This document shows, piece after piece, positions 1 to 64,000 of a stretch of DNA of 64,000 bases. This DNA is from Candidatus Bathyarchaeota archaeon (lineage in GTDB: Archaea; Thermoproteota; Bathyarchaeia; Bathyarchaeales; Bathycorpusculaceae). A program made the position numbers and the translations under genes. The notes beneath the pieces were generated by a model. It saw nothing but the letters and a program-made list of their open reading frames with translations, did no database searches and had not been told where the DNA came from. Each line of letters begins with the position of its first letter. Positions within the stretch are counted from its first letter, which is position 1. The stretch spans positions 2,688,001-2,752,000 of the forward strand of contig OY969706.1 of the NCBI GenBank assembly GCA_963702095.1. Direction: 5' to 3'.

Positions 1-165
1 CGTCAACGTTAGGTACTGCTTCAATGATGAAGCGGCAAGGCAACTTGTTCTCAAACTATCAAACAATTAAAAAAACCGATAGACCACGCAGTGAGCTTCC
101 GAGACAGCAATCAAGATGGATAAGCGTTAAATCTTATGGGTAGAGAACTTATCTGGTGAAGCTTA

Positions 166-369
166 GTGGTTAATGTGGCTTTGATGTTGGCTGGGTTTAT
201 TGTGGTTGCATTGGGCGTACTGGCTGGGGCTTATTTGATTTTTGGGAGGCATCGAGGCACCCTCATGTTTAAGCCTCTTTCTGTGAAATCTAATTTAGCT
301 GGCAACATCCCCTTCGCCCTAGGAGCATTAGGAATCGCTCTTGTCGCCGCAGGCTGGATTATGCCATAA
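166..369 (+). CDS. small membrane protein, two predicted TM helices
   Basis: 67-aa ORF with two hydrophobic segments; GTG start preceded by GGTGA and a TTAAA box. Confidence 0.6.
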   Translation: MVNVALMLAGFIVVALGVLAGAYLIFGRHRGTLMFKPLSVKSNLAGNIPFALGALGIALVAAGWIMP

Positions 370-394
370 AAAATCAGTTGTTGCATGTAACAGC

Positions 395-540
395 TTTCCA
401 GCAGGTTTGTTTTTCTTGTATTAGAAGAGGAGAGGACCGCCCTTATTCATCATCTTTCTGTGGGCTGGGCTGTGGCGCCAATTTTGTGTTCTGCCTCAGT
501 GCTGGGTTGCAGGGTGGTTGTGGAGGATTCTACAGGCTGA
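395..540 (-). repeat. intergenic repeat copy, modules M3+M4
   Basis: Reverse complement reads ctccacaaccaccctgcaaccc...aaaa then aagatgatgaataagggcgg..ctctcctcttctaa..agaaaaaca; matches copies at 24091 and 32140. Confidence 0.75.
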
Positions 541-587
541 AGGAATGCATCTCAAAAAGGGGCTCGATTGTCTATAAAAGAAGTCAC

Positions 588-634
588 TGGTATTGAGGGT
601 GGGTTTTAAACCCGTGAACCCTGCGGGGATAAGA
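588..634 (-). repeat. degenerate copy of the 3' half of tRNA-Leu(GAG), att-like relic
   Basis: 35 of 47 ungapped identities to 1328-1374, running from the CCA end to the 3' arm of the anticodon stem. Confidence 0.75.
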
Positions 635-635
635 A

Positions 636-773
636 ATGAATGCCAAAAGCCACGACGAAGTCATAAAAAAGCTACTCACCGAACGGAAAAAAATCCCCTG
701 CTCCATGTTCGGTTCAAACCGCAAACTTACATCTTTCACAGAAGAGGACCGGGCAGAGTTCCATGAGCTGTAA
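636..773 (+). CDS. VapB-like antitoxin, probably N-terminally truncated (45 aa; not in ORF track)
   Basis: MNAKSHDEVIKKLLTERKKIPCSMFGSNRKLTSFTEEDRAEFHEL; overlaps the PIN gene start; S(Y/H)DEVI..LL and FTEEDR segments resemble archaeal antitoxins. Confidence 0.65.
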   Translation: MNAKSHDEVIKKLLTERKKIPCSMFGSNRKLTSFTEEDRAEFHEL

Positions 774-1173
774 CTTCGTAATCGACACTTACGCCTGGAT
801 TGAGTATTTTAAAGCTTCAGAAATGGGCGAAACTGCAAAGGAATACATAGAAAGCGAGGGTGCAGTAACGCCGACGATTGTGGTGTCAGAAATTAGCCGA
901 AAACTGGTAAAAGACATTGTGCTTGGGAATGAAACGCATGAAGGGCGACTACGACGGCTTGAGTTCATAAGGGCATCAAGCAGGATAGTGGAGTTGGATT
1001 TTGAAACCGCGGTGGAAGCTGGCAAAATCAGTGAAGAACTCAGCGATCAAGCGAAGGGAGGGGGTTTGGCGGATTCAATTATACTTTGCATTGCCAGAGG
1101 CTTAAACGGAAAAGTGGTCACTGGCGACGAGCATTTCCGTAAATTAGATAACGTAGTTTTTATCAAAAAATAA
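763..1173 (+). CDS. vapC: PIN-domain VapC toxin
   Basis: VIDTYAWIEYF, ADSII and VTGDEHF PIN motifs. Confidence 0.9.
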   Translation: MSCNFVIDTYAWIEYFKASEMGETAKEYIESEGAVTPTIVVSEISRKLVKDIVLGNETHEGRLRRLEFIRASSRIVELDFETAVEAGKISEELSDQAKGGGLADSIILCIARGLNGKVVTGDEHFRKLDNVVFIKK

Positions 1174-1204
1174 CCGCCTTGCCAATTGAACATGCTGTTG
1201 CGGT

Positions 1205-1315
1205 CTCCACAACCAGCCAGCAACCCACCACAGACGCAGACGCCAAAATCCAACTCATAACACAAAGCATTGGTTGTTGTTGTGTATAGGGACTTTTCGG
1301 CAACAACTTCTATAG
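1205..1315 (+). repeat. intergenic repeat copy, module M3 followed by hairpin module M2 (1272-1315)
   Basis: ctccacaaccagccagcaaccc...gccaaaa then GTTGTTGTTGTGTATAGGGACTTTTCGGCAACAAC. Confidence 0.8.
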
Positions 1316-1327
1316 AAGAAAGGGGTT

Positions 1328-1415
1328 TGGTGCGGAGGGTGGGATTTGGACCCACGAACCCCTGCGGGATAAGAGCCTCAGTCTTACGCCTTTGACCATG
1401 CTTGGCGACCTCCGC
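1328..1415 (-). tRNA. tRNA-Leu(GAG) with encoded CCA
   Basis: Cloverleaf GCGGAGG acceptor, anticodon stem TAAGA/TCTTA with loop CTGAGGC, long variable arm, ends ACCA. Confidence 0.95.
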
Positions 1416-1716
1416 TAAACTACTACCATTTGAGGCTGCGCGGAGATATAGAAACATCTAGCCCAAATAAAGGCTTTACCGTAGAACAACGCCACTTAAC
1501 GATGAAGCCTTCGTCGAGTCCCATGTTTTTGAGGGCAAAAGAGTTTGCCCAACCGAAAAGTTGGGTTTAATTGATCAATCCTGTGCTAGCTACGGGCCGA
1601 TGCTTTTGGACCCGCATTAACGGTCACTATGTTTATTCTGCCGTGGCTGAATCATATGGTGGAAAAACAACACGTATTCCAAAAGGAATAAAACCACAGG
1701 GTACCCATTACTCATC

Positions 1717-2271
1717 GTGTTTCCAACCCTCGAAGACATAGCCAAACGCCGACGCCAACTCGGCCTAAAACAGTCCGAACTCGCCAAAGCCGCAAGCGTA
1801 AGCCAATCCCTCATAGCCAAACTCGAAGCAGGAACCATCGACTCATCCTACAGCAAAGTAAAAACCATCTTCGACGTACTCGAACGCTTAGAATTCAAAA
1901 CCAAAATCCAAGCAGAAAAAGTCATCCATAGCGAAGTTATAAGCGTCCAAAAAGAAGAGCATATCTCAGAAGTCGTCAAAGTCATGAAGGAACACGGTAT
2001 CTCGCAGATGCCGGTTTTTGATGGAAAACAATCCGTCGGCAGCATCTCTGAGAAAGCGATTCTTTACCAGATTTTGGCTGGCCAGGATTTAGAGGTGATT
2101 TCTAGGCAACCCGCGGAGAAGATTATGGAGGATCCTTTTCCCCAGATTAACGAGAACGCGCCGTTGTCTTTGATTACGAGTTTGTTGCAGAGTTATTCGG
2201 CGGTTCTGGTTTCTAGGAAAGGCGAGATTGTGGGGATTATTACGAAGGCTGACTTGCTTAGGATACTTTGA
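1717..2271 (+). CDS. XRE-type HTH plus CBS-pair transcriptional regulator
   Basis: RRRQLGLKQSELAKAASVSQSLIAKLEAG HTH; ISQMPV and GIITKADLL CBS motifs. Confidence 0.9.
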   Translation: MFPTLEDIAKRRRQLGLKQSELAKAASVSQSLIAKLEAGTIDSSYSKVKTIFDVLERLEFKTKIQAEKVIHSEVISVQKEEHISEVVKVMKEHGISQMPVFDGKQSVGSISEKAILYQILAGQDLEVISRQPAEKIMEDPFPQINENAPLSLITSLLQSYSAVLVSRKGEIVGIITKADLLRIL

Positions 2272-2419
2272 GGGCATTTTTTAAGTATGACTCCACTCTA
2301 CCGTGTATTGTTATGGTGCTTTTCTTTTGCGCGCCCAAAGAACGTGGTCTACGGGGCAACTGGAGGGCACCGAAAGATAGGCGCCAACTGTACCGGCGCA
2401 TTGAGAAGCGTGTGGCAAC

Positions 2420-3343
2420 ATGAAAATAAACAATACAGTGTTAGATACAATAGGCAAAACACCACTTGTAAAAATAAACAAGCTAACCGAAGGCATAGAC
2501 GCCGCCATAGTTGGCAAACTTGAATCCAAAAACCCCGGCGGAAGCGTCAAAGACCGCGTATGCAAAAGCATGATTGATGAAGCTGAAAAGCAGGGCATCA
2601 TAAAACCCGGCGCAACCCTTATCGAACCCACATCAGGCAACACAGGCATCGGACTCGCCATGGTCGCAGCCGTCAAGGGCTACAAGCTCATCTTAACCAT
2701 GCCTGAAACCATGAGCTTAGAACGCCGCAACCTCCTAAAAGCTTATGGAGCACAACTTGTCCTGACACCGGGACCATACGGAATGGGAGGCGCCATCAAA
2801 AGAGCCGAAGAACTCGTTGCCGCCACACCAGATAGCTTTATGCCGCAGCAATTCAAAAACCTTGCCAACCCCAAAGTCCACCGGGAAACCACTGGACCCG
2901 AAATCTGGGAAGACACCGACGGCAAAGTCGACATACTCGTAGCAGGCGTCGGCACAGGCGGAACCATCACAGGCGTTGCACAGTACATAAAACCCAAGAA
3001 ACCGGCTTTCAAAGCTATAGCTGTTGAACCTGCGGGTTCTCCAGTGCTTAGCGGAGGCAAAAAGGGCGCCCACATAATACAGGGCATCGGTGCGGGCTTC
3101 AAACCGGATGTTTTGCAGATGGAGCTTGTGGATGAAGTTGTGGAGGTAACCGATGAAGATGCACTTAAGACTGCTAGGGCGCTTGCGCAGAAAGAAGGTT
3201 TACTGGTGGGTATTTCTGCTGGCGCAGCGACTTGGGCAGCGCTGGAAGTTGCAAAGCGCCCGATAAACAAGGGCAAACTAATCGTGGTTATCCTGCCAGA
3301 TACAGGCGAACGCTACCTCAGCACGCCGCTTTTCAAAGAGTAG
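2420..3343 (+). CDS. cysK: cysteine synthase A (O-acetylserine sulfhydrylase)
   Basis: [12 protein letters not shown]-lysine motif, [23 protein letters not shown]. Confidence 0.95.
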
Positions 3344-3426
3344 GCGCATCTTCTAACATTTAACCATTTTTTTGTGACGCTTCTCTTATATCCACCCTCA
3401 GCCAATATTGAGGAAAGGGAAAAGAC

Positions 3427-4473
3427 ATGACTTCAAACCCCAACGAGCATCGACCAAAAGACTGCACTGAATGCTGCGAAAAAAACAGGGACCTTGACTG
3501 CTGGAACCCAGACCGCATGCTAGAAGTACTTATGAAAAACAACCATAATGTGGAGCGGGACTGGATGGTGCAAGGCATCCCCAAACTGGTAGACGACATA
3601 CTGGTCAGCTACGAAAGGTTCGGCAGCATGGAGCATATTGAAGGACGCGACCTTCCCTCCAAAAAAGTCGTCATAGAAGTATTAGACGACCTCTTCACTG
3701 TTCTTTTCCCAGGTTACATGGGGCCTCCTGAACTCACCCAAGCCAACGTCAAATACCATTTGGGCACAAAAATAACCTCAATCTACACGCGACTAACCGA
3801 CGAAGTAGAAAAAAGCCTAAAGTACATCTGCAGAAAAATCAGCGAGTGCCCACAGGACATATGCCAAAAACGTGCCCATGTCGTGGCGCGGGAACTGCTT
3901 GAAAAGCTGCCGGAGATTCGAGCTAAACTCAGCGGCGACATCGAAGCAGCCTACAGCGGTGACCCAGCGGCGGTCAGCACAGACGAAGTCATCTTAAGCT
4001 ACCCCTGTGTACTTGCAATAACCACTTACAGATTAGCCCATGAACTCTACCTTGAAGGCGTACCCTTGATCCCACGCATCATGAGCGAACACATGCATTC
4101 CTTAACAGGTATCGACATTCACCCGGGCGCGAAAATAGGCAAAAACTTCTTCATCGACCACGGGACAGGCGTGGTCATCGGCGAAACCACAGAAATAGGC
4201 GACAACGTCAAACTCTACCAAGGCGTCACGTTGGGCGCATTGAGTTTTCCAAAAGACGAAAAAGGCAATATTATCAAAGGCCGCAAACGCCACCCAACCG
4301 TGGGTAACAACGTCGTCATTTACTCTGGCGCAACCCTGCTTGGAGCAGAAACCGTGATCGGGGACAACGTCGTCATAGGAGGCAATGTCTGGCTGACGGG
4401 TCCTGTTGCTGCGGGAACAAGGATTACCATTGCAGAGCCTGAACAGAAGTATAAGATGGAAAACCACCACTAA
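3427..4473 (+). CDS. cysE: serine O-acetyltransferase (long EpsC-like form)
   Basis: [39 protein letters not shown] motifs. Confidence 0.92.
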
Positions 4474-4542
4474 GCTAAAAGTTACGTGGGCGGTTCCTCT
4501 TTAATCTGTCCTTGAATGTTTTTGTGAGAGGATTCTTTTCTT

Positions 4543-4718
4543 TCTTTATGTGGTGTGGCGTTTTGTGGGGTGCCACAAGACTGCAATTGGGCGCGGTTGC
4601 TTTTTGGGGTTACAATGGTTTTTGGCGTCTGTTACGGTGTGAGATAAGCGTTTTTCGCCACACGCCCAACATGGCTCTATGTTGAAGCCGCCCCCGTGTG
4701 GATGTGAAGGCATGCACC
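4543..4718 (-). repeat. ~175-bp intergenic repeat module M1, copy A
   Basis: Collinear with 36219, 42080 and 54121 copies; shared blocks ccatgt, gcgtgtgg, aaaaagcaaccg, caattgc, gtcttgtggca, cacataaa. Confidence 0.85.
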
Positions 4719-4816
4719 ATCCGGATTAACTCCGCAAGCCCCAACACGGGGAGAGTTCAATCAACAAAAAATCTTTGATCTACTGTTATTGAAGAAAAAT
4801 ACAGAAATAAGAGGAC

Positions 4817-5260
4817 TTAGAGTAGCCGAAAGTTTTCTTTAACCGTCGTCAACACTACATGCGTGTTTGTTCGCTCGATATAGGGCAGTGAAAGCAACTT
4901 CTTTGTGAATGCGCCTAGGTCTTCTCGACTCTTGAATTTGGCGACGATTATGGCGTCGGTTAATCCCGTGACATCGTAGACTCCGCAGACATTGGGGATT
5001 TTTGCGATTTCAGTTTCTGTCTCCATTAGTTTGCCTTTTGAAACGGTGATTTCAGTTAAAACGGTTAATTGGAAACCCAGTTTTTCATGGTCCAATATGA
5101 CTGAGTAACCTTTGATTAAGCCGTCGTCTTCCATTTTTTTGATTCTGGATAGGACGGTTCCCACGGATACGCCGACGTTTTTGGCGATTTGGCGGCTGGA
5201 GAACCTGGCGTCTTCTAGGAGCCCCTTGAGAATTTTTACGTCTGTTTCGTTTAATTCCAT
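4817..5260 (-). CDS. Lrp/AsnC family transcriptional regulator
   Basis: N-terminal HTH (DARFSSRQIAKNVGVSVGTVLSRIKKMEDDG) and YDVTG RAM domain. Confidence 0.92.
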   Translation of the reverse strand: MELNETDVKILKGLLEDARFSSRQIAKNVGVSVGTVLSRIKKMEDDGLIKGYSVILDHEKLGFQLTVLTEITVSKGKLMETETEIAKIPNVCGVYDVTGLTDAIIVAKFKSREDLGAFTKKLLSLPYIERTNTHVVLTTVKENFRLL

Positions 5261-5464
5261 AACTTGTTTCCTGCACGTTCTTTCAATTTAGCCCCACTTT
5301 ATGGAACATACTTTTGATAATCTGTCGATAACGTTAATAAAAGTTTAGTTTGCAACCGCCGATAACGTCCCCTAAAAAGGCAAAGATGCATCAAGCTGCA
5401 TTCTCAAAACGTAGATAGTAATCTTAAATTAGACCTAAAGCCACCAATAGTTCTGAGCCGCACT

Positions 5465-7014
5465 ATGTCAACAAAATACGACACCATACTTGTCTTAGAC
5501 TTCGGAGGACAATACTGCCACCTAATCGGCAGAAGAATCCGAGAACACGGCGTCTACAGCGAAATCGTCGCCCACGACATATCCCCCGAAGAAGTGGCGG
5601 CTCTAAACCAAAAATACAACGTTAAAGGCTTAATTCTCTCAGGCGGACCCTCAAGCGTGTATGAACCCAACGCGCCCAAACTCCACCCACGCATCTTAGA
5701 AACGGACCTGCCTATGTTGGGCTTATGCTATGGTCATCAGCTTCTGGCACAGCTTGTCAACGGCAAAGTTGAGCCTGCAACCTGCAAAGAATACGGCATA
5801 GCGCAGGTTGACATTGACAAGCCTGTGGGCATCCTTGAGGGTTTGAACATGAAAGAGCAGGTCTGGATGAGCCACGGCGACACCGTCATGGCACCGCCTC
5901 CAGGATTTGAAACCCTCGCCCACACCGACAGTTGCCCCGTCGCAGCATTCCGCCACAAAACCAAACCCATCTACGGCTTACAGTGGCATCCAGAAGTCAT
6001 CCATACCCAAAACGGCATGCGGATGCTTCAAAACTTTATCTTCCAAGTCTGCAAAGCTCGGGCTAACTGGCAGATGGAAGACTTAATCCCCAAAATGGTC
6101 AAAGAAATCCAGACTGAGTCCGCAGGCGGCAGAGCCATAATCGGCCTAAGCGGCGGCATCGACTCAAGCGTCGCCACAGCGTTAGCAGCTAAGGCACTTG
6201 GTGAAAAACTCACCGCCGTCTACGTTGACCACGGCTTCATGAGGGAAGGCGAAACAGAAGCCATCCGAACAGCGTTTGAGAAATTTGATATCCGCTTTAT
6301 CGTTGCCGACGCACAGGAACGCTTCATGAACAGGCTAAGAGGCGTCGTCGAACCAGAAACCAAACGCAAAATCATGGGCGAAGAATTTATCCGTGTCTTC
6401 GAAGAAATCGCCAACGAATCAGGCGCAGAATACCTCATCCAAGGCACCATTTACCCCGACAGAATAGAATCAGGCTTCCGCAAAAACAGCGACAAAATCA
6501 AATCTCACCACAATGTCGCTGGGTTGCCTGAGAAAATCAAGTTCAAAAAAATCCTCGAGCCCCTACGCGACCTCTACAAAGACGAGGTCCGCAAAGTAGC
6601 CCGCATGCTTGAGTTGCCCAAAGAAATCGTTAATCGCCAACCCTTCCCGGGCCTGGCTTAGCAGTCCGCATCATCGGGCCACTAACCGAGGAGAAGGTGA
6701 AGATTGCCAAGACATCCGACAGAATCGTGCGTGAAGAAATCGAACGCTGTGATTTTGTCGAAAGCCTCTGGCAGTACTTTTCAGTGGTCACTGACACCAA
6801 AGCTACAGGCGTTAAGGGTGACGCGCGGGCATATGGTTATGTGGTGGCTGTCCGCGCTATGGAGAGTCGTGAAGCCATGACTGCCAGCTTCGCAAAACTG
6901 CCCTACTCCGTGTTGGAGCGGATTTCGACGAGGATTACAAACGAGATTCCGCAGGTGACACGTGTGGTTTATGATGTTACGCATAAGCCTCCTGCAACAA
7001 TAGAGTGGGAATAA
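5465..7014 (+). CDS. guaA: GMP synthase (fused GATase and ATPPase), apparent frameshift near 6650
   Basis: LDFGGQY, GLCYGHQ, SGGIDS, IKSHHNV; PFPGPGLA restored by one extra G; ends KPPATIEWE. Confidence 0.92.
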
Positions 7015-7184
7015 ACCACTAAACCCTTTTTCCAACAGTTAATGAGCGCCTTTTTGACCAATAGGGCGCTACCTCTTAGAAAAACCGTTGACATTTGAAA
7101 CCAATCGGAAAGGTAGGGATTGTTTGTCCATAACTGTTTATATAAAAAAGGGTAAATAGGGTATAGTTATCAAAAGGTGATACT

Positions 7185-8249
7185 GTGAAGGCGTTGATTT
7201 TAGCAGGCGGTTTCGCCACACGGCTGCGACCGCTCAGCTGTGTACGTCCAAAAACTCTTTTTCCAATAGTCAACAAACCCCTGTTACAATGGATTTTCGA
7301 GCGGTTATCAGCGGGCGGCGTAGACGAAGCCATACTTGCAGTCAACGCATTAACCCAGTTCTACATACGGCAGCATAAACCGCCCAAATGCGGTTTAAAA
7401 GTCCGTTTCTCCATCGACCCGCCTAAAATGCCGCTGGGCACCGCCGGTCCCATAAAGAAGGCGGAGAAACTCATCGGACACACCGAACCCTTCATCGCAT
7501 TAAACGGCGACATCTTCGCAGACATAGACTACAAGAAACTCATAGAAACACACAAAAAAACAAACGCCCTAGCCACCATCGCACTCTGCAAGGTTGAGGA
7601 CCCCTCCAGCTTCGGCGTCGCGGAATGCAACGGCAACATAATCAAACGCTTTATAGAAAAACCGCCCAAAGGCACAGCGCCAAGCAACCTCATAAACGCA
7701 GGCGCCTACGTGCTAGACCCTGAAGTTTTCAACTATATCCCCGAGGGCAAAGGGGTCTCGATTGAGCGCGAAGTCTTTCCAAAGTTGGCGTCGGAAGGGC
7801 GTCTCGGTGGCTTCTGTATGGAGGGATTGTGGATGGACATCGGTAAACCCCAAGAGTACCTAGAGACTAACAAAATCATTCTTGACTTCATCGCCGACAC
7901 ATTAGAGAAGCCGCATGCAGGCAACTACGTGTTAAACGAGCCAGTCGCCTTCGACGTCGGTGTCTCTGTGGGCGAACAATCCACTGTTGGGCCCTATGCT
8001 ATTTTGGGTAAAAACGTCAAAGTAGGAAAAAACGTTCGTATCAACAACTCGGTGGTCTTTGCGGAGGCAGTAATCGGCGACGGCGCAACCCTAAACGGAG
8101 CCATCGTCGGAGAAGCCGCGCACATAGGCAAAAACGTCAAGTTAGGCGAAGGCTGCATAATCGGCGACCTAGCTAAAATCCGAGACAACGTTCACCTGAA
8201 TGATAGTTCAACGGTATGTCCAGCTAAAGAGGTTTCTGAAAAGTTTTAA
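7185..8249 (+). CDS. NDP-sugar pyrophosphorylase (mannose-1-phosphate guanylyltransferase-like) with LbH tail
   Basis: LAGGFATRLRPLS..PK, PLGTAG, FIEKP, WMDIG, hexapeptide repeats. Confidence 0.9.
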   Translation: MKALILAGGFATRLRPLSCVRPKTLFPIVNKPLLQWIFERLSAGGVDEAILAVNALTQFYIRQHKPPKCGLKVRFSIDPPKMPLGTAGPIKKAEKLIGHTEPFIALNGDIFADIDYKKLIETHKKTNALATIALCKVEDPSSFGVAECNGNIIKRFIEKPPKGTAPSNLINAGAYVLDPEVFNYIPEGKGVSIEREVFPKLASEGRLGGFCMEGLWMDIGKPQEYLETNKIILDFIADTLEKPHAGNYVLNEPVAFDVGVSVGEQSTVGPYAILGKNVKVGKNVRINNSVVFAEAVIGDGATLNGAIVGEAAHIGKNVKLGEGCIIGDLAKIRDNVHLNDSSTVCPAKEVSEKF

Positions 8250-8297
8250 AACCCCAAGTCAACTGTTTAATACTACACAAGTCGAGTTGATGATTAC

Positions 8298-9668
8298 ATG
8301 AGTACAGGAAAGCTTTTTGGAACAAACGGCGTCCGAGGCCTAGTCAATGTTGAGTTGACGCCTGAAATGGCCATTAAAATCGGAGCGGCTATCGGAACTT
8401 TTTTTGGAAAAAACAAAAACCTGCTCTTGGGTCATGATGCCCGCACCAGCGGCCCCATGTTCTCCAGAGCAGTCATATCCGGCTTAACCGCCACAGGATG
8501 CAACGTTTACTTCGCGGGTATGGCGTCTACGCCTGCGTTGCAGTTTGCCACTAAAAACCACAAGATGGACGGCGGAGTCCTCATCACCGCATCCCATAAC
8601 CCCGCGGAGTACAATGGCATCAAAGTAATCTGGAACGACGGCATCGAAACCAGCCACGAACAGGAAACACAGATCGAAGACATCTACTTCAACAGCAAAA
8701 TCGTCTACGCAGAGTGGGACAAACTCGGCACAGTGCATGAGTTGCCGGGGATCAACGACGAATACAAAGACGCAATAAAAGACCACATCGACCCAGAAAA
8801 AATCGCTTCCAAACACTACCATGTGCTCGTAGATGCAGCCAACAGTGTCGGGGGAATCGCTTTGCCGCCGTTGCTGCGGGAACTGGGCTGCAAAGTCACA
8901 ACCTTAAACGCCAACATCGACGGCACCTTCCCAGGCAGACCGCCTGAACCCAGACCAGAGAACTTGGGCGACTTATCCGCGACGGTGAAAGCTGTCGGCG
9001 CAGACATGGGTGTTGCCTTCGACGGAGACGCAGACCGCTCCATATTCGCAGACGCCAACGGCACCATCTACTGGGGCGACAAAACGTTTGCCATAGTCAT
9101 CAAACAGTACCTGCTCAAGAATCCGGGCGCAAAAATTGTTACACCAGTAAGCAGCTCCACCCTAATCAAGGATACGGTTGAGGCTTACGGGGGCGAGTTA
9201 ACCTGGACAAAAGTTGGCAGCGTCACAGTTTCACAGAAGATGAAGGAAATCGGCGCGAAGTTGGGCGGGGAAGAGAACGGCGGCATCTTTTACGGTCCCC
9301 ACCAAGCAGTCCGAGACGGCGCCATGACCACCGCACTGCTACTCAACATCATGGCAGACACCGGGAAATCATTGACTGAACTCGTCGCTGAGGAACCACA
9401 ATACTTCATCGAGAAGGGCAAAGTCGAGTGCCCCAACGGCAAAAAAGATGCGCTGCAACAGAAAATCTATGAGCAAGTCAAAAACGAAAACGTCAGCACC
9501 ATAGACGGCGTGAAAATCTGGTTCAAAGACAGCAGTGCAATTCTAATTCGCCCAAGCGGCACAGAACCGGTTTTTCGGTTGTATGCTGAAGCCAAAGACG
9601 AGAAGACAGCGCTTAATCTGGTGGAAACCTACAGTTCAAAGCTAGAACAAATATTAGCGACAATCTAG
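8298..9668 (+). CDS. glmM: phosphoglucosamine/phosphomannomutase family
   Basis: FGTNGVRG, TASHNP, DGDADR, GEENGG, RPSGTEP. Confidence 0.9.
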   Translation: MSTGKLFGTNGVRGLVNVELTPEMAIKIGAAIGTFFGKNKNLLLGHDARTSGPMFSRAVISGLTATGCNVYFAGMASTPALQFATKNHKMDGGVLITASHNPAEYNGIKVIWNDGIETSHEQETQIEDIYFNSKIVYAEWDKLGTVHELPGINDEYKDAIKDHIDPEKIASKHYHVLVDAANSVGGIALPPLLRELGCKVTTLNANIDGTFPGRPPEPRPENLGDLSATVKAVGADMGVAFDGDADRSIFADANGTIYWGDKTFAIVIKQYLLKNPGAKIVTPVSSSTLIKDTVEAYGGELTWTKVGSVTVSQKMKEIGAKLGGEENGGIFYGPHQAVRDGAMTTALLLNIMADTGKSLTELVAEEPQYFIEKGKVECPNGKKDALQQKIYEQVKNENVSTIDGVKIWFKDSSAILIRPSGTEPVFRLYAEAKDEKTALNLVETYSSKLEQILATI

Positions 9669-9682
9669 GAACACAATAGCCA

Positions 9683-11018
9683 ATGACAGCCTCAATATCC
9701 ACAATTTTACACGTTACTCCCCAAGAGGTTGATACCAGCGAGAAACGCTCAAAATACACTGTGGCGGTTGTCGGCTGCGGGCATAAAGGGATTTTTTTTG
9801 CAAACGCTTTCGCAGACGCCGGTTTTAGGGTAGTTTGCACAGATGCAGATGCAAGTGTGGTAAAGAAGGTGGCGAAGGGAAAAACTGTGTTTGCCATGCC
9901 TCAAGCTGAAGCTAAACTTAAAAGCCACCTAAACACTGACAGAATAGTTGTTGTGGGTGAACTCAAAAAAGCAGTTGCCCCAAGCGACGTCGTAGTTTTA
10001 GCCATTACTGCGAAGGTTGATGAACAGAAAAAAAACGACGACAACGGCTTAGGCGGCACCTGCAAACAGATCGGGGCAGCTCTGAGGCAGGGTGCACTGG
10101 TTATTTACGGCGGCATATCGGGTTTTGGCTTCACCGAGGGAACCCTCAAAGAATTGCTGGAAAACACCTCCGGGTTTAAAGTAGGTCAAGATTACGGTTT
10201 AGCATACAACCCACTGCTAAGCACTGATAAATCGATGGAGAGTTTAGAGTTAACTGTCGCCGCAGACGACCAAACAAGCCTACAAGCCGCATCCACCATA
10301 CTAAAAACCCTAGCAAACCATGTCAAAGAAGTAATGGACATAAAAACTGTTGAAGCAGCAACCCTATTTGACATAGCAAAACAAGACGCAGAAACAGCCT
10401 TGACCAATGAGTTGGCGGTTTTCTGTGAGGCAGCAGGCTTAGATTACTTCAAAGTCCTCGACGTTCTCAACATCAACGCATCGGACTTTAGACCAAGCGT
10501 TGTCGAGCAAGCAAACGCAGACGAAGCTTACTTTTTGCTTGAAAGCGCCGAAAACTTGAATGCAAAGCTGAGGCTGCCTACGTTGGCTAGGCAAATCAAT
10601 GAGGACATGACTAAGCATGCGGTGAACTTGATGGCGGATGCGTTGAAGAGCTGTAACAAGACGCTTAGGCGTGGTAGAATTGCGCTTTTGGGTCCAGCCA
10701 CCCCCGCTGCAGGCGGCTTGGTTCGGTTGCTCGAGCAGAAGGGTGCCAAAGTAGTCCTCTGCGACCCAGCTGCAAAAAAGGAAGCCCTAGAAGGGGTCAC
10801 AGTAAGAGGCCAGCCTCAACGAATCTGTGGAGGGTACCGACTGCATTGTGGTTCTGTCACCTCAGCTGCCATTTAACAATTTTAACCTCAAAAAACTTAG
10901 AGCTCTAATGAAGGCTCCTGCTGTACTGGTGGATTTGGCAGGTGCATTTGAGCCAAAAACAGTCCGTACAGAAGGATTCTTATACTTTGGGCTGGGAAGA
11001 GGAAATGATGAGAAATGA
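9683..11018 (+). CDS. degenerate UDP-glucose/GDP-mannose dehydrogenase family protein, apparent frameshift near 10810
   Basis: Three-domain layout is recognisable (Rossmann, GFKVGQDYGLAY, NELAVFCE, ARQINEDM, C-terminal GLGRG) but catalytic motifs are eroded. Confidence 0.75.
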
Positions 11019-11965
11019 CTAAACTAGGCGTAGCGGTAATTGGAACGGGTCAGTGGGGCAAAAACCACGCAAGAGTCTACAAAGAACTCCCCTCAACTGA
11101 GCTTGTTGCGGTGTGCGACGTTAACGCTGAACGCGCCAAAGCGATGGCTGACCAATACGGAGTCAAAGACTACACTGACAGCCTAGAGATGCTAAAAGAC
11201 AAAGACATCCAAGCAGTCAACGTCTGCACATGGTCCACGATCCTATATCAGGAAGCCATGAAAGTGCTCAACGCAGGCAGACACGCCCTAGTAGAAAAAC
11301 CCATGTCTACAACCCCAGAGCAGGCACGTCAACTAGTAAAAACCGCCCAAGAAAATGGACTACACTTAACTGTGGGGTTCTTGATGCGCTTTATCCCAGG
11401 ACTCCAACTAATACGTCAATCAGTAGAGAACAAAAAAATCGGCGAGTTAGTCAGCATCACTGCCAAACGTGTTTCTCAGTGGCCTGAACGCATTGGCGAT
11501 GTTGGAGTTGTAAAAGACACGGCTATACATGACATAGATGTGATGAGATTTATTTCCAAACAAGACCCAGTTTCAGTCTACGCTAAAATGGGTAGCAAAC
11601 GTATCCAGAAATTCGAGGACTATGCCCAAATTATGCTAACGTATTATAATGGCGAGACAGCATTCATTGAATCCAACTGGCTGACACCGTATAAGACACG
11701 TACCCTCATCGCTACAGGAACCGAAGCCATCATGCGCCTAGACTACAACACACAGGACTTCTGGATAGAAGAGAAAACTCAAACTGTCCAGCCACGCCTC
11801 CCCTTCCAAGAACCCCTAAAAGCAGAGCTTCAGCACTTCGTAGATTGCATCACCAAAAAAGAGAAACCCATTGTGACAGGCGAAGACGGCGTCAAAGCCT
11901 TAGAAGTAGCTACTGCTGCCATACAGTCAAGCGCCAAAAACACTTCGATACAGCTAAAAAATTAA
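11015..11965 (+). CDS. Gfo/Idh/MocA oxidoreductase (UDP-GlcNAc 3-dehydrogenase-like)
   Basis: GTGQWGKNHAR, EKP, DTAIHDID motifs. Confidence 0.88.
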   Translation: MTKLGVAVIGTGQWGKNHARVYKELPSTELVAVCDVNAERAKAMADQYGVKDYTDSLEMLKDKDIQAVNVCTWSTILYQEAMKVLNAGRHALVEKPMSTTPEQARQLVKTAQENGLHLTVGFLMRFIPGLQLIRQSVENKKIGELVSITAKRVSQWPERIGDVGVVKDTAIHDIDVMRFISKQDPVSVYAKMGSKRIQKFEDYAQIMLTYYNGETAFIESNWLTPYKTRTLIATGTEAIMRLDYNTQDFWIEEKTQTVQPRLPFQEPLKAELQHFVDCITKKEKPIVTGEDGVKALEVATAAIQSSAKNTSIQLKN

Positions 11966-11968
11966 AGA

Positions 11969-12238
11969 TTATTTTAGGTTGAAGGGCTTGCCTTCAGAAA
12001 CAGTTTTCTGAGGAGCTTTTTCCTTCCATTTCTTTAGAAAGGGCAAGTCATCTGCTTCTTTTCGGAGTTCATCGGGCAGCATTTCGGGGATTTCGTCTCG
12101 GATGGGGTACCAGCGGTTGCATTTGGGGCAAACGATTAAGCCCTCTACAATTTCGTTTTTTTCCTCGAAAACATGCAGTTCAAGAGGGTGGTACTTGTCG
12201 ATGGGGCAAGCGAGGATTTCCATGAGTTTACGTTTCAT
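11969..12238 (-). CDS. trm112: Trm112 family methyltransferase activator
   Basis: LMEILACPID...EGLIVCPKCNRWYPIRDEIPEMLP; ATG at 12238. Confidence 0.88.
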   Translation of the reverse strand: MKRKLMEILACPIDKYHPLELHVFEEKNEIVEGLIVCPKCNRWYPIRDEIPEMLPDELRKEADDLPFLKKWKEKAPQKTVSEGKPFNLK

Positions 12239-12275
12239 TCGGATTCCACAGAAATAATAGGTAGCGCTTTGGCTA

Positions 12276-13139
12276 TTAAAACTTGTCAGGAGAAGCGGCG
12301 ACTTGTATGTCGAGCACTGTTTGGTACCAGTTTGGACCCGTAGGCCGCATAACCCTTGAAGAGGCAAACATGTAGTGAACGCCTAAACTGTCAAGTTTAG
12401 CGGCGACTTTCTGCTCCGTCTTCTCTCGGGGGTCCTCTTTACCGGGGGCATGTTCAAAGTCGTAGTAATGTATCCATCCGCCTGTTTTTTTGAGCGCAGA
12501 CAACGCCGTGGGCAGATATTGGAGGGCTTTCTCTGGCAGCGGCATCAACACGCGGTCAGCGATGCCCCGAAGCCGTGTTTCCACGATTTCTTTGGAGTCA
12601 CCTAATATGGGAACTACTCTGCCGTAGACGCGGTTAAGCCGTACATTTTCAACCATAAATTGGTATGCGACGGGGTTAATGTCAATGGAGTAAACCTTGG
12701 TTTGAGGCGTGGTCTTGGCGATGATTATGCTAAAGCAGCCGATGCCGGCAAACATGTTCACCACTACTTCTCCGGGCGAAACCTGTGTGGCGATGCGGAG
12801 GTGCTCGTGACTGAGCCTTGGAGAAAAATAGCATTTTTCCACATCCACCGAGAAGACGCAGCCGGCTTCCTTATGCTTGGTTTCGGCTATGTTTTGGCCT
12901 GCCAGCAGGGTTAGTTGTCGGGTGCGGTGGCTGCCTTTGACTGGGCTGGTTTGGGAGTAGACGGCTCTGATTTTTTTGTGGGTTGCCATGATCTGGTTTG
13001 CCACGGTTTGGGCGTCGGCTGGGTTGTCGGGGGCTTTTATGATGGCTATGTCGCCGACTAAGTCGAAGGAACTGTAAACTTTCTCTAAGCCATCTTTTGA
13101 GAGTTGGTTTGAGAGTTTCTTTTTGAGTCGTACTCTCAA
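12276..13139 (-). CDS. Trm5/Taw2 family tRNA methyl- or aminocarboxypropyl-transferase
   Basis: VGDIAI, YFSPRLSHE, MFAGIGCF, DINPVA, ADRVLMPLP. Confidence 0.88.
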   Translation of the reverse strand: MRVRLKKKLSNQLSKDGLEKVYSSFDLVGDIAIIKAPDNPADAQTVANQIMATHKKIRAVYSQTSPVKGSHRTRQLTLLAGQNIAETKHKEAGCVFSVDVEKCYFSPRLSHEHLRIATQVSPGEVVVNMFAGIGCFSIIIAKTTPQTKVYSIDINPVAYQFMVENVRLNRVYGRVVPILGDSKEIVETRLRGIADRVLMPLPEKALQYLPTALSALKKTGGWIHYYDFEHAPGKEDPREKTEQKVAAKLDSLGVHYMFASSRVMRPTGPNWYQTVLDIQVAASPDKF

Positions 13140-13217
13140 CTGTATATCCTCATTGTTGTAAGATATTGGAAATGTTTAAAAGTAAAATGCTTTTCTTTGT
13201 AGGGCAGGCGTTTCCAA

Positions 13218-13379
13218 ATGGAAAAATCAGGAATTGTTTATGAATGCATGAGATGCGGTTCACGTGTGCCCTCTGAAGAGTTAGAGCTCCGAGGCGGAGA
13301 AACCAAATGCATCATCTGCGGCTACCGCATCCTCAAAAAAGTTAAGCCGCCAGTAGTTAAACGGGTACAGGCGAAATAA
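13218..13379 (+). CDS. rpo12: DNA-directed RNA polymerase subunit Rpo12 (RpoP); not in ORF track
   Basis: 53 aa MEKSGIVYECMRCG...KCIICGYRILKKVKPPVVKRVQAK. Confidence 0.92.
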   Translation: MEKSGIVYECMRCGSRVPSEELELRGGETKCIICGYRILKKVKPPVVKRVQAK

Positions 13380-13390
13380 GAATGGGAATA

Positions 13391-13433
13391 CTCGTGCCTT
13401 GCACGAGCACTATTTTGTTTTTATTTATTTTTT
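13391..13433 (+). terminator. hairpin plus T-tract between convergent genes
   Basis: CTCGTGC-CTT-GCACGAG followed by tattttgtttttatttatttttt. Confidence 0.55.
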
Positions 13434-13731
13434 AATAGTAGTCTTGGTCTCCAAGTTTACGCAGAGCTTTACCTTTCAGTTTAACGGCTGATTGGTCTTC
13501 TTCGTAGAATTCGTCGTCGAAGTCCTTTTCCACGGTTTTCCGCTTAACGGTTTCACCGCAGATTGCGCCGGGCAACATACGCCTCTTAAAACACATGGCG
13601 TACATGCATTTAGCGACGCTGCAAGGTTCTTCTCCGTCTCTGCACCAAACTGAATCTCGCCTAAAGATAGCGGCATTTTTACCGCATTTGAAGCTTTGAC
13701 ATGTCGGAGAACAAGCTTTTGTTTGAGCCAA
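13432..13731 (-). CDS. Cys-rich hypothetical protein
   Basis: 99 aa with eight Cys and an acidic/basic tail; TTG start with GGGGTG upstream and a TTTATA box. Confidence 0.65.
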   Translation of the reverse strand: MAQTKACSPTCQSFKCGKNAAIFRRDSVWCRDGEEPCSVAKCMYAMCFKRRMLPGAICGETVKRKTVEKDFDDEFYEEDQSAVKLKGKALRKLGDQDYY

Positions 13732-13840
13732 CAGATTACACCCCAGTGTTAATCAAAATCTTTGTTGTTTGTGTGTACTTCCTGTTTTTCTCTATGTTCG
13801 TTGAAAGCCATATAAACTTTGTTCTTTTCAAGGGTGAATT

Positions 13841-15907
13841 CTAAGTCGTGTTTTCAACTGCACTTTTAGCTCTTCTTCGCAGGAAAACCTCGACCAATGC
13901 AAAGAGGATGATCCCAACAAGCACTACTATGATTGTTATGAGGGCACTTGCTGAGAGCAGCATTCCTCCAAGTGAAATGTATTTGTCGATTTTCACTTCA
14001 ACAGTAGCGGGTTGGTTAACGCTGAAAGTCATTGATTGCGAGGCATCAGGGTTTCCCTGGGCTTGAGCGATTATTTGCATGTTTCCACCGATGATGTTGT
14101 TGAAGGTTGCTACTCCGTTGCCCCCCGTGGTAGCTGAAGTCGATGCGGGTCCATTGAGGGTAACCTTGACGTTGGGTATGGGCGAGCCAAACAGGTCCAC
14201 AACTGATACGGTTAATTGGATGCCGTAGAGGGTGCATTGAATCTGTTTTTGGGTATCAACGAAAACCTCGACGTTGGTTTCGTTGATCAATGCGTTTCCC
14301 TCGTAAACTCGAATGCGGTAAACACCAAACGTTACATGCGTCGATACAGTGCCTGAGTTGTCTGTTGTTGAAGAATAGAAAAGTCCGTTTGTGAGCTCCA
14401 CTAGCTCAACTCGTGCATCGGGGATTGCTTCATGATTGTACCCAGTGATGCCTAGTGTCAGGTTTTCGCTTGGGCAAATAATTGTGACTTGCGGGTGGGC
14501 AACGTTTGGAAGGTTGCTAAAGGTGTTGTTGTAGGAGTTGAAGATTTGACCATGGACCGACGCATCTACCCTGTAGGTGGCGCCTGCTAGGGTTGAAGCT
14601 AAAATGTAGGTGCCTGAGGCATCTGTTTGCCCAGACGAGTTGCCGTTTTTGGATACGCTACCGCTTTGCAGATTAAATTTTATGCTTAAGTCGACAAAGG
14701 GTATGCCTACGCCGTCGGCGTTTTTGACGGCGATTGCTGTGTCGGTTAATTGGCAGGTAAGGGTGAAGCTTCCCTCGCCGGTAACAGTTATGTTTGCCGC
14801 CCCCACGACTACACTGTTTACGAGGGCAGTTAAACCATAAGCGCCCTTTTCAAGTTTAAAGGAGGCTAATCCATTTTCGTCTGAAACAGCAGTGGTTGTT
14901 GTACCGCTTGAGTCTTCTGAGGCTTGCACAGTAACGTCTGGGACAGCTTGACCTGACAGATTGTTCACTTGAACATCCACGGCATATCCCTCAACCGTAA
15001 AAGTTTGCTGATCCTGCACTGCCTTCTGCGTGCCTTCAGGAGTTATTTTTGCGGTGCAATCGCCGATTGGTGCGCTGTCTACAACCACCCATGTTGTGCT
15101 GATTACGCCGTCTGCTGATGCAGTGACTTGTTTGGTGTCGAGGGTTGTGCTGCCGCTGGTGAAGGTTATGGATGCGGCTTGGTTGGCTTGATAGCCTGTC
15201 GCGTGGACTGTTACAGTTTGCCCTCTATGGTAGGAGATAGAGTCTAATATGTCAACGGAAAACTGGCTCTTAGCTAGCGTATCGTTGAATTTCAACGAAT
15301 AAGTGCCAGCGTACTCAGTTGAAGCGCCGGAGGGCGAAAAGCCGCTGCTTGGATAGGTCACTTGTCCGCTTGCTGTTCCCTTTAGGGTAGGAACGCCCAA
15401 GTCAACGATGGCAGCGTAGGTAGTGCCGCTTGGCGAAGTGACTGCTATTTTTGCGGCGTAGTCAAGACCGGGTTGACCACCAGTTACTGCCGCGTTGATT
15501 TTGATGCTGCCTCCTTCCTGCACTGACGATTGGGCTGCAGCTATATTGTAGCCTATTGAAACCGAGAATTGATCGCCAGTTGAGTTAATGTTCTGAGCGA
15601 CATCTCTTAGTTTAAGTGCATATGATCCTGCCGCCGTCTCGGGAACGGTAAAGTTGGCGTTGACATAGTAACTGTCTGATGATCCGCTTGCAACAACGTT
15701 CTTTCCGAAGATAACTTGGTATGAGGAGTTGGCGCTGAGGATGGTGCCTTGAACAGTCACGGTTGACCCAGCGGGTGCGCTTCCAGAAGTAGGGGTTACC
15801 GTGACGATGCTTACAGCCGGGGTACTCTGAGGTGTACCCATGGGGGCTGTAGCCGCGGCAAAAGCCACAATGAAGAGGATGGTGACTGCGGCAATCTTCT
15901 TGTCCAA
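13841..15907 (-). CDS. secreted membrane-anchored protein with Ig/carboxypeptidase-regulatory-like beta-sandwich repeats
   Basis: Signal peptide, Ser/Thr/Gly-rich repeats (G..IP...V....T...G...F), C-terminal TM plus RRRAK. Confidence 0.85.
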   Translation of the reverse strand: MDKKIAAVTILFIVAFAAATAPMGTPQSTPAVSIVTVTPTSGSAPAGSTVTVQGTILSANSSYQVIFGKNVVASGSSDSYYVNANFTVPETAAGSYALKLRDVAQNINSTGDQFSVSIGYNIAAAQSSVQEGGSIKINAAVTGGQPGLDYAAKIAVTSPSGTTYAAIVDLGVPTLKGTASGQVTYPSSGFSPSGASTEYAGTYSLKFNDTLAKSQFSVDILDSISYHRGQTVTVHATGYQANQAASITFTSGSTTLDTKQVTASADGVISTTWVVVDSAPIGDCTAKITPEGTQKAVQDQQTFTVEGYAVDVQVNNLSGQAVPDVTVQASEDSSGTTTTAVSDENGLASFKLEKGAYGLTALVNSVVVGAANITVTGEGSFTLTCQLTDTAIAVKNADGVGIPFVDLSIKFNLQSGSVSKNGNSSGQTDASGTYILASTLAGATYRVDASVHGQIFNSYNNTFSNLPNVAHPQVTIICPSENLTLGITGYNHEAIPDARVELVELTNGLFYSSTTDNSGTVSTHVTFGVYRIRVYEGNALINETNVEVFVDTQKQIQCTLYGIQLTVSVVDLFGSPIPNVKVTLNGPASTSATTGGNGVATFNNIIGGNMQIIAQAQGNPDASQSMTFSVNQPATVEVKIDKYISLGGMLLSASALITIIVVLVGIILFALVEVFLRRRAKSAVENTT

Positions 15908-16119
15908 CGTTTAGGTCTCTCTCCCGAACTAAGTAGCCATAAAGCTCAATACTGATGTTTAGACAAAGAGGGGATTTTAAACCTTTACCTTAATCGTTCA
16001 CCCTGCCGCCCAGCGCATACGCTACAGCTCAGGTGATAATGTGGTGCAGAAAGCTTTTGTGGCATAGGGATTTTAAAGACAGCAGTTTCTTAATCATACA
16101 AAACTTCGGTGCACAACTC

Positions 16120-17082
16120 TTGGAAAAACCAGCCTCAACATCGCTTTTAGCTGCCCTAAAAAAGCAAAAGTACCACCTGATCGGCGCTCATTCAGCGGTG
16201 AAGCGGTGCAAGTGGCTTTATGAATCCATAGTTAACAATAGACCTTGTTATAAACAGAAGTTTTACGGCATCCAAAGCCACCGCTGTATCCAGATGACGC
16301 CGTCGCTTTACTATTGTACGCAGCAGTGCCTGTTCTGTTGGCGAGCCCAAAGCGGCGACATGCAACTCCACTGGGATGAGATGCGTAACCCAAACAAGGA
16401 CACGCCAGAAGAAATCGTGGAAGGCTGCTTTAAGGCACAGGAGCGAATCATCTCAGGCTATAAGGGCAACGAGAAAACCGATTGGCGCAAGTTCCAAGAG
16501 GCAATGCGTCCCAAACAGGTCGCCATAAGCCTCACGGGCGAGCCCACCCTCTATGAGCCGCTGGGCGACTTAATCAGCCTCTTCCACCAGAAGGACTTAA
16601 CCACTTTTTTGGTCACCAACGGCAACCTCCCCCAAAAACTCTCCAAACTAAGCCAAGAACCCAGCCAACTCTACGTTTCGCTCTGTGCTCCAAACGAGGA
16701 AGTCTACAACAAAGTCTGTCGCCCCCAGTTTCCAAAGGCATGGAAAAATCTAAATGAGACGCTGGGGGTGCTGCAGAGTTTCCGCTGCCCCACCGCGATC
16801 CGCATGACTATGGTTAAAGACCACAACATGACCGCGGTCGAGGGCTATGCAGCGTTGGTGGAGAAGGCTCAACCCACCTACATCGAAGCCAAAGCCTACA
16901 TGCATATTGGCTTCTCGAATCTGCGTTTGGGCTTTGACCGCATGCCCATGCACGCTGAGGTCAGGGCGTTTGCTGCTCAGTTGGCTGAGGCGACAGGTTA
17001 CAAAATTATCAATGAGGCGCCTGAAAGCCGCGTGGTATTGTTGAGCAAGCTGGATAAGCCGATTCAAGTCGGCAAAACATAA
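16120..17082 (+). CDS. taw1: 4-demethylwyosine synthase (radical SAM)
   Basis: HSAVKRCKW, CYKQKFYGIQSHRCIQM, CTQQCLFC, ISLTGEPTLY; TTG at 16120 is the likely start. Confidence 0.93.
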   Translation: MEKPASTSLLAALKKQKYHLIGAHSAVKRCKWLYESIVNNRPCYKQKFYGIQSHRCIQMTPSLYYCTQQCLFCWRAQSGDMQLHWDEMRNPNKDTPEEIVEGCFKAQERIISGYKGNEKTDWRKFQEAMRPKQVAISLTGEPTLYEPLGDLISLFHQKDLTTFLVTNGNLPQKLSKLSQEPSQLYVSLCAPNEEVYNKVCRPQFPKAWKNLNETLGVLQSFRCPTAIRMTMVKDHNMTAVEGYAALVEKAQPTYIEAKAYMHIGFSNLRLGFDRMPMHAEVRAFAAQLAEATGYKIINEAPESRVVLLSKLDKPIQVGKT

Positions 17083-17202
17083 GCCTACAGATTAGACAGC
17101 CATTGATGTATTTTCTATCAATCAAAAAGGTGCTTGTTTGGATAAACTTAAATACTTAATTTTAGCCCTAAATAATTTTAATAACTACCAATCAAGCGGT
17201 AT

Positions 17203-17391
17203 ATGTCTATGGTGAGTGAAGGACGAGGAAGGTTATTCCGAAGAAAAGACGGCAAATACCTAGTTTATCTGCCCAAGGACCTAGCAGAGGACAGCATGTT
17301 TCCCTTTAAAGGCTCAGACACCATCTTCGTCAAAGTAAGCTTCGCGTTGGGCGACGGCAAACTCTTAGTCGAGAAATGGGCAGAAGCCTAG
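17203..17391 (+). CDS. small AbrB-like beta-rich hypothetical protein
   Basis: 62 aa, KYLVYLPKDLAEDSMFPFK; strong TTTATAA box upstream. Confidence 0.6.
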   Translation: MSMVSEGRGRLFRRKDGKYLVYLPKDLAEDSMFPFKGSDTIFVKVSFALGDGKLLVEKWAEA

Positions 17392-17444
17392 TTTTCTAAG
17401 TAACCGAAATAAGCCCCCTCAACAATTCTATTTGTGGTGCCGTT

Positions 17445-18107
17445 TTGTCATCCCTAGAAAACGTTATCCAACAAGTCAAAAACGACCTCATGGCTAAAAA
17501 CAAAATCCGAGAAGACACCCATGAAAGCATGCGCAAAGCCACAAGCCTCTCCAAACAATCGATTCTGCTGCTCCATCAAAACCGCTTTGACGACGCAGAA
17601 AAAATGTTAGCCGAAGCTAAAGAAAGAATCTCCAAACTCCAAAAGCTCGCTGAAAAATGCCCTGAAATCGTCTACGGAGGCATGTTTAGCGCTGCTTTGC
17701 AGGAGTACTCTGAAGCCAACATACTACTGGTCTTAGTTAAGGAAAACCGCTTCGTTACCCCAGCCGAAATAGCTGTGCCCTCGGTAGATTACGTTCTTGG
17801 ATTGGCGGATGTCATCGGCGAGTACAGGCGACTGGCGCTGGATTACCTGCGTGAGGGCGAAGTGGAGAAAGGTGTGGAGTGCCTTGAAGTTATGGATCAA
17901 ATCTTCATCCAGCTCTTGGCATTAGACGAAGCTTACATGTTGGTTCCTGGGCTACGGCATAAATCCGACATTGCCCGCCGCATCATCGAAACAACCCGCG
18001 GAGACATCACCGTTGAAGTGCGGCGCAAATCACTGGAGGATTACCTCAAAAAGTATCAGCCTCCTAAACCCAGAAGCACCCGTAAAACTGCGAAGGGTAA
18101 AGAGTGA
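17445..18107 (+). CDS. translin/TRAX family protein
   Basis: RE..I..S, ALQEYSEA, YVLGLADVIGEYRR, LRHKSD motifs. Confidence 0.88.
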   Translation: MSSLENVIQQVKNDLMAKNKIREDTHESMRKATSLSKQSILLLHQNRFDDAEKMLAEAKERISKLQKLAEKCPEIVYGGMFSAALQEYSEANILLVLVKENRFVTPAEIAVPSVDYVLGLADVIGEYRRLALDYLREGEVEKGVECLEVMDQIFIQLLALDEAYMLVPGLRHKSDIARRIIETTRGDITVEVRRKSLEDYLKKYQPPKPRSTRKTAKGKE

Positions 18108-18108
18108 T

Positions 18109-18771
18109 TTGCCCAAGCTTTCAGCGAATTTTTCAGTAAAAAAAGCCCACGACACCCAACTGCGCCTATCCAAACTGGTTATCCGCCAAGACAGGCTGCC
18201 TAAAGAAATCCGTTCGGTGGGCGGGGTGGATGTTTCTTACGTGGACGACGTGGGTGTGGGGTCAGTTACGGTGATCGATTATGGTTCACTTGAGCTTTTG
18301 GAGTCGACGGTTGCAACTTGCCCCGTTAAGATGCCGTATGTGCCCACGTTGCTGTCGTTTCGGGAGATTCCGCCGGCGATAGCGGCGATTAAGCGACTAA
18401 TACGGCAGCCTGATGTTTTCCTCGTAGACGCTCAGGGTTGGGCGCATCCTTACCGATGTGGCTTCGCCAGCCATTTGGGCTTAGCCATCAAGAAACCCAC
18501 TGTTGGAGCGGCAAAGAGTAGACTCATCGGCAAACCCACCGAAGCAGACGGCAAAACACTGCTAATGGATAAGGAGGAAGCCATCGGCGAAGTAGTCACC
18601 ACCAAACAGGGTTGCAAACCCGTCTACGTCAGCGTGGGCCACATGGTTTCGCTGGAAACAGCCGTGGAAATCGTGCGGCACTGCTCCAAAAGCCGCATCC
18701 CCGAGCCGCTCCGTTTAGCGCATAACTTGGCCACCAAAACACGCCTTGAACTCGCGGGGAAGGCAAAGTAA
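18109..18771 (+). CDS. nfi: endonuclease V
   Basis: GGVDVSY, PYVPTLLSFRE, LVDAQGWAHP, KPVYVSVGH, RIPEPLRLAH. Confidence 0.93.
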   Translation: MPKLSANFSVKKAHDTQLRLSKLVIRQDRLPKEIRSVGGVDVSYVDDVGVGSVTVIDYGSLELLESTVATCPVKMPYVPTLLSFREIPPAIAAIKRLIRQPDVFLVDAQGWAHPYRCGFASHLGLAIKKPTVGAAKSRLIGKPTEADGKTLLMDKEEAIGEVVTTKQGCKPVYVSVGHMVSLETAVEIVRHCSKSRIPEPLRLAHNLATKTRLELAGKAK

Positions 18772-18813
18772 ATATCCCAAAAAACACTAATTAGCGCTTA
18801 GGCGTGATATGGC

Positions 18814-19164
18814 ATGGCAGAAGAAGTTAAGCAAACCGAAGAAATTACCTTTGACTACTTCGAAAAAATCGATTTGCGAGTCGGCAAAATCATCGAGGCA
18901 TCTGTGGTTCCTGAAAGCAAAAAACTTCTCAGAATCCAAGTGGACTTCGGCACCGAACAACGCCAATGCATTGCAGGGCTATTGAAATACTACAAGCCTG
19001 AAGAGTTGATTGGTAAAAAATGCGTATTTTTGCTTAACTTGCAGCGGCGTATGCTGGCGGGGCTTGAGTCTCAGGCTATGATACTAGCCGCTGAAGACGC
19101 AGCAGGCAACGTAACGGTTCTGCAGCCTGAGAAGGATATTGCTGAAGGCAGCAAAATAGGCTAA
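18814..19164 (+). CDS. OB-fold tRNA-binding protein (MetRS C-terminal/Trbp111-like)
   Basis: DLRVGKI, KLL..VDFG, NL..R..GLESQAMILAA. Confidence 0.9.
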   Translation: MAEEVKQTEEITFDYFEKIDLRVGKIIEASVVPESKKLLRIQVDFGTEQRQCIAGLLKYYKPEELIGKKCVFLLNLQRRMLAGLESQAMILAAEDAAGNVTVLQPEKDIAEGSKIG

Positions 19165-19165
19165 A

Positions 19166-19321
19166 ATGAACAAAACAAACTTTTTTCGAGAGGGCTCTAA
19201 AGTGCCCAAAAAAGAAGTGGAAGAGTTAAAAGAAGAAATAAACAGGCTAAAGCCGATACTTGAGAAAACAAGCATTGATGACGTAGTGAAGAACATAAAG
19301 GAAGACAGGGACAGCCGATGA
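19166..19321 (+). CDS. orphan VapB-like antitoxin fragment (51 aa; not in ORF track)
   Basis: ...INRLKPILEKTSIDDVVKNIKEDRDSR ending in an ATGA overlap typical of vapB-vapC junctions, but no vapC follows. Confidence 0.45.
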   Translation: MNKTNFFREGSKVPKKEVEELKEEINRLKPILEKTSIDDVVKNIKEDRDSR

Positions 19322-19329
19322 CAGCCCTG

Positions 19330-20278
19330 TCAATAGCGTCTGTCATTCCATCGGCAACCTTTACTGAAGTTAGTACAACCCCTATACCGTTCGCCTGTTT
19401 TTTGAGCAATACGCCAAACGAGTTTACCACCACAAACTGGGCAGTTACCAGCATCTTCATTTGAACTACTTATCTTCATTCGATGGTCTATCACATTTAC
19501 GATGAACTTCTCCTTATGGGCAAAGAAGAGAGGCAGATCATAAAGCTCGGTACTGCCCAGTGCAGAAAATTTGAGCGACTAATTTGCTTGCGTTGATTAA
19601 GCTGCTTATTTCGGTGCCTACGTTTTGAGCTAATCCGAGTTCTTGGAGCGCTTCGCGGACATGGCTGTCGGAAATACAGCATATTGCGGGGTGAAACTGG
19701 AACTGCCCGGCTTCTTTAAACTGTATTCTAAGCTCTCGGAATACAAGAAATAGTTTTACTTTAAGGTAAGCGTCGCCTGCATATCTTCTTGGGCTTCCAT
19801 TGAAGAGACTGCTGAGTTGCATTAGCCTGCTGGTATCGTTGTCCAGTACTCCAGCCCCCGAAAGGTATAAAATACATTTTATTTCGCGCCAAACAGACCC
19901 TTGAACACAATCGCCGTTTGCGATATAATCAAGCAGATTAAAAATCGCCGAATTTCCTATTTCACTACTTGCGAGTATTCTTAATTCATTATTAAGCTTT
20001 GGATCATTTTTCGCTTGTCTGAAATTCTCAATTGTGTACTTGTCTTTTATCGCTTGAAAAGCTTCGATACCTCTGTTTGTGCGGAGTGTTGGCTTATTAT
20101 TCCACAGGGACGCCAGTACAAACAGATGGAACAATCCATCTTCATCTATATCACCGTTTTTTTGCAATTCAATGCCAAGTAGGCTAGCCCAAGATTTTAG
20201 ACTGTTTTTATCAACAAATTCGCTATGTTCTTTGACGAACCATTCTGTTATTTCTCTACCGATTACTTCTGGGTTCAC
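19330..20278 (-). CDS. hypothetical HhH-glycosylase-like protein with C-terminal topoisomerase-type Zn ribbon, apparent frameshift near 19550
   Basis: KLFLVFREL and SDSHVREAL segments; removing one C continues YELYDLPLFF...CPVCGGKLVWRIAQKTGERYRGCTNFSKGCRW to a stop at 19330. Confidence 0.65.
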
Positions 20279-20356
20279 AGGTTTTTCCTCTCCTAGGAGT
20301 TATAGCCAACTAAAGAGTTAAATGCTTGTTCTTTAACACATTTAACTTGATAAAGC

Positions 20357-21178
20357 TTGCAGAAAAAAACGGTTTTTCCCAGAGACATTGTTCACATCAT
20401 TCCTTTGGGTCATGAGATAGATCGTGCAACGAAGGTATTTGATATTGCAAAGGCAAACCGCGCTTACATCTTAGCAACCATGGATACCTTTGGAAAACAC
20501 TCCGAAGCACTAGTTAAAGAACAAAAGTATTATACCGAAGAGGTTGTCCGAAAACTAGCGAAGAAAGGAATCGATATTATTGTCAAAAACGTCGATATGT
20601 TTGAAACCTCAGAGGTAATTCGTCAGCTCTCGGCAATTATTATCAGAGAAAAAGAAAGGAACAGCGATATTTCGATAAATATTTCCAGTGCAGGAAGATT
20701 AACTGCCGCTTTAGCTACGCTTGTGGCAATGGCGCATAAAGTAGACGCTTATTATCTAGAGGCAACCGCTTATCCTGAACGTCAGGAAGATCGAAAGATA
20801 CATGGATTAAGCATCTGTGATAGCTCCAAGATAAAATCTATTGAAAGCCTTCCAGTTGAGCTTCCCTTGCCACAAGAAATGGCAGTTCTAAAAGCTCTAA
20901 GCCAAAAATCGCCATTGAAACCCTACGAATTAATCCTATACCTAGCAAGAAACAATTTTCCGGGTTATCGAGAGCACGTACAGAGACTGGAAAAGGGCAT
21001 TCGCCGAAGCGACAAAGATTACGACGGAGTCTTGATTCCTTGCATGATGAAACTTAATAAGGGAATTTTAGAGAAACTAAAAACGAAAGGATATATTACC
21101 CGAGAAAAAGTTGGAAACAATAACTTAGTCGTACTACAGGAACCTGGAAGATTTGTAGCCTACTTTGCAGGCGACTAA
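20357..21178 (+). CDS. HFX_2341/DUF6293-like CARF-related domain plus winged-HTH regulator
   Basis: VHIIPLGHEIDR, INISSAGRLTA (CARF-like), C-terminal LEKLKTKGYITREKVG wHTH. Confidence 0.75.
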   Translation: MQKKTVFPRDIVHIIPLGHEIDRATKVFDIAKANRAYILATMDTFGKHSEALVKEQKYYTEEVVRKLAKKGIDIIVKNVDMFETSEVIRQLSAIIIREKERNSDISINISSAGRLTAALATLVAMAHKVDAYYLEATAYPERQEDRKIHGLSICDSSKIKSIESLPVELPLPQEMAVLKALSQKSPLKPYELILYLARNNFPGYREHVQRLEKGIRRSDKDYDGVLIPCMMKLNKGILEKLKTKGYITREKVGNNNLVVLQEPGRFVAYFAGD

Positions 21179-21261
21179 TAGAACGTGTTTATGCAAGCGA
21201 CTATAAAAAAGAGGTTTTTATATCGTTGCTGCATGATTTTAATGCAACGCGTTATAGCTTG

Positions 21262-21370
21262 CACAACCAGCCTGCAACCCAAACCAGACCCTGATGCCAA
21301 AAAGCAATTTTCTGCACAGCCAATTAGTTGTTGTTGTGTATAGGCGCTTTCCGCCAACAACAACTGATGA
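21262..21370 (+). repeat. intergenic repeat copy, M3 then hairpin M2 (21327-21370)
   Basis: cacaaccagcctgcaaccc...gccaaaaagcaat then GTTGTTGTTGTGTATAGGCGCTTTCCGCCAACAAC. Confidence 0.8.
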
Positions 21371-21460
21371 AAAACACCTAAATCCAGCCCTATTCCTACA
21401 GAAAAGTTAAATTAATTATGGCAAAGGATAATGTACTAACTGTTTGTGGAAGGTAACTTT

Positions 21461-22468
21461 ATGGCAGCATCCGAAGAAACACTTATGTGGGTTGAGAAGT
21501 ACCGACCCAGAACCCTCGACGAAGTCGTCGGTTTAAAAGACATCGTGGAAAGCCTCAAAGCATTCATGAGAAACCCCAAAACCATGCCTCACCTCATGTT
21601 CGCCGGGGTTCCAGGCACAGGAAAAACTACCCTTGCCCTAGCCATCGCCCACACACTCTACGGCGACAACTGGCGCAGCTTCACCCTCGAACTTAATGCC
21701 TCCGACGAGCGTGGCATCGACACCGTCCGCGACCGTATCAAAGACTTCAGCCGATACAGCAGAGGGGCCTTCGGAAACGTTCCCTTCTCCCTAATCATAC
21801 TCGACGAATGCGACCAAATGACTGGTCCAGCGCAGACCGCGTTGCGCCGCATCATGGAAGTCGGCAGCCGCACCTCAAGGTTCATCCTCATCTGTAACCA
21901 AAGCAGCAAAATCATCGAGCCCATCCAGAGCCGATGTGCCATATTCCGGTTCTCACGCGTCGACCGCCAAGCAATGAAAGACCACCTGATCTGCATCGCA
22001 AAAAAAGAAAAAATCACGTTACTGCCTGAAGCGGCTGAGCGCATTGTGGACTTCTCCGAGGGCGACCTAAGACACGCCATAAACGCCCTGCAAACCGCCT
22101 CAGCCTACAAGGAAGGCTACGTAGACGAGAAAACCGTTTCTTTGGTCATCGGCGAAGCCAGCCCAATGCAAGTCCAAAAAATGATCCGCAAAGCCCTCTA
22201 CGGCGACTTTATGGAAGCACGCAAAACCATGTATGACATCATGGGTTCCTACGGGTTCTCAGGCACAGAAATCATCCGTCAGATACAGCGGGAAATCTTT
22301 AAGATGTCGGATTTGACGCCTGAACAGAAAGCCGAGCTCTCAGGAGTAATCGGCGAATACGATTTCCGCTTAACAGAGGGCGCAAACAGCGACATCCAAC
22401 TCAGCGCGCTTCTCGCCCAGTTCGCCAAGTTTGGAAAAGGTATAGAGGAAAACTATGCAGCGCAGTGA
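21461..22468 (+). CDS. rfcS: replication factor C small subunit
   Basis: WVEKYRP, GVPGTGKT, ELNASDERG, DECD, IQSRC. Confidence 0.95.
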   Translation: MAASEETLMWVEKYRPRTLDEVVGLKDIVESLKAFMRNPKTMPHLMFAGVPGTGKTTLALAIAHTLYGDNWRSFTLELNASDERGIDTVRDRIKDFSRYSRGAFGNVPFSLIILDECDQMTGPAQTALRRIMEVGSRTSRFILICNQSSKIIEPIQSRCAIFRFSRVDRQAMKDHLICIAKKEKITLLPEAAERIVDFSEGDLRHAINALQTASAYKEGYVDEKTVSLVIGEASPMQVQKMIRKALYGDFMEARKTMYDIMGSYGFSGTEIIRQIQREIFKMSDLTPEQKAELSGVIGEYDFRLTEGANSDIQLSALLAQFAKFGKGIEENYAAQ

Positions 22469-23693
22469 CCTGCTCTGGGTTGAAAAGTATCGCCCGCAAA
22501 AAATCGAGGACATAACAGGCAACGACGAAGCTAAAGCCCTGTTTTTGGAGTGGCTCAAAAACAAACGGCACACAAAAAAAGCGGTGCTGCTCTATGGACC
22601 AGCAGGAGTAGGCAAAACTACGCTGGTTTTAGCTGCCGCCAAAGAGTTAGGTTTCACCGTCATCGAGATGAACGCCAGCGACACCCGCAACGAGAAAGCA
22701 ATCAACGCCATTGCCAAACCCGCCACCTCCTACAAGGCACTGGACAATTTTTCAGGTTCCCCTCAGACAGGCGGCAACGTTTTGTTCCTCGACGAAGTAG
22801 ACGGCATCGCAGGCAACGAAGACCGTGGCGGAGTCAGCGCCATCTTAAAAATCGTTGAGGACTCACTGGTGCCGGTGATTATGGCGGCTAACGACCCCGA
22901 AATTGAGAAGTTGCGGCCTCTAAAGAAAATCTGTTTGCTGGTTCGGTTCCAACAAGTCCGCATCCCACTCATCATCGCGCTATTGCAGAAAATCTGTCTT
23001 TTGGAGCATATTAGAGCCGAGTTTGAAGCGCTCGAACGCATCGCCCAGAACAGCAAAGGCGACGTCCGCTCAGCAATAAACGATTTGCAGAGCCTAAGTG
23101 AAGAAAACCACACCTTAACGTTGCAGGACACTATGATGCTTAGCAGCCGCAACAAAGACATAAGCATGGACGACACGCTCCGCGGCTACTTCACCGCTGA
23201 GTCCATCGCCCAAGCCTCAAGCCTGCTAAGCTACTCTAGCGTAGACTACGACGACTTCTTGCTCTCTGTCAGCGACAACTTGCCCAAACGTTACACCGAC
23301 GCGGTGGAGCTTGCCGAAGCCTACGAGTACTTGTCGCAAGCTGACCTCTTCAGAGGCAGAGTCGGCATCGAAAACTGGCATCTGCTCAAATACTTCTACA
23401 ACGCCCTATCCGAAGCCGCCGCAGTCAACCCAAAATCCTACAAGCCTTTCACCTTCATCACGCCGCCAATCCGCATAATCACCTTGTTCTGGACCAAAGC
23501 CAAACGCAATACCCTCGATGCCATATGCGGCAAAATCGGCGCCAAATGCCATGTCTCACATGCCCTCGCCAAAGAAAGCTACGTGCCCTACATCAAATTG
23601 ATACTGCAGAAGAAACGCAGCAGCCCCCTAGCGGCGTGGTTTGAGTTTACGCCTGAAGAAGTGGATTTCTTGGTTAAAATGGGCAGGTTCTGA
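22455..23693 (+). CDS. rfcL: replication factor C large subunit
   Basis: WVEKYRP, GPAGVGKT, EMNASD, DEVDGI, GDVRSAINDLQ. Confidence 0.92.
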   Translation: MQRSDLLWVEKYRPQKIEDITGNDEAKALFLEWLKNKRHTKKAVLLYGPAGVGKTTLVLAAAKELGFTVIEMNASDTRNEKAINAIAKPATSYKALDNFSGSPQTGGNVLFLDEVDGIAGNEDRGGVSAILKIVEDSLVPVIMAANDPEIEKLRPLKKICLLVRFQQVRIPLIIALLQKICLLEHIRAEFEALERIAQNSKGDVRSAINDLQSLSEENHTLTLQDTMMLSSRNKDISMDDTLRGYFTAESIAQASSLLSYSSVDYDDFLLSVSDNLPKRYTDAVELAEAYEYLSQADLFRGRVGIENWHLLKYFYNALSEAAAVNPKSYKPFTFITPPIRIITLFWTKAKRNTLDAICGKIGAKCHVSHALAKESYVPYIKLILQKKRSSPLAAWFEFTPEEVDFLVKMGRF

Positions 23694-24037
23694 TGGGTAT
23701 GACGATTGTTTTGAACGGCAAAGGCTTCAAGCTTCCTCGGCTGGAGAAAGAAAAATTCCTCAACCTGATGCATCTGGGTTTAGACTACAACCGAGACACC
23801 GGATTATTCTCTATCAAAAGCTACAATAACATCGAAAAAGTCATCGAAACTGTAGGCGACATCTTAGGCGACGAAGTGATCTTCCAGCAGACCTGCATCC
23901 GCTGCGGCAGAAGCTTCGGCTGCAAAGAATGCAGCTACATTGAACTCTGCACCACAAAGAATTTGCCGTTTAGCTGTGTGTGTCCCCAGTGTCTGCGTGA
24001 CAGAAAAAACTTTGAACAGTATCTTACAAGGTTCTGA
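23693..24037 (+). CDS. Cys-rich hypothetical protein coupled to rfcL
   Basis: TGATG stop/start overlap; CxxC-x4-CxxC-x4-C-x8-CxCxxC. Confidence 0.7.
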   Translation: MGMTIVLNGKGFKLPRLEKEKFLNLMHLGLDYNRDTGLFSIKSYNNIEKVIETVGDILGDEVIFQQTCIRCGRSFGCKECSYIELCTTKNLPFSCVCPQCLRDRKNFEQYLTRF

Positions 24038-24090
24038 TTGGCTACTGCTTGAATCGGTAGATCAAAAAGTCGTGTTCTATTTGAGGTTGG

Positions 24091-24220
24091 CTCCACAACC
24101 AGTCTGTAACGCCTCTGGAAGCCTGAACCCAAAAAGCAATCCGCAACCATATCCGCTGGAAGATGATGAGTAAGGGAGGCTTCTCCTTCTTCTAACACTA
24201 AAAAAGCAGAGATAGGAAAG
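24091..24220 (+). repeat. intergenic repeat copy, M3+M4
   Basis: ctccacaaccagtctgtaac...aagcctgaacccaaaaagcaat...gaagatgatgagtaagggaggcttctccttcttctaa. Confidence 0.75.
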
Positions 24221-24313
24221 TCAGTGAAAGCAGCACAACCGCTGTATACAAAAGCATCGCCCGACCACGCAAAAACCACCTTAGATACTCTTATTTAACC
24301 AGCCTCGTTTAGC

Positions 24314-25864
24314 TTGATGGAGCAATCACCTTTGACAAGCAACATCGAATCAGCATACAGGGAACTTTTAGCTAAAAACAAAGACACAACAGTCCTCGGC
24401 ACGGCAGAGGGCATAATCCACTGGGACATGGAAACCATGATACCGCCCAAAGCCATCAACCAACGCAGCGAACAACTTGCATTGCTCAGCCGCATACATC
24501 ACAAACTGGGCACTGACCCTCAAATCGGCAAACTCTTAGGCACAATCCAAACCAGCCCAGAATACAGCAATTTTGGGCAAGTGGAAAAACGCAACCTCTA
24601 CCTCATCGACAAAGACTTCCGTGAACAAACCGCGTTGCCAGAGCGGTTGGTCGGGGAGTTGGCGATGCAGGAAGCCATCACCGTGAACGCTTGGAAGAAG
24701 GCGAAGGCAAAAAAGGAGTTCAACCTCTACAAAGCCGACCTGCAGAAGCTATTTGACCTAAGCATGGAAGCTGCGGAAATCCTCATGAAAGTCAAAGAAG
24801 TCAAAACACCCTATGAAGCTTTGATCGATAATTTTGAGCCGCAAATGTCGGTGGAAACCATCACCAAAACCTTCACCACCTTGCTATCTGGGCTTAAACC
24901 GCTGATCAGCAAGATCGAGGCTGCACAAACCCCATCCGCCCCCAACACACTCAACCACACCGTGCCAGTGGAAACCCAACGCAGAATCACCCAACTCGTA
25001 ACCCAAACACTGGGCTATGATACCGCTTCACCCGTGGCAGGCGGCAGAGTAGACGAAACCGAACACCCCTTCACAACAGGCTACTACGACGATGTCCGCA
25101 TAACCACACATTACTACCCAAACAATTTTGCCAGTTCCCTGTTTTCAGTGCTCCACGAGTCAGGACACGCCATCTACGAGCAAAACCTCCCAGAGAAATG
25201 GATGTACCAGCCCGTTGGCTCCACATGCAGCTATGGAGTTCACGAGTCGCAGTCACGTTTCTACGAGAACCTAATCGGACGTTCAGAAGAGTTCTGGACG
25301 GGTTTTCTCCCAAAAGCTAAGCAGGCAGCACCTAGCTTAAGCGAGATGCAACTGGAACCCTTCATGCAGGCAGTGAATAGGGTTGAGCGCTCGAAAATCC
25401 GCATAGAAGCCGACGAAGTCACCTACAGCATCCACATCATCATCCGCTTCGAGTTAGAACGCGACCTCTTTGGGGGCAAAATACGAATCGATGAGTTGCC
25501 GGCGGTTTGGAACCAAAAGTACGCTGATTACCTTGGCGTTAAGGTAGAGGATGATTCAGAAGGCGTTATGCAGGATACTCATTGGGCAAGTGGACTCTAC
25601 GGTTACTTCCCAAGCTATGCGTTGGGCAATATTTATGATGGGCAAATCAACACCGCCCTAGCCAAGGCATTGCCAGACGGGCAAAGCCAACTCTGTGAGG
25701 GAAAACTCGGCGAAGTCAACTTGTGGCTTAAAGAAAACATCCACCAAAGAGGAAACCTCTATGACCCCCAAGAACTCATAAAACTGGCAACCGGAGTAGG
25801 CTTGGATTCAGCGCCGTTTATCGACTACCTCAACAGGAAATATGGCAAGCTTTATGGTTTCTGA
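24314..25864 (+). CDS. M32 metallocarboxypeptidase
   Basis: HPF, DVRITT, HESGH, HESQ, IRIEAD, QDTHW, GYFPSY. Confidence 0.95.
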   Translation: MMEQSPLTSNIESAYRELLAKNKDTTVLGTAEGIIHWDMETMIPPKAINQRSEQLALLSRIHHKLGTDPQIGKLLGTIQTSPEYSNFGQVEKRNLYLIDKDFREQTALPERLVGELAMQEAITVNAWKKAKAKKEFNLYKADLQKLFDLSMEAAEILMKVKEVKTPYEALIDNFEPQMSVETITKTFTTLLSGLKPLISKIEAAQTPSAPNTLNHTVPVETQRRITQLVTQTLGYDTASPVAGGRVDETEHPFTTGYYDDVRITTHYYPNNFASSLFSVLHESGHAIYEQNLPEKWMYQPVGSTCSYGVHESQSRFYENLIGRSEEFWTGFLPKAKQAAPSLSEMQLEPFMQAVNRVERSKIRIEADEVTYSIHIIIRFELERDLFGGKIRIDELPAVWNQKYADYLGVKVEDDSEGVMQDTHWASGLYGYFPSYALGNIYDGQINTALAKALPDGQSQLCEGKLGEVNLWLKENIHQRGNLYDPQELIKLATGVGLDSAPFIDYLNRKYGKLYGF

Positions 25865-26049
25865 GGTGCGATAGTTTGTTTTTTGGTTAGTTCCTTGTAG
25901 ATGTAGAGTATGAAGTAGGCTGCGATGGAGCCGATGAAGAGGTAGATGCCAGTGTAGCCAACGATTGCGTTGTAAGTGTTGGCGCCGTAGAGGAAAAGCA
26001 GAAACCCAGCGATGAAAACAGATAGAAGGGTCCAGTCAGTCCATGACAT
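25852..26049 (-). CDS. small two-TM membrane protein
   Basis: Two hydrophobic helices; ATG at 26049 with GAGG upstream. Confidence 0.65.
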   Translation of the reverse strand: MSWTDWTLLSVFIAGFLLFLYGANTYNAIVGYTGIYLFIGSIAAYFILYIYKELTKKQTIAPQKP

Positions 26050-26144
26050 CAAAGTTCCTCTCTCAATAAAGGCATTCAATGAGAAACTGGGGATATAAAG
26101 ATTCAGGGAAAAAAGCGTTTAAAACTACGCTACAGAGAAAGATG

Positions 26145-26470
26145 TGTAACCGACAAATCGGTGCCAAAAAAGTTGGTGTCAATTACAAACGCCTTATGTA
26201 ACCCGACATTATTATATACAAGAGAACATACAGACAGCGATCGAGGTTAAAAAATGTCGGGAACCGACATAAAAAAGCCAGAAACACGCGAAGACTTTTT
26301 AAAAATGCTCATTGAAGCTGCAAAGAAAGAGGTAAACTCTAAAGGCAAGCCAGCAAAACCGACAGTTGTCGGAACAGCCAAAGAAATTAACATCCACAGA
26401 GACACACTTTACTCCTGGCTAAAAGAGTTTAATGTCGATTATAAGGAGATATTAGATCGTATGCCGACAA
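26145..26470. promoter_or_regulatory. cluster of CCGACA/TGTCGG sites, candidate operator array
   Basis: Sites at 26150, 26203, 26255, 26264, 26359, 26367, 26464; palindromes ATGTCGG-GAA-CCGACAT and CCGACA-GT-TGTCGG. Confidence 0.6.
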
Positions 26471-27693
26471 AACATGAGGACAAAAAAGAAAATTCAGGCC
26501 CAGTCTACTTGATTGGTGAATCATTAGTTGGGGAAGGAAACGAAGTTGCACACATAGACCTTATGATAGGCGACAAGAACGGACCAATCGGTCAAGCCTT
26601 CGCAAACGGTATGGCAAGCCTATCCGCGGGGCACACGCCGCTCCTCGCTGTCATCCGCCCTAACCTGCCGCCCAAGCCATACACACTAATTGTCCCAAAA
26701 GTCACCGTTAAAAACATGGAGGACACCGGCAAAATCTTCGGTCCAGCGCAGGCAGCAGTCGCAAAAGCCATCGCTGACTCAGCCGAAGAAGGCGTATTAC
26801 CAGTCGATAAACTCGACGATTGGGTCATCATCTGCAGTGTCTTCATCCACCCAAAAGCCACTGACTACCGCAAGATCTACCAGTACAACTACGGCGCAAC
26901 AAAGATGGCGCTACAACGTGCACTAAATAAGTATCCTTCACTGGAAAAAATCATTTACGACAAAGACCGTGCAAAACACCCGATCATGGGCTTCAAGGTT
27001 CCACGGTTATGGAGACCACCGTACCTCCAGATTGCGCTTGACGCACCCTCATTGGAAGGCGCAAAGAAAGTCATAGAGCAATTGCCGGGAAGCGACAGAA
27101 TCATAATTGAAGTCGGAACCCCACTCATTAAACGCTACGGCACACGCGCAATCGGTGAATTACGAACAGTAGCCAAAGACAAATTCATCATAGCCGACCT
27201 CAAAACCCTTGACGTAGGCAAAGTCGAAGCTGACATCGCCTATGAAGACACAGCAGACGCAGTCGTCGCAGCAGGTTTAGCGCCTCCAGAAACCCTTGAC
27301 GCAACCGTACAAGAAGCCAAGCGCCTAGGAATCTACGGAGTCATCGACATGCTAAACGTAGAGGATGTCCTCGCTAAGCTGAAGTCGCTAAAAGAATTCC
27401 CAGATATCGTCATTTTGCATCGAGGCATCGACCAAGAAAGCGGCAGAACCTGCGGTTTAGAACGCATACAGATGATCCGCAAAGCATTCCCCAACAAGAA
27501 ACTCCTCATCGCAGTCGCAGGCGGCATCATCCCCGAAACAGCTAAAGAAGCACTTGAACAGGGCGCAGACATAATCATCGTCGGCAGATATGTCACACAG
27601 AGCAGAGACATCGAACGGTCAGTGCGAGACTTCCTTGAATTGACGCCTTCAATGCGTGAAGACATCGACCTCTACAGAGTCCACACCGAATAA
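26254..27693 (+). CDS. fae-hps: HTH + formaldehyde-activating enzyme + 3-hexulose-6-phosphate synthase fusion
   Basis: IGESLVGEGNEVAHIDL, GHTPLLAV, FGPAQAAVA (Fae); PYLQIALD, IEVGTPL, ADLKTLD, HRGID, VAGG (Hps); extra ~80-aa N-terminal HTH. Confidence 0.92.
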   Translation: MSGTDIKKPETREDFLKMLIEAAKKEVNSKGKPAKPTVVGTAKEINIHRDTLYSWLKEFNVDYKEILDRMPTKHEDKKENSGPVYLIGESLVGEGNEVAHIDLMIGDKNGPIGQAFANGMASLSAGHTPLLAVIRPNLPPKPYTLIVPKVTVKNMEDTGKIFGPAQAAVAKAIADSAEEGVLPVDKLDDWVIICSVFIHPKATDYRKIYQYNYGATKMALQRALNKYPSLEKIIYDKDRAKHPIMGFKVPRLWRPPYLQIALDAPSLEGAKKVIEQLPGSDRIIIEVGTPLIKRYGTRAIGELRTVAKDKFIIADLKTLDVGKVEADIAYEDTADAVVAAGLAPPETLDATVQEAKRLGIYGVIDMLNVEDVLAKLKSLKEFPDIVILHRGIDQESGRTCGLERIQMIRKAFPNKKLLIAVAGGIIPETAKEALEQGADIIIVGRYVTQSRDIERSVRDFLELTPSMREDIDLYRVHTE

Positions 27694-27731
27694 ACCCATC
27701 TTGAGCGTTATTACGTTTGCCACATTTTCTT

Positions 27732-28991
27732 TTATTTTGAAGCTTTTATTGAGATAAAGGCAACCAGAAAAATCACAGCGGTAATTACGAAAATTGGGAT
27801 ATAGACGTATTGGTTGGGCAGGAACTTGAAGTAGTTGGCGAGGAAGGGGCCGGTAAACGCGCCTACTGCTGCGCCTAAACCGACCATGCCGTCGAAGAAG
27901 CCTGCTTTTCCTTGAGGGATAATCTCCATCGAAAGCGAAAGCATCATAATATAGTACATTGCAAAGGCAAAACCCAAGAGGACAAGTAGCATGCAAGTAA
28001 AGAGGGTTGGTTCGATGGCGAACCAAACTACTCCGACCAAGGCAAACAATAGAAGGCCTCGTAACAGTATGAATCGGGGCATCTGTCTTCGTATGTTAAT
28101 GCTGGATGCTCGGCCGCTAATCAGGAAGTAGCCAGCTAAAGCCCCAACAGAGCTGAAGATATAGGCTAGGTACACAAACTGCTGTTGCCCCCCAAATAAG
28201 TCTCTTAAGTATATTGGCAGAGGCGTAAAGAAGAGGCTGGTTGCAAGAGAAAACAGGACTATCGCAAACGCAAAACCTACAAAGCTATCCCGTTTTAGGG
28301 AACCCTTCCAGCGTTTTCCATCCATCAGCCTAGCGGAACCTTCAAGGCCGCGGTGGGTATAATCGAGGCTTCTCTCTATGCCCACGAGGCGACGCTCAAA
28401 AATCATCAATGGATCAGCAATCAAGACCACAGCGGATATAAACGCGACGACGCTCAGGGCACTACAAATATACAGGGTATAAGTTGCCAATATTGAAAAT
28501 TGAATTGCAGTTGCAAACAGAAACATGCCGATTGCTAAGCCCGCGATGAAACCAACTTCTGTTATTCCCTCATATAATCCAAAGGAGCGTTCCCAGTCTG
28601 TGCGGCTGTAATGCTCTGTAATGAGGATGTTTTTTGGGGATTCATGGGCTACGTGAAGCATCTGCATGATTACATAGAGGACTACGAAAACGATGAGGTT
28701 CTGGGAGAAGGGCAAAGTCATGAGAAAGAGAATGAGGGCTATTGAACCGAAAGAAAGCAGAATGAACGCTTTGTAATGCCTTGTTTTATCACAGAGGTAA
28801 CCCCACAGAAAAGAAGCGGGAATAGAGCAGAAGATAGCAATCGAAGTCATAACGCCCAAAGCAAGCATGGGTCCACCTAAGATGCTTGTGTCCTGAAAAA
28901 CCACCACGTATAGCGGTATGAAGACAGTAAGTAACCCAAAGGCTACATCGTGGAAGAGGAACCCAAGCCGCCACATAGCCAAACACCACAC
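27732..28991 (-). CDS. MFS transporter
   Basis: About 12 TM helices; WGYLCDKTRHYK motif-A-like loop. Confidence 0.85.
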   Translation of the reverse strand: MWCLAMWRLGFLFHDVAFGLLTVFIPLYVVVFQDTSILGGPMLALGVMTSIAIFCSIPASFLWGYLCDKTRHYKAFILLSFGSIALILFLMTLPFSQNLIVFVVLYVIMQMLHVAHESPKNILITEHYSRTDWERSFGLYEGITEVGFIAGLAIGMFLFATAIQFSILATYTLYICSALSVVAFISAVVLIADPLMIFERRLVGIERSLDYTHRGLEGSARLMDGKRWKGSLKRDSFVGFAFAIVLFSLATSLFFTPLPIYLRDLFGGQQQFVYLAYIFSSVGALAGYFLISGRASSINIRRQMPRFILLRGLLLFALVGVVWFAIEPTLFTCMLLVLLGFAFAMYYIMMLSLSMEIIPQGKAGFFDGMVGLGAAVGAFTGPFLANYFKFLPNQYVYIPIFVITAVIFLVAFISIKASK

Positions 28992-29118
28992 ACAGGAGAG
29001 ATTAAAACGTTTACTAGCTCAGTAACAGAATACGCTTGAAATCTTCTTTTCAGCGATTAAGCCAAAAAGAAGCTATTGCTGGATAAAGCTGAAATATTGA
29101 TACAAATATTACTTAGCC

Positions 29119-30255
29119 ATGGGAGATGTTGGCAAACCTTTTATCATCAGTTCTAAATTTAAGAGGCTAATACTAGTTACAACTCTGATTGGCTACGCAG
29201 CACTGATTTTTTATCTCCTCTACGTCGTGGGTATAACCCAGCTAATCAGTGTCATCCAAGAAGCAAACCCAGCATTCTACCTGATAGCCATTCTAAGTCT
29301 CATCGTTTCTATATTCTTCAACACTATCGTTTGGCGTCAACTTCTCAGTTCCCTTCAAATCAAAATTAGCCTGGGCAGGGCATTCAAACTGTACTGGGTC
29401 GGCATATTTGTAGACAACCTCATTCCCGGCGGCTGGTCAGGCGACCTCTTCAAGGCTTACCTGCTAAACAAGGACCCAAACATACAAAGCGGCAAAGCAG
29501 TCGCGTCTGTAGTCGCCAAAAACATGTATGAAGCCATATTCAACCTCGGCGGCATGATAATTGCACTTGCCCTTCTGCTATTGAACTACCGCTTGGAAAC
29601 TTCGCTGCTGATAGGTTTAGGCGGCATAATGCTGCTTCTCACGTTGCCGCTGGTAGCGCTGTTGCTAGCCAGTTTTAAACCAGTAGCAGCCAAAAAACTT
29701 GTAGGCCAATTCTTCAACGCATTAAGACGCATCTACAAAAACCCAGCCACTCTCACCAGCGTTGAAGACAAAGTGGACAAAGCCTTAGGCGACTACCACG
29801 ACGGCATGAATATCCTGCTTAAGAACCCCCACATGCTCATTAAACCCGTCATCTTCTCTTTTCTAGGCTGGTGCTTCGAAATCATCACCCTGCTCTTCGT
29901 GTTTGCTTCGCTTGCACAGTTAATTCCAATAGACAAAGTCATAATTGTTCACTCAATCGCAGGCAATGTGGAAGCGCAAGGATACGCTTTTATCGGCTAT
30001 GCCCAGATCATAACCAGCGAAATCTACCGTGCACTCGGCGTATCCTTTGCCGTCGGTGCTTCGGTGGCGCTTTTGGGTGGTGTTGTGATTTTCTTTTTGA
30101 AAACTGCCATTGCCTATACCACATTCCACTTTACCGTCATCTCGCCTAGAAACGGCAATCACCAGAAGGGCAGCGTGCAAAGTTCCACTTCAAAAGGCGA
30201 AGTGAAAGTTAACCAGCCGTTGTCTCCTGAGCAGGAAAATATAGAAGCGACATAG
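29119..30255 (+). CDS. lysylphosphatidylglycerol-synthase TM/UPF0104 flippase-like protein
   Basis: Multi-TM; GIFVDNLIPGGWSGDLFKAYLL signature. Confidence 0.8.
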   Translation: MGDVGKPFIISSKFKRLILVTTLIGYAALIFYLLYVVGITQLISVIQEANPAFYLIAILSLIVSIFFNTIVWRQLLSSLQIKISLGRAFKLYWVGIFVDNLIPGGWSGDLFKAYLLNKDPNIQSGKAVASVVAKNMYEAIFNLGGMIIALALLLLNYRLETSLLIGLGGIMLLLTLPLVALLLASFKPVAAKKLVGQFFNALRRIYKNPATLTSVEDKVDKALGDYHDGMNILLKNPHMLIKPVIFSFLGWCFEIITLLFVFASLAQLIPIDKVIIVHSIAGNVEAQGYAFIGYAQIITSEIYRALGVSFAVGASVALLGGVVIFFLKTAIAYTTFHFTVISPRNGNHQKGSVQSSTSKGEVKVNQPLSPEQENIEAT

Positions 30256-30382
30256 TTACTAGGAGAGTTAGTCTTGGTTGACCATTGCGGAAATGTTTAT
30301 TTCTGATGTTTTAGGGGTTCTAAAGATAAATACTTAATAGAGAGAGCATCCAAGTTGATACTCCGCTGGAGAGTAAATAAGA

Positions 30383-30787
30383 ATGGCAAAGTTCAAAGTC
30401 ATAGTTTCCGACCCTCAATCGGGAGCATCCAAAGTTGTAGAGCTTGAAGAAGCACGCGCAAGCCCCTTCATCGGAAGAAAAATAGGCGACACATTAGACG
30501 GCACAGTCGTCGATTTACCAGCACACAAAGTGCAAGTCATGGGCGGCTCAGACAACGACGGCATCCCCATGCGCCCAAACGTTCACGGCGGTATACGCCG
30601 AAGCGTCGTTATCAGCGGCGGAGCAGGCTTTAGCCCCAAAAGGAAAGGCGAACGCAAACGCAAAACTGTCCGCGGCGACACAATTACAGACGAAATCGGA
30701 CAGATTAACATGAAAATCGTGGAGCGACCAGCCGGAGCAGCGCCGATTCCACTACCGGCTAAGCAGGTGCAGGCGCCTCAACAATAA
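30383..30787 (+). CDS. rps6e: 30S ribosomal protein S6e
   Basis: FKVIVSDP, GGSDNDGIPMRP, GERKRKTVRG. Confidence 0.96.
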   Translation: MAKFKVIVSDPQSGASKVVELEEARASPFIGRKIGDTLDGTVVDLPAHKVQVMGGSDNDGIPMRPNVHGGIRRSVVISGGAGFSPKRKGERKRKTVRGDTITDEIGQINMKIVERPAGAAPIPLPAKQVQAPQQ

Positions 30788-30880
30788 TTTTCTGTTGCAG
30801 TGCATGCTTAAACCTTATAAACAGCCATCCTCAATTCCTTTTATTCAGTCCAGTGTTTATCTAAAGAGAAGAAGAATACT

Positions 30881-32128
30881 ATGAGTAACGCATCTAAGGC
30901 CCTTCCAAAACAGCCAGAAGTCAACATCGGCACCATTGGGCATGTTGACCACGGCAAAACCACCCTTGTCCAAGCTTTATCTGGCACATGGGCTTCACGG
31001 CACAGTGAAGAACTCAAACGCGGCATCACCATTAAACTGGGCTACGCTGACATGCCCATCTACAAATGCCCCAAATGCCCTCCGCCAAAGAACTTCACGA
31101 TTCACCCAGTCTGCGAAGGGTGCGGCACACAAGCCGAGTTCGTCCGCGCAATCAGCTTCGTCGATGCCCCCGGCCACGAAGCGTTGATGGCAACTATGCT
31201 CTCAGGCGCAGCCATCATGGACGGCGCGATACTTGTCATCGCAGCAGATGAACCCTGCCCCCAGCCTCAGACGCGTGAACATCTTGCAGCTGCTGAAGTC
31301 AGCGGCATCAAAAACATCATTGTTGTACAGAACAAAATCGACATCGTTGACCAGAAACGGGCAATGGAGAGTTACAAGGAAATCAAGGCTTTTGTGAAAG
31401 GCACAGTAGCAGAGAACGCCCCCATTATCCCGATTTCGGCGCAGCGGAACATAAACATCGATGTGCTCCTAGACGCCATACAAGCAATCATTCCTACACC
31501 GCACAGGGACCCGAACTTGCCGCCGCTTATGTACATTATCCGCTCCTTTGACATCAACAAGCCAGGCACAACCATCGAGGAATTGGGAGGCGGCATCATC
31601 GGCGGCACCATTGCACAGGGCAAATTCGTCGTCGGAGAAGAAATCGAAATCCGCCCAGGCATCATGTCGGAACGTGAAGGCAAAACCGTTTATGACCCAC
31701 TCGTCAGTGAAATCGTCAGCCTCCACGCCGGCGAACAAAGCGTTAAAGAAGCCACATGCGGCGGACTCGTCGGCGTCGGCACACTGCTCGATCCCTCTTA
31801 CTCCAAAGCAGACGGTTTAACAGGCAGCATCGCAGGCAAAACCGGTCAACTGCCCCCTACAGTGACAGAGCTAACGCTGGAAACACATGTCTTAGAACGC
31901 GTCGTCGGCACCAAAGAACTGCAGAAAGTGGAAAAAATTAATCCGGACGAGGCGTTGCTGCTTCACATCGGCGCCGCAGTGAACGTGGGCAAAGTTATCT
32001 ACATCAAACAGAACACCATAAAAGTGAAACTGACACGGCCCATCTGTGCGTTGCCAAATTCAAGGGTTGCCATCAGCAGAAAAATCACTGCAAGGTGGAG
32101 ACTCATCGGATACGGACTCATAAAATAA
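30881..32128 (+). CDS. eif2g: translation initiation factor 2 gamma subunit
   Basis: GHVDHGKTT, RGITIKLGY, DAPGH, NKID, RWRLIGYG. Confidence 0.97.
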   Translation: MSNASKALPKQPEVNIGTIGHVDHGKTTLVQALSGTWASRHSEELKRGITIKLGYADMPIYKCPKCPPPKNFTIHPVCEGCGTQAEFVRAISFVDAPGHEALMATMLSGAAIMDGAILVIAADEPCPQPQTREHLAAAEVSGIKNIIVVQNKIDIVDQKRAMESYKEIKAFVKGTVAENAPIIPISAQRNINIDVLLDAIQAIIPTPHRDPNLPPLMYIIRSFDINKPGTTIEELGGGIIGGTIAQGKFVVGEEIEIRPGIMSEREGKTVYDPLVSEIVSLHAGEQSVKEATCGGLVGVGTLLDPSYSKADGLTGSIAGKTGQLPPTVTELTLETHVLERVVGTKELQKVEKINPDEALLLHIGAAVNVGKVIYIKQNTIKVKLTRPICALPNSRVAISRKITARWRLIGYGLIK

Positions 32129-32139
32129 AAAATGTCTGT

Positions 32140-32278
32140 TCTGCTTGCGGGTTACGCTCAAGCAGTCTGCAAGTCCCCCCTGCAAGCCTGAACCAAAAAA
32201 GCAAACCACCCCAAAGTCCCCGAGAAGAAGATGAATAAGGGCAGCATTCTCTTCTTCTTAACTAGAAAAACAGAAACT
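32140..32278 (+). repeat. intergenic repeat copy, M3+M4
   Basis: ttctgcttgc...cagtctgcaa...tgcaagcctgaaccaaaaaagcaa...gaagaagatgaataagggcagcattctcttcttc. Confidence 0.7.
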
Positions 32279-32279
32279 G

Positions 32280-32717
32280 TTAGTCTTTCACTAACCCTTT
32301 CTTTAACAGGAAATCATGCGCTTTCAGCAGGGTTTCTTTGGCGTTTTTAAAAGTCAATTTTTCTAGCGCATGCTGATAGTCCAGCCAGATAAAACCAATA
32401 TGCTCAAAGGATATTGTGACTTCATCAGTTTGGGATTCAATAAGGTAAAAAACAACTTCTTTGTTGATTGTTAAGCCTTGTCGCCGATAGAAGTAGCTGA
32501 TGGATTCGCGGAAGCCATCTATGAATTGAGCCTCGGTTATCCCTGTTTCCTCTTGCATCTCACGTGTAACCGTTTGTTTCTCGGTTTCGTTTGGTTCCAC
32601 GTTGCCTTTAACGAAGTCCCAGTGTCCTGCAGTGTAATTTAGCATTAAATAGCGAGTTTTCTCTTGATTGTTAATGTATATCACTGCGCCACAGGACTTT
32701 TCACGGAGCACAATCAA
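32280..32717 (-). CDS. NUDIX hydrolase (Ap4A hydrolase-like)
   Basis: EKSCGAV, WDFVKG, GNVEPNETEKQTVTREMQEETG Nudix box. Confidence 0.9.
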   Translation of the reverse strand: MIVLREKSCGAVIYINNQEKTRYLMLNYTAGHWDFVKGNVEPNETEKQTVTREMQEETGITEAQFIDGFRESISYFYRRQGLTINKEVVFYLIESQTDEVTISFEHIGFIWLDYQHALEKLTFKNAKETLLKAHDFLLKKGLVKD

Positions 32718-32823
32718 TCACCAATCTGCTGAAAATCATGAATTCTTAATATTTAAATTAATACCAAACTAAATCCAACTCAGCCGCATAAAACCTTTAA
32801 GTCCCACAAAACAACCTTATCCA

Positions 32824-33258
32824 ATGGAGCCTGCCATGACGGCGTCGCCAAACAAAAGCTGCCCAATCAAAGTTATTTTGGATTCAAACGCATTGTTTGT
32901 GACGCTGGAGTTTAAGATGGATATCTTTGAGGAAACCCGGCGCCTACTTGGCAGAAATGTTGAGTTCATTTTGCTCTCGCCAGTTAAAGCTGAGTTGGAG
33001 TTGCTTGCATCCAAAGAAGCATCTAAGACGCGGCGGCAAGCCAGTTTTGCGTTGCGGTTGGCTGAGAAATGCAAGTTTGTAACTGTGGAGGGCGGGGGCA
33101 AAGAGACAGACAACGTTATTGTCGAGGTGGCTAAGAACTGGGGCGCCCCCGTTTTTACCAATGATAGAGTTCTCCGGAGGAGGCTAAGAGATATAAGTGT
33201 GCCAGTGATTTATCTGAGACAAAAATCACGTCTAGACATTGACGGGTTGATATCGTAG
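32824..33258 (+). CDS. PIN-domain protein (Fcf1/Utp24-like)
   Basis: VILDSN, TNDRVLRRRL, conserved position before rpoE. Confidence 0.85.
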   Translation: MEPAMTASPNKSCPIKVILDSNALFVTLEFKMDIFEETRRLLGRNVEFILLSPVKAELELLASKEASKTRRQASFALRLAEKCKFVTVEGGGKETDNVIVEVAKNWGAPVFTNDRVLRRRLRDISVPVIYLRQKSRLDIDGLIS

Positions 33259-33846
33259 ATGTTCAAACTGATTACTCTTCAAGATACTATTCGCATCCCG
33301 CCCGATACCTTCGGCAACCCACTGGAGAAAGTGGGCCGCGACCAAGTAAAACAGAAGTACGAGGGCATAGTGGATGAAGAATTAGGCTACGTCATCGCCG
33401 TAACCGGCATACAAGTTAGCCCCATAGGAAAAATCATTCCAGGCGACGGCGCAACCTACCACAAAGTGAACTTTTCACTCTTAGCCTTCTACCCAATCAT
33501 ACAGGAAGTCGTTGAAGGCGACGTCGTGGAAATCGCTGATTTCGGCGCATTCGTCCGCATTGGACCAGTTGACGCCCTACTCCACGTCTCCCAACTAATG
33601 GACGACTACATAAGCTATGACGAAAAACAAGGCGTCTTACTGGGCAAAGAATCCAAACGTAAACTGAGTTCAGGCGACCAAGTCCGCGTCCGCATAACCG
33701 CGGTTTCACTGGGCAGAGCAGGCAGCAGCGGCAAAATCGGCGTCACTGCACGTCAACCCTTCTTAGGCAAGCTAGACTGGCTCAAGATGGACCAAGGCAA
33801 AGAAGGCCAAGAAAAGAAGCTTGAAACCCCAAAAACAGAGGCATAG
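33259..33846 (+). CDS. rpoE1: RNA polymerase subunit Rpo7 (E')
   Basis: RIPP..FG, PGDGA, FGAFVRIGPVDALLHVSQ. Confidence 0.96.
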   Translation: MFKLITLQDTIRIPPDTFGNPLEKVGRDQVKQKYEGIVDEELGYVIAVTGIQVSPIGKIIPGDGATYHKVNFSLLAFYPIIQEVVEGDVVEIADFGAFVRIGPVDALLHVSQLMDDYISYDEKQGVLLGKESKRKLSSGDQVRVRITAVSLGRAGSSGKIGVTARQPFLGKLDWLKMDQGKEGQEKKLETPKTEA

Positions 33847-33859
33847 AGGAGAAAATTAA

Positions 33860-34045
33860 ATGAGTGAAAAAGCATGCACTAACTGCCATTTCATAACCAA
33901 AGAGAACGTTTGCCCCAAATGCAGATCCACAAACTTCAGCGAAGACTACAGTGGCTTAGTTGTTATGTTTGATCCTGAGCACTCTGCCATCGCTAAAGCC
34001 ATGAACATCAAAGAAAAAGGCAGATACGCGCTTAAAGTGCGTTAA
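33860..34045 (+). CDS. spt4: transcription elongation factor Spt4 (RpoE2)
   Basis: ACTNCH..CPKC..DPEHSAIAK..GRYALKVR. Confidence 0.93.
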   Translation: MSEKACTNCHFITKENVCPKCRSTNFSEDYSGLVVMFDPEHSAIAKAMNIKEKGRYALKVR

Positions 34046-34096
34046 CACGGTAGCTTCTTAAGCTATCTGATGCTTTCTATTTTGGCGGGTCAACAG

Positions 34097-34624
34097 ATGA
34101 AAGTAGCCTACAATCTTACGCCGAGATTACGGGTTTTTCTCAAAGAACCATTCGGCACACTGATCGAAGGCACCCCACAGGTAACCATGGCAAAACTCAG
34201 AGAGAGGATACAGAAAGAAAAGCCGCCAGAGTTGATTTCGGTAGGCGATATAGTTTCCCAAAACCTCCATGGAAGCGGCTTGAATCCACAGCTAACAGTA
34301 GTCGACTACATTTCGCTCCGAAACCAAGCCATGCCAAAACAGTCCCCAGTAGAAAAAACAGTTTACGTGCAGAATCCTCAGGGAGCCATAACTGAGGAAG
34401 CCATCGGAGTGATCGAGGAGGCTTTGCGGTCGGGTGCACATACCCATGTTGTGGTAGAGGGGGAAGAGGACTTGCTTACTCTTATCGCGGTTTTGTATGC
34501 GGCGGAGAACTCTTTTGTGGTTTATGGGCAGCCTCATTGTGGCATAGTAGTCGTTAAAGTGTCAAATGAGAAGAAAGCTCAGGTAAAAGAGTTCCTAAAA
34601 GAGATGAAAGCTTCGAAAAGCTAA
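34097..34624 (+). CDS. GTP-dependent dephospho-CoA kinase (DUF359)
   Basis: LKEPFG, VGD, NPQGAI, GEEDLL, YGQP. Confidence 0.9.
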   Translation: MKVAYNLTPRLRVFLKEPFGTLIEGTPQVTMAKLRERIQKEKPPELISVGDIVSQNLHGSGLNPQLTVVDYISLRNQAMPKQSPVEKTVYVQNPQGAITEEAIGVIEEALRSGAHTHVVVEGEEDLLTLIAVLYAAENSFVVYGQPHCGIVVVKVSNEKKAQVKEFLKEMKASKS

Positions 34625-34668
34625 ATAAGAAGAATACTGTTTGAATTTACGCCTTAAAGTGAACGTTA

Positions 34669-34980
34669 ATGCAGATCAAAATAGAATCAACCAAGCAGAA
34701 TCCGCTTCTCAAACGGACAGAGGTAGGTTTCACGATAATTCAGGGTCCAAAAGAGAAAACGTCCCCCCGGTTGGAAGCTAAGAAAGCCGTTGCCGTAGAA
34801 ATGAAGGTTGGCGACGACGTCGTTGTCATCAAACACATGCGCACCAAAACAGGAACCAGCATCACAGTGGGAGTTGCCAACGTCTATCAATCCGTTGCTC
34901 AAGTTAAACTAGTGGAACCCGAATACATTCGCAAACGGAACAGTCCACCAGAAAAACCTAAAGAAGAGGCGACCGCATAA
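34669..34980 (+). CDS. rps24e: 30S ribosomal protein S24e
   Basis: NPLLKRTEV, EPEYIRKRN, synteny. Confidence 0.93.
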   Translation: MQIKIESTKQNPLLKRTEVGFTIIQGPKEKTSPRLEAKKAVAVEMKVGDDVVVIKHMRTKTGTSITVGVANVYQSVAQVKLVEPEYIRKRNSPPEKPKEEATA

Positions 34981-35243
34981 TGGCACCAGCCCCAAAAAAA
35001 GAAGAACCAGCAGCAGCTAAACCTGCAGAAGCAGCGGCGCCAGCAAAGAAAGCCGAAAAAGGCAAAGCTGAAAAGAAACACAAAGAAGAAAGTGGCGTCA
35101 AAGCTATGTACAAAGTTGAAGGCACAAAGATTTCTCGTGCACGCCCAACCTGTGAACGTTGTGGTCCAGGCTACTTCATGGCAGACCATCATGACCGATA
35201 TACTTGCGGTCACTGTGGCTTCACACGGTACAAGCAGAAATAA
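34980..35243 (+). CDS. rps27ae: 30S ribosomal protein S27ae with Ala/Lys/Pro-rich N-terminal extension
   Basis: CERCGPGYFMADHHDRYTCGHCG. Confidence 0.95.
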   Translation: MAPAPKKEEPAAAKPAEAAAPAKKAEKGKAEKKHKEESGVKAMYKVEGTKISRARPTCERCGPGYFMADHHDRYTCGHCGFTRYKQK

Positions 35244-35288
35244 GCAGTTTTAAATTCTGCCTCTGCACTATTTCTCTTTTGATCAATC

Positions 35289-35720
35289 ATGCTTCGAGTA
35301 AACGTTGTTGTTTCAAGCATCTCAGCGGAACGTTACTGGGACATCCGCAAACCGGTACCGCCTATCCAGATCAACACCAACATTAACGTGGTGGGCATGG
35401 AGAAGAAGCCAGATGAATCCATAGAAGTGCCCTTTGTACTCACCATAGTTTACAACCCATCCATTGCCCAGATGACGCTGAAAGGCAACGCCTACGTTGT
35501 CGGCGAAAAAAGCGAAGTTGACAAAGTCCTAAAAGACTTTGAACAGAAAAAACCGCCTGCCCAAATAATCATCCAGTCAATCTCCAATGTCGTATTCATA
35601 GAGTCCGTACTGATTTCTCGTACCCTAAACATTCCGCCGCCGATTCCACTACCAATGATTCCTGAAGCAGGAACAAAACCACAGGGCGCAAAGCCCGAAG
35701 GCAGGGACTACAGCCGCTAA
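35289..35720 (+). CDS. archaeal hypothetical protein (beta-rich, possibly SecB-like fold)
   Basis: Alternating beta pattern, LKGNAYV, LNIPPPIPLP tail. Confidence 0.7.
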   Translation: MLRVNVVVSSISAERYWDIRKPVPPIQINTNINVVGMEKKPDESIEVPFVLTIVYNPSIAQMTLKGNAYVVGEKSEVDKVLKDFEQKKPPAQIIIQSISNVVFIESVLISRTLNIPPPIPLPMIPEAGTKPQGAKPEGRDYSR

Positions 35721-35785
35721 AAGAAATCGGTGATTGCTGCTGGTTTAGACTCGACATGCACACCCTTTTTATTGCTTCTTGCATT

Positions 35786-35900
35786 GGTTTGCTGGGGCTC
35801 TGGAACCCGTTTAATGAAGATAAGAGTGGAAAATGCAACTAAACCATTCTTCTACAACCGCGGCTACGTTAGTTATATCCAGAACCCACTCAGCCCACAT
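35786..35900 (+). mobile_element. 115-bp MITE-like element, copy 1
   Basis: 114/115 identical to 38081-38195; imperfect terminal inverted repeats GCTG(A/G)GGCTCTGGA ... TCCAGAACCCACTCAGC. Confidence 0.7.
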
Positions 35901-36218
35901 GCCTTTTTCCGCTGCCAGCAATACCGATTCTCTAATTTGTTGCCGTTAGGTCGTTAGCTAATCCATTTTTGGGTATGGCTTTTTCAATGACAAAATTCGT
36001 TTTTAGATATGGAGCAGTGGTTTGTTTGAGATGTGGCTTATAGCTGGCGTTTTTGGTTTGTTATGTTAACTTTTTGTTTGGTTTTTTTCTGTGGTTAGAT
36101 TGCTTATAGGACGGTTTGGGTTTTTGGGGTGTTGGAGTCGATTTTTCGAGTGGGCAATGATAGTGCCCGCTTGCATTGTGCTGATCATTGCTGTTACTGC
36201 CACGCTAAGAAAGCAAAT

Positions 36219-36489
36219 GATACATGCTTTCACACACACATCCAGTCCGGCCCCTGCATGGAACCATGTACCGCGTGTGGAAAAAAACGCATTTCTCACA
36301 CTGAAACAGACGCTAAAAAACGTTGCAACCACAAAAAGCAACCGCATTCAATTGCAGTCTTGTGGCATGCCGTAAACCGCCACCCCCACATAAAGACAAA
36401 GATGATCTCAGTCTCTTAGGGGGACGCTGGAAGCAGCAAACCGCTGGTTGTTGTTGTGTATGGGGAGTTTTCGGCAACAACTACTAATA
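36219..36489 (+). repeat. repeat module M1 copy B (36219-36396) followed by hairpin M2 (36446-36489)
   Basis: Most similar to reverse complement of 54121-54297; then GTTGTTGTTGTGTATGGGGAGTTTTCGGCAACAACTACTA. Confidence 0.85.
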
Positions 36490-36506
36490 AAAAAAGCCGA
36501 AGGCAG

Positions 36507-38000
36507 CTACAAGAAACCTTTGAAGCGTCTAGCCGCTGCATCCACGATTTTGAATTCAACTGGAAAACTAAAGTATCGGTGCTTCCAGCGGTACCGTGCC
36601 ATCTGATTCATCAGTGCATAGGCAAATTTGAAGGCTAAGGCGCGTTCCCTTATCCTTGCCTGAGGGTAGAAAGCAATACGCGTAACCGCGGAGATGGTGT
36701 GCAGTTTTTGGTTTTGCGCTTTTGTGTGCCAGGGCGGGTCAAAGTGAAAGACGTTGATGTTGCCCCATTCCTCCAGCGTCTGTGGCGCCGTAAACTCGGA
36801 GGGCAAAGAATCCATAACTGGACTTGGAAAAGGCGTGTAAACAAAGATCCCATAGTGCTGAGTTTTAGGGTTAATTTGGCTCATTTTATCCATTAAATCA
36901 AACGTTTCGGTTAGGTCCCCGTCGGTTTCGGTTGGCAAGCCACTCATCCATGACACGTAAGGCTCAATCGAAGGCGCAAACCGCCTCAGGTTCTCGAGGG
37001 ACTGCAACATCTCGTCAGCCGTTACATCTTTGCAAATCAACGTTTGTAGGCGCTCCGAGCCGGATTCCCCGCCAAAATCCAGTTCTACGCATCCTGCTTT
37101 CTCAAGCAACTCCAAGAAATCCTTGCTGTAGTTGGCTAAATAGTCGAATCTGCAGTTAGCTCGCCATTGCACCCCGAGGTTTCTATCCAGTAAGCCTTGG
37201 CAGATTTGTTTAACGCGGTATTCATCGACGAAAAAGTTGTCGTCTATGGGATCGATTATTTTTATGTGTGGATATTTTTGTATGACCCATTGGATTTCAT
37301 CTAGGACTCGGTTGGGACTTTTCCCCCGCCATTTGGTGTGGTTGAATCGAGAGTTGTAGCAGAAACCGCATCTGTGGGGGCAGCCACGGCTGGTTTGGAT
37401 GTGGAAACGTCCTGCTCTAAAAGACGGATACCGATCTAGGAGGAGAAGGTCATAGGGTAAATTCAAGGGTATATCGTCGAGATTGATTACTTTTCCATCA
37501 GGAGTGCTTTTGATTGTTTCGTTCACTTTATAGGTTAAACCTAAAACCTCATCTAGCGGCTGGTCTTCTAAAAGGGCGTCGGCAAGGTCTTTGACGACTA
37601 ATTCACCCTCGCCGCGAACCACTATGTCGACGTATTCGTTGCTTGCCGTTTGCTCTGGCAGCAATGTAGGGTGGACGCCGCCCCAAACGATGGGAACATA
37701 GGACGCCTGCAAACGCACGTACCTTGCAAATTCGAGGGCATATCTTATCTGTTGGCCACTCATGGCGCTTATACCCACAAAGAGGGAACTGCCGACGTTG
37801 TAGTGTCGGTAGTCTTCTAGGCGCATGTCAAGCAGGCGAACTTTGTAGCCTTCTTGCTGCAACGAAGAAGCCAAGTAGAGGAGGGCAAGTGGAACTTGAG
37901 GGTCTGAGGCACGGTATTTGCCGGGGTAGACTAGGAGAATCTCCTGATTACCGTTAGAGTTAGTGCATGAACGTGAAGAACATGATTGAGCGCTGAACAA
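36507..38000 (-). CDS. B12-binding radical SAM protein (class B methyltransferase-like); start uncertain
   Basis: PLALLYLAS, WGGVHPT, GEGE, TSRGCPHRCGFC, DDNF, GGESGS, GLPTET. Confidence 0.9.
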   Translation of the reverse strand: MFSAQSCSSRSCTNSNGNQEILLVYPGKYRASDPQVPLALLYLASSLQQEGYKVRLLDMRLEDYRHYNVGSSLFVGISAMSGQQIRYALEFARYVRLQASYVPIVWGGVHPTLLPEQTASNEYVDIVVRGEGELVVKDLADALLEDQPLDEVLGLTYKVNETIKSTPDGKVINLDDIPLNLPYDLLLLDRYPSFRAGRFHIQTSRGCPHRCGFCYNSRFNHTKWRGKSPNRVLDEIQWVIQKYPHIKIIDPIDDNFFVDEYRVKQICQGLLDRNLGVQWRANCRFDYLANYSKDFLELLEKAGCVELDFGGESGSERLQTLICKDVTADEMLQSLENLRRFAPSIEPYVSWMSGLPTETDGDLTETFDLMDKMSQINPKTQHYGIFVYTPFPSPVMDSLPSEFTAPQTLEEWGNINVFHFDPPWHTKAQNQKLHTISAVTRIAFYPQARIRERALAFKFAYALMNQMARYRWKHRYFSFPVEFKIVDAAARRFKGFL

Positions 38001-38080
38001 AAACCGAAAAAGCCTCTAGAAACACTATTCGAAACAGCACTATTAACCGTTACTCAAAACCGACGTCTGCACATATAGAG

Positions 38081-38195
38081 GGTTTGCTGAGGCTCTGGAA
38101 CCCGTTTAATGAAGATAAGAGTGGAAAATGCAACTAAACCATTCTTCTACAACCGCGGCTACGTTAGTTATATCCAGAACCCACTCAGCCCACAT
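38081..38195 (+). mobile_element. 115-bp MITE-like element, copy 2
   Basis: Direct repeat of 35786-35900 with one mismatch. Confidence 0.7.
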
Positions 38196-38262
38196 TTCTT
38201 CTTCTCTTATGCTTTGTTCCCAAAAAAAGGGGAAGGAAAATGTTTTGTTGGTTTATGCATGC

Positions 38263-40886
38263 TTATGGTCGTTTTCTAATCATCAATGCCAGTATCACAC
38301 CGACAATGACAATGACGATTATGATTGCAACGCCGATGGCAGCGATGGTCATAGTGTTATCGACAGGTTGCGCTGTTACTTGTGTTGGTGCGGGTGTTGC
38401 TGCGTCGCCTGCATAGAAAGTTGTTGAAGCGGATGATCCGTAGTACGAATTAGATCCTGCGAAGCTTGCGATAACGTTGAAGTTGCCTGAGATGTCGGGG
38501 GTCCATGTGAATGCATAGTTGCCATACGCGTCTGAAGTAGCGGTGCCGATTTGTCTAAAGTTGCCGTTTGCATCGACTACGCTGATGGTAACTGGAACTC
38601 CAGTTGTATTTGCGGGGATTGGCTGTTGCTGATAGAGGTATTCCATAAATTGACTTTGGCTTACGTCAGATACGCATGGAACGCCGTTTGGAAATAGCGG
38701 CCTGTTCTGTTTGTTGTGTGCCTGCGGATTTGTCGATTACAGTTCCCCTTATTGTTATTGGGGTAGCTGTGCTGACGCCAACATCAGGTGCGGTAACGGT
38801 CAAGGCGCTTGGGCCCTTTCCGAAGCAGTATATTTGGTCATCATATGCGTTGAGTGTTACAAGATAGCCATCAGTGACAATTGTTCCCACCTGTCCCCAA
38901 CATTCTTCTTTCCATATTTCCTGTCCGTTGGTTGCGTTGATGCAGCGAATATCCGAACCACGCCATTGGGGATTCGTTGGAGTGTGCTCAGACGAAATGG
39001 TATATATCTTTCCATCGGCAGCAGCGACTATGTTTAGGGGGTAATTGCCATAGGGAGATTCAGTGGCAGTGCCAGTAGCGGTGTAATTCCACAAGACTTG
39101 TCCGGTTGTGTCATCGTAGCAGAATAGTACTCCAGCGTAGCCAGCTGAATACATCTTGCCGTCAGCGACTATAGTAGTTAGAGCATTTGAGCCTTGCACA
39201 AGAAAATCTAAATCTGGTTGACTCGGAGTTGGACCCCATAACAGCTTTCCAGTGTTCAGGCTGTAGCCAGACCATGTCCTAGTTTCCTTGTCATATATTG
39301 TCCAGACACCGGTACTTGGGTCCATAGGTCCAAAGCTTAAGGTTTGGTTGCCTGGTGGCGCAGTGTAGTTCTGATTAAACAGTATAGTTCCTCGGTTTGA
39401 TGATTGTAGGTTTATAGCAAATACTGACCAGGGATCGTTGGTTCCGACCGTAGTCCCTCCACTTGCGGCGGGTGCCGGGTTTAGACCACCTGTACCAACT
39501 ATTTCGACGGGGTCTACGCTTGTTGGCCAGCCGTTGCCTGCTAGAACTCTTGCTATTTTTGCGGTTGAAGGTATTGAGCCTGCTGCCAATGTTATGTTCC
39601 AATCATATCCATATTTAGCTCCATCATATGTTGCATTAGGCTGAGGTCGCCAAATTGTGAGAACAACCCCAAAAGGCCCGAGAGGTGTGGTTTGAATGCA
39701 AGTAGTTGAGTTCCATTGAGCCAGCCAACCTAACGTAGTTGCAGTTGGTGCTTTTAGCACGTAAATTAATTCATTGCCCGCTTGATCTACATATCTTGTC
39801 CCTGTTGGCGCGTTATTGATTTGGCATATGTAATTGCCTGAGGAAGCATCGAACATTTGCCATGTTGATCCTGAAGTGCTCCATAAGTATGGAAATACAC
39901 CGTGTTGATTTGATGATTCATAGTTTAATTCTTGACCAAATGACAGTGCTGGCCAATATGTTGAAGCCAAGTTTGTTGCAGAAAATAACGACGGAAGAGT
40001 GCTATTCGTAAATGATAGTTTTTGCCCTGTCACCAAGTTTACTGAATACCAGCCGTTTCGTGGGTTGTTTAAGTTGTTGTAGTATAGGACGCCATTCATG
40101 ACAAATCCGTACCATCTGGGTTCATATGTTACTCCATAGAAATACTCGTTATTTCCAGCGTTTCCTCCTGCGACGGCCTCCAGCCCATATTGGGCTTGTC
40201 CACATTACGTGACCGCTCTCTGGTGCCGTTGAGTATGGGTTGAGCAGTGTTCCTGCAGCGTCGTAACCAGTTTCAATCCAATCGCCTGTGATAGTTGCCC
40301 ATTGCCTATTCATACCATTTATTGGTCGTGTCCAGTACTCTGTTGGAAGCGGAGTTTCTTGCCAAGCTTGAACGAGTTGATTCTGTACGTTTACTGAGAT
40401 TTTATCACTAATGGATGGGCCAACATAATAGTTGTAATTGACGCCATTTAGAGTTGTGTTATATGTTTGTCCGGGGAAGCTAAATTGGAAATAGTATGTG
40501 CCGTTTGTTTTAGGAACGTAGGTGGTGTAAGTCGATCCAGTTGGATCAGACGTAAATGGACCTAGTGTATCAGTGGTACCGTCTGGTTTAGTTACGTTCA
40601 ACATAAAGCCGCCTAGTTGCGGGTATGAGTATGGTGCAATATTTTGAATCCATGGAGCTGATGAGTCAAGAAGCATAACAACAAGCAGGTTTTGGTCAAC
40701 GCCTACTGGATTAGGTGTGCAGTTTATGTACGCATACGAGGCTTTGTAATAATCTATTGAAGAAGCAGCGTTAGTGTTTGGCAGTGAAATCATTGAAGCG
40801 ACTATTGAAAGCACTAGAATCATAGCAATTGCGATAGTTACAGTTTTATTTTTTGCAGAATAATTTCTTTTTATATTTTTTAACAT
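38263..40886 (-). CDS. large secreted PQQ-like beta-propeller protein with C-terminal TM anchor; apparent frameshifts near 40170 and 38690
   Basis: Signal peptide, PNPVGV, PLPTEYWTRPI, repeated G..LW/Y..TG motifs, YD.QIYCFGKG, TGVPV, TM plus RKRP; three ORFs join in register. Confidence 0.85.
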
Positions 40887-41110
40887 TGTCTTTTTTTCCT
40901 TTTTTTCTGTAAGAAACAGATGCCCTCAATTTTACATTTAAGAAAGCGTGGTGTATCCCAAACACAACAAATTTAGTAATTTAGAATTTAAGCGCTGTTT
41001 TCTTCAAAATTAAAACAAACTTGTCACCAAATAATAATTCATTCATTCTTCTAGATAAGAGAGTCACAATTCGAAAACATTAAATAATAATTCTACAAAT
41101 TACGCGTAGA

Positions 41111-41938
41111 ATGACTAATTTAAAAGCAGATAGTAACAATGCAGAAATATTAGAAAAGATAGGGTTAACTTCGTTGCAGGCAAGAATCTACACCGCTTTA
41201 GGCTATTCAGGAAAAGAAAAAATATTAACGATCTCAAAGATAGCCAACGTAGACCGATCAAACACATATCGGACAATTCTACAACTTCAAAATATGGGTT
41301 TGGTTATAAAATTACTGGGGACACCAAACTCTTATGAAGCAGTGCCTTTGAAAGAAGCCGTCTCAACTTTGGTTAATCGCAAAAAAAGCGAATACGAAAA
41401 AACACAAAGTATTGCACAGAAATTAATCCAATCAAACTCCGAACTATTTTCGGCATCTCAAGGAAAAGAATATGAGTTTAAAATAGTTAAGAAGACCAAA
41501 GAACCGGCCAAGGAAGCAATGATTGATACATACAGGAATCTCCAAAAAAGTAATGATTACATACTCAAGAAGAAGACAGTTATTGAGGCGTATAGTGAAT
41601 TAACCGAAGAAGGATTAGCATGCCTTAGACGAGGAATAAAATTCAGAGTTATTACTGAAAAGGTAGCATCACGATCCATCCTAAAAGAACTTGGCCTTTT
41701 TATATCAGAGCCCAACTTCCAATTAAGATACATTCTCAAAGAACCCGAGGCAGAAATAGTTATCAATGACAAGAAAGTTGCCAAAATCACGCTGACACCA
41801 AATTTAGGATTAGCAGAAAAGCCGACCTTAATAACGGATCACCCAGTTGTTGTAAAAATATTCCAAAATCATTTTGACAATTTATGGAAACATGCAAAAG
41901 AGTATAATTTAGAAGAATTAAAAGGGCAAAAACCTTGA
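41111..41938 (+). CDS. TrmB family transcriptional regulator
   Basis: IGLTSLQARIYTAL, ISKIANVDRSNTYRTILQLQNMGLV wHTH; IVINDKK...FDNLW PLD-like sensor domain. Confidence 0.88.
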   Translation: MTNLKADSNNAEILEKIGLTSLQARIYTALGYSGKEKILTISKIANVDRSNTYRTILQLQNMGLVIKLLGTPNSYEAVPLKEAVSTLVNRKKSEYEKTQSIAQKLIQSNSELFSASQGKEYEFKIVKKTKEPAKEAMIDTYRNLQKSNDYILKKKTVIEAYSELTEEGLACLRRGIKFRVITEKVASRSILKELGLFISEPNFQLRYILKEPEAEIVINDKKVAKITLTPNLGLAEKPTLITDHPVVVKIFQNHFDNLWKHAKEYNLEELKGQKP

Positions 41939-42079
41939 AAAAGAGTTTGACAAGACCAACTTTTTTAAAGTTAGTTCGATTCGGTTTATTTTTTGTGACG
42001 GCCTAATTTATCTCTAATGGTTATGCTGATCCCCAATTGCATAGTGCTACTCATTGTCTTGTGGAGGAAAAAAGCTGTC

Positions 42080-42442
42080 GATACATGCCTCTACATTCAC
42101 GCTGTTGCCGCTTCAACATGGACCCATGTATCGCGTGTGGAGAAAATCGCATATCCCACACCATAACAGTTGTTGAAAAACGTTTCATTCGCAAAAAGCA
42201 ACCGCCTTCAATTGCAGTCTTGTGGCACCCACAAATCGCCACACCCACATAAAAGAAAAACAGGTTGCACTTTGGGTAAGGGAGGCTAGTAGAGAAATAG
42301 TGGTTGGCTTGTGTGTCTTCTGCTTGCAGAATAGCCACAACTAACCAACAGATGCCTAAACTAGCCAAACCCCAAACAGGCGCCAAAACGCAGTCTGCTG
42401 GTTGTTGTTGTGTATAGGGGTTTTCTGCAACAACTACTAATG
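42080..42442 (+). repeat. composite repeat: M1 copy C (42080-42255), partial M3 (~42317-42345), hairpin M2 (42400-42442)
   Basis: Block-wise identity to the other copies; shows the module order M1-M3-M2. Confidence 0.85.
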
Positions 42443-42508
42443 AAAAAAGAAAACTGTGTAAACATAAGCATAACAAACAAGAAAGAAAATAAAAGAAGAA
42501 AAGGTTGA

Positions 42509-42901
42509 TTACTTTAGCGGCACATACATCGAAGACCGTGAAGCGCCGATACCTGGAGTTCCATGCCTAACCGGCTTGTTGGTTATGGCAAACTCGCCTA
42601 GGTAGTGACCGATCATTTCTGGGCGTATTTCCATGGCGACGAATTCTTTGCCGTTGTGTACGCTGATCTTAGCACCCACCATTTCTGGAAGGATTATTAA
42701 ATCGCGTACGTGGGTTTTGATTCCGTCGTCTTTGGATTCTTTGGCTTTGCGTAGTTTCTCAAGCAGTATGCGCTGTTCTGGTGTGAGTCCGCGTTGGAGG
42801 CTTCTGCGCTGACGTGATGGCAGCAGGTTGATGAATTCGTCCATAGACATGCCTGAGAGGGTTTCGAGGCTGTGTCCACGGTAATTAAATTCTTTGGGCA
42901 T
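42509..42901 (-). CDS. rps19p: 30S ribosomal protein S19
   Basis: [36 protein letters not shown]. Confidence 0.97.
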
Positions 42902-42925
42902 TTTTCATTCTCCTATTTGTTATTT

Positions 42926-43669
42926 TTAACCTCTGATTGCACGTTTCTTTTTCTGGCCTGGACCTCGGGCTGCGATTAAGCCAACTTTCTGTCCTGGAGG
43001 AGCACCGTGTGAAGTTGTTGTGCATCTGCGAGAGCTTCGTTTGCTGCTACCATAGGGGTGGACAGCTGGAACCATTTTGCGGCCGCTGGTACGTGGGTAC
43101 TTGTGGCCTTTGGCTTTCATCCAGTGAAACATCTCGCCTGCTTTGAGGAATGGTTTATCGATGCGTCCTGCAGCAGAGATAACTCCGACTGTTGCTAAAC
43201 AGTAATCGTTAACATAGCGGGTTCTACCAGAAGGCAAACGGATCATGGTGCCTTGGGGGGTATGACCAACGACGGTTGCATATGCACCTGAACTGCGTGC
43301 CATTTTTCCTCCGTCGCCTGGACGAAGTTCAAGGTCGCAAACTAAGGTTCCTTCAGGCATCTTACCTAACGGAATAATGTTTCCAATTTCAGCGGAGGCT
43401 TTTCCGCCGTAGGTGATTTCTTGTCCTGTGTATACGCCTTCGGGGGTGATGCTGTAGACGGATGAGCCGTCTTCGAATTCTATTAAGGAGAGGGGTGAAC
43501 CGCGTCCGGGGTCGTGAACCAAGTCTACGATGACTCCGACGAGTTCAGCTTCAAAAGATTCTTTCGGCGCGATAGCTGGATATTTAGCTGGAGCAACACG
43601 TTTATGAGTTGAGGCGCGCCAGTTCTGTCCGCCGCGGCCCCTTCTTTGTACACGAATACGTTTTCCCAT
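42926..43669 (-). CDS. rpl2p: 50S ribosomal protein L2
   Basis: MGKRIRVQRRGRG, HDPGRG, RSSG, APPGQKVGLIAAR. Confidence 0.97.
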   Translation of the reverse strand: MGKRIRVQRRGRGGQNWRASTHKRVAPAKYPAIAPKESFEAELVGVIVDLVHDPGRGSPLSLIEFEDGSSVYSITPEGVYTGQEITYGGKASAEIGNIIPLGKMPEGTLVCDLELRPGDGGKMARSSGAYATVVGHTPQGTMIRLPSGRTRYVNDYCLATVGVISAAGRIDKPFLKAGEMFHWMKAKGHKYPRTSGRKMVPAVHPYGSSKRSSRRCTTTSHGAPPGQKVGLIAARGPGQKKKRAIRG

Positions 43670-43689
43670 AAGTCAAGCCTTCTATGTGC

Positions 43690-43950
43690 TTAGAGTATTC
43701 CAAGTTTGATTGCGACATCAGAAGCTCGGTATTCAGGTGTGAGCTTCACGTAGGCTTTTTTGATGCCTTGAGGAGTGATGAGCAAGTTGACTTTTTTGAC
43801 TTTAACCTCGTACATGGTTTCTACTGCACGTTTAATGTCGGCTTTGTCAGCATCTTTATTGACAATAAAGATTAACTTGTTGTCTTTTTCAACCATTATG
43901 CTGGCTGATTCTGTCATCAGGGGGTAATTGATTATTTCATCTGGTTTCAT
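43690..43950 (-). CDS. rpl23p: 50S ribosomal protein L23
   Basis: PLMTE, NKLIFIV, KKAYVKL. Confidence 0.96.
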   Translation of the reverse strand: MKPDEIINYPLMTESASIMVEKDNKLIFIVNKDADKADIKRAVETMYEVKVKKVNLLITPQGIKKAYVKLTPEYRASDVAIKLGIL

Positions 43951-44735
43951 TGTGAGGTCTCTCCATGGAGGCTTGATAGCTTTTCGATTGCACCATTAGT
44001 CCAAACTGTTAATCGACCCGGATGTGTTCCTGGTGCAAGCATTTCAGTGTTAAGGTTCGTTACGGTAGTGACTTCTACGCCGGGTAGGTTGCTGGCTGCG
44101 TTGGCTAAGCTTTTTCCGTCAACCACTATGATGAGTGGGCCAACGGCTTGCTTCATCTTTCTGCCCCGGTGCTTGCCTTTTCCTGCGCGGATGCCACGGC
44201 TTTCTTTCACGCGGACCATTTCAGCTGTGAAGCCGAGGCTGTTGAAGACTTCTTCGACTTCTTTGGCTTTAGATAAGCCTTCTAAAGCGTTATCTACTAT
44301 TAGGGGTAAGCTGAGGACTTGCTCGATTTTGTGTCCGCGTGCTGCAACGACTTCTTTTTCTGCGGTTGCTGCGATAGCGGATGAGAGGGCAAGTTTGGCT
44401 TCTTTTTTTGGTATGTTTTTTACTATTATTTTTTCTGCTCGTGGAGGATGGGGTTGTCTGCCTTTGACTGTGCTTGGAGCAAAGGCTGCTCTTCCACTGC
44501 CGCCTTTTACACGGGGGACTCTTGCAGTTGCGCTGCCTGTGCCGCGTGATTCTGCGGTGGTTTTCTTTCCAGCCATTGGATCTCTGCCTTGGGGTTGGAG
44601 CCTGTTAGATTGGATGGCTAAGACTGCACGTTTAATCACGTCGGGTCTTAGCGGTGTTGAGAAAACCATTGGTAAATCGATTTTGCCCGTGGATTTTCCC
44701 TGTAAGTCAAAGATTTCTGCGGTTTTCTGTGCCAT
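43947..44735 (-). CDS. rpl4p: 50S ribosomal protein L4
   Basis: RPDVIKRA, AESRGTG.ATARVPR, RAGKGKHRGR, LAPGTHPGRLT. Confidence 0.96.
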   Translation of the reverse strand: MAQKTAEIFDLQGKSTGKIDLPMVFSTPLRPDVIKRAVLAIQSNRLQPQGRDPMAGKKTTAESRGTGSATARVPRVKGGSGRAAFAPSTVKGRQPHPPRAEKIIVKNIPKKEAKLALSSAIAATAEKEVVAARGHKIEQVLSLPLIVDNALEGLSKAKEVEEVFNSLGFTAEMVRVKESRGIRAGKGKHRGRKMKQAVGPLIIVVDGKSLANAASNLPGVEVTTVTNLNTEMLAPGTHPGRLTVWTNGAIEKLSSLHGETSQ

Positions 44736-44747
44736 CTCTAATCATTC

Positions 44748-45760
44748 CTATTTCCGTTGAGTGGACTCCAGTGAGATATAAGTTACTTGCGGTGCTGCTT
44801 CAGGAACCTCTGTGGGCGGACGAGCAGGTACTCTTAGGCGTATTAAGCGTTTTTCTGTGCCGGGTATGCTGCCTTCTAGTAGGACGTATGGTCCATTGAC
44901 CTCTCCATATCGGACGTAGCCGCCTTTTATGGTGACTTCTTTGCCGTCTTTGCCGATTTTGAGTATGCGTTTGTTGAATTCGATACGTTGGTGATAGCCT
45001 GTTTGTCCTGCGCGTGGTATGCTGTACATGAGGTGGTGGGGGTTCCATGGTGGAGGGTGGCGATGCCGCGTTTGGTTTTTCTGCCTTTGTGCTGGAGTTT
45101 GGTTACGTGCCAGCGTTTAACTGGGCCTTGGAAGCCTTTGCCGACGGTTACGCCGGCTATGTCGATGTATTGGCCTTCTTTGAAGACTTCTTCGGGCGTT
45201 ACTGTTTTGCCCAAGAGTTGTTTGGCGTAGTCGAATTGTTGCTGGGTGTTTCCGCCGCCGATTTGGATTTCCATGGTTTCGGGTTTTTTCTTGGATAGGC
45301 TGGTTTGGCTGGGTTGGGTGGCGGTTATAACTCGGACTAAGTCGGTGTTTTCGAGGTTGTCTTGGACTTTCTGCAGCATGGCGTCTGTGTTAAAGTTTTC
45401 CGGCAGGACCAAAAGTCTGCCCAGCAGTGCCGGCGGTTCTTTCATCCATGCTTCTGTGAGGTTTAAGAGCCCATAGGGTGTTTTCTGGTAAGTGCGTATG
45501 CCACATATGATGATTGGTGGCGTTTCAAGTATGGTTGCTGCCCGCATGACTTCTTTACCGAAGTTTGGTGAACGCTTCCTGTCCTCAATAGTGAAGACAT
45601 AGGTCATACCTGCCTTGTAAGATGTGAATCCTAAAAGCCTAGGAGTTTCAGACTCTATTTTTGGCCAGTAACGAATCCGTGCAGTAGGTTTCTTTGCACG
45701 ATGCCTTGGCAAATAGGCTAGTGAACCATGTTTTGGAGCATGAGTTTTACGATGTCCCAT
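44748..45760 (-). CDS. rpl3p: 50S ribosomal protein L3, apparent frameshift near 45050
   Basis: PKHGSLAYLPR, YKAGMT, GKGFQGPVKRW; continues PRAGQTGYHQR, GSIPG in the second frame. Confidence 0.95.
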
Positions 45761-45950
45761 TGATCATCCGCTTCGCGCCTTTAGCAAATAGTGCAAGAGG
45801 TTATAAATGTTGCCGTTTAAAACGCAAAAGGATGGTTAGGCTGAAAAAAAACATTTTCTAAGCTCCAGCCTAGTATAGGATGCTGTTTGCCTTCAGTGGC
45901 TGTCCATCGTTTGCAACACTACACATAGAAACGGGTGCTTTTGACTTTTT

Positions 45951-46058
45951 CTATAGTAGTTGTTGCCGAAAACCCCCTATACACAACAACAATCAGAGGC
46001 TTGTGAAAACGATTGTATTTCAACATTGGCGTTTGGTTTACGTTGCAGACTGGTTGTG
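45951..46058 (-). repeat. intergenic repeat copy, M3 (46026-46058) then hairpin M2 (45951-45993)
   Basis: Reverse complement cacaaccagtctgcaacg...attgttgttgtgtatagggggttttcggcaacaactactatag. Confidence 0.8.
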
Positions 46059-46184
46059 TAACAAACCACAAGCAGTCGCAGGTAATTAACGACAGATAGG
46101 ATACATTCATGAATTCCGTGGTAAAAAAAGAACTTTCCAAAAAAGCCATGGTAAAAATTATTGGCATCGCAACCAGAGCAGAAG

Positions 46185-46391
46185 TTAAATCATGTCAAAA
46201 TGTTCTAGGGCATCCTTTATATTCCCAAATTTTTCAATGGGACAAGGATTAGTTCGCTCTTTTCCCTGTCGGTTTGGTGCTTTCCTCATTTTAATGTTGC
46301 ACTGAGATTTAACGTCGGCAATCCAGCAAGTCTTAGGTATGAAACCATATTTCTGTTTTACATAATCTTGGATTTCTTTGTAAGTAGCCAT
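46185..46391 (-). CDS. small stand-alone domain resembling the C-terminal extension of some RlmD/TrmA methyltransferases
   Basis: ATYKEIQDYVKQKYG...IADVKSQC...CPIEK..IKDALEHFDMI pattern recalled from that family; GGTGG upstream. Confidence 0.6.
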   Translation of the reverse strand: MATYKEIQDYVKQKYGFIPKTCWIADVKSQCNIKMRKAPNRQGKERTNPCPIEKFGNIKDALEHFDMI

Positions 46392-46405
46392 ATGACCACC
46401 AGACG

Positions 46406-46594
46406 TTAAGGATTATCGTGTTCTAGGTCAAAAAATACAACATTACAAGTCGGGCATATCTTAGCGTAAAGAATTTCATGCTTTGTATGTTTATCACTCG
46501 GTACATGAGCAGATATGAGCATTACTTCTCTAAACTGCGTATAATGTGCTTTATGGCCTAAGGGGCAAGTAATTTCTCGTTGCGGATGAGGCAT
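46406..46594 (-). CDS. small putative Zn-binding protein
   Basis: 62 aa, CPLGH...CPTC. Confidence 0.55.
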   Translation of the reverse strand: MPHPQREITCPLGHKAHYTQFREVMLISAHVPSDKHTKHEILYAKICPTCNVVFFDLEHDNP

Positions 46595-46693
46595 ATAGAA
46601 GTAGGTGCCAAAAAGCGGTTTTATGTTTTTTGGTGGCTAAGTTCGAGTGCCTGTTACTTGTATTGGATAGAGAACAAACGGGACTGGCAAGGA

Positions 46694-46930
46694 TCACTTT
46701 AGTCGCCTTAGCTCTGCCTCAAACGCCTCAGTGGATATGTTGGTAAACGATTCTTTATGCTTGCCCAGTTCATACATGAAATCCCCGAGCGATAAACCAG
46801 CCAACTTTGTGGCTTGCCCAACAGAGATTTTTTTTTCTTTGTAGAGTATTAGGGCTAAGTAAAGCTTCAAATCGTCTTCGCTAAGGTCATTGACCAAAGC
46901 TTTGGGAATGTTGAGCTCCAATAATTTCAC
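46694..46930 (-). CDS. UPF0175 family antitoxin-like protein
   Basis: ALILYKEKKISVGQATKLAGLSLGDFMYELGKH; no PIN toxin follows. Confidence 0.8.
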   Translation of the reverse strand: MKLLELNIPKALVNDLSEDDLKLYLALILYKEKKISVGQATKLAGLSLGDFMYELGKHKESFTNISTEAFEAELRRLK

Positions 46931-47001
46931 TTGTCGTCAAATGGTTGGACGTTACTAAAATACCTTGTCAAAATGAGAAGAAAGAGAAAATAAGTGCAGT
47001 T

Positions 47002-48447
47002 CTAACGAGGGACAACTGCAAGGAAGGGTTCTGGACCCATTTCTGCAGTCGCATAAACTGCCAGTGATATTGCCCAGAATACGTCGTCGTGTGTGCCTTG
47101 TGGGTGGTGGTAGCCTATGGTGCCGTCTTTGTTTAGGCTGTAGCGTTCGACGTTTAGTTCGGTGCAGATTTCGCCCCGGTAAGGTCGCTCCCAATGCAGC
47201 AGTGGGTAGTAGAGTTGGTGGTTTGCCATGCGCTGTTTGAGCAGGCTTGCCATTTCGCTTTTACGGGGCACGCTAAAGTTTACGCCTTCAGCGTTGTGTA
47301 TGCCTGCTGCTTCCATGTCGGCGATGAAGCTTGGGCCTTCCCGTGTGAAGTCCACTCGGATTTTCTCGAACCCGTGCCAGCGGTCCTGCAAGGTTTTGAG
47401 GTAGCCCAATACAGTTGCGTAAATGGTGGGTTGCTGGAAGATTTTGAGGTGACGCAGCAACAACCGCCCATCCACCCGCTCAACTACGGCGAGGGCGGTG
47501 TAGTCCCTGGTCTGCGCCAAATCCAGCCCAACAAAGAATTCGCCTCGGTGCTCAGATTCGGGGTTGAATTCTTGGAGGTCTACGCCACAGGTTGCTTTTG
47601 TGCCGATGCAGTTGGCGATTAGACTTTGCGTTAGCCATACGTCTTGGTCTTCTGCCCATTCCGCCTCCATTTCCCGCCGCCAACGGATTGGGTCATCGCC
47701 CATCTGTGTCTTGATTTTTTGGATTATGCTGGGTTTTAGTGGTCCGTTTGGTTCGGTGGCTTGTTCGACGGTGACGTGGCTGGTTTTGTAGTCGGCGAAG
47801 TCTTTGTGGGTAAACATTTTGTAGAAGACGCTGTCGGTGTGCCATGGTGTGCTTGTGCAGACGAATTTGCCGTTTGTGGTGCCCAATGTGTAGAGGATGG
47901 CGTCGTAGAGTTCTTGGTCGTTGGCGACGAAGTTGAATTCGTCAGCGTAGACCACGTGCAGGGTGGGTCCGCGGATGGTTTCGGGGTTGTTTGGGAAGGC
48001 TTCGATGCTGCTGCCGTTTTGGAAGTGGATTTGGGTGCGCTGGGGCACAAAAACCAGTCTCCTAGGAAGCTTATGGGAAAGCGAGCCTATGCGGCTAAGG
48101 ATGCGTTTGGTTTGCCGCCAAGACGGACCAACTAAACCGATGGCGCTATCTGGGTGGGTGGTTGCATACCAGAGCAGAAGGGCAGCTACGATGAAGCTCT
48201 TGCCACTTTGCCGACTCCACCGGGCCGCCGTAAACTGGTTTTCAACGAATAGTTTGATGAACTCTTCTTGGTAGGCAAAGGGTTTGAAGCCCAAGATTTC
48301 TCTGCAGAAAACTGCGGGGTCCTCGCTGAGGTCCACAGTTTTCTCCAGTGCCAACCCTTCGGCTAGTAGGTCACTGTTCTGGACTTTTTGCCATGTCTGC
48401 TGGAACTGGTTGGGACGCATTGTTCTTGCTTTCGAGGAGCGCGGCAT
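47002..48447 (-). CDS. terminase large subunit-like ATPase-nuclease
   Basis: PFAYQ Q-motif, SRQSGKS Walker A, VVYADEF Walker B, TSTP motif III, VGLDLAQTRDYTA and HDD RNase H-like nuclease. Confidence 0.9.
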   Translation of the reverse strand: MPRSSKARTMRPNQFQQTWQKVQNSDLLAEGLALEKTVDLSEDPAVFCREILGFKPFAYQEEFIKLFVENQFTAARWSRQSGKSFIVAALLLWYATTHPDSAIGLVGPSWRQTKRILSRIGSLSHKLPRRLVFVPQRTQIHFQNGSSIEAFPNNPETIRGPTLHVVYADEFNFVANDQELYDAILYTLGTTNGKFVCTSTPWHTDSVFYKMFTHKDFADYKTSHVTVEQATEPNGPLKPSIIQKIKTQMGDDPIRWRREMEAEWAEDQDVWLTQSLIANCIGTKATCGVDLQEFNPESEHRGEFFVGLDLAQTRDYTALAVVERVDGRLLLRHLKIFQQPTIYATVLGYLKTLQDRWHGFEKIRVDFTREGPSFIADMEAAGIHNAEGVNFSVPRKSEMASLLKQRMANHQLYYPLLHWERPYRGEICTELNVERYSLNKDGTIGYHHPQGTHDDVFWAISLAVYATAEMGPEPFLAVVPR

Positions 48448-48831
48448 ATTTTGCCTCCATATCGTTTAGTTTGGCTTCTACTTCTCGGTAGTTGAGGTAG
48501 TCGGAGAGGATTTCTTTGTAGGCGCGGGCTAGGGTGGCGACGACTTGCAGTCGCTGAACCTCCACTTTACTGAGCCCGGGGCAGAGGCTGCTTCCAATGC
48601 GCCTGCCAATTTTTTGAGTGTTTCCTCTACGCTAGGCAACTCGGCAGGCAGGGGCAAGGTGGCGGTGGTTACGTGTCCGCTTGGTACCAATCCGAGGCGC
48701 CCGCACTTAACAAGGACTGCAGGGGCTGTTCTTCGAAGGGTTAATGCTATTGCGTCTATGGATTTGTTGGCTTCTACGAGTTTTTTGAGTTGGACTTCCT
48801 CTTCAACTGTCCAAGGTAAACCTCTTGTCAT
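48371..48831 (-). CDS. Myb-like HTH plus coiled-coil protein (terminase small subunit candidate), apparent frameshift near 48578
   Basis: PWTVEEEVQLKKLV..SIDAIA HTH; adding one C in GCCCCGGG joins the two ORFs; overlaps the terminase start. Confidence 0.65.
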
Positions 48832-48923
48832 AATCAAGACCTAAAGGGACTGGAGGGCAGAACTGCTTTTGAACTATTTTGCGCTTCAAAAAGGCGATTT
48901 GTTTAATGCTTTTTTAAAGGTTG

Positions 48924-48990
48924 ATTGCTTTTTTGTTTTGGGCTTGCAGTGGCGTTGCAGAAGGGTTGTGGCGTATTCTACAAGCAGAGG
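48924..48990 (-). repeat. intergenic repeat copy, M3
   Basis: Reverse complement tctgcttgtagaatacgccacaacccttctgcaacgccactgcaagcccaaaacaaaaaagcaat. Confidence 0.75.
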
Positions 48991-48995
48991 GGGAC

Positions 48996-49490
48996 TTAGC
49001 AAACACGTTCAATAACCTGATCCGCAGCAGCCTCGTCACTGAGACCCGCCACATCTATGGTTACATCGGCATATCTTCGGTAAAAAGGCAACCTCTCCAA
49101 AAAAAGCTGCTCCAGCCCCTTCTCTTTCAACCCAACAATTCCCCTGCCCGAAAAATCCGCAGTGCGCTTTTTGATTTCCTCCAAAGAAGCATCCAAAAAC
49201 ACCACCACAGAGATGCTCTTTAGAAACCCCATTGCCTTCTCCGAATACACGGAACTGCCTCCAGAAGAAATAACCGAATCACTTACCGTCCCTATGCCGA
49301 GTATAGCGTTCTCTTCTAAGTCCAGGAACCTTTCATTTCCTAAACAGTCGATTAAATCCTGCAGTTTCCTGTTAGTAGCTTCCTCAATAATCCTGTCAAT
49401 GTCAATAAAGCCAAAATTCAACCGTTCCGACAAAAGCAGACCTATATGACTCTTACCAACACCAGACATACCAATGAGGGTTATATTCAT
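48996..49490 (-). CDS. aroK: bacterial-type (P-loop) shikimate kinase family protein
   Basis: LIGMSGVGKS, DID, SSGGS, ERLPFYRRYAD. Confidence 0.8.
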   Translation of the reverse strand: MNITLIGMSGVGKSHIGLLLSERLNFGFIDIDRIIEEATNRKLQDLIDCLGNERFLDLEENAILGIGTVSDSVISSGGSSVYSEKAMGFLKSISVVVFLDASLEEIKKRTADFSGRGIVGLKEKGLEQLFLERLPFYRRYADVTIDVAGLSDEAAADQVIERVC

Positions 49491-49754
49491 AATGACAACA
49501 TATTGTTGTTGCAGCTATTTTCGTTTTATGGGTTGAAGTTTAAGGTTTGCGTAAAAAGAGGAAACAACCTCAGCCGCCAATCCACCAGCCACACCGAAAA
49601 ACCCCAAATTCCTCCAGCAAACCGCCGCTCCCCAACTTTTGCTGCTGCTAAGCCCCTGTTTTCGGGTTTGGTCGGGACAAACTTATAAACTTAGAGTGCA
49701 GTGATATGCTAATATAACTGTGCTGTATGCAATAGAGCAGGGAAGAGAGGTTAG

Positions 49755-50510
49755 ATGTTTAAGCTTAAAGTATCTGACGCTAAATTACTCCGTGACATGG
49801 CAACCGCCATCTCAATTCTCGTGGATGAAGCCACCTTTAAAATTGAGCCCGACGGGTTGAAACTCCGCGCGATGGATCCAAGCCGCGTGGCCATGATCGA
49901 TTTCGAATGGCCAAAAACCATATTCCAAGAATACGAAGCCAACCAACCCACAAAGGTCTGCCTCAACATAAGCGAATTACTCAAACTCCTAAAACGCGCC
50001 GGCAAAGACGAAGCCGTCGAACTCAGCCTCGACGACAAAACCGGACGCCTCCTAATCACAATCACAGGCAAATACGCCCGCAACTTCACCATGCCCACCC
50101 TCGAAGCCAGCGAAGAAGAGGTGCCTACACCAAAAATCAGCTTCAACGTCAAAGCCAAAACCACCACCCAAGGCCTGAGCCAAGCAATCGAAGACGCCCA
50201 ACTCGTCAGCGACCACGTCCGCATCGAAGCTGAACCAGAAAAAATGACCCTATCGGCATCGGGCGACCTGATGGGTGCAACCATTACACTGGTGAAAGGC
50301 AACGACACACTCCTCGACTTAGAAGTCAAAGAAAACGCCAAAGCAACCTTCAGCCTAAGCTACCTTTCAGAAATCATCAAAGCAGCCGCCGCAACCAGTG
50401 ACATAGCCACCTTAGAGTTCTCCACTGATATGCCGGTTAGAATCGATTTTCAACAGGCAAAAGAGGGAAAACTGACCTTCTTCTTGGCGCCCCGCATCGA
50501 AACCGAGTAA
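49755..50510 (+). CDS. pcn: PCNA sliding clamp
   Basis: AMDPSRVAMI, FSLSYL, FFLAPR. Confidence 0.97.
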   Translation: MFKLKVSDAKLLRDMATAISILVDEATFKIEPDGLKLRAMDPSRVAMIDFEWPKTIFQEYEANQPTKVCLNISELLKLLKRAGKDEAVELSLDDKTGRLLITITGKYARNFTMPTLEASEEEVPTPKISFNVKAKTTTQGLSQAIEDAQLVSDHVRIEAEPEKMTLSASGDLMGATITLVKGNDTLLDLEVKENAKATFSLSYLSEIIKAAAATSDIATLEFSTDMPVRIDFQQAKEGKLTFFLAPRIETE

Positions 50511-50525
50511 GCGCTGGCATCCAAG

Positions 50526-51557
50526 ATGGAGTTGGCGCCTGCCACACTGTCGATCGAGGACTACGCCAAATACCCATTTCTTAAATTGGCTTCTAAACAA
50601 ATCCAAAACCTTCAACTTACCATCCAAAGCATAGTGGAAGACCGCTTTGTACTGGAACGTGCCCAGAAAAGAGTTGAAAACGCCATCCTCAACCTAACCG
50701 TCGGCGAATTAGACATCGATAAACGCAAAGAAATCTCTTCTTACGCCGCCTCGTTGATTTTGGTCATTGCAACAAAGCAGTCGTGGATAAAAAAAAGGTA
50801 CGCTTTAGCAGTTGCCAAAACAGCTTACAGTCAGATGCTGGGGGAGAAAGCGGCTAAGGAAAAAGTTTTTTTGATCGCCAAAGACTTCGACTGGAACATA
50901 AGCGACGGCAAACCCTACAAAGATTTCCGCGTGAGCTTTGCGTTTTTCTTGAAGAACGCGGCGCATCTCCATAACTACGAATGGAAACTGGTTAACCAAA
51001 TCATCGACAGAGGCATGGTGTACCTAAACAAGGACAAAGTCGCTCGGTTGCTACAGGAGGAAATTAAGAACCGAGTGGAGAAACGCCTCGAAGTGCCTGA
51101 ACTAAGAAACCTGCCTGAAGACATCACTCTTGTCGCCAATGGATTAACTGAGTTAGCGCAGGGGATTATGGGACAGGAAATCGAGGAAATGCCTAAAAAT
51201 GTGGTTCAAGCGGCGTTTCCACCCTGCATAAACGCGTTGTACGCGGATATGGCTTCGAGTCATCATCTCTCGCACATCGGGCGCTTCACGCTTATCAGCT
51301 TTTTAGTAAACATCGGCATGTCTGGGGAAGCCATGAATGACATGTTTAAAACCTTCTCTGATTACAACGAACGTTTAACCCGCTACCAAATCGAGCACAT
51401 CGCGGGTGAACGGGGTTCAGGCACAAAATACACGCCTCCACAATGTTCAGTTCTTCAAACACATGGCGTATGCAAAGGCAGAGATGACTTGTGCCGTCGA
51501 ATCTATCATCCTCTAAAGTATTATTTAATCAAGCAGAAGGAGAAAACTTCGGTGTAA
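50526..51557 (+). CDS. priL: DNA primase large subunit
   Basis: AKYPF, WKLVNQ..G.VYL, FPPC, TRYQIEHIAG, PPQC...C...C Fe-S ligands. Confidence 0.93.
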   Translation: MELAPATLSIEDYAKYPFLKLASKQIQNLQLTIQSIVEDRFVLERAQKRVENAILNLTVGELDIDKRKEISSYAASLILVIATKQSWIKKRYALAVAKTAYSQMLGEKAAKEKVFLIAKDFDWNISDGKPYKDFRVSFAFFLKNAAHLHNYEWKLVNQIIDRGMVYLNKDKVARLLQEEIKNRVEKRLEVPELRNLPEDITLVANGLTELAQGIMGQEIEEMPKNVVQAAFPPCINALYADMASSHHLSHIGRFTLISFLVNIGMSGEAMNDMFKTFSDYNERLTRYQIEHIAGERGSGTKYTPPQCSVLQTHGVCKGRDDLCRRIYHPLKYYLIKQKEKTSV

Positions 51558-51613
51558 GGGCATGTGTCAATGTTTATTAATTTATGTGAACTTAATTGTG
51601 GTGAGTCGTTTTA

Positions 51614-52360
51614 ATGGGCAATCAAATAGTTGGAAACACTCTTGCAGATTCTGAAATAGGAGTTATCCTGCCAACATATGGGGAAGCAGCTAACATTGGC
51701 AAATTGATAGATGACATCGAAGATCTCGGCCTTAATCCATCGATTTTAGTTATCGATGACTCAAGCCCCGATGGAACAGCTGAAATCGTGTTGGAAAAAC
51801 AGAAAAAACACCCCAATGTCTTGCTATATAGGCGACCCAAAAAATCTGGGTTAGGCACGGCGATCACGGATGGATTTAGGTTTTTCTTGGCGGAGAATAA
51901 ACCTCCGAAATATGTGTTTACTATGGACGCTGACTATTCCCATGACCCTCAGGATTTGCCGAAACTCCTGGCAGTAATGAAAGAATGCGATTGCGGAATA
52001 GTAATCGGCAGCAGGTACAGCAAAGGCGGGCAGATTGAGGGTTGGCCTCTTAGCAGAAAAATCATAAGTAAAACCGCCAACGCCATCGCCCGGGCTTCGT
52101 TGGGGTTGGAGCTAAACGATTGCACTGCTGGGTACCGCTGTTACTCCACTGCGTTTCTGAGAGAAGTCATCGGTAACCTGCACAGTACAACCTATGAGAT
52201 TCAGATTGAAACGGTGCGGCAGGCTTCTCTTAGGCACTTCCAAGTTAAGGAAACCCCGGTCTTGTTTGTTAACCGTAAACAGGGTAAATCCAAGTTGACG
52301 TGGACGGAAATCAAAAGTTTTCTATCATACACGTTTAAAGCGGTTTGGCGCTCGGATTAG
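51614..52360 (+). CDS. GT2 polyprenol-phosphate mannose synthase-like glycosyltransferase
   Basis: ILPTY, IDDSSPDGT, GLGTA, MDADYSHDP, GSRY. Confidence 0.9.
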   Translation: MGNQIVGNTLADSEIGVILPTYGEAANIGKLIDDIEDLGLNPSILVIDDSSPDGTAEIVLEKQKKHPNVLLYRRPKKSGLGTAITDGFRFFLAENKPPKYVFTMDADYSHDPQDLPKLLAVMKECDCGIVIGSRYSKGGQIEGWPLSRKIISKTANAIARASLGLELNDCTAGYRCYSTAFLREVIGNLHSTTYEIQIETVRQASLRHFQVKETPVLFVNRKQGKSKLTWTEIKSFLSYTFKAVWRSD

Positions 52361-52420
52361 TTTTATATTAGGATTAAATATTGCTTGTTCATTTTACGAG
52401 TAGGGAACGGCAGGTTTACG

Positions 52421-54088
52421 ATGCGGCTTGGCAAGGCTGAGATTGTACTTTTAGTAGCTGTATCAATCCTAGCGGTCAGCATAACGCTTGGAGCCGCCAG
52501 CCGATTCCCATTGGCGACTGGCACTGACCGATCCTGCGTGATTATCGATGACACTTTCCATTTATCTCCCAATGAAGTGTGGAGGCAGGGGTTGGGAGCG
52601 TTTGTCGGCGGCGAAAACATCACCGTCTCAGTTTCAAGCTCAGAGAGTTTTAGCAAAAATTTTTCTGTAGTTGCCTATAACGGTTTGCGGTTCAACACCA
52701 CTGAACCGTCTTTTACGTATACTTTCACTGCGGGAGCAGACTACTACGAAGCCACCTTCAATACGAGCGCAGCCCAAGCAGGCACTGTCCACTTAGAGGT
52801 TTCTGTCCTCAAACCCGAGGTTGTTTACCCATCCAGCTGGTTGAGTATGCCAGCAAGAATCCTGTTTTTCTTAAGCGTCGCCGCTGTAATGTTGATTGTC
52901 TTAAAAACCAAGCTGTTAAAGCAGTCTACATTGGCTGCTAAACCGACTTTGCCTTCTATTAACAAAATCAACCGCCATCGGCTTTTAGGGTTTGTTGTTG
53001 TGTCGTTGGTTGTTTGGTTTGTAATCTTAGCTTTTAACCCTAACCCGTTGGGCACCTTTGAAAACTGGTACACTGACCATGTCAGGCACCCCTACGTTTC
53101 AAGCCTTTTCTTAAAGGATGGCTTCTCAGTTTTCAATCAACCCCTCGGCACCCTCGCCAGCCAAGATAACTCCACTTTTATGTATGTAACTTGGCCTGAG
53201 ATGCCGCATCTCTACCCGTTGGGCAGCGTTGCTTTGTTTTTGCCGTTTGGGGTGCTCTTGCAGAACGGTGTTGATCCCTTGTTGGTTTTTAAGCTTGAAA
53301 TCATGGTTTTCTTGGTGTTTGCGCATGTTTGCCTCTACTTTTTCTTGAAGTATCTTTTCAAGAAGGATATGCATCTTTTTTGGCGTCTGGTTGGGCTCTA
53401 CATCATCTATGTGTCGCTGGTCATCTATGCTGCCGATGGCATGTTTGATTCAGTCGCATTTTTCTTTTCTTTGATGGCGGTAACAATGTTTCTTATGGAA
53501 CGCTATGACGGCTTTTTCTTGTTGATGATGACGTCTATACTGTTTAAGTATCAAGCGGGCATTTTCCTCTTACCGTTCATTTTGGTGGGGGTGGTTATGC
53601 TCTTGCAGAACAACAAGCTGTCCAGCCTTGCCAAAAATAAAAAGGTCATATTGGGAATTGCCTTTGCGGGCATCAGCGGTTCTACAGCTTTTCTAAGTTT
53701 ACCCTACTTGATTGAGACTAGGCCTGAACTTATAATGAATGGCATTCACGCTTTCATACCAAACGCCCAGATTTCTTGGACACTGCAATCCACTGCAGTC
53801 CTCATCACTTTGGCTGGCACCTTAATCTACGCCGCTTACATGCTAAACAAAAACAGCTTCCTCTCCCTGTCAGCGATTTTCCTTTTGCTTCCAAGCTTCA
53901 CTTTGCCTTATTTCCAGAACTGGTATCTGCCTTTCCTGTTCGTCTACATACTGGTTCCACAAAAAAGAAAGGAGTTGGAGGCAACGATGATTTGGCTTAT
54001 CTTCATGATAGTGGTACTCTCCTTCGGCGGGAGTGCATTTAATCCCTTGGGAATTATCCAGCATTTCCAATCGATGATCAACATGTAA
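52421..54088 (+). CDS. multi-TM membrane protein, GT-C-like glycosyltransferase candidate with extracellular N-domain
   Basis: About 12 TM; YTDH after the first core TM, HLYPLG, GMFD, FKYQ, QNWY pattern reminiscent of GT87-type enzymes. Confidence 0.6.
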   Translation: MRLGKAEIVLLVAVSILAVSITLGAASRFPLATGTDRSCVIIDDTFHLSPNEVWRQGLGAFVGGENITVSVSSSESFSKNFSVVAYNGLRFNTTEPSFTYTFTAGADYYEATFNTSAAQAGTVHLEVSVLKPEVVYPSSWLSMPARILFFLSVAAVMLIVLKTKLLKQSTLAAKPTLPSINKINRHRLLGFVVVSLVVWFVILAFNPNPLGTFENWYTDHVRHPYVSSLFLKDGFSVFNQPLGTLASQDNSTFMYVTWPEMPHLYPLGSVALFLPFGVLLQNGVDPLLVFKLEIMVFLVFAHVCLYFFLKYLFKKDMHLFWRLVGLYIIYVSLVIYAADGMFDSVAFFFSLMAVTMFLMERYDGFFLLMMTSILFKYQAGIFLLPFILVGVVMLLQNNKLSSLAKNKKVILGIAFAGISGSTAFLSLPYLIETRPELIMNGIHAFIPNAQISWTLQSTAVLITLAGTLIYAAYMLNKNSFLSLSAIFLLLPSFTLPYFQNWYLPFLFVYILVPQKRKELEATMIWLIFMIVVLSFGGSAFNPLGIIQHFQSMINM

Positions 54089-54120
54089 GCTTCTCAGGAA
54101 GAGGCGTCATTCGGTTTGTC

Positions 54121-54297
54121 TCTTTATGTGGGTGTGGCGTTTTATGGGATGCCACAAGACAGCAATTGAATGCGGTTGCTTTTTGTGGTTGCATTGTTTT
54201 TCTTTGTCTGTTTCGGTGTGGCAAAGGCGTTTTCTTCCACACGCGGTACATGGCTCCATGCAGGGGCCGGACTGGATGTGTGTGTGAAACCATGTAT
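54121..54297 (-). repeat. repeat module M1 copy D
   Basis: High identity to 36219-36396 in reverse orientation. Confidence 0.88.
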
Positions 54298-54480
54298 AGT
54301 TTGCTTTTGTGTTGACATGAACGGATTTATCAGCCGATTGTTAACAGAGAAAATTATCGCCAGTTACCAGAAACCGACTTTGTGGATCAGGAAGAGCTAG
54401 GTTTATGGTTTGTTGTTGGTTATAGTTAAATTGGGGAAAAACCACATAACCACACAGTCAAATGTAGGGAGCGTGGGGAT

Positions 54481-55716
54481 ATGGCGGAGACTTCTAGAGA
54501 ATTCGTTTACCAGAAATTCAGCGAGTTCTACAAAGACCCCGCCAACGCCGTGCCAGCTCCGCCTTTACCTCACCAGCGGGAATTCGGCTACCTTACCTTC
54601 AAAGAAAAATTCATGGTGCGACACCGCCGATTTGAGCAGATCGCCAACTTCCGAGTTGTCCTCGCCCAAACTGTTCCATCAGATGTTTACCACAGCTGCG
54701 CTTACTATGAAAACCCCGATTTTGACATGGACAAGAAAGGCTGGATAGGCAGCGACGTAGTGTTTGACATAGACGCAGACCACATTCCTACTTCATGCAA
54801 CAAAATCCATGATGAGTTCCGCTGTGTCAAATGCGAGTTCGAGGGCAGAGGCATCACCCCCGAAGAGTGTCCCTGCTGTGGCGGCACAAAGTTTGTAACT
54901 AAAATTTGGGCTTGTGACCTCTGTATCCAAGCAGCCAGAGAAGAAGCCACCAAACTCGTGGATATGTTGGAGAACGATTTTGGGTTTTCTCAGCCTGAGA
55001 TAAGGGTGTTCTTTTCGGGGCACCGTGGCTACCACATCCACATAGAGAACGAGGCGGTGCTGTCGCTTGATGCTATGGCAAGAAAAGAAATCGTCGACTA
55101 CGTCACGGGCTTAGGTGTAGCGTTCCTAGACAAAGAGGCTAAAGAAGAGAGAAACCGACGAGGAAAAGCCAAGCCAAAAAAGTTTATTCTCCACAATTTT
55201 GGCTGGAACAGGCGCATTAAGAGGGGCATGGAGAGTTTTCTGTTAAACGCAACCAAAGAGGACCTCAAAGCTGTTGGGTTAAAAAATAAGGCACTACTCG
55301 ACAACCGAGAAGTGGTGATTAGACGCGCTATCAACGAGGGCATGTGGGATAGCATACCAGGCGTCAGCGACCAAACCTGGCTAAAACTGGCGGAGATCGC
55401 AAGGGAGAACCAGGCGGCAAAAATCGACACGGTCGTCACCACCGATATTCACCGTTTAATCCGTATGAACGGCTCCTTGCATGGCAAAACGGGGCTCAAA
55501 AAAGTCGAGTTTAAAGCGAGTGAACTGCAAACTTTTGACCCCTTCACTGGAGCAGTAGCTTTTAAAAAGGGCAAGGTGAAAGTGTTGGTGTCTGACGCGC
55601 CAGAGTTCAGGATGAGTGGGGAAACGTTGGGTCCATACAAGCATCAAACCGTTGAGTTACCGACAGCTGCGGCGGTTATGCTTATCTGTAAAAAAAGAGC
55701 CGAGGTGCTGCCCTAA
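54481..55716 (+). CDS. priS: DNA primase catalytic small subunit
   Basis: REFG, VFDIDAD, FSGHRGYH, IDTVVTTDIHRLIR, SLHGKTG. Confidence 0.95.
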   Translation: MAETSREFVYQKFSEFYKDPANAVPAPPLPHQREFGYLTFKEKFMVRHRRFEQIANFRVVLAQTVPSDVYHSCAYYENPDFDMDKKGWIGSDVVFDIDADHIPTSCNKIHDEFRCVKCEFEGRGITPEECPCCGGTKFVTKIWACDLCIQAAREEATKLVDMLENDFGFSQPEIRVFFSGHRGYHIHIENEAVLSLDAMARKEIVDYVTGLGVAFLDKEAKEERNRRGKAKPKKFILHNFGWNRRIKRGMESFLLNATKEDLKAVGLKNKALLDNREVVIRRAINEGMWDSIPGVSDQTWLKLAEIARENQAAKIDTVVTTDIHRLIRMNGSLHGKTGLKKVEFKASELQTFDPFTGAVAFKKGKVKVLVSDAPEFRMSGETLGPYKHQTVELPTAAAVMLICKKRAEVLP

Positions 55717-56340
55717 GTGTATGAGCAACTGTATGCGGCTTGGCGCAGAGAAATCGACGACTCCACACTGGGAGGATTGCCGCCTGACTTTTACAGCAAA
55801 ATCACAGCTTACCTGGCACGTATAAGAGAAGACAACAAGGCGCTGGATAAGAAATCGGTTAAAGTTAGCCTCTTAGAACATGAAACAAAAAACGTTGAGC
55901 GCATGCTTGGTGAACTGCTCGATTTAAGATACAAAAAAATACTCAAAACGATTACGCGACTGCACAAGGCACCCATAGAGCTTTTGTCTTTGGAAGAAGC
56001 CAAGATGTGCGAGGGCTTTGTGGGCTTCTCCAACACATACCAACAGTTCGCCAAGAACCTTCTGCAGGGTGAACAGACGCAGGCACCGATAACTGTGACG
56101 ATACTTCAGCCGCCCACATCCGTGTCCCCTGTTTTGGGCGCCAAAGAAGAGTATAAACCACCGACACATGTCACCCATAAACGCTTAACCCTACGATTCA
56201 TCAAGAACATCCCCGCCATCATGGGAGCAGACATGAAGTCCTACGGACCCTTCGCAGTTGAAGACGTAGCTTCGTTGCCGGCGTTGAACGCGCAGATTTT
56301 GGTTAAGCAGGGATTGGCGGTTTTGGTTGAGGTTTCCTGA
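55717..56340 (+). CDS. GINS complex subunit (Gins15/51-type)
   Basis: LPPDFY, R.KKI, IMGADMKSYGPF..EDVASLP..NA.ILVKQG; follows priS. Confidence 0.85.
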   Translation: MYEQLYAAWRREIDDSTLGGLPPDFYSKITAYLARIREDNKALDKKSVKVSLLEHETKNVERMLGELLDLRYKKILKTITRLHKAPIELLSLEEAKMCEGFVGFSNTYQQFAKNLLQGEQTQAPITVTILQPPTSVSPVLGAKEEYKPPTHVTHKRLTLRFIKNIPAIMGADMKSYGPFAVEDVASLPALNAQILVKQGLAVLVEVS

Positions 56341-57358
56341 TTTTCTGCCAAGCTGTGTTGGCGGCGATGATGATTAGGGGGTAGGAAACGATCCATGCCA
56401 TCGCATAGAGGGGTCCATAGTAGTAGTGGAAATCTTGTACTTGGAGGGAGTTGGCGCCGAATTGTGCACCGATTGTGAATATGGTTGCTATGCGGAAGAT
56501 GTTGATTAGGTAGGTGACTGCGGCGCCGACAGCGAAGTAGCCGATTTTTGCCTTCCAAGAAATATGCATCTGCTTCAAAAATAGCAATGCGACGGCGGTG
56601 AATATGAGGAGGCTCTCGATGCCTGCGCAGGGCCACGCTATCGCGAATTTAGCGGAGCCCAAAGAGCCTGTAACGTCAAGGGTGGGCATGCCTGATTCGA
56701 AGCCTGAGACAACCGTGTAACCCATCATGCCCAAAACGCCGGCGGCAAGATACGCTGTGGTAGGCACGAGCAGTTGGAAAGGCGTGAATTCGCCTTGAGG
56801 GTACAGGTTGTCGATGGTGTAGAGTAAACCAACCAAAGCCACAAAGAGGGCGGGCAGAGCAAACCCAGTTAACCCTTTTTTGCCAAACGCGGTGAAAACG
56901 ATTAGGAGGAAGAGACCGCAGAAAACGAGGTATTCAACGGCTAAGGGCATGGAATCGTAGAAGGCGACGCCGCTCTGCAGCGACCAGCTTGCGATGGCTG
57001 CGTTTAACCCCGAAAATTCCCAAGCAACATAGAGGCTTGGAAGCAACAGCACAATTGCGTAGAGGGCGGCTTGGGTTTTTTCGTGGAGGTTTATTTTTGT
57101 TTTTATGGTTTCCCAGCTGAGGATGAACTCTAAAGCGACCAGCCAGAGGAAAAACAGCAGAAAAGTCCTGCCTTTCCACATGAGTTGAAACGAGTCCTGT
57201 GTTGATACGTTGAGGTAGGGGTCCATGGGGTTTAGGGTGTAGAGCACCGCCAATGGAACTGCGAAGGCAACGAGCGGCAGGGTTTTTATTAGAATTTGCG
57301 TCATGCGGTGGGCAGCTTCGTTTTTCACGCCGAACACAACTATACCCCATTGCTTCAC
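56303..57358 (-). CDS. exosortase/archaeosortase family protein
   Basis: Multi-TM with triad-like AWPCAGIES (Cys), NIFRI (Arg), FHYYYG (His). Confidence 0.82.
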   Translation of the reverse strand: MKQWGIVVFGVKNEAAHRMTQILIKTLPLVAFAVPLAVLYTLNPMDPYLNVSTQDSFQLMWKGRTFLLFFLWLVALEFILSWETIKTKINLHEKTQAALYAIVLLLPSLYVAWEFSGLNAAIASWSLQSGVAFYDSMPLAVEYLVFCGLFLLIVFTAFGKKGLTGFALPALFVALVGLLYTIDNLYPQGEFTPFQLLVPTTAYLAAGVLGMMGYTVVSGFESGMPTLDVTGSLGSAKFAIAWPCAGIESLLIFTAVALLFLKQMHISWKAKIGYFAVGAAVTYLINIFRIATIFTIGAQFGANSLQVQDFHYYYGPLYAMAWIVSYPLIIIAANTAWQKIRKPQPKPPIPA

Positions 57359-57422
57359 GATTTAAAAAAGGATGTGCCAAAGCGTTAACGGCAACATCAT
57401 TAACAAAAGGAGGAAGGTTGGT

Positions 57423-57779
57423 TTAACTGTACTCTCTATAGGTGTAGTTGCATTTTGTGCAGCGTAGAAACTGCGTTGAAGATTCGTCGGCGCCTCTGGT
57501 TTGCACTTGCCACACGTAGGCGATGTTGTTGCCGCATCTGGGGCATTCAATACGCACAGTGGGCAGGGTGCTGAGTTTCTGTTCTTCTTTGCCTATCACG
57601 GCGACGAATTGCTGGGGATTATGCTGAATAATTTTAGGCGCTACTTTCTGCTCAATTTTCTCTTCTGCCTCAGGCTTTTTGTAGCCGCATTTGGGGCAGG
57701 CTAAAACTAGAGTTGCTTCTTTTCCACTCTTGGATTTTTTAGGCTCTAGGCGTGAACCGCATTTAGGGCAAAATTCCAT
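57423..57779 (-). CDS. tfs: transcription factor S (TFS/RpoM)
   Basis: MEFCPKCG, CPRCG, QTRGADE, CTKC. Confidence 0.95.
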   Translation of the reverse strand: MEFCPKCGSRLEPKKSKSGKEATLVLACPKCGYKKPEAEEKIEQKVAPKIIQHNPQQFVAVIGKEEQKLSTLPTVRIECPRCGNNIAYVWQVQTRGADESSTQFLRCTKCNYTYREYS

Positions 57780-57850
57780 ACCACGTTACACATCCACTTG
57801 GGGGATTTCCTTAGCATTGAGACTTTTATACTTTTTCTAACTCCCAGATA

Positions 57851-58432
57851 CTATGGGGTTACGCCTGAAGCGATAAGGTGGGCGACACGGAGGGGTTCAG
57901 GATAGCCGCCTCTAACCGAAGTCAACTCCAAAACCTCCAAAGCCTCCGCCAACGTGATTCCAGCCAAACCCACATAGAGTTTGGCGCCGTGATTGATGAC
58001 TTCGTGGATTACTCCTGCGTCTTGGACGATTCGCCAGCGTTCCTCGGTTTGCGGCAGATGACTAAGCGCCTGATGGATTGAGTCTAAATTGGGTTTCTCG
58101 CGGGTCAACGCCAAAACCGGCAGCCCCACCTCGGCAGAGAGCCTCTTTATGTCGACTAAGTTGAAGCCTGCAAAGGTTATGCCGCTAAGCATCACCAGCC
58201 GCAGTTGCCGACAGTGCGGAGAAGCCAAAATCATCCGGATGATTTTTTGTGTTGCATCTAAGCCGTCGATGGCGACTGTTGTGTGCATGACACCGTCTAT
58301 GCTTAAGCCTCCGCGGAAAACGACGCCTACGACGAGGGCTTGTCCCACTTTTTTTGGGGTGAATCTGCCATCGTCGACGCCGAGCACTCGGATTTCAGGT
58401 TTTATAACTCGAAACGTTTTGGCATTGCTCAA
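57851..58432 (-). CDS. DUF99/UPF0215 endonuclease V-like protein
   Basis: RVLGVDDG, DGLDAT, GITFAGFN, PEPLRVAHLIA. Confidence 0.88.
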   Translation of the reverse strand: MSNAKTFRVIKPEIRVLGVDDGRFTPKKVGQALVVGVVFRGGLSIDGVMHTTVAIDGLDATQKIIRMILASPHCRQLRLVMLSGITFAGFNLVDIKRLSAEVGLPVLALTREKPNLDSIHQALSHLPQTEERWRIVQDAGVIHEVINHGAKLYVGLAGITLAEALEVLELTSVRGGYPEPLRVAHLIASGVTP

Positions 58433-58496
58433 GACGGTATCCTGTAAAATAAGAAGAGGGTCCAACTAAAAATGGTAGTGTGGAAAAAAGGGTGGT

Positions 58497-58778
58497 TTAG
58501 GCTTTTAGAACGCGGTCGAGTTCTTTGCCAAACATATCGTTGGCTTCCTTGACTTTCTCGGCTGCATCTATGAGTGCGTCTTCAGGCTTTGTTTTGCCTT
58601 TCATACGCACATAGATTATTGGACTGGATGCTAAGGGGTGTGGTACATCGTACCCTGCGAAGTCCACCCGTTTGTCCTCTAAGAGGCGTTTTTGGATGAG
58701 ATTACAGAGTCCGTGGCTACTGCCTTCGACTTCGATTTTAAGTTCGTTTTCAGATTTTTTTAGAACTTTAACTTTCAC
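58497..58778 (-). CDS. rpoL: RNA polymerase subunit Rpo11 (L)
   Basis: EGSSHGLCN, FAGYDVPHPL; GTG start at 58778. Confidence 0.92.
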   Translation of the reverse strand: MKVKVLKKSENELKIEVEGSSHGLCNLIQKRLLEDKRVDFAGYDVPHPLASSPIIYVRMKGKTKPEDALIDAAEKVKEANDMFGKELDRVLKA

Positions 58779-58791
58779 TGTTTTTCCCTCT

Positions 58792-59373
58792 TTAAAGCGT
58801 TTCCTTGCCGTAGTCAGGAGCAACCTTGCGACGTTCCACGTTTCCGCATTTGGGGCATTTTAAGTCGTATCGATCTTGGTTTAGCAGGGTTCCATCGCGG
58901 CTACAGGAGGCAAAGATTATCCCAAGGTTCCTATCGTTTGTGGATAAGTGGAAGATTTGGTTTTTTTCACTAATTACTTTGGCGCGAACTATATCGCCGG
59001 GTTTAACGGCGTCGCTCATCTGGTCGATGTATCGGTCGGAGACGTCGCTTACGTGGAGGATGCCGCCGAAGTTGCCTGTTAATTGTTTTTTGCCTATGCG
59101 GAAGATTTTGACTAAGGTGTTGTCGGATTGGGCGTTGCCGATTTGTCCGATGACGACGGTTCCGACTTTGGGAACCACTGCGCCGGGTACAACCGGATAG
59201 ACTGATACGCGTCGGTTCTGCAGGTCTACCAATGAGCGCCCGACGATTTTTGAGTAGATGACGCCGTCTTTAGTGTAGGTTCCTGAATCAGGAATGAATT
59301 CTTCGATTACGCCGAGGCGTTCGCCGGGCAGTACGAGGTGACCGCTTTTTTGTTCTGGTGGATTTAATGCCAT
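58792..59373 (-). CDS. csl4: exosome RNA-binding subunit Csl4
   Basis: VLPGERLGVIEEF, S1 domain, PGDIVRAKV, CSRD..CPKCG..RRKVA. Confidence 0.93.
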   Translation of the reverse strand: MALNPPEQKSGHLVLPGERLGVIEEFIPDSGTYTKDGVIYSKIVGRSLVDLQNRRVSVYPVVPGAVVPKVGTVVIGQIGNAQSDNTLVKIFRIGKKQLTGNFGGILHVSDVSDRYIDQMSDAVKPGDIVRAKVISEKNQIFHLSTNDRNLGIIFASCSRDGTLLNQDRYDLKCPKCGNVERRKVAPDYGKETL

Positions 59374-59478
59374 ATATCTTCATCTTTATGTTAGGTAAAT
59401 AGGGAAGCTTGAATTTTATAAGTGCATATGCTTAGTTTCCATTCCCCGCAATAAACCTTTTGATGAAAATAAACACGC

Positions 59479-60174
59479 CTATGGCGACTGGGTCTTGATA
59501 ATGTAGAGGTCTATTACGAAGTCATGCTTCAGTTTCCTGTGAAAATCGAACAGTTTGGGAATCGTCATAAGCATCGCATACACTGCCGAAACTGCGCCTC
59601 CGTGTTTGGCGATGAACCGCTCCAAGAAGGCGTTTGGCTGCACCTGCACCATTCCTCCGCTGGATTTAAGCAGTTTTATGAGGCGTTCGTCGACTTCAGG
59701 GTGGTTATGCAGTGAGTAGACGGCGTTGCCGACTTCAAGCGCCTTAACCAAGAAAGCGCGGTCAGCCTCGCGGGTCTGGACGCCAAACGGCGGATTCTGC
59801 AGAACAGTATCAAACTGCCCAGTGATGGCAGCGATGTCTCCGTTAACCAGTTGAAACGGTAGCTCTGCCTTGACGGCGTTTTCTTTGGCCGTTTTTATGG
59901 CGACTGGGTCGATGTCTATGCCCACGACTTCTTTTGCGCCCAAGTAAGCGGCGCCTAACCCCAACCGCCCTGTGCCACAGCCCAAATCCAGCACCGCCTT
60001 GTCGATGACGTCACCGTTTGTGTAGCTGGCGAGGTAGAGCATGTTTGCGGCTATCTGCTCAGAAACCGTGTACTGCTCAAGCTGAGCCTGAGGGTTGGGC
60101 TGCGGCGTCAGTGACTCTAAGAAGAGTTCAAGGTCTAGCTTTCGAATAAGCCTTTTCTGAGCATATCCGTCCAT
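59479..60174 (-). CDS. METTL5 family RNA methyltransferase
   Basis: LEQY, DLGCGTG, NPPFG, D..FL..AL, VYSLH. Confidence 0.9.
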   Translation of the reverse strand: MDGYAQKRLIRKLDLELFLESLTPQPNPQAQLEQYTVSEQIAANMLYLASYTNGDVIDKAVLDLGCGTGRLGLGAAYLGAKEVVGIDIDPVAIKTAKENAVKAELPFQLVNGDIAAITGQFDTVLQNPPFGVQTREADRAFLVKALEVGNAVYSLHNHPEVDERLIKLLKSSGGMVQVQPNAFLERFIAKHGGAVSAVYAMLMTIPKLFDFHRKLKHDFVIDLYIIKTQSP

Positions 60175-61136
60175 GAGACCTCGCCGCAAACCACCATAAA
60201 CTCGTTAACTGTAAGCATTGGCTTTTGAAACTTACCTGGAGCATCCAATGAGATACGTGGGCAAGCTGTGTTGACGTAGGCGTCGATGCTTGGGAACTCC
60301 ATCAGTGACTCAGGAGTGATTTCTCTGCCAGCCAACAAAAATGCTGCTCGACCCGTCATCTCCGCCGATTTTTTTACTCTTAAGGCTTGGTCGAGGTGTT
60401 TCTGTCCAGGTTTTAAGCTGACGAGTATGCCGATGCTTTTGGCGTTTTGGGCTTCTTGGATGCCCGCATAACGCTGTTTTATGATGCGTTGGGCTTGGTC
60501 TGTTATCGAGTGTGCTCGGTTGTCGTAGGGATCGGCGATTATTGTAGGTTTGGATGTGGCTAATGCTATGCCTAGGGCGTGGAACATGCCGCCGCCGACA
60601 AAAAGAAACGCATCGACCTGCCGAGCAATGGCTGTGACGTTGCTATAATTGCAACCAATAACCTGCCCAGCATAATCCATCTGCTCCGCGTTACCGATGA
60701 ACACGACTTTTCCCGCGTCAGTTAAGATTTGTTTTGCTGAGTCTATCGTCTTTATGTGTTGGATTGAGGTGGCTAAACCTATACTGCGGTAAGAATCCAG
60801 CAGTATAAGGGCTTGATTGACCGCAGTGTCGATTTGGATGTTTGCGTAAGCTTCCACGTAGAGCGTGGGAGTTTTTTCCTCTTTGATGATTCTTGCGTGT
60901 CCAAAATGCACTATTAGGTCTACGCCTAAACTTGCCGCTTCGGTTTCAGCGATGTCACAGGCGCCATAGCAGGGGTCAGACGAAATTATCGGAGTTGCAC
61001 CGTAATCCTCGACGATTTTGGCGAGTCTTGTTGCTTGAGGTTTTAGGCCTTGAGGCATCTGTAGCAGAACCCGTTTAGCGTCAAGTCTAACTATTTCCTG
61101 CTTGATTCTTTGTTCTTCAAAGTCGAATTCTGACAT
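60135..61136 (-). CDS. dph2: diphthamide biosynthesis enzyme Dph2
   Basis: LQMPQGLK, PCYGACD, HFGH, GQVIGC, GGMFH, TACPRI. Confidence 0.94.
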   Translation of the reverse strand: MSEFDFEEQRIKQEIVRLDAKRVLLQMPQGLKPQATRLAKIVEDYGATPIISSDPCYGACDIAETEAASLGVDLIVHFGHARIIKEEKTPTLYVEAYANIQIDTAVNQALILLDSYRSIGLATSIQHIKTIDSAKQILTDAGKVVFIGNAEQMDYAGQVIGCNYSNVTAIARQVDAFLFVGGGMFHALGIALATSKPTIIADPYDNRAHSITDQAQRIIKQRYAGIQEAQNAKSIGILVSLKPGQKHLDQALRVKKSAEMTGRAAFLLAGREITPESLMEFPSIDAYVNTACPRISLDAPGKFQKPMLTVNEFMVVCGEVSWTDMLRKGLFES

Positions 61137-61182
61137 GTTCAGTCCACTGATAAAATAAGACTAAAAAGAAGAAGGGATGATT

Positions 61183-63603
61183 TTACCATTCCCAGTCTTG
61201 AACCGGCTTCTTCATAGGTTTGCCCATTGCCAATGCCGCTTGCTCCGCGAGGCGTTCAAGGATAATTTTCTGTTCAACTTGGGCGACGTTTCGGCGTGTG
61301 GTGAATACTGCGTCATTGTTGACTGAAATGCTGTCGATGCCTGCTCTGACGAGGAACTCTGCGAAATCCGGCAGGTTGCTGGGGCCTTCACCGCAGATGC
61401 TGACTGTAACTCCGTTTTCGTGGGCGACTTGGATCAGGTGGGCGATGATGCGTTTGACTGCTGGGTCGCGTTCGTCGAAGTATCCCATTTGGCCGAGGCG
61501 TTCAGAGTCACGGTCAATCATGAGTACGCCCTGTGTCATGTCGTTTGAGCCTATGCTGAACCCGTCAACGAGTTTGCTGAATTCGTCTGCCATGATGGCG
61601 ATTGCAGGTGTTTCAGCCATGAACCAGATTTTGAAGTCTTTGCTGCGTTCTAAGCCTTCGTCTTTCATGATTTGCAGCACAGCTTTTGCTTCCCAGAGGG
61701 TGCGAACCATCGGGAGCATGACGTAGACGTTTTTGAGGCCCCATTCACTGCGGCATTTCTTGATGGCTTGACATTCCAATCTGAAGGCTTTATCGTACCA
61801 TCTGCTGATGTAGCGGCTGCATCCTCTCCAACCCAACATGGGGTTCTCTTCTACGATTTCGTATTTGTCGCCGCCTTTGAGGTTACGGTACTCGTTGGTT
61901 TTGAAGTCGCTAAGGCGGACAACGACAGGTTTAGGCTGGATTGCTCTTGCAACTACGGCAACTGCATCGGCGAATTTGTCGACGAATTCTTGGCCTTTTC
62001 CTTCCTCGACAAACGCCATCGGGTGCTTGCCAATTGTGCTTGCCAAGATGAATTCGGTGCGCATAAGACCTATGCCTTCAAACGGCAGGTTCTTGTATTG
62101 CTCAATCATCTCGGGGGTACCGAGGTTCATGTAGATTTTTGTTGCAGTAACTGGGGCTGATTCTGCTACAACCACTGATTTGCCGCCGTCTTGACTGATT
62201 GCGGGTGCAACTGCCTGCGGCATGATCCCCTCATAAATAACGCCGTTTCTGGAGTCAACGGTGTAATCTACGCCTGTCTGCATGACTTGAGTGGCGGTTT
62301 CTGTGCCTACGACACAGGGGATGTTGAGTTCGCGGCTGACGATGGCTGCGTGGCTGGTGATGCCGCCTTTATCAGTGACTATAGCAGACGCCATCTTCAT
62401 AAATGGGACAAAGTCTGGGTCCGTCATGGCGGTGACGAGAACGTCTCCTTTCTGCATAAATTTGTTTGCCTCGTCGAGGTTGAGGACAACTTTGGCTTTG
62501 CCCACGCCGTATCCTCTTCTGCCAGCGGAGATTCCGCGGACAACAATTTTTAGTGCTTCAGCTTTTCCTTCTTCCATTTTTGACCCCTCAGTGAGTTTTG
62601 AGCCGAAAACCGTTTCTGGACGAGCCTGAACAAGCATCATGTTTTCGGGATAAGATAAGTCTTGGTCGATTGCCCATTCAATATCCATGGGTTTGCCATA
62701 GTGTTTCTCGATGCGTTTAGCAAGGTTTGCTAAAAACTGGATTTCAGTGTCGGTTACGCAGACAAGTTTCTGTTCTACTTCAGGGATATCTTGATGGATG
62801 GTTTTGCCGGTTTTGAGGTCGCGGATATAGCGGACAGTTTTACGGGCGATGCGACGATCCTTAATCATGGTAGAGCCTTTGTCGACGACAAAATCGTCAG
62901 GGTTCACTGCGCCTGAAACGACTGTTTCTCCGAGGCCAAAGTTGCCTTCAATTACGATTTCATCCCGGTTGCCTGTAACAGGGTTAATTGTGAACATGAC
63001 GCCTGCACAGCGGCTGTTAACCATTTTCTGGACGCCGACGCTTATGAAAACCTTCTCGTGCGGGAATCCTTTCTCGTTGCGGTAGAAGATTGCTCTTGGC
63101 GTGAAGAGGCTGCTCCAGCATTTGACAACTTTCTCGATTAAGTCGTCGGCGCCTTTCACGTTTAGAAAAGTTTCCTGTTGACCCGCAAACGACGCGTCTG
63201 GGAGGTCTTCGGCAGTGGCACTTGAGCGGACTGCAACAAAAGTGTCTTTTAGTTCGAAGCGTTTGTTGAGGTCGGCGTAGGAGTTGCGTATGGCGACTTC
63301 GATGTCTTTGGGCATCGGAGTCTTCCCCATGAGCTCGCGGATCTTTTTGGACGCTACATCGTATTGTTTGGGGTCGTTTGGGTTAGTTACGGTTTCTTTT
63401 ATGATTGCGTAGATTTGTTCGGCGATTTTTTTCTCAACAATGTAGCGTTCATAGGAATATGCGGTTACCGCAAAACCAAAAGGAACGGGTAAACCCGCAT
63501 GGATCATTTCTCCAAGGCTGGCGTTCTTGCCGCCAACAATGGATACATCAGTATTTCTAAGATTATCAAACCATAAAACAAGTGCTTTCTCTTTCACACT
63601 CAA
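61183..63603 (-). CDS. ppsA: phosphoenolpyruvate synthase
   Basis: VGGKNASLGEM, VRSSATAEDLP, TSHAAIVSRE, ENPMLGWRG, FSIGSND, SICG. Confidence 0.96.
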   Translation of the reverse strand: MSVKEKALVLWFDNLRNTDVSIVGGKNASLGEMIHAGLPVPFGFAVTAYSYERYIVEKKIAEQIYAIIKETVTNPNDPKQYDVASKKIRELMGKTPMPKDIEVAIRNSYADLNKRFELKDTFVAVRSSATAEDLPDASFAGQQETFLNVKGADDLIEKVVKCWSSLFTPRAIFYRNEKGFPHEKVFISVGVQKMVNSRCAGVMFTINPVTGNRDEIVIEGNFGLGETVVSGAVNPDDFVVDKGSTMIKDRRIARKTVRYIRDLKTGKTIHQDIPEVEQKLVCVTDTEIQFLANLAKRIEKHYGKPMDIEWAIDQDLSYPENMMLVQARPETVFGSKLTEGSKMEEGKAEALKIVVRGISAGRRGYGVGKAKVVLNLDEANKFMQKGDVLVTAMTDPDFVPFMKMASAIVTDKGGITSHAAIVSRELNIPCVVGTETATQVMQTGVDYTVDSRNGVIYEGIMPQAVAPAISQDGGKSVVVAESAPVTATKIYMNLGTPEMIEQYKNLPFEGIGLMRTEFILASTIGKHPMAFVEEGKGQEFVDKFADAVAVVARAIQPKPVVVRLSDFKTNEYRNLKGGDKYEIVEENPMLGWRGCSRYISRWYDKAFRLECQAIKKCRSEWGLKNVYVMLPMVRTLWEAKAVLQIMKDEGLERSKDFKIWFMAETPAIAIMADEFSKLVDGFSIGSNDMTQGVLMIDRDSERLGQMGYFDERDPAVKRIIAHLIQVAHENGVTVSICGEGPSNLPDFAEFLVRAGIDSISVNNDAVFTTRRNVAQVEQKIILERLAEQAALAMGKPMKKPVQDWEW

Positions 63604-64000
63604 AATGTCTCCGTCTCCGGTTGAGCCTCTTCGGTCTTACTAGGAGATGCTTCAATCTTAGAGATAACTATTTTGCAGTGGATTGGAAGTTTTGCACTGC
63701 CTCTTTTGAGGGCTACTTTGGCGGTTTCAACAGCCGCTGCTTTAACCTTGACAGTGATGATGGGTTGCCCCACCTCCACTTTTGCGGCTGTTCCAATCGC
63801 GGTGCCGAAGCTGCGTCTCATGCCCTGTTGGAGACGGTCTGCGTGAGCGCCGAAAATCATCTTGTTTTCTCTCAGAATGATGTGTGGGTATGGGTGAACG
63901 ATCATGTAGTAATCGTTTATGAGTTTATCCATTAAGATACGGTTGGTTGCTACACGTGCTGCTTCCAGTGCGCTGTGGCGAATTTGAACTCGCTCAGTAG
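63600..64000 (-). CDS. rpl10e: 50S ribosomal protein L10e (uL16), 5' end beyond window
   Basis: QIRHSALEAAR, PHIILRENK, ADRLQQGMRRSFG, KLP. Confidence 0.95.
   Translation of the reverse strand, partial: TERVQIRHSALEAARVATNRILMDKLINDYYMIVHPYPHIILRENKMIFGAHADRLQQGMRRSFGTAIGTAAKVEVGQPIITVKVKAAAVETAKVALKRGSAKLPIHCKIVISKIEASPSKTEEAQPETETF

Follow-up and report, generated by a model that had tools for sequence, protein, structure and literature searches.

ERIC and BOX repeats are non-coding, 100 to 170 nt long and nearly all intergenic; with copy numbers in the tens to hundreds, they have stem-loop potential, combine their modules in varied ways, and are lineage-restricted, with no cognate transposase in the genome. 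REP and REPIN elements are hairpin-forming extragenic repeats, often in inverted pairs, that have cis-sites under selection but no terminal inverted repeats (TIRs) or target-site duplications (TSDs). Classical MITEs, such as Correia/NEMIS and the Sulfolobus SM elements, are DDE-derived and are defined by TIRs and TSDs. ERIC/IRU of enterobacteria and BOX of Streptococcus pneumoniae are described as orphan modular intergenic repeats of bacteria (PMC2759123, PMC3184786), and REP/REPIN elements as being mobilized by RAYT (Y1 HUH) transposases (PMC3116915, PMC3733652).

We analyzed a window of 64,000 nt from Candidatus Bathyarchaeota archaeon (GCA_963702095.1, contig OY969706.1, positions 2,688,001 to 2,752,000), whose closed 2.94-Mb genome is referred to as G000. 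G007 was the closest relative compared; the window loci were also compared with G001, G005, G008, and G012. The GTTGTTG...CAACAAC hairpin found in the window is the 3′ module of a non-coding repeat of about 140 nt, not a free-standing site. Like ERIC and BOX, this family is non-coding, 100 to 170 nt long, multicopy, intergenic, modular, lineage-restricted, and endowed with a stem-loop, and no transposase was found for it. Unlike them, it is archaeal (Bathyarchaeia) and has two variable spacers within a strictly fixed length, the arms of its 3′ hairpin swap compensatorily between subfamilies, and it is documented at inversion junctions; it has no sequence similarity to either.

Results

With up to three mismatches allowed, GTTGTTGTTGTGTATAGGG matched the window five times (1273+, 21327+, 36447+, 42401+, and 45975-45993 on the minus strand). 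Dinucleotide shuffles gave a chance expectation of 0.02 copies per window, and none of 100 shuffles reached five. The five hairpin copies listed in the earlier note are thus borne out, with positions agreeing within 1 nt, and the downstream CAACAAC arm and A-rich tail described there were found in all five. The genome-wide scan that the note had proposed yielded about 60 TTG hairpin copies. Motif matches numbered 63, as opposed to 8 for the reversed control, and the whole 140-nt unit was common to 60 curated TTG copies, nearly indel-free.

Folded as RNA, the plus strand of the five window copies forms a stem of 8 to 12 bp at -8.2 to -17.0 kcal/mol (z-scores, -0.4 to -3.6), with a fold energy clearly below that of its own shuffles in only four of the five. 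Among hairpin cells, 84.2% were paired, compared with 69.4% in shuffles, and 43 were changed on both sides, compared with 18.6 expected; neither value was reached in 500 shuffles. U-A to A-U swaps were found in 6 of 10 hairpin pairs. An element's own arms formed 8.18 of 10 Watson-Crick pairs, whereas 6.67 were formed with the 3′ arm of a random element instead. The supported hairpin lies at the 3′ end only, a stem between blocks A and B being without covariation (p = 0.24).

The 5′ part of the element reads tcTGCTTG, N10, CCACAACCAGCCWGCAAC, about 20 variable nt, and CAAAA.GCA; there follow about 18 variable nt, CTGG, the hairpin, and CTAKAGAAAAA. Across copies, the hairpin is followed by CTAG, CTAT, or CTAA. 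The family is modular: a common 5′ module is joined to either a (TTG)3/(CAA)3 hairpin (TTG type) or an (AAG/ATG)3/(CTT)3 hairpin (its AAG-type sister), and hybrids occur. The AAG-type hairpin, GGAAGAWGAWG...CTTCWTCT, has arms that are compensatorily changed relative to the TTG type. Block B matched the genome 156 times, including 48 TTG-type, 85 AAG-type, and 6 other elements. Searched with nhmmer for both types, the genome contained 182 matches (167 near full length) that make up 0.8% of its sequence. Only seven of these lay mostly inside a called gene, compared with a coding fraction of 0.786. The pN/pS ratio was 0.79 to 1.03 across all six frames, and the element is non-coding. Near-identical pairs of copies within the genome share about 130 to 170 identical nt, with identity ending at the element borders; these pairs reflect recent copying. 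Copies and other features in the window are listed in Table 1.

Table 1. Element copies and associated features in the 64,000-nt window
Feature	Position	Strand	Remarks
c1, TTG-type, hairpin 1272-1310	1196..1321	+	nhmmer E 7e-24
c2, TTG-type, 5′ block A missing	21257..21377	+	upstream of RFC small-subunit gene (rfcS)
2.1-kb cargo, two genes, at 5′ edge of c2	19165..21256		absent here in G007 and G001
c3, hairpin module only	36438..36497	+	nhmmer model positions 79-138; D5-family repeat before it
c4, full TTG-type	42317..42454	+	right edge of 6.7-kb island, just past rps19 stop codon
Variable island, 6.7 kb	35727..42455		c3 at left, c4 at right
c5, full TTG-type	45934..46077	-	between terminase islet and rpl3 promoter
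E1, AAG-type sister element	401..541	-	one end of 23.6-kb segment inverted between G000 and G007
E2, AAG-type sister element	24073..24212	+	other end of 23.6-kb inverted segment
AAG-type element, clean insertion of about 150 nt	32137..32278	+	nhmmer E 5e-20
5′-module-only copy	48923..48988	-	nhmmer model positions 5-70, E 3e-9

Two motifs, M1 and M3, had been said to come always before the hairpin and never after it. M1 is evidently the element's own 5′ module (CCACAACCAGCCTGCAAC...), and it is always ahead of the hairpin because both belong to one unit of about 140 nt. M3 appears to be a separate repeat family of about 180 nt, D5, with more than 100 BLAST matches. Of 139 elements, 6 were preceded at 65 to 93 nt by a D5 copy of like orientation and a seventh at 445 nt, and none had D5 downstream; together with the identity of M1, this explains the rule. 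Two window copies are incomplete on the 5′ side, c3 being reduced to its hairpin and c2 lacking the first ~20 nt.

No TIRs were found by inspection of the consensus, whose ends, gtTCTGCTTG... and ...CTAgAGAAAAA, have only TTCT in common when one is reverse-complemented. Nor did the junction reveal the target duplication that the earlier note had suggested looking for: among 139 copies, with k = 3 to 8 and all plausible boundary offsets, the best candidate was a 3-mer in 10 copies, compared with 2 expected. At the gathering score, Rfam 15 matched only the tRNA in the whole window, and at E values up to 1 it matched nothing in the stretch 42290-42470.

The search for a mobilizing enzyme covered five transposase and reverse transcriptase families: Y1_Tnp, Y2_Tnp, the TnpB domain, Transposase_20, and RVT_1. 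Y1_Tnp (PF01797, RAYT) had no matches in G000, with a control that was positive in 6 of 14 genomes, and Y2_Tnp (IS91) was also absent; the co-occurrence with HUH/Y1 genes for which the note had proposed a test was not seen. The TnpB domain PF07282 and Transposase_20 (IS110) were absent from G000 as well, and IS110 does not track the element-rich genomes. RVT_1 was absent from G000, G005, and G007, and Y2_Tnp was absent from the element-rich G005 and G007 among the matches listed; each was present in 11 of 101 genomes, none of which was element-rich. The large repeats of the closed genome included no recognizable or multi-copy transposase gene.

The family was compared with several known classes. 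The family resembles classical MITEs in being small, non-autonomous, multicopy, intergenic, and insertion-polymorphic between relatives, but it has no TIRs, no TSDs, and no cognate autonomous IS among the five transposase and reverse transcriptase families or the large repeats. The absence of PF01797 and PF07282 and the restriction of the supported hairpin to the 3′ end do not fit a PATE or omega-RNA derived from IS200/IS605. For a retro-mobilized SINE-like element, the A-run is present, but RVT_1 is missing from all three genomes named above. Like REP/REPIN elements, the copies are extragenic hairpin repeats without TIRs or TSDs; however, REPs are 20 to 40 nt long, have a GTAG/CGTC head, and come with a RAYT gene in the genome, whereas this unit is 140 nt long and PF01797 had no match in G000. 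Nor did the element match a known RNA family among the covariance models of Rfam 15. With IS91/ISCR, Helitrons, and attC sites it shares one hairpin-bearing end followed by a short motif, CTAG/CTAT/CTAA (compare the CTRR of Helitrons), variable DNA on the other side, and the lack of TIRs and TSDs. Unlike IS91 and Helitrons, it has no Y2 transposase in G000, and unlike attC sites of integrons, its copies are dispersed rather than arrayed, most of them without a gene. Integron core sites (consensus RYYYAAC/GTTRRRY) were not visible by eye.

Species of one Bathyarchaeia genus differ by the gain and loss of copies at precisely defined intergenic positions. The c1 site, which separates a PIN gene's stop codon from the 3′ end of tRNA-Leu(GAG), is occupied in G000 and G007 and exactly empty in G005, where the stop codon is 3 nt from the tRNA end. 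At the AAG-type insertion 32137-32278, the flanks are 5 nt apart in G001 and overlap in G005. The comparison of occupied with empty sites that had been called for thus gave exact empty sites, and such solitary 140-nt insertions (c1, 32137-32278, and others) lead us to reject the hairpin as the end of a large cargo-carrying element. Of 100 further genomes from the genus, 34 contained block B, each with about 1 to 97 copies. Outside the genus, there were single block-B matches only, in 4 of 80 genomes (about 70 genera of the family). The repeat family is limited to some members of a single Bathyarchaeia genus, whose genomes have between about 0 and 100 copies each.

Where G000 and G007 both have a copy at one site, the two resembled each other no more than randomly chosen copies do. 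At c2, the variable columns were 35% identical, compared with a background of 42% and with 72 to 85% at third codon positions. Simple vertical descent of neutral insertions therefore does not fit. The near-perfect conservation of blocks and spacing across species that are 70 to 90% identical could alternatively be due to gene conversion or to a role in the cell.

In a four-junction alignment, the segment 545-24071 had opposite orientations in G000 and G007, with both junctions of this 23.6-kb inversion at element 3′ ends and the whole elements E1 and E2 remaining with their inner flanks. E2 is also the breakpoint of a rearrangement relative to G001 and G005. Elsewhere in the genome, the interior of the identical inverted pair 1119600/1128155 is inverted relative to three informative relatives and that of the pair 2776839/2782431 relative to five; no inversion was seen for the pair 2620072/2622714. 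The c2 site contains a complete element without cargo in G007 and neither element nor cargo in G001; the cargo genes of G000 encode a 246-aa protein without a Pfam match and an HFX_2341_N/DUF6293 protein. A 785-nt insertion that contains c3 (35727-36510) is missing in G007, where its flanks are joined. The island between c3 and c4 includes a B12-binding radical SAM gene, a TrmB regulator, and other genes (Pfam); in G001 and G005 it is absent, and positions 35726 and about 42456 are roughly 400 to 670 nt apart. Next to c4, rps19 is the last gene of a ribosomal-protein operon, and homology to the element-less G005, G001, G012, and G008 resumes at 42456-42473, 2 to 19 nt past the 3′ end of c4. 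c5 adjoins the terminase islet and a rearrangement breakpoint; together with the 5′-module-only copy, it brackets the islet in direct orientation. It is present in G005, lies at a contig break in G007, and is absent in G001, G012, and G008.

Cargo was on the 5′ side of c2, c4, c5, and the copies at genome positions 2622714, 200881, and 991148 and on the 3′ side once (c3), in a small tally that was not gathered blind. Genome-wide, the four orientation classes toward flanking genes contained 18, 15, 15, and 12 copies. The earlier view of the hairpin as a junction marker holds in the window, where c2 to c5 are at synteny breaks; across the genome, polarity toward flanking genes is absent. Likewise, its reading as a mobile terminus or recombination site for one-ended cargo insertion stands as regards mobility and inversion junctions and fails as regards the end of a large element, since the 140-nt unit usually inserts alone.

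Discussion

The hairpin is probably the 3′ module of a non-coding, non-autonomous, modular mobile repeat of about 140 nt, copies of which later act as recombination substrates: an orphan MITE/ERIC/BOX-like repeat serving as a recombination hotspot. Copying would require the conserved blocks and the hairpin as cis-sites, and for that reason they would stay nearly invariant while the fixed-length spacers drift. Mobilization may depend on an enzyme, unrecognized or encoded by the host, whose site of action is the hairpin end. Once dispersed, the copies would serve as substrates for recombination that flips the DNA between inverted copies, and their surroundings may thereby become cargo hotspots.

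The same junctions can also be read in a refinement of the note's idea, with the hairpin and its CTAG-A-run end as the crossover or cleavage site of a putative hairpin-directed recombinase or nuclease, whose end exchange inverts or relocates DNA while cargo gathers 5′. In the 23.6-kb inversion, the 5′ flank stays attached to each element and to the copy-specific hairpin that it contains, and only the DNA past the 3′ tail is exchanged, which places the crossover no farther than about 20 nt from the 3′ end and not in the longer, conserved 5′ module. The 3′ ends of E2(+) and c5(-) delimit the rearrangement seen against G001 and G005, homology restarts just past the 3′ end of c4, and cargo is 5′ in six cases as opposed to one. 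The order 5′ module, about 2.8 kb of cargo, full element recurs three times (48988..45934(-), 197822-201000, and 988056-991250), the last two being duplicates of each other. However, the families searched (Y1, Y2, IS110, TnpB, and RT) yielded no candidate recombinase, most copies stand alone as cargo-free insertions of 140 nt, the cargo-side tally is small and was not gathered blind, and the three 5′-module-only copies end at differing points. Moreover, a crossover at the 3′ end can be mimicked by homologous recombination followed by divergence or conversion. We therefore consider such a site unlikely; equally doubtful is the broader proposal of a new hairpin-directed recombination system in Bathyarchaeia that copies the 140-nt unit, flips the DNA between ends, and loads accessory genes 5′.

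That the elements are genes for structured small RNAs, regulatory or guide-like, appears improbable. On this reading, the scaffold would consist of the conserved blocks, specificity would come from the two variable segments of fixed length, and dispersal would be secondary. Fixed spacing with nearly no indels, the hairpin covariation, and the conservation of blocks across species are consistent with such a role, as are 88 G·T as opposed to 27 A·C oppositions on the element strand and the better folding of the plus than the minus strand (c1, -11.6 versus -5.9 kcal/mol; c4, -11.3 versus -6.4 kcal/mol). On the other hand, no conserved promoter was found upstream, the hairpin is followed by an A-run on the plus strand instead of a T-run, and neither the variable columns nor the block A/B stem shows Watson-Crick covariation. 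Orientation to genes is random, Rfam gave no match to the element at either threshold, and many genomes of the genus lack the element. Mini-genes for peptides of about 33 aa that end in GCCCV* in the TTG type, with the stop codon TAG in the hairpin loop, are hardly credible. One frame of all five window copies does read ...GCCCV and has the fewest stops over 27 codons (11 in 48 TTG copies, 13 in 85 AAG copies); conservation also has a weak period of 3 nt (TTG, p = 0.019; AAG, p = 0.16). Yet the pN/pS of this frame (0.79 for TTG, 0.95 for AAG) is no better than that of other frames, there is no conserved start, only 8 of 46 copies contain an ATG-initiated ORF of 30 aa or more, and 12 of 46 have in-frame stops. 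In AAG-type copies, CAA often replaces the loop TAA, which also falls in another frame. No synonymous variation is seen at the Cys and Val codons, which suggests constraint at the nucleotide level.

Bathyarchaeia are abundant, mostly uncultured archaea whose genome dynamics are poorly known, and a literature search found no publication joining "Bathyarchaeia" with "miniature inverted-repeat." The element family breaks short-read assemblies of relatives, and contig ends of G007 fall in elements. Because it marks several inversion and island junctions beside core genes (a ribosomal-protein operon, rfcS, and a tRNA), the element is a practical marker for plastic regions. If true, the hairpin-directed system would give archaea a dispersed equivalent of ends of the attC or rolling-circle type, with a new enzyme. 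The mobile repeat that we favor is a tractable case of an orphan repeat without a recognized mobilizing enzyme, and the compensatory arm swap and the mapping of the crossover to the 3′ end provide concrete handles for finding that enzyme.

A ~140-nt repeat that contains the hairpin

The 19-nt hairpin core GTTGTTGTTGTGTATAGGG occurs five times in the window (0.02 expected from shuffles), at the positions that the earlier note had given for its GTTGTTG...CAACAAC hairpin, and the CAACAAC arm and A-rich tail that it described are present in each of the five. The window lies inside one contig of 2,937,366 bp (G000:C1:2688001-2752000). Genome-wide, the motif gave 63 matches with up to 2 mismatches, as opposed to 8 for the reversed control. 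Sixty of 62 motif matches were kept as the TTG set, the other two, which lacked both flanking features, being dropped; a 58-row matrix of TTG copies leaves out c3 and the copy at 2047975.

Aligned on the motif, the 60 TTG copies share a nearly indel-free unit of ~140 nt with unrelated flanks. The 5' half of the unit reads tcTGCTTG - N10 - CCACAACCAGCCTGCAAC - ~20 variable - CAAAA.GCA - ~18 variable, and the 3' half CTGG - TTGTTGTTGTGTATAGG - loop - CAACAACAAC - TAtAGAAAAAA. The motif M1, previously said to precede the hairpin, does precede it and is evidently the 5' module of this unit. Searched alone, the 5' block matched the genome 156 times, 48 times with a TTG hairpin and 85 times with another hairpin; hybrids were few. 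The second hairpin type (AAG) reads GGAAGA[AT]GA[AT]GAG[TC]AAGG...CTTC[AT]TCT...CTAGAAAAA. A profile of both types recovered 182 copies in G000, spanning 24.4 kb in total (175 at E ≤1e-10, 167 near full length). Seven of the 182 fell mostly inside a called gene, by a crude gene caller that makes 78.6% of the genome coding. Nine members lie in the window: five TTG, three AAG, and one consisting of the 5' module only.

D5, a separate ~180-nt family for which BLAST gave over 100 matches in the genome, is probably M3, the other motif that the earlier note described as preceding the hairpin and never following it. D5 lies upstream of 7 of 139 elements, in the same orientation, and downstream of none. 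It also has many matches in the closest relative, G007, and is similar in its 3' part to the beginning of the 140-nt element (TCTTGTGG...). Compared with the related genome G001, the D5 copy at 54114-54260 has the look of a clean insertion.

Repeats, segments collinear with G001, and synteny breaks in the window
Feature	Window coordinates (strand)	Correspondence or content	Basis
c1, TTG type	1196-1321 (+)		
c2, TTG type	21257-21377 (+)		
c3, TTG type	36438-36497 (+)		
c4, TTG type	42317-42454 (+)		
c5, TTG type	45934-46077 (-)		
AAG type (E1)	401-541 (-)		profile of both types
AAG type (E2)	24073-24212 (+)		profile of both types
AAG type	32137-32278 (+)		profile of both types
5' module only	48923-48988 (-)		profile of both types
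D5, intergenic	4541-4714 (-)		
D5, intergenic	36257-36394 (+)		
D5, intergenic	42058-42263 (+)		
D5, intergenic	54114-54260 (-)		
Segment	1325-23995	antiparallel to G001:C3 734413-709905	mapping to one long G001 contig
Segment	24324-35726 + 42456-45831	parallel to G001:C3 634497-648349	same mapping
Segment	49677-63995	antiparallel to G001:C3 703845-689762	same mapping
Break	4470-4820	D5 copy	synteny vs G001
Break	19165-21443	cargo and c2	synteny vs G001
Break	23995-24324	element E2	synteny vs G001
Break	29014-30326	1.3 kb, one gene (378 aa), no known repeat	synteny vs G001
Break	35727-42455	island, c3 and c4 at its ends	synteny vs G001
Break	45831-49677	c5, terminase islet, 5'-module-only copy	synteny vs G001

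Structure of the hairpin

Folded as RNA, the element strand forms stems of 8 to 12 bp (-8.2 to -17.0 kcal/mol, z from -0.4 to -3.6). The hairpin alignment comprised 33 sequences, of which the window supplied 8 and other Bathyarchaeia genomes 25. In the 10-bp helix, 84.2% of cells were paired versus 69.4% in shuffles, and 43 cells had changes on both sides versus 18.6 expected; none of 500 shuffles scored as high on either count. U-A to A-U swaps were found at 6 of the 10 pairs. This covariation is mostly due to the TTG/AAG split and thus reflects few independent events. A control slid by -3 matched the true register in score, which the 3-nt period of the hairpin arms would lead one to expect. 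In G000, which alone essentially supplies the arm-pairing statistics (just 3 copies from other genomes passed the filter), an element's own arms formed 8.18 of 10 Watson-Crick pairs, as opposed to 6.67 with the 3' arm of a random element. On the element strand, G·T oppositions (88) exceeded A·C oppositions (27). This excess hints that the strand occurs in single-stranded form, but it is confounded by the better-conserved 5' arm.

No helix besides the hairpin was supported in the element. RNAalifold returned no consensus structure, mutual information among variable columns yielded no Watson-Crick pairs, and single-sequence folds of the copies were mutually inconsistent; long-range RNA structure was rejected on these grounds. 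An inner loop stem was weakly supported (p=0.0145, one pair), and a stem between conserved blocks A and B had no support.

Distribution among genomes

The 5' block was found in 34 of 100 other genomes of the genus, in 1 to 97 copies (~13 genomes with at least 7), and its reversed control in no genome of the genus. Beyond the genus, 80 genomes from ~70 genera of the family were searched, and just 4 had a match, one each. The element-rich genomes are G000, G005, G007, G129, G158, G182, G185, and G192, and complete genomes free of elements include G001, G003, G012, G013, and G019. The titles of public contigs with the block point to Bathyarchaeia MAGs, and the single bacterial matches look like chance. 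An ammonia oxidizer as host was rejected: AmoA had no match, in a search whose control was likewise silent in all genomes, and the contig titles speak for Bathyarchaeia. Among 41 genomes searched, the TTG hairpin was abundant only in G000 (51), G005 (27), and G007 (71). Viral carriers found no support: in IMG/VR the hairpin motif had no match, and block B had 15 single exact matches, about chance by a rough calculation. Upstream of rpl3 in the element-free genome G012 (locus L004), different hairpins of a GTTGTTGTTG...CAACAAC type occupy the equivalent place, so the strict patterns used here may have missed more divergent relatives of the family.

Genomic context

Every one of the 60 TTG copies lies between genes. 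A same-strand gene precedes each of the five window copies. Across the 60, orientation relative to neighboring genes was unbiased (18 same/same, 15 convergent, 15 antisense, 12 divergent), background gene pairs being 62.5% co-directional, 18.7% convergent, and 18.7% divergent. Thus, the "3' UTR" picture of the window is not general, a 3'-UTR or terminator element was rejected, and the polarity toward genes described in the earlier note does not hold genome-wide. A tRNA-linked integration site seems unlikely, with just 5 of 60 copies within 600 nt of any of 41 tRNAs. For one tRNA, at G000:C1:1235811-1235888, ARAGORN called four bases in the anticodon loop (ttcg, "tRNA-???"). In the 3' flanks of ~10 copies (among them G000:C1:173700, 474660, 1201760, 1369370, and 2462480), the A-run is followed by TTTGATCCACYGWTAWATAGGG, an AT-rich motif with a TATA-box-like look.

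Gain, loss, and similarity of copies

Comparison of occupied and empty sites, proposed in the earlier note, yielded exact empty sites, among them those of two window copies. G000 and G007 both have c1, and G005 is exactly empty, with just 3 nt between the PIN stop codon and the end of tRNA-Leu. G001 and G005 lack the AAG copy at 32137-32278, its flanks being 5 nt apart in G001. A stretch with two other repeats and the c3 hairpin (35727-36510) is missing from G007, and its two flanks are joined there. The c2 site is empty in G001 and holds a complete element in G007; in G000, a 2.1-kb two-gene insert stands in place of the element's first ~20 nt. c4 is common to G000 and G007 only, and c5 to G000, G005, and a G007 contig end.

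Several element pairs in G000 are identical over ~130 to 170 nt, the identity stopping at the element borders; eight such pairs and one truncated pair were chosen by eye. A strict cutoff (at least 90% identity over 150 nt) gave just three pairs, two inverted and local and one direct. Adjacent elements in general were inverted 73 times and direct 77 times.

Same-site similarity between G000 and G007 was compared for c1, c2, and c5; c4 was left out for a misregistration of 1 nt. Variable columns were 35% identical for c1, the same as for random copies, and 35% for c2 versus 42±8% (rank 40 of 48); c5 ranked 3 of 48. Neutral sites are at least 72% identical between these genomes (72 to 85% at third codon positions of core genes). 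Faster-than-neutral turnover of elements at shared sites was considered as a reading of these values and not adopted.

Rearrangements and cargo at element copies

In the window, six of seven synteny breaks relative to G001 hold an element- or D5-family repeat, and the hairpin does serve there as the junction marker that the earlier note took it for. The gene at 29014-30326, the only break without a recognized repeat, is present in G000 and G007 and missing from G001 and G005.

Segment 545-24071, bounded by the AAG elements E1 and E2, is inverted between G000 and G007. Alignment of the four junctions gave Sright-E2-Y and Sleft-E1-X in G000, and Sleft-E1'-Y and Sright-E2'-X in G007. Each element, together with its copy-specific hairpin, remains with its 5' flank, which places the exchange within ~20 nt of the 3' tails.

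Four identical inverted pairs were tested against six relatives. Pair 1119600/1128155 has an interior that, judged against the left flank, is inverted in G007, G001, and G012; in G007 the inversion lies on one contig, with one junction lacking an element. Pair 2776839/2782431 is inverted in all five informative relatives, and the single element of G007 there has exactly both "old" junctions, those expected if the second copy arose with the inversion. Pair 991148/996925 is inverted relative to the left flank of G007 only. Pair 2620072/2622714 is not inverted; its 5' side faces a 2.9-kb segment missing from G001, G012, and G005. With two of four pairs clearly inverted, one versus G007 only, and one not, replicative inversion was rejected as an explanation for all identical inverted pairs. 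It is also contradicted at the 1119600 site, where the single element of G007 is opposite in orientation to its prediction. This orientation and the low same-site similarity point to repeated insertion at hotspots or replacement by conversion.

Several other arrangements were seen beside elements. Direct repeats of 124 nt, 97% identical (35786-35909 and 38081-38204), enclose the c3 hairpin and a B12-binding radical SAM gene (36507-38000). The islet at 46185-48837, enclosed in direct orientation by the 5'-module-only copy and the full copy c5, carries small ORFs and, on the minus strand, the gene of a T4-type large terminase (47002-48447). Homologues of the terminase in G005 and G007 are 83 to 85% identical, and G005 has several weaker copies besides. 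A duplicated 2.9-kb segment (G000:C1:197822-200718 and 988056-990947, 87% identity) begins exactly at the 5' end of an element, whose hairpin it replaces. Genes for two secreted or membrane proteins lie on its opposite strand, in degraded form in the second copy, and ~140 nt further on comes a full element.

Search for a mobilizing enzyme

The suggested co-occurrence with HUH/Y1 genes was not borne out: the closed G000 genome has no Y1_Tnp or Y2_Tnp. Nor does it have a TnpB domain (PF07282), RVT_1, or IS110 Transposase_20. Among 101 genomes of the genus, reverse transcriptase occurs in 11, IS110 in 37, and Y2 in 11, and none tracks the genomes rich in elements. Among the large repeats of G000 there is no recognizable transposase; their products are PQQ/NosD surface proteins, asparagine synthase, a GT2 glycosyltransferase, and unknown proteins, and an autonomous partner among these repeats was rejected. 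A k-mer scan of the genome revealed no array, and a CRISPR-like origin was rejected too. Element ends have no terminal inverted repeats, and the flanks (essentially of G000 copies) no target duplication. A three-copy family of ~320- to 330-aa genes with about 84% DNA identity (G000:C1:650439-652146, 1112601-1114273, and 232177-233136) had no Pfam or NCBIfam match, only a weak PHROG match to "transcriptional regulator"; a 185-aa neighbor lies beside two of the three.

Nature of the element

The frame ...TTSLQP...GCCCV* has the fewest stops, but coding of a GCCCV* peptide was rejected on pN/pS (0.79 to 1.03 across six frames), missing starts (an ATG-ORF of at least 30 aa in just 8 of 46 copies), and in-frame stops; 3-nt periodicity was weak (p=0.019 and 0.16). 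Rfam contained nothing for the element. We consider it improbable that the ~140-nt units are a family of sRNA genes. Somewhat less remote, and still a live minority reading, is the recombination or cleavage site with cargo on its 5' side put forward in the earlier note; the crossover mapped to the 3' end of the element and the bias of cargo to the 5' side speak for it.

The most economical reading, and in our judgment a likely one, is that the elements are an orphan, modular, non-autonomous mobile repeat. The conserved blocks and the 3' hairpin would be its cis-sites, and the dispersed copies may drive or mark inversions and the insertion of islands.

Follow-up and report, generated by a model that had tools for sequence, protein, structure and literature searches.

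Bathyarchaeial Fae-Hps with a predicted N-terminal helix-turn-helix domain: a candidate autoregulating enzyme-transcription factor with a putative CCGACA operator

Introduction

Bathyarchaeia are among the most abundant uncultured archaea of sediments and soils and, to our knowledge, almost nothing is known of their metabolic regulation. Bifunctional enzymes that combine formaldehyde-activating enzyme (Fae) with 3-hexulose-6-phosphate synthase (Hps) are known from methanogenic archaea, for example Methanosarcina barkeri. In bacteria, trigger enzymes such as PutA (a ribbon-helix-helix (RHH) domain joined to a proline catabolic enzyme), BirA and NadR use one polypeptide both to catalyse a reaction and to repress their own or their pathway's genes, with substrate status controlling DNA binding. 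Formaldehyde-responsive regulation is also known from the stand-alone regulators HxlR, which activates the hps-phi operon in Bacillus, and FrmR. In archaea, RbkR is described as a bifunctional riboflavin kinase and transcriptional regulator of the trigger type, found by comparative genomics of conserved operator motifs (PMC5397151).

Here we describe a Fae-Hps gene from a 64,000-nucleotide stretch of a Candidatus Bathyarchaeota archaeon genome (assembly GCA_963702095.1, contig OY969706.1, positions 2,688,001 to 2,752,000), referred to below as the window. The encoded protein resembles RbkR in being an archaeal metabolic enzyme with an N-terminal DNA-binding domain, here a predicted one, but RbkR is a CTP-dependent riboflavin kinase with an unrelated DNA-binding domain and controls a multi-gene regulon, whereas self-regulation alone is indicated here. 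Our search of the literature open without subscription returned no description of a DNA-binding Fae-Hps of either helix-turn-helix (HTH) or RHH type. We propose that this HTH-bearing Fae-Hps is probably an autoregulating enzyme-transcription factor, or trigger enzyme, with CCGACA as its candidate operator.

Results and discussion

A full-length Fae/Hps with an N-terminal extension

The gene and its domains are as follows.
26254..27693, plus strand: HTH-linker-Fae-Hps gene, 479 aa plus stop codon
26254..26460, plus strand: N-terminal domain, residues 1-69, with predicted helices at 12-30, 38-44, 49-58 and 63-69
26461..26505, plus strand: linker, residues 70-84, variable and predicted to be disordered, starting at the non-conserved Met70
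26512..26988, plus strand: Fae domain, residues 87-245 (PF08714, E = 2.5e-70; PDB 1y5y, E = 9.9e-44)
27019..27687, plus strand: Hps domain, residues 256-478 (PDB 9lj9_B, E = 1.1e-29)

The bifunctional Fae/Hps equivalog model NCBIfam NF009833 covers residues 85-478 (model positions 2-390 of 392) with a score of 575.6 bits against a cut-off of 274 (E = 5e-173). The OMPdecase/HUMPS family PF00215 matches residues 256-459 (E = 1.1e-34), with the NF009833 match running on to 478. The score with the Fae model TIGR03126 is 257.3 bits (cut-off 118), and that with the HxlA model TIGR03128 is 135.9 bits, under its own cut-off of 200. The two domains are in the order Fae then Hps (OMPdecase/HUMPS fold). 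On these matches residues 85-478 are a full-length bifunctional Fae/Hps, predicted to be catalytic, and the same genome encodes the H4MPT pathway (Mch, E = 1.6e-114). The reading frame and the intact Fae and Hps parts are thus as a first-pass annotation of this DNA, made from the sequence alone, had described them. Since the equivalog match takes up residues 85-478, residues 1-84 are extra, in line with the additional N-terminal domain that the annotation had placed ahead of Fae-Hps. The methanogen enzyme has the same two catalytic domains in the same order and its model matches end to end, but the 392 positions of that model contain no N-terminal DNA-binding domain, in contrast to the 84 additional residues (HTH plus linker) found here.

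The extension is widespread among relatives. Residues 1-90 are matched by 571 database proteins (E <= 1e-3) and, among the matches listed, PF08714 is present in 120/120, at 74-100% identity. The extension was found in 127 of 401 sampled Bathyarchaeia genomes and in 125 of the 131 Fae-positive genomes of families f1, f4, f5, f6 and f8, although the sampled genomes are related rather than independent and such counts overstate the support. The f1 genomes that have Fae but no HTH match (G364, G400, G365 and G369) do not include an informative HTH-less Fae-Hps: in both G364 and G400 Fae is matched within a frame of approximately 500 aa, that of G400 (L111) being the DapA-like-Fae paralogue, G365 has a stand-alone Fae interrupted by TAA, and G369 is a contig-end fragment.

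The N-terminal domain is predicted to be a tri-helical HTH

The model of the N-terminal domain (pLDDT 72.7) has the arrangement helix + HTH + helix, in which helix 38-44 is predicted to be HTH helix 1 and helix 49-58 (HRDTLYSWLK) the recognition helix. A basic loop (KGKPAKPT) sits ahead of the HTH, and residues 1-84 include the stretch TVVGTAKEINIHRDTLYSWLKEF. T37, A42, H48, R49, D50 and T51 are invariant in a 28-sequence alignment. Linker residues 73-81 have pLDDT <50.

The first-pass annotation had called this HTH Fis/transposase-like. There is such a resemblance in the Pfam matches of residues 1-84 (HTH_29, E = 0.014; HTH_28, E = 0.016; GP3_package, E = 0.049; HTH_23, E = 0.18), but none of HTH_28, HTH_29, HTH_23, GP3_package or HTH_Tnp_1_2 reached its gathering threshold (best, HTH_29 with 15.9 bits against 28.1) and the domain is therefore assigned to no named Pfam HTH family. 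No statistically significant fold match was obtained from Foldseek against PDB (best E = 0.37) or BFVD (best E = 0.25) or from VIA, where the best match was AraC 3mkl (Z = 6.2, 64 aligned residues, rmsd 3.0; below significance). Other top PDB matches from VIA and Foldseek were sigma-28 region 4 (1rp3, Z = 5.7), TetR N-termini and the P22 small terminase (3p9a, Z = 4.5). Among the matches listed in the three fold searches, all those with a functional description are HTH or other nucleic-acid-binding proteins, although scores this low may reflect a common helical arrangement, as the tool itself warns. A search of profile A2 against PDB sequences matched only the Fae part, which some alignment rows carried. 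Residues 1-69 are thus predicted, from the structural model, to form a tri-helical HTH domain; the HTH of the earlier annotation is retained as a predicted arrangement of helices.

A CCGACA/TGTCGG array spans the promoter and the 5' coding region

The first-pass annotation had also noted a multi-site array at the gene's own promoter, and seven CCGACA/TGTCGG hexamers are indeed present in 26150-26469. The elements of this region are as follows.
26092..26103, minus strand: conserved GATATAAAGATT element, in 12/12 aligned loci
26150..26155, plus strand: box 1, distal CCGACA at approximately -104; position and orientation differ between lineages
26203..26208, plus strand: box 2, CCGACA at the BRE position, with three bases between it and the TATA box that follows; [C/T]CGACA in 51/54 relatives
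26212..26218, plus strand: TATA box TTATATA; region kept in 12/12 aligned loci with most columns invariant
26243..26247, plus strand: Shine-Dalgarno GAGGT, at a distance of 6 nt from the ATG; of 12 aligned loci, all share AGG and at least 90% also have the G ahead of it
26255..26260, minus strand: box 3, TGTCGG (reverse complement of CCGACA), overlapping the start codon, Ser2 and codon 3
26264..26269, plus strand: extra CCGACA at +10, in the window and L002 only, forming the palindrome ATGTCGGgaaCCGACAT with box 3
26359..26372, no strand assigned: intragenic palindrome CCGACAgtTGTCGG, codons 36-40 (KPTVVG); the CCGACA half is conserved in relatives
26464..26469, plus strand: intragenic CCGACA at +210, codons Pro71-Thr72; at +210 to +214 in most genus-level relatives

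The GATATAAAGATT element is probably the TATA region of a divergent small membrane-protein gene (25852-26079, minus strand). The array emerged only from cross-genome alignment, and a direct-repeat finder run on 25860-26300 returned no direct repeat families. Across 54 non-redundant upstream regions, CCGACA/TGTCGG is the most frequent hexamer (125 occurrences in 52/54), with copies at the fixed positions -53 to -49 and +1 and further copies distally. In the distal regions it occurs 24 times in 20/54, outnumbered by poly-A alone. In the window the boxes lie at about -104, -52, +1, +105 and +210. Strict 52-bp helical phasing was considered and dropped, because the distances of the coding-region boxes vary between families (+96 to +117) and a fixed phasing is thus not conserved.

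Box 3 is kept whether the start codon is ATG or GTG and whether residue 3 is G, E or D. Ser2 is encoded by TCG in 51/52 sequences (10.3% genome usage), Pro36 by CCG in 48/53 (14.7%) and Thr37 by ACA in 49/53 (29.5%). Ser2, Thr37 and Pro36 have the three lowest codon entropies among 92 conserved multi-codon columns (median top-codon fraction 0.50), and only 5.0% of genomic Pro-Thr dipeptides are coded CCGACA. From this codon choice, the boxes inside the coding sequence are held at synonymous sites, a signature of selection at the nucleotide level. Putative operator boxes thus lie within the DNA that encodes their own presumed reader, the N-terminal domain.

The box combination is unique to this promoter in its genome

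Box 2 resembles the archaeal CGAAA-type BRE and, taken alone, might be read as a promoter element. Of the 185 TTATATA sites in the 2.94-Mb genome, a single one is part of CCGACA-N3-TTATATA, and CCGACA at that spacing is absent from 92/92 generic TATA promoters. By this genome-wide sequence comparison the CCGACA box is not a general BRE. The Fae-Hps start is the sole ORF start in the genome with four boxes in -130..+21, the next best having two. Clusters of at least three hexamers per 170 bp number 10 in the genome, against 3.2 +/- 1.8 expected by random placement. Besides the Fae-Hps cluster, three of the other nine were inspected (at genome positions 2627683, 2839004 and 399007), and these were rejected as regulon sites, since they fall within coding sequence (of a P-type ATPase, of a dapB-like gene and of a Pro/Thr-rich linker). 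The promoters of an acyltransferase_3 gene and a phosphoribosyltransferase gene, with two boxes each, were rejected as targets at chance level. The hexamer cluster and ORF-start scans, together with the three inspected clusters, gave no second promoter with a convincing box array in the organism's own genome, and the regulon is therefore the Fae-Hps gene alone, with the motif lacking independent confirmation.

The boxes covary with the fused domain

One genome of the same genus, G127, has a natural in-frame deletion of the HTH, and in this single case the boxes are mutated to CCGgCA and TGTCaG. CCGACA/TGTCGG is absent within 330 nt upstream of the gene in 10/10 extension-less Fae-Hps controls. 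Variant TATA-proximal boxes (CCGGCA, ACGACA and ACGACA) occur in three sequences, and these same three, from two families, are the only ones with Arg after HRDTLY in the recognition helix; the other 51 have the (C/T)CGACA form.

In other Bathyarchaeia families, Fae-Hps carries a different N-terminal domain (39 genomes, Fae-Hps-sized frames). The profile of this second extension type (A3) matched ParD 3kxe_C at E = 1.7e-4, with five more ParD/CopG-family matches at E <= 0.052, and Pfam gave sub-threshold matches to ParD_antitoxin (19 bits against 21) and RHH_1 (13.7 against 20.5). Its model has an extended N-terminus followed by helices 16-27 and 34-49. Profile and model together identify it as a predicted RHH domain (CopG/Arc/MetJ/ParD). 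The RHH-type promoters carry GTGACAC...GTGACACnnnGAGGTCACA boxes in 13/13 non-redundant loci. The conserved motif therefore covaries with the fused domain: a CCGACA array accompanies the HTH and is lost in G127, and GTGACAC accompanies the RHH. The N-terminal RHH of PutA parallels these RHH-type fusions, although PutA, BirA and NadR are unrelated bacterial enzymes and the sole sequence link here is a generic RHH/ParD profile match. Fusion to an HTH and, apparently independently, to an RHH suggests that selection to couple this enzyme with its own promoter has been strong and recurrent.

These observations bear on a reading in which the HTH-like module is real and translated but serves as a nucleoid tether, in oligomerisation or in partner contact, with the boxes being a lineage-specific BRE plus the sites of another regulator. 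The non-significant fold matches, the BRE position of box 2 and the single-gene regulon would all fit. The decay of the boxes in the one HTH-less genome, their absence from the 10 extension-less promoters, their covariation with a recognition-helix residue and the different boxes of the RHH-type fusions argue against it, and a BRE cannot account for boxes at the start codon or at codons 36-37. We consider this reading rather unlikely.

The hexamers might instead work in RNA, with the start-codon TGTCGG pairing with a downstream CCGACA, or the protein binding its own mRNA, to give translational autoregulation. Box 3 and the later boxes are within the transcript, the synonymous constraint is compatible with RNA structure, and the window mRNA is predicted to form hairpins at the start codon (AUGUCGGgaaCCGACAU) and at +105 (MFE -50.2 kcal/mol, z = -1.95, a modest z-score). 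The most conserved box, however, precedes the TATA box and, like the distal boxes, is not part of the transcript; only a few relatives have the local palindromes at +10 and +113, and L008, L024 and L034, which have TGTCGA at the start, have no compensating change at +105. An RNA-level mechanism is thus quite improbable.

The extension is translated from the upstream start

Within codons 1-69, nucleotide identity by codon position is 0.73/0.83/0.51, compared with 0.51/0.52/0.44 in the linker. Codons 1-69 are therefore conserved in the manner of a coding sequence, a pattern by which the extension is translated and under selection. All 128 extension matches (from 127 genomes) are stop-free, and every one with a complete frame reads through into Fae-Hps. 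We regard it as highly improbable that the extension is an annotation artefact or only sometimes used, with translation starting at ATG 26461 (Met70) to give an ordinary Fae-Hps: an SD-like AAGGAG lies 12 nt before Met70 in the window and Met70 is kept in many genus-level relatives, but many others have I, V or another residue there, and the coding-type conservation and invariant residues of codons 1-69, the uninterrupted frames and the conserved TATA box and GAGG ahead of the first ATG all speak for the upstream start. Internal initiation at Met70 may yield an extra, HTH-less isoform. An internal start and an unconserved extension were the two findings that the first-pass annotation had named as refuting its proposal; both were checked and neither refuted it.

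A model for autoregulation by Fae-Hps

The conserved, predicted DNA-binding head and the matching hexamer copies around the promoter make it most likely that this enzyme regulates the gene that encodes it. The first-pass annotation had suggested a formaldehyde-responsive trigger enzyme. The regulatory part of that suggestion has strong comparative support from the hexamer array, the synonymous constraint, the HTH deletion with decayed boxes and the RHH fusions with their own boxes; DNA binding, the sign of regulation, the oligomeric display and the effector belong to the model that follows. The locus fits the trigger enzyme kind, combining an enzyme and a predicted DNA-binding domain in one polypeptide with a conserved, co-varying candidate operator motif.

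Hps would interconvert hexulose-6-phosphate and ribulose-5-phosphate plus formaldehyde, and Fae would condense formaldehyde with H4MPT. Fae-Hps would thus stand where pentose synthesis frees toxic formaldehyde, which is passed to the H4MPT C1 pathway. The HTH on its flexible linker would make the enzyme also a sequence-specific DNA-binding protein, recognising the hexamer CCGACA (core CGACA) in copies beside its own BRE/TATA, over the start codon, approximately 50 bp further upstream and within the first 215 bp of the coding sequence. Bound beside the BRE and at the downstream boxes, the protein would keep TFB/TBP from being recruited or RNA polymerase from progressing, and the enzyme would therefore repress its own synthesis. 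An oligomeric Fae core probably presents several HTHs at once, which would act cooperatively on several boxes; for the fusion we infer the oligomeric state by analogy with Methylobacterium Fae crystal entries (two entries, 10 chains) and from the literature. Substrates or products on the enzyme domains (formaldehyde, hexulose-6-P/ribulose-5-P, H4MPT/methylene-H4MPT) may alter DNA binding. HxlR and FrmR likewise exert promoter control of formaldehyde-handling genes, including an hps gene, but they are separate sensor proteins, whereas here the candidate sensor is the enzyme itself.

If the enzyme does sense flux and repress its own gene, it would add a further archaeal case to the known trigger enzymes. 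With so exact a DNA motif, the idea could be tested on synthetic DNA with recombinant protein, making culture unnecessary. Synthetic biology could also gain from the system a compact switch that responds to formaldehyde or sugar phosphate. More tentatively, Fae-Hps across much of Bathyarchaeia may have become a transcription factor that senses metabolites, on at least two independent occasions, as HTH/CCGACA in one order and as RHH/GTGACAC in other families. The heads of the oligomer would grip approximately 300 bp of the gene's own promoter and 5' coding sequence, and catalytic or ligand status (free formaldehyde, hexulose-6-P/ribulose-5-P, H4MPT) would set the amount of enzyme, giving a formaldehyde/pentose homeostat without a separate sensor protein.

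Resemblance to phage small terminases

Phage small terminases (P22 gp3, 3p9a; Bacillus phage, 2ao9) similarly present a short HTH in several copies around an oligomeric core and act at repeated DNA sites, but the core here is an enzyme rather than a terminase oligomerisation domain and there is no packaging context. The terminase-type matches of the N-terminal domain are all below threshold (the GP3_package and 3p9a matches given above, and 2ao9 at E = 0.1). A 161-aa unannotated protein, P0157, has the motif xHRDTLYxWxKEF in common with the N-terminal domain and, in our own reading of its sequence, appears to resemble a small terminase.

A conserved N-terminal extension on an ordinary Fae/Hps enzyme

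The gene under study places an N-terminal helix-turn-helix (HTH)-like extension and a linker ahead of the two enzyme domains:

26254-27693, + strand: HTH-linker-Fae-Hps gene, open frame of 479 codons, ATG start
Residues 87-245, + strand: Fae domain (PF08714, Pfam E 2.5e-70)
Residues 256-459, + strand: OMPdecase/HUMPS fold, Hps (Pfam E 1.1e-34)

Residues 85-478 match the bifunctional Fae/Hps equivalog NF009833 (NCBIfam, 392 positions), scoring 575.6 bits where the cut-off is 274. In PDB sequence searches, the Fae part aligns with 1y5y, the Methylobacterium Fae (E 9.9e-44), and the Hps part with 9lj9_B (E 1.1e-29) and 3ajx. As judged by sequence, the catalytic portion is an ordinary Fae/Hps. Because the NCBIfam, Pfam and PDB matches cover only the enzyme from residue 85 onwards, residues 1-84 are extra, in agreement with the first-pass annotation of an additional domain ahead of an intact Fae-Hps.

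That annotation had named two weak points, an extension absent or unconserved in relatives and translation from an internal methionine (Met70, position 26461), and neither is what we found. A database search with residues 1-90 returned 571 proteins of 263-839 aa (E <= 1e-3); the 120 matches listed are 74-100% identical over these residues and all contain PF08714. In a sample of 401 class genomes, Fae is present in 249 and the extension in 127 (128 matches, all stop-free). By family group the extension occurs in f1 (94/103), f4 (10/11), f5 (18/18), f6 (1/1), f8 (2/2) and f17 (1/2), and in none of the genomes sampled from f2 (0/25) or f22 (0/71); among Fae-positive genomes of f1, f4, f5, f6 and f8 it is carried by 125 of 131. 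The surrounding open frames are nearly all ~477-612 aa long, the shorter exceptions being in genomes G130 (89 aa, running into the contig end), G358 (345 aa, near the contig start) and G392 (267 aa). In the last, an HTH-Fae frame (locus L057, G392:C1:151481-153700), Hps may have been split off or frameshifted.

The 84-aa extension alone retrieved 38 proteins from 1.84 billion cluster representatives, and 25 of these were inspected by sequence. Eleven run on into the Fae motif YLIGE, eight end before it (too short, or frame lost), three have no Fae link (P0131, P0136 and P0144) and three are unrelated HTH proteins (the unannotated P0157, 161 aa, and the repeat proteins P0143 and P0148). P0157 looks terminase-small-like on reading its sequence. 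Outside Fae-Hps the HTH module of the extension is rare: P0131 (153 aa) has it with another C-terminal domain, and P0136 and P0144 (77 and 108 aa) are short proteins in which it possibly stands alone.

Across 53 sequences, mean pairwise nucleotide identity by codon position is 0.73/0.83/0.51 for codons 1-69, a coding-type pattern, 0.51/0.52/0.44 for linker codons 70-84 and 0.83/0.94/0.43 for Fae codons. Twelve aligned upstream regions conserve CCGACAtTnTTATATA ~50 bp upstream of the first ATG (every CGACA column and most of the TATA ones are invariant) and GAGG ~8 nt upstream of it. Met70 is swapped for other residues in many relatives. Conservation therefore speaks against a start at Met70, which would give an ordinary Fae-Hps, and we disfavour it; an additional internal Met70 isoform may exist in the window's genus.

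The extension is predicted to form an HTH

In an alignment of 28 sequences, T37, A42, H48, R49, D50 and T51 are invariant and K8, P9, K35, P36, G40, T41, L52, Y53, W55, E58, V61 and F63 nearly so. AlphaFold2, run on this alignment, predicts helices at residues 12-30, 38-44, 49-58 and 63-69 (mean pLDDT 72.7), with residues 73-81 disordered. Foldseek searches of PDB and BFVD with the model returned nothing with E < 0.25. Against 48,161 chains, the best VIA-align match was AraC-type 3mkl (Z = 6.2, a score that is no proof of homology), with further matches to sigma-28 region 4 (Z 5.7), many TetR N-termini and the P22 small terminase (Z 4.5). Nearly all fold-search rows with a description are DNA-binding HTH domains, at scores too weak to establish homology. 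Pfam HTH families gave only sub-threshold matches over residues 1-84 (HTH_29 E 0.014, HTH_28 E 0.016, GP3_package E 0.049, HTH_23 E 0.18). On this model, we describe the extension as a predicted tri-helical HTH preceded by a basic loop, KGKPAKPT, and belonging to no named family. The "Fis/transposase-like" label proposed earlier for this HTH corresponds to a sub-threshold resemblance.

CCGACA boxes surround the promoter and start codon

We extracted positions -130 to +21 around the start from all fetched loci and kept 54 sequences, leaving out exact duplicates, L023 (no motif found) and L061 (start not placed). CCGACA or its reverse complement TGTCGG is the commonest hexamer (125 occurrences, 52/54 sequences). 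One box lies on the plus strand at -53 to -49, three bases upstream of the TATA box; another lies on the minus strand at +1, inside (A/G)TGTCGG; and additional copies occur at -107 to -82 (plus strand) or -129 to -81 (minus strand). In the distal part, which aligns poorly, only poly-A is commoner than CCGACA, which occurs 24 times, in 20 of the sequences.

The start-codon box is kept whether the start is ATG or GTG, and whichever of Gly, Glu and Asp (all with G-initial codons) occupies residue 3. The conserved Pro-Thr of KPT is encoded CCG-ACA in 45/53 sequences; in the window's own genome CCGACA encodes only 5.0% of 1713 Pro-Thr dipeptides, where Pro is encoded by CCG in 14.7% of cases, Thr by ACA in 29.5% and Ser by TCG in 10.3%. 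The first 260 codons include 92 conserved multi-codon columns (median top-codon fraction 0.50), and of these the three with the lowest codon entropy are Ser2 (TCG 51/52), Thr37 (ACA 49/53) and Pro36 (CCG 48/53). More intragenic copies lie at +96 and +210. The window itself contains:

26150, 26203, 26255 (- strand), 26264, 26359, 26367 (- strand) and 26464: seven hexamers in 314 bp
26254-26270: perfect palindrome ATGTCGGgaaCCGACAT built from the box, at the start codon
26359-26372: perfect palindrome CCGACAgtTGTCGG built from the box, codons 36-40

The array, newly recognised here as a cis-element, ties for the densest cluster in its genome and confirms the multi-site array suggested for the gene's own promoter. 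The palindromes occur in few relatives only and are predicted to form hairpins in the mRNA.

In the same genome, CCGACA-N3-TTATATA occurs once among 185 TTATATA sites, and none of 92 generic TATA-type promoters, whose upstream region is A/T-rich, has CCGACA; the box is different from the general BRE. No other ORF start has four boxes in -130 to +21: the other 44 candidate rows have two or three, mostly within coding sequence, the single three-box row being the internal Met70 start of the same gene, and three other dense clusters inspected are all inside genes. Two promoter-like regions, near G000:C1:195589 (L118) and 2782532 (L119), have two boxes each, which is chance level; we do not claim them as targets, and the acyltransferase_3 and phosphoribosyltransferase genes downstream of them are weak leads.

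Boxes and domain co-vary. The control set comprised 20 Fae loci lacking an HTH match, with L064, L068, L071, L075 and L078 outside the evaluation; no CCGACA/TGTCGG was found up to 330 nt upstream of 10 extension-less Fae genes (L069 partly masked). A genome of the window's genus, G127 (L076, G127:C5:25000-26300), has an in-frame HTH deletion of about residues 13-79, with MSGTEVKKPENR-ASGPTYLIGES at the junction, and its TATA-proximal (CCGGCA) and start (ATGTCAGG) boxes are both altered by single-base changes. Arg follows HRDTLY in three of the 54 sequences, L056, L057 and L062, which come from only two families. These alone depart from the [C/T]CGACA proximal box of the remaining 51, reading CCGGCA in L056 and ACGACA in L057 and L062. 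This pattern may reflect protein-DNA covariation between a recognition-helix residue and the proximal box.

A second, unrelated extension on Fae-Hps

Four control loci, belonging to families f19 and f22, have another kind of extension, 56 aa long and of ribbon-helix-helix (RHH) type, MSEDKGLVRAPGRITxEQYxFLEELVxQGRYxSxSEAxRAAxxRF; loci with it are L077, L079, L080, L082 and L084-L102, from other Bathyarchaeia families. It occurs in 42/401 genomes: 39 matches are strong (E <= 2.4e-12), nearly all of them in frames of Fae-Hps size (~430-490 aa), and the three weakest lie in frames of 56-189 aa. Its profile matches the RHH antitoxin ParD (3kxe_C, E 1.7e-4) and CopG/Arc/MetJ-family chains, Pfam ParD_antitoxin and RHH_1 fall just below threshold on it, and in its model an extended N-terminus precedes two helices. 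Each of the 13 non-redundant upstream regions has GTGACAC at ~-123 and the composite GTGACACnnnGAGGTCACA at ~-72 to -54, just upstream of the TATA box, where the conserved boxes read GTGACAC / GGTCACA. Two unrelated DNA-binding folds are thus predicted on one enzyme, and each is accompanied by a repeated promoter motif of its own. Of our arguments for a regulatory role of the fusion, this pairing is the strongest.

A proposed autoregulatory role

We infer that the HTH binds CCGACA and that, by occupying sites adjoining the TATA box and spanning the start region, it would repress transcription; archaeal repression commonly acts via sites overlapping BRE/TATA. Since Fae is oligomeric (a pentamer; the 1y5y and 1y60 entries hold 10 chains over two entries), several HTHs might act jointly, and ligand or catalytic status would modulate DNA binding. 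A less likely alternative is that the transcribed boxes act at the RNA level, as the predicted hairpins of the window's mRNA at the start codon and +105 (z -1.95) would suggest; boxes that precede the TATA box would then stay unexplained. A reading in which the HTH is non-regulatory and some other factor recognises the boxes is disfavoured by the deletion in G127 and by the parallel with the RHH fusions.

PutA, BirA and NadR are bacterial enzyme-regulator fusions. Another such fusion is the archaeal RbkR (PMC5397151), and a DNA-binding Fae-Hps would be of the same kind. The first-pass annotation knew of no enzyme-regulator of this architecture, and our search of main texts outside subscription journals likewise turned up no Fae or Fae-Hps described as carrying a DNA-binding domain; sources name these proteins merely "bifunctional enzyme Fae/Hps".

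Genomic context

The window, from a member of Bathyarchaeia, lies on one contig of 2.94 Mb. The gene appears monocistronic, with a convergent MFS transporter gene on one flank and, on the other, an M32 carboxypeptidase gene and a divergent small membrane-protein ORF:

25852-26079, - strand: small ORF, divergently transcribed, 65-75 aa, two predicted membrane helices

This ORF has no Pfam match, and its promoter-like element GATATAAAGATT (26092-26103) is kept in 12/12 aligned relatives. It could be co-regulated with the HTH-Fae-Hps gene, because the distal CCGACA box sits between both promoters.

The window's own genome encodes the H4MPT pathway (Mch match, E 1.6e-114). No 6-phospho-3-hexuloisomerase (Phi, TIGR03127) was found in it at equivalog level (best 68.7 bits against a cut-off of 160); the best match is a 393-aa frame with two SIS domains (G000:C1:1258750-1259481, L115). 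It has a single Fae match. Certain other genomes in the family carry another Fae paralogue besides, forming the C-terminal part of a DapA/dihydrodipicolinate-synthase-like aldolase (492-495 aa), with a methyltransferase-like gene after it:

L114:511-1989, + strand: DapA-like-Fae paralogue
L111:1486-2973, - strand: DapA-like-Fae paralogue

Follow-up and report, generated by a model that had tools for sequence, protein, structure and literature searches.

One of the closest described counterparts of the locus presented here, a pair of terminase genes in a Bathy-6 Bathyarchaeia archaeon, is the tailed-virus terminase of the T4 gp17 type (Terminase_6N/6C). The two share domain order and catalytic motifs, and the gene of a small DNA-binding protein overlaps the start of the large-subunit gene (TerL). 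The locus differs by lacking portal, capsid, and tail genes and by a small protein without detectable homology to solved small subunits. SaPI/PICI elements and capsid-forming PICIs are phage satellites that contain a terminase subunit of their own. Here, the likeness lies in packaging genes without a full virion set and in helper-type proviruses residing in the same genomes, whereas the module has no integrase, replication genes, or att repeats, and the gene content of a PICI-like element was not found. In the descriptions consulted, known archaeal satellites are plasmid-derived and a terminase is not mentioned. In the known cases of lateral transduction and of defense islands next to prophage or PICI sites (PMC12829572), packaging is initiated in situ by a complete prophage or PICI, and variable defense/toxin–antitoxin genes lie directly downstream of the packaging module, as they do here; by contrast, our locus has the terminase pair only and is known from sequence alone. 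For the host group itself, a further report describes a Bathy-6 genome with a siphovirus-like provirus of 46.8 kb (PMC11697101). Proviruses of this type carry the same TerL family in their capsid/tail clusters, one of which is present in the genome studied here, whereas our locus retains the terminase end only, as a long-lived lineage of its own and without the ABC-GNAT gene. The literature on orphan or domesticated terminases, archaeal satellites, and archaeal lateral transduction yielded no description of such solo pairs.

The window, that is, the whole 64-kb stretch of DNA that was analyzed, contains the pair on the minus strand, where the order is aroK, a partial M3 repeat, an HTH/coiled-coil gene, TerL, three small ORFs, M3 plus M2, and rpl3. 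The parts given next with coordinates all lie on this strand. The upstream border of the islet is formed by the host gene aroK (shikimate kinase, 48996..49490; Pfam SKI, 2.3e-31). Directly 3′ of its stop codon lies a truncated repeat copy (48921..48987), consisting of the 5′ hairpin half (“M3”) with the inverted-repeat pairs I8 and I11 and matched by nhmmer to repeat-HMM positions 1–67. It is followed by a promoter-like conserved leader (48838..48913), delimited by blastn boundaries and a 12-locus alignment, by the small-subunit–like gene (48371..48837), which is read as two ORFs (48529–48837 and 48371–48565), and by an intact TerL gene (47002..48447) encoding 481 aa with an ATPase and an RNase H–like nuclease. 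The cargo comprises a UPF0175 antitoxin-like protein of 78 aa (46694..46930; Pfam 4.4e-12) that also matches the PADLOC candidate PDC-S70 (2.7e-8), a Cys/His-rich ORF of 62 aa (46406..46594) without a family match in Pfam or PHROGs, and a protein of 68 aa (46185..46391) that matches the viral PHROGs family phrog_27283. A full repeat copy (45947..46078), built from the M3 hairpin, a spacer, the M2 hairpin, and an A-run and oriented like the upstream copy, leads over to rpl3 (44748..45760), the first gene of the ribosomal protein operon, which is likewise read as two ORFs with a 1-nt deletion near 45050. The locus is bordered by aroK, PCNA, and primase and, at the opposite end, by rpl3–rpl4–rpl23–rpl2. 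Hence, ORFs, Pfam/PHROGs, and the repeat HMM recover on the minus strand, and in the place assigned to it, every part that an earlier, sequence-only reading had listed. Its statement that the window is free of integrases and transposases agrees with a Pfam scan of 46 of the 62 ORFs (at least 90 aa); the seven tyrosine-recombinase matches of the genome all lie outside the window. Rfam at gathering thresholds assigned the repeats to no family; its single hit in the window was a tRNA.

TerL matches Terminase_6N well above the cut-off (5.4e-19; 69 bits against 22) and Terminase_6C slightly below it (1.5e-4; 22.2 bits against 22.6). The phrog_2 profile covers residues 52–466 (3.4e-40), and the ATPase domain is matched by the T4 gp17 structures in the PDB (2.7e-13). 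Walker A (GK[ST]), Walker B ([DE]E), and the coupling motif STP are invariant in 73 of 73 TerL sequences; in all 35 solo copies, defined below, both these ATPase motifs and the nuclease aspartates D309, D366, D454, and D455 are retained. Pairwise dN/dS amounts to 0.057–0.121 in 13 of 14 pairs, with dS saturated in the 14th. It is 0.06–0.08 between the window's TerL and its orthologues, and within the solo clade, TerL stays intact across dS values of 0.45–1.1 at a dN/dS of 0.06–0.09. These ratios indicate that solo TerL is under strong purifying selection with all predicted catalytic motifs kept. Some copies do decay, as shown by the orthologue in the relative G007, which is split over three frames. 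Neither TerL nor the small protein is matched by a model in PADLOC or NCBIfam.

The small gene overlaps the TerL start with its 3′ end in all loci, and in relatives it is a single ORF of 142–188 aa. The protein consists of an N-terminal GcrA/Myb-type HTH, matching the GcrA DNA-binding domain, that is followed by three long helices; the predicted structure (pLDDT 78) places the HTH at residues 9–46 and the helices at 68–138. By its position, its N-terminal HTH, and its predicted helical region, the gene fits a small terminase subunit. No terminase family was matched in Pfam, PHROGs, or NCBIfam, a profile search of the PDB returned only the HTHs of GcrA, Myb, and Timeless, and a Foldseek search of the PDB with the model gave no match at E ≤ 0.001 and no small terminase. 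Divergence is faster in the 5′ portion with the DNA-binding HTH than in the remainder, and for many pairs, homology at the DNA level sets in no earlier than 175–560 nt into the gene. Relative to G005 and G007, the window's copy lacks one nucleotide in a C/G run near 48578 and is thereby split. This frameshift could be real but is probably an assembly error, because rpl3 shows a like defect. Contigs from one DNA run, mapped at 80% likeness, represent relatives only (145 of 288 are <90% alike); they insert a C at 45052/45053 in rpl3 and at 48574 in the small gene, which is consistent with both 1-nt gaps being assembly errors. The same contigs cover TerL and rpl3, leave the cargo at 46169–46669 uncovered, and pile up on the M2 hairpin. 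A single weak joint, with 24 nt on one side, connects 45982 to 48964, between both repeat copies.

The solo module, promoter plus two genes, has a length of ∼1.9 kb. The A/T-rich leader, with its TTTAAA/ATTAAA box, is the point from which other solo modules are homologous at the DNA level. Across 17 loci of the clade, homology extends from ≤100 nt before the small gene to ∼25 nt around the TerL stop, and these limits also apply to loci with a syntenic upstream flank. The unit with its own promoter is found in about 10 contexts, and aroK or rpl3 is a flank in only two of the 16 other clade loci. The proposal that the module is mobile is thus borne out insofar as close relatives carry it in different genomic contexts. 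Rearrangement of the flanks, instead of movement of the pair, could also give rise to different contexts.

Downstream of the module, a hypervariable segment begins exactly at the TerL stop codon, which is the near edge in every comparison. G000, G005, and G007 have the module and the rpl3-side repeat in common and carry three unrelated cargos; L054 and L055 likewise share a module with differing cargo. The far edge of the variable cargo is the 5′ end of the 45947..46078 element, where homology to G005 resumes, and in G007, a second, internally deleted aroK copy lies at the far edge of the islet. As the sequence-only reading had it, the islet that holds the cassette is variable and bordered by repeats, as are others in the window. 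Toxin–antitoxin, AbiV, or MTase–Mrr genes are part of the cargo in five of the 17 loci, and a stretch 52% identical to the phrog_27283 ORF is found 3 kb downstream of the orthologous module of G008. C-terminal TerL fragments on the same strand occur downstream of TerL in four of 79 genome loci, all four of them solo, versus none of 80 viral contigs; L039 and L046 have such downstream fragments as well.

A set of 73 full-length TerL sequences divides into 38 provirus-type and 35 solo copies, “solo” being defined from 3-kb flanks and tblastn at E ≤ 1e-5. The window's TerL belongs to a clade of 16 tips, all of them solo (support 1.0), and further solo clades comprise 13 tips (0.998) and three tips (0.99). 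Fitch parsimony on the TerL tree gives six changes and a provirus-type root. The tree thus resolves the solo pairs into three or more clades with good support, which lie nested between provirus-type copies. TerL matches are patchily distributed, with 0–8 per genome when fragments are counted, and fragments and copies with stop codons are common in relatives. The window's genome contains three TerL loci: T1, the pair alone; T2, a full cluster; and T3, which is reduced to c4–c13–small–TerL. In the T2 cluster, the genes for scaffold, major head protein, tail tube, Neck1, and a tail protein precede the small gene, TerL, and ABC-GNAT, a gene order also found in G014, G040, and G005. ABC-GNAT follows TerL in the proviruses and is missing from the lineage of the window's pair. 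No portal was recognized in T2, the candidate helper. Beside the window's terminase pair, no capsid, portal, or tail genes were detected, so that a complete tailed provirus is not present there, and the only head-protein gene of the genome lies 1.6 Mb away. The same separation is seen in five of five genomes with a pair of the window's clade, where the major-head-protein gene is located elsewhere and never adjacent; one clade member has a head-protein fragment at a distance of 9 kb. The claim that the cassette is virus-derived stands, as its TerL family is that of siphovirus-like proviruses with capsid and tail genes. More precisely, tree and gene order indicate that the terminase genes located at one end of Bathy-6 siphovirus-like proviruses gave rise to the pair.

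REP/BIME elements, MITEs, IS200/IS605-derived hairpin repeats, and integron attC sites are the comparison classes for the M repeats. The M3/M2 repeat measures ∼135 nt, is made up of two hairpins, and has 181 copies in the genome; two further families have 114 and 32 copies. Like the comparison classes, the repeats are short, intergenic, and modular, with stems that vary in a compensatory manner, with information content that is sharp at both ends, and with presence/absence polymorphism between species: a 128-nt element present here is missing from the same site in G005, and a 784-nt composite (35727–36510) is missing at the corresponding site of G007. They differ from these classes in lacking terminal inverted repeats, neither end being an inverted copy of the other, in having no Rfam family, and in the absence of Y1, TnpB, and reverse transcriptase from the genome. 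With Y1_Tnp, the TnpB zinc-ribbon domain, and RVT_1 all giving zero matches in the genome while controls were positive, an IS200/IS605 or retroelement origin was dropped. RNAalifold found no consensus structure for 152 copies; the hairpins were then assessed by counting preset pairs and by folding each copy singly. By this measure, both stem versions of the 3′ hairpin fold (mean MFE −12.7 versus −9.1 kcal/mol for shuffles), and the 5′ hairpin is weaker (−6.5 versus −4.6 kcal/mol). Relative to the flanking genes, the 181 copies fall into four orientation classes of 56, 50, 42, and 33; as this follows no rule, a terminator or UTR role was discarded. The 5′ ends of the repeats also border other variable islets.

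The sequence-only reading had proposed a mobile or DNA-transfer system in which the terminase pair would be the enzyme, M2/M3 could be its pac-like recognition sites, and the other islets would be nonautonomous derivatives. What speaks for it are the direct repeat copies on both sides of the cassette, a same-strand repeat 1–3.5 kb downstream of TerL in seven of 17 clade loci (3–4 independent groups), and the variable cargo stopping at the 5′ end of the repeat in two syntenic sets. The flanking itself is confirmed in part: same-strand repeats lie on both sides, but the upstream copy is only a truncated 5′ half. Moreover, the window is the densest of 46 64-kb bins (15 elements versus a mean of 7.1), so the special character of the flanking is easily overstated. 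The two flanking copies are no closer to each other than to other family members and have the family core alone in common. As candidate att sites they were rejected, a specific duplication being absent. Against a common system stand the numbers, namely 181 (plus 114 and 32) repeats facing three TerL loci, with the nearest M3/M2 element 27–64 kb from the second TerL module and 8.7–25 kb from the third. BLAST found no repeat in five relatives with 6–8 TerL matches each (G014, G010, G023, G012, and G002), G024 has four repeat matches and no TerL match, and provirus-type loci and viral contigs were free of repeats (213 loci scanned). Repeats in a genome without TerL and terminase loci poor in repeats are what the sequence-only reading had itself named as contradicting it. 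The repeats also insert independently, and an islet at the 5′ end of a repeat as well as repeat insertions occur without any TerL. Hence, a joint system of terminase and repeats is very improbable, although the terminase by itself may still serve in DNA transfer; the repeats are a separate genome-wide MITE-like insertion family and not recognition sites of this terminase.

What the pair does instead can be approached by weighing the following explanations. Our preferred reading, to which we assign a probability of roughly 0.6 as a whole, is that of a solo terminase module that is provirus-derived, under selection, unrelated to the repeats, and still packaging in trans. Its observational portion, namely a solo, intact, selected, multicopy module of provirus descent with the repeats as a separate matter, is held with high confidence. 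That the pair would still be a packaging enzyme, acting in trans on procapsids of a resident or infecting provirus-type virus, is a tentative step, possible but short of even odds. Its own small subunit would pick the packaging start site, the resident or infecting virus would supply the capsids, and the DNA downstream of the module would be moved in a lateral transduction–like or satellite-like manner. Packaging of downstream DNA is proposed herein to explain the cargo turnover beside TerL. A plain decaying provirus remnant, in which the rest of the virus was deleted and the pair is now functionless, would account for the graded series from T2 over T3 to T1, for the numerous fragments and stop-codon copies among relatives, and for the frameshifted orthologue of G007. 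Such a remnant is nevertheless quite improbable, since all 16 clade tips are solo, yet TerL stays intact with its motifs kept over the dS range given above, and a 1.9-kb unit that is conserved together with its promoter across about 10 contexts is not what random decay would leave.

An antivirus role, in which the pair cuts or mispackages the DNA of related viruses or ties up their procapsids within a defense islet, is supported by the toxin–antitoxin, AbiV, and MTase–Mrr neighbors and the PDC-S70 match of the UPF0175 ORF, by the patchy distribution of TerL, by the fast-diverging HTH-bearing 5′ part of the small gene, and by the intact nuclease site. The toxin–antitoxin/defense neighborhood suits this role and trans-packaging equally well. 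As PADLOC has no model for either protein, no such system was found in the literature, and selection on all 481 aa, including the ATPase motor, exceeds the needs of a nuclease-only role, we consider interference unlikely. We are similarly doubtful about a repeat-targeted insertion, in which a trans-acting recombinase or homologous recombination would have brought the whole insert between aroK and rpl3 to the 5′ end of an M3/M2 element already resident there, with the hot spot belonging to the repeat instead of TerL and the pair being mere cargo. A 2.1-kb islet without terminase (19165–21261) does abut the 5′ end of another element, the composite insertion 35727–36510 includes ∼30 nt duplicated from the 3′ end of a gene, and the second aroK of G007 and the tyrosine-recombinase matches of the genome fit as well; on the other hand, variable downstream cargo and 3′ TerL fragments also accompany the solo modules L103, L119, L039, and L046, whose genomes gave no repeat match, and on its near side, the variable DNA was bounded by the TerL stop codon in all comparisons. 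Returning to trans-packaging, its furthest extension would make the solo pairs self-standing “packaging drivers” that draw on the capsids of co-resident siphovirus-like proviruses, start headful packaging from their own chromosomal site, and ship the downstream DNA to other cells. This would explain the selection, the turnover of toxin–antitoxin/defense genes at the TerL stop, and the TerL 3′ ends downstream of solo copies only, and if true, would amount to lateral transduction without a prophage; we rate it as a long shot.

The structured ∼135-nt insertion elements, with 5′ ends bordering variable islets, pose a separate question. Bathyarchaeia are abundant uncultured sediment archaea, and their means of gene exchange are almost unknown. 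Long-lived, selected, multicopy terminase pairs without virion genes may represent packaging enzymes co-opted for gene transfer or virus interference, or a minimal virus-dependent element.

The stretch from aroK to rpl3 (49490-44748) holds a terminase pair of viral origin, with no virion genes. On the minus strand, aroK (Pfam SKI, 2.3e-31) as the upstream border is followed by a dispersed repeat in truncated form (48921-48987), a small helix-turn-helix (HTH)/coiled-coil gene that is broken here into the ORFs 48529-48837 and 48371-48565, the gene of the terminase large subunit (TerL, 481 aa, 47002-48447), three small ORFs (one for a UPF0175 protein, one of 62 aa, and one for a phrog_27283 protein of 68 aa), a full repeat copy (45947-46075), and lastly rpl3 (44748-45760). 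TerL matches Terminase_6N (5.4e-19), phrog_2 along residues 52-466 (3.4e-40), and, in a search of solved structures, the ATPase domain of T4 gp17 (2.7e-13). The sequence-only reading had laid out this anatomy, from the M3 part of the repeat to rpl3, and every part was found as stated. Its remark that integrases and transposases are missing also holds for the 46 window ORFs scanned with Pfam, and the seven tyrosine-recombinase matches of this genome (G000) all lie outside the window.

The small gene is split because a CCCC/GGG run lacks one nucleotide, as determined by comparison with the related genomes G005 and G007; in relatives, it is a single ORF of 142-188 aa. The essential gene rpl3 is also divided into two ORFs, by a 1-nt deletion in a C run near 45050, and is intact in G005. 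Because rpl3 shows a like gap and contigs of relatives in a public sequencing run insert a C at both positions, the gaps are read as assembly errors; the one in rpl3 is probably of long-read origin and suggests further homopolymer frameshifts elsewhere in the assembly. In the model of the small protein (built from 30 homologues, mean pLDDT of 78), residues 9-46 form an HTH of three helices, and another three helices, all long, occupy 68-138. The HTH resembles the DNA-binding domain of GcrA (TM-score of 0.84 on the target; 2.9e-4 by profile search); solved small terminase subunits gave no match in a structure search with the model or in a profile search. By position, overlap with TerL, and predicted architecture, the protein behaves like a small terminase subunit, without detected homology.

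The provirus origin of TerL is visible in the same genome, which contains three full copies (T1 in the window, T2, and T3) that are 64-66% identical, plus two short fragments. Two isolated pieces of the TerL C-terminal region (G000:C1 1452404-1452490, residues 449-477, and 1456771-1456848, residues 409-433) share one strand and are separated by 4.3 kb, with copies of a 187-nt repeat in between. A TerL match occurs in 31 of 41 genomes of the genus and order sample; counting fragments and stop-containing copies, there are 0-8 per genome. Clustering the neighbours of 26 TerL loci, together with family searches, revealed a conserved cluster that consists, in this order, of a scaffold/cement protein, a major head protein (phrog_267, 1e-12), a tail tube protein (Phage_tube_2, 5.6e-14), a Neck1/HK97-gp10-like protein, a membrane protein, a 536-1003-aa tail protein, two small proteins, the small HTH protein, TerL, and an ABC-ATPase-GNAT fusion. 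T2 lies in a full cluster, in which family searches recognised no portal; at T3, only the four genes that end the cluster ahead of the ABC-GNAT position are kept. The fusion gene follows TerL in 32 of the 35 provirus-type loci classified among L051-L130; examples of 480 aa are found at L002:45-1490 (G000:C1:1088946-1090391) and L032:9474-10913. Many viral contigs stop ~1.4-1.5 kb past TerL, which is the length of this gene. PMC11697101 describes, in a Bathy-6 genome, a siphovirus-like provirus of 46.8 kb that carries structural genes as well as an integrase and a terminase, and calls this virus common in Bathyarchaeia.

Copies without virion genes nearby (solo) were told apart from those within a capsid/tail cluster (provirus-type) by tblastn with the cluster proteins on 80 species-genome loci with 3-kb flanks. 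After removal of seven loci (stop codons or matches below 440 aa), 73 full-length TerL remained, including the three of G000: 38 are provirus-type and 35 solo, seven of the latter having one short flank. In the maximum-likelihood tree, the solo copies form a clade of 16 tips that includes the window's TerL (support 1.0), a second of 13 tips (0.998), and a third of three tips (0.99), all nested among provirus-type copies; parsimony needs six changes from a provirus-type root. Walker A GK[ST], Walker B [DE]E, the STP motif, and the aspartates D309, D366, D454, and D455 are invariant in all 35 solo TerL. Within the solo clades, 13 pairs have a dN/dS of 0.057-0.121, and dS is saturated in a fourteenth. 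Judged by these values, the window's pair belongs to lineages that persist as pairs under purifying selection. The best 80 relatives in IMG/VR, searched solely among contigs called viral, are 54-69% identical to the window's TerL, and therefore none of them belongs to its clade. All five genomes with a pair of this clade carry a head-protein gene elsewhere, never adjacent to the pair; in one, a 77-aa head-protein fragment lies ~9 kb away.

The module, meaning leader, small gene, and TerL (~1.9 kb), has defined edges. In the window's clade (17 loci), DNA homology starts at most 100 nt upstream of the small gene, in an A/T-rich leader with a TTTAAA/ATTAAA box, and stops within ~25 nt of the TerL stop codon; no terminal repeats were found at these edges. 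Neither flank is shared between T1 and L052 or between L056 and L058 (each ~85% nucleotide identity), nor between T1 and L053 (82.5%). L123, L124, and L126 have 2.6 kb upstream in common, yet their homology breaks off at the TerL stop codon. Among the other loci of the clade, only the G005 and G007 orthologues are flanked by aroK or rpl3, and these two and G000 contain three unrelated cargos between the same module and the same far-side repeat with rpl3. L054 and L055 likewise differ in cargo, and their homology restarts 5 nt before the first position of the repeat element. Cargo of toxin-antitoxin or defence type directly follows TerL at five of the 17 loci: VapB-PIN and AbiV in L055, MazE and an MTase-Mrr fusion in L053, PIN genes in L059 and L123, and the UPF0175 protein in the window; ordinary host genes follow at the remaining loci. 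Fragments of the last 30-85 TerL residues occur 0.5-5 kb downstream on the same strand at four of 79 genome loci, all four solo, and at none of 80 viral contigs; the only upstream fragment belongs to a split gene. A toxin-antitoxin cassette of ~0.7 kb separates the TerL stop from such a fragment in L055 and L123, and fragments are also present in L039 and L046. These cassettes between the stop and displaced 3' fragments indicate that the TerL 3' end is a recurrent recombination point; the window's pair adjoins this hot spot. In G007, a second, internally deleted aroK copy and an M3 half lie at the far cargo edge (L028, G007:C31, 167-317). Bracketing by aroK sequences suggests that this cassette came in as a circular piece through a single crossover.

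The repeats form a family of insertion elements in its own right, and islets without terminase are also found at the 5' ends of its members. Iterated nhmmer searches seeded with the downstream copy gave 73, 178, and finally 181 matches in the 2.94-Mb genome, 163 of them full length. The unit of ~135 nt consists of a 5' hairpin (CTGCTTGWGG...CCWCAACCAGC, the M3 of the sequence-only reading), a spacer, a 3' hairpin, and CTAGAAAA followed by an A-run. The 3' hairpin has two stem versions, GGTTGTTGTTG/CAACAACAAC (M2) and GGAAGAAGATG/CTTCTTCT, which differ by matched changes in both arms; each copy folds. The ends are sharp, with information content at background 3 nt before and 6 nt past the unit. 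Copies are intergenic (more than half overlaps a called ORF in 32 of 181), and their orientation toward neighbouring genes follows no fixed rule (56, 50, 42, and 33 in four classes). G000 contains two additional families of 114 and 32 copies, and no Y1 transposase, TnpB zinc-ribbon domain, or reverse transcriptase was found in it. Two elements (412-537 and 1196-1317) bracket a PIN-domain gene (763-1170), the latter ending 11 nt from the 3' end of a tRNA-Leu (1328-1415, minus strand). Near-identical inverted pairs lie 6-38 kb apart (G000:C1 523990/561541, 991065/996880, 1119583/1128044, and 1169670/1183157) and may mark invertible or recently inserted segments; in one pair, a tyrosine-recombinase match (560562-561023) lies ~0.5 kb from a copy.

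Insertion is seen at several sites. The 128-nt element at 32141-32268, between eIF2-gamma and a NUDIX gene, is a clean presence/absence polymorphism, the same intergenic site being empty in G005:C29. A 784-nt composite (35727-36510), in which the repeat modules are three (D2, one of 187 nt, and the M2 hairpin), is missing at the same site in G007:C76; in G000, a duplicate of ~30 nt from the 3' end of the gene upstream (35289-35720) flanks it. The same end modules bracket 38080-42446, with D2 at 38080-38193 and the 187-nt module plus M3/M2 at 42075-42446; the 4 kb within have a low GC of 0.34-0.41 and four genes, among them those of a TrmB regulator and a PQQ-repeat protein, and the whole resembles a form of the composite that carries cargo. 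A 2.1-kb low-GC islet (19165-21261) with an HFX_2341/DUF6293 protein and no terminase is bordered on one side by the stop codon of a gene and on the other by the repeat element at ~21245-21373, at the element's 5' end; in G007:C68, it is absent and the element directly follows the stop codon. In G005, the homologue of the islet is found on contig C45, with a provirus-type TerL ~8 kb downstream of it.

These insertions bear on the proposal of the sequence-only reading that terminase and repeats form one mobile system, the other repeat-bordered islets being its derivatives. Repeats insert alone and border an islet without terminase. The nearest M3/M2 elements lie 27 and 64 kb from T2, and 8.7 and 25 kb from T3. 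In BLAST searches of 40 other genomes of the genus with the downstream copy, G005 and G007 each gave at least 21 scored matches, G008 10, G055 seven, and G024 four; G014, G010, G023, G012, and G002 gave none, all of their 5-12 first-look candidates being scored. The latter five contain 6-8 TerL matches each, and G024 none. The repeat HMM, run over 213 loci, matched no provirus-type locus or viral contig. Repeats thus occur in a genome without a TerL match and terminase loci are not enriched for them, the outcome that the proposal itself had named as refuting it. The window is also the repeat-densest of 46 64-kb bins in G000 (15 elements, mean of 7.1), and the flanking of the terminase by repeats is therefore less special than it appears. 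A joint system is highly improbable.

What the pair does is approached from its conservation. As a functionless remnant it would fit the selection data poorly, and this explanation is quite doubtful; interference with related viruses is somewhat less so, though still unlikely. Since a whole motor-nuclease protein is conserved with its partner, the two most likely remain active on DNA, jointly with procapsids that provirus-type relatives make. Such solo pairs are not described in the literature searched (lone or domesticated terminases, archaeal satellites with a terminase, and archaeal lateral transduction), and archaeal satellites are plasmid-derived in the descriptions available. Using provirus-type procapsids, the terminase pair would package the adjacent chromosome in trans, a tentative reading with a probability of about 0.3. 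Such packaging would resemble lateral transduction, which in bacteria is linked to defence islands, according to PMC12829572.
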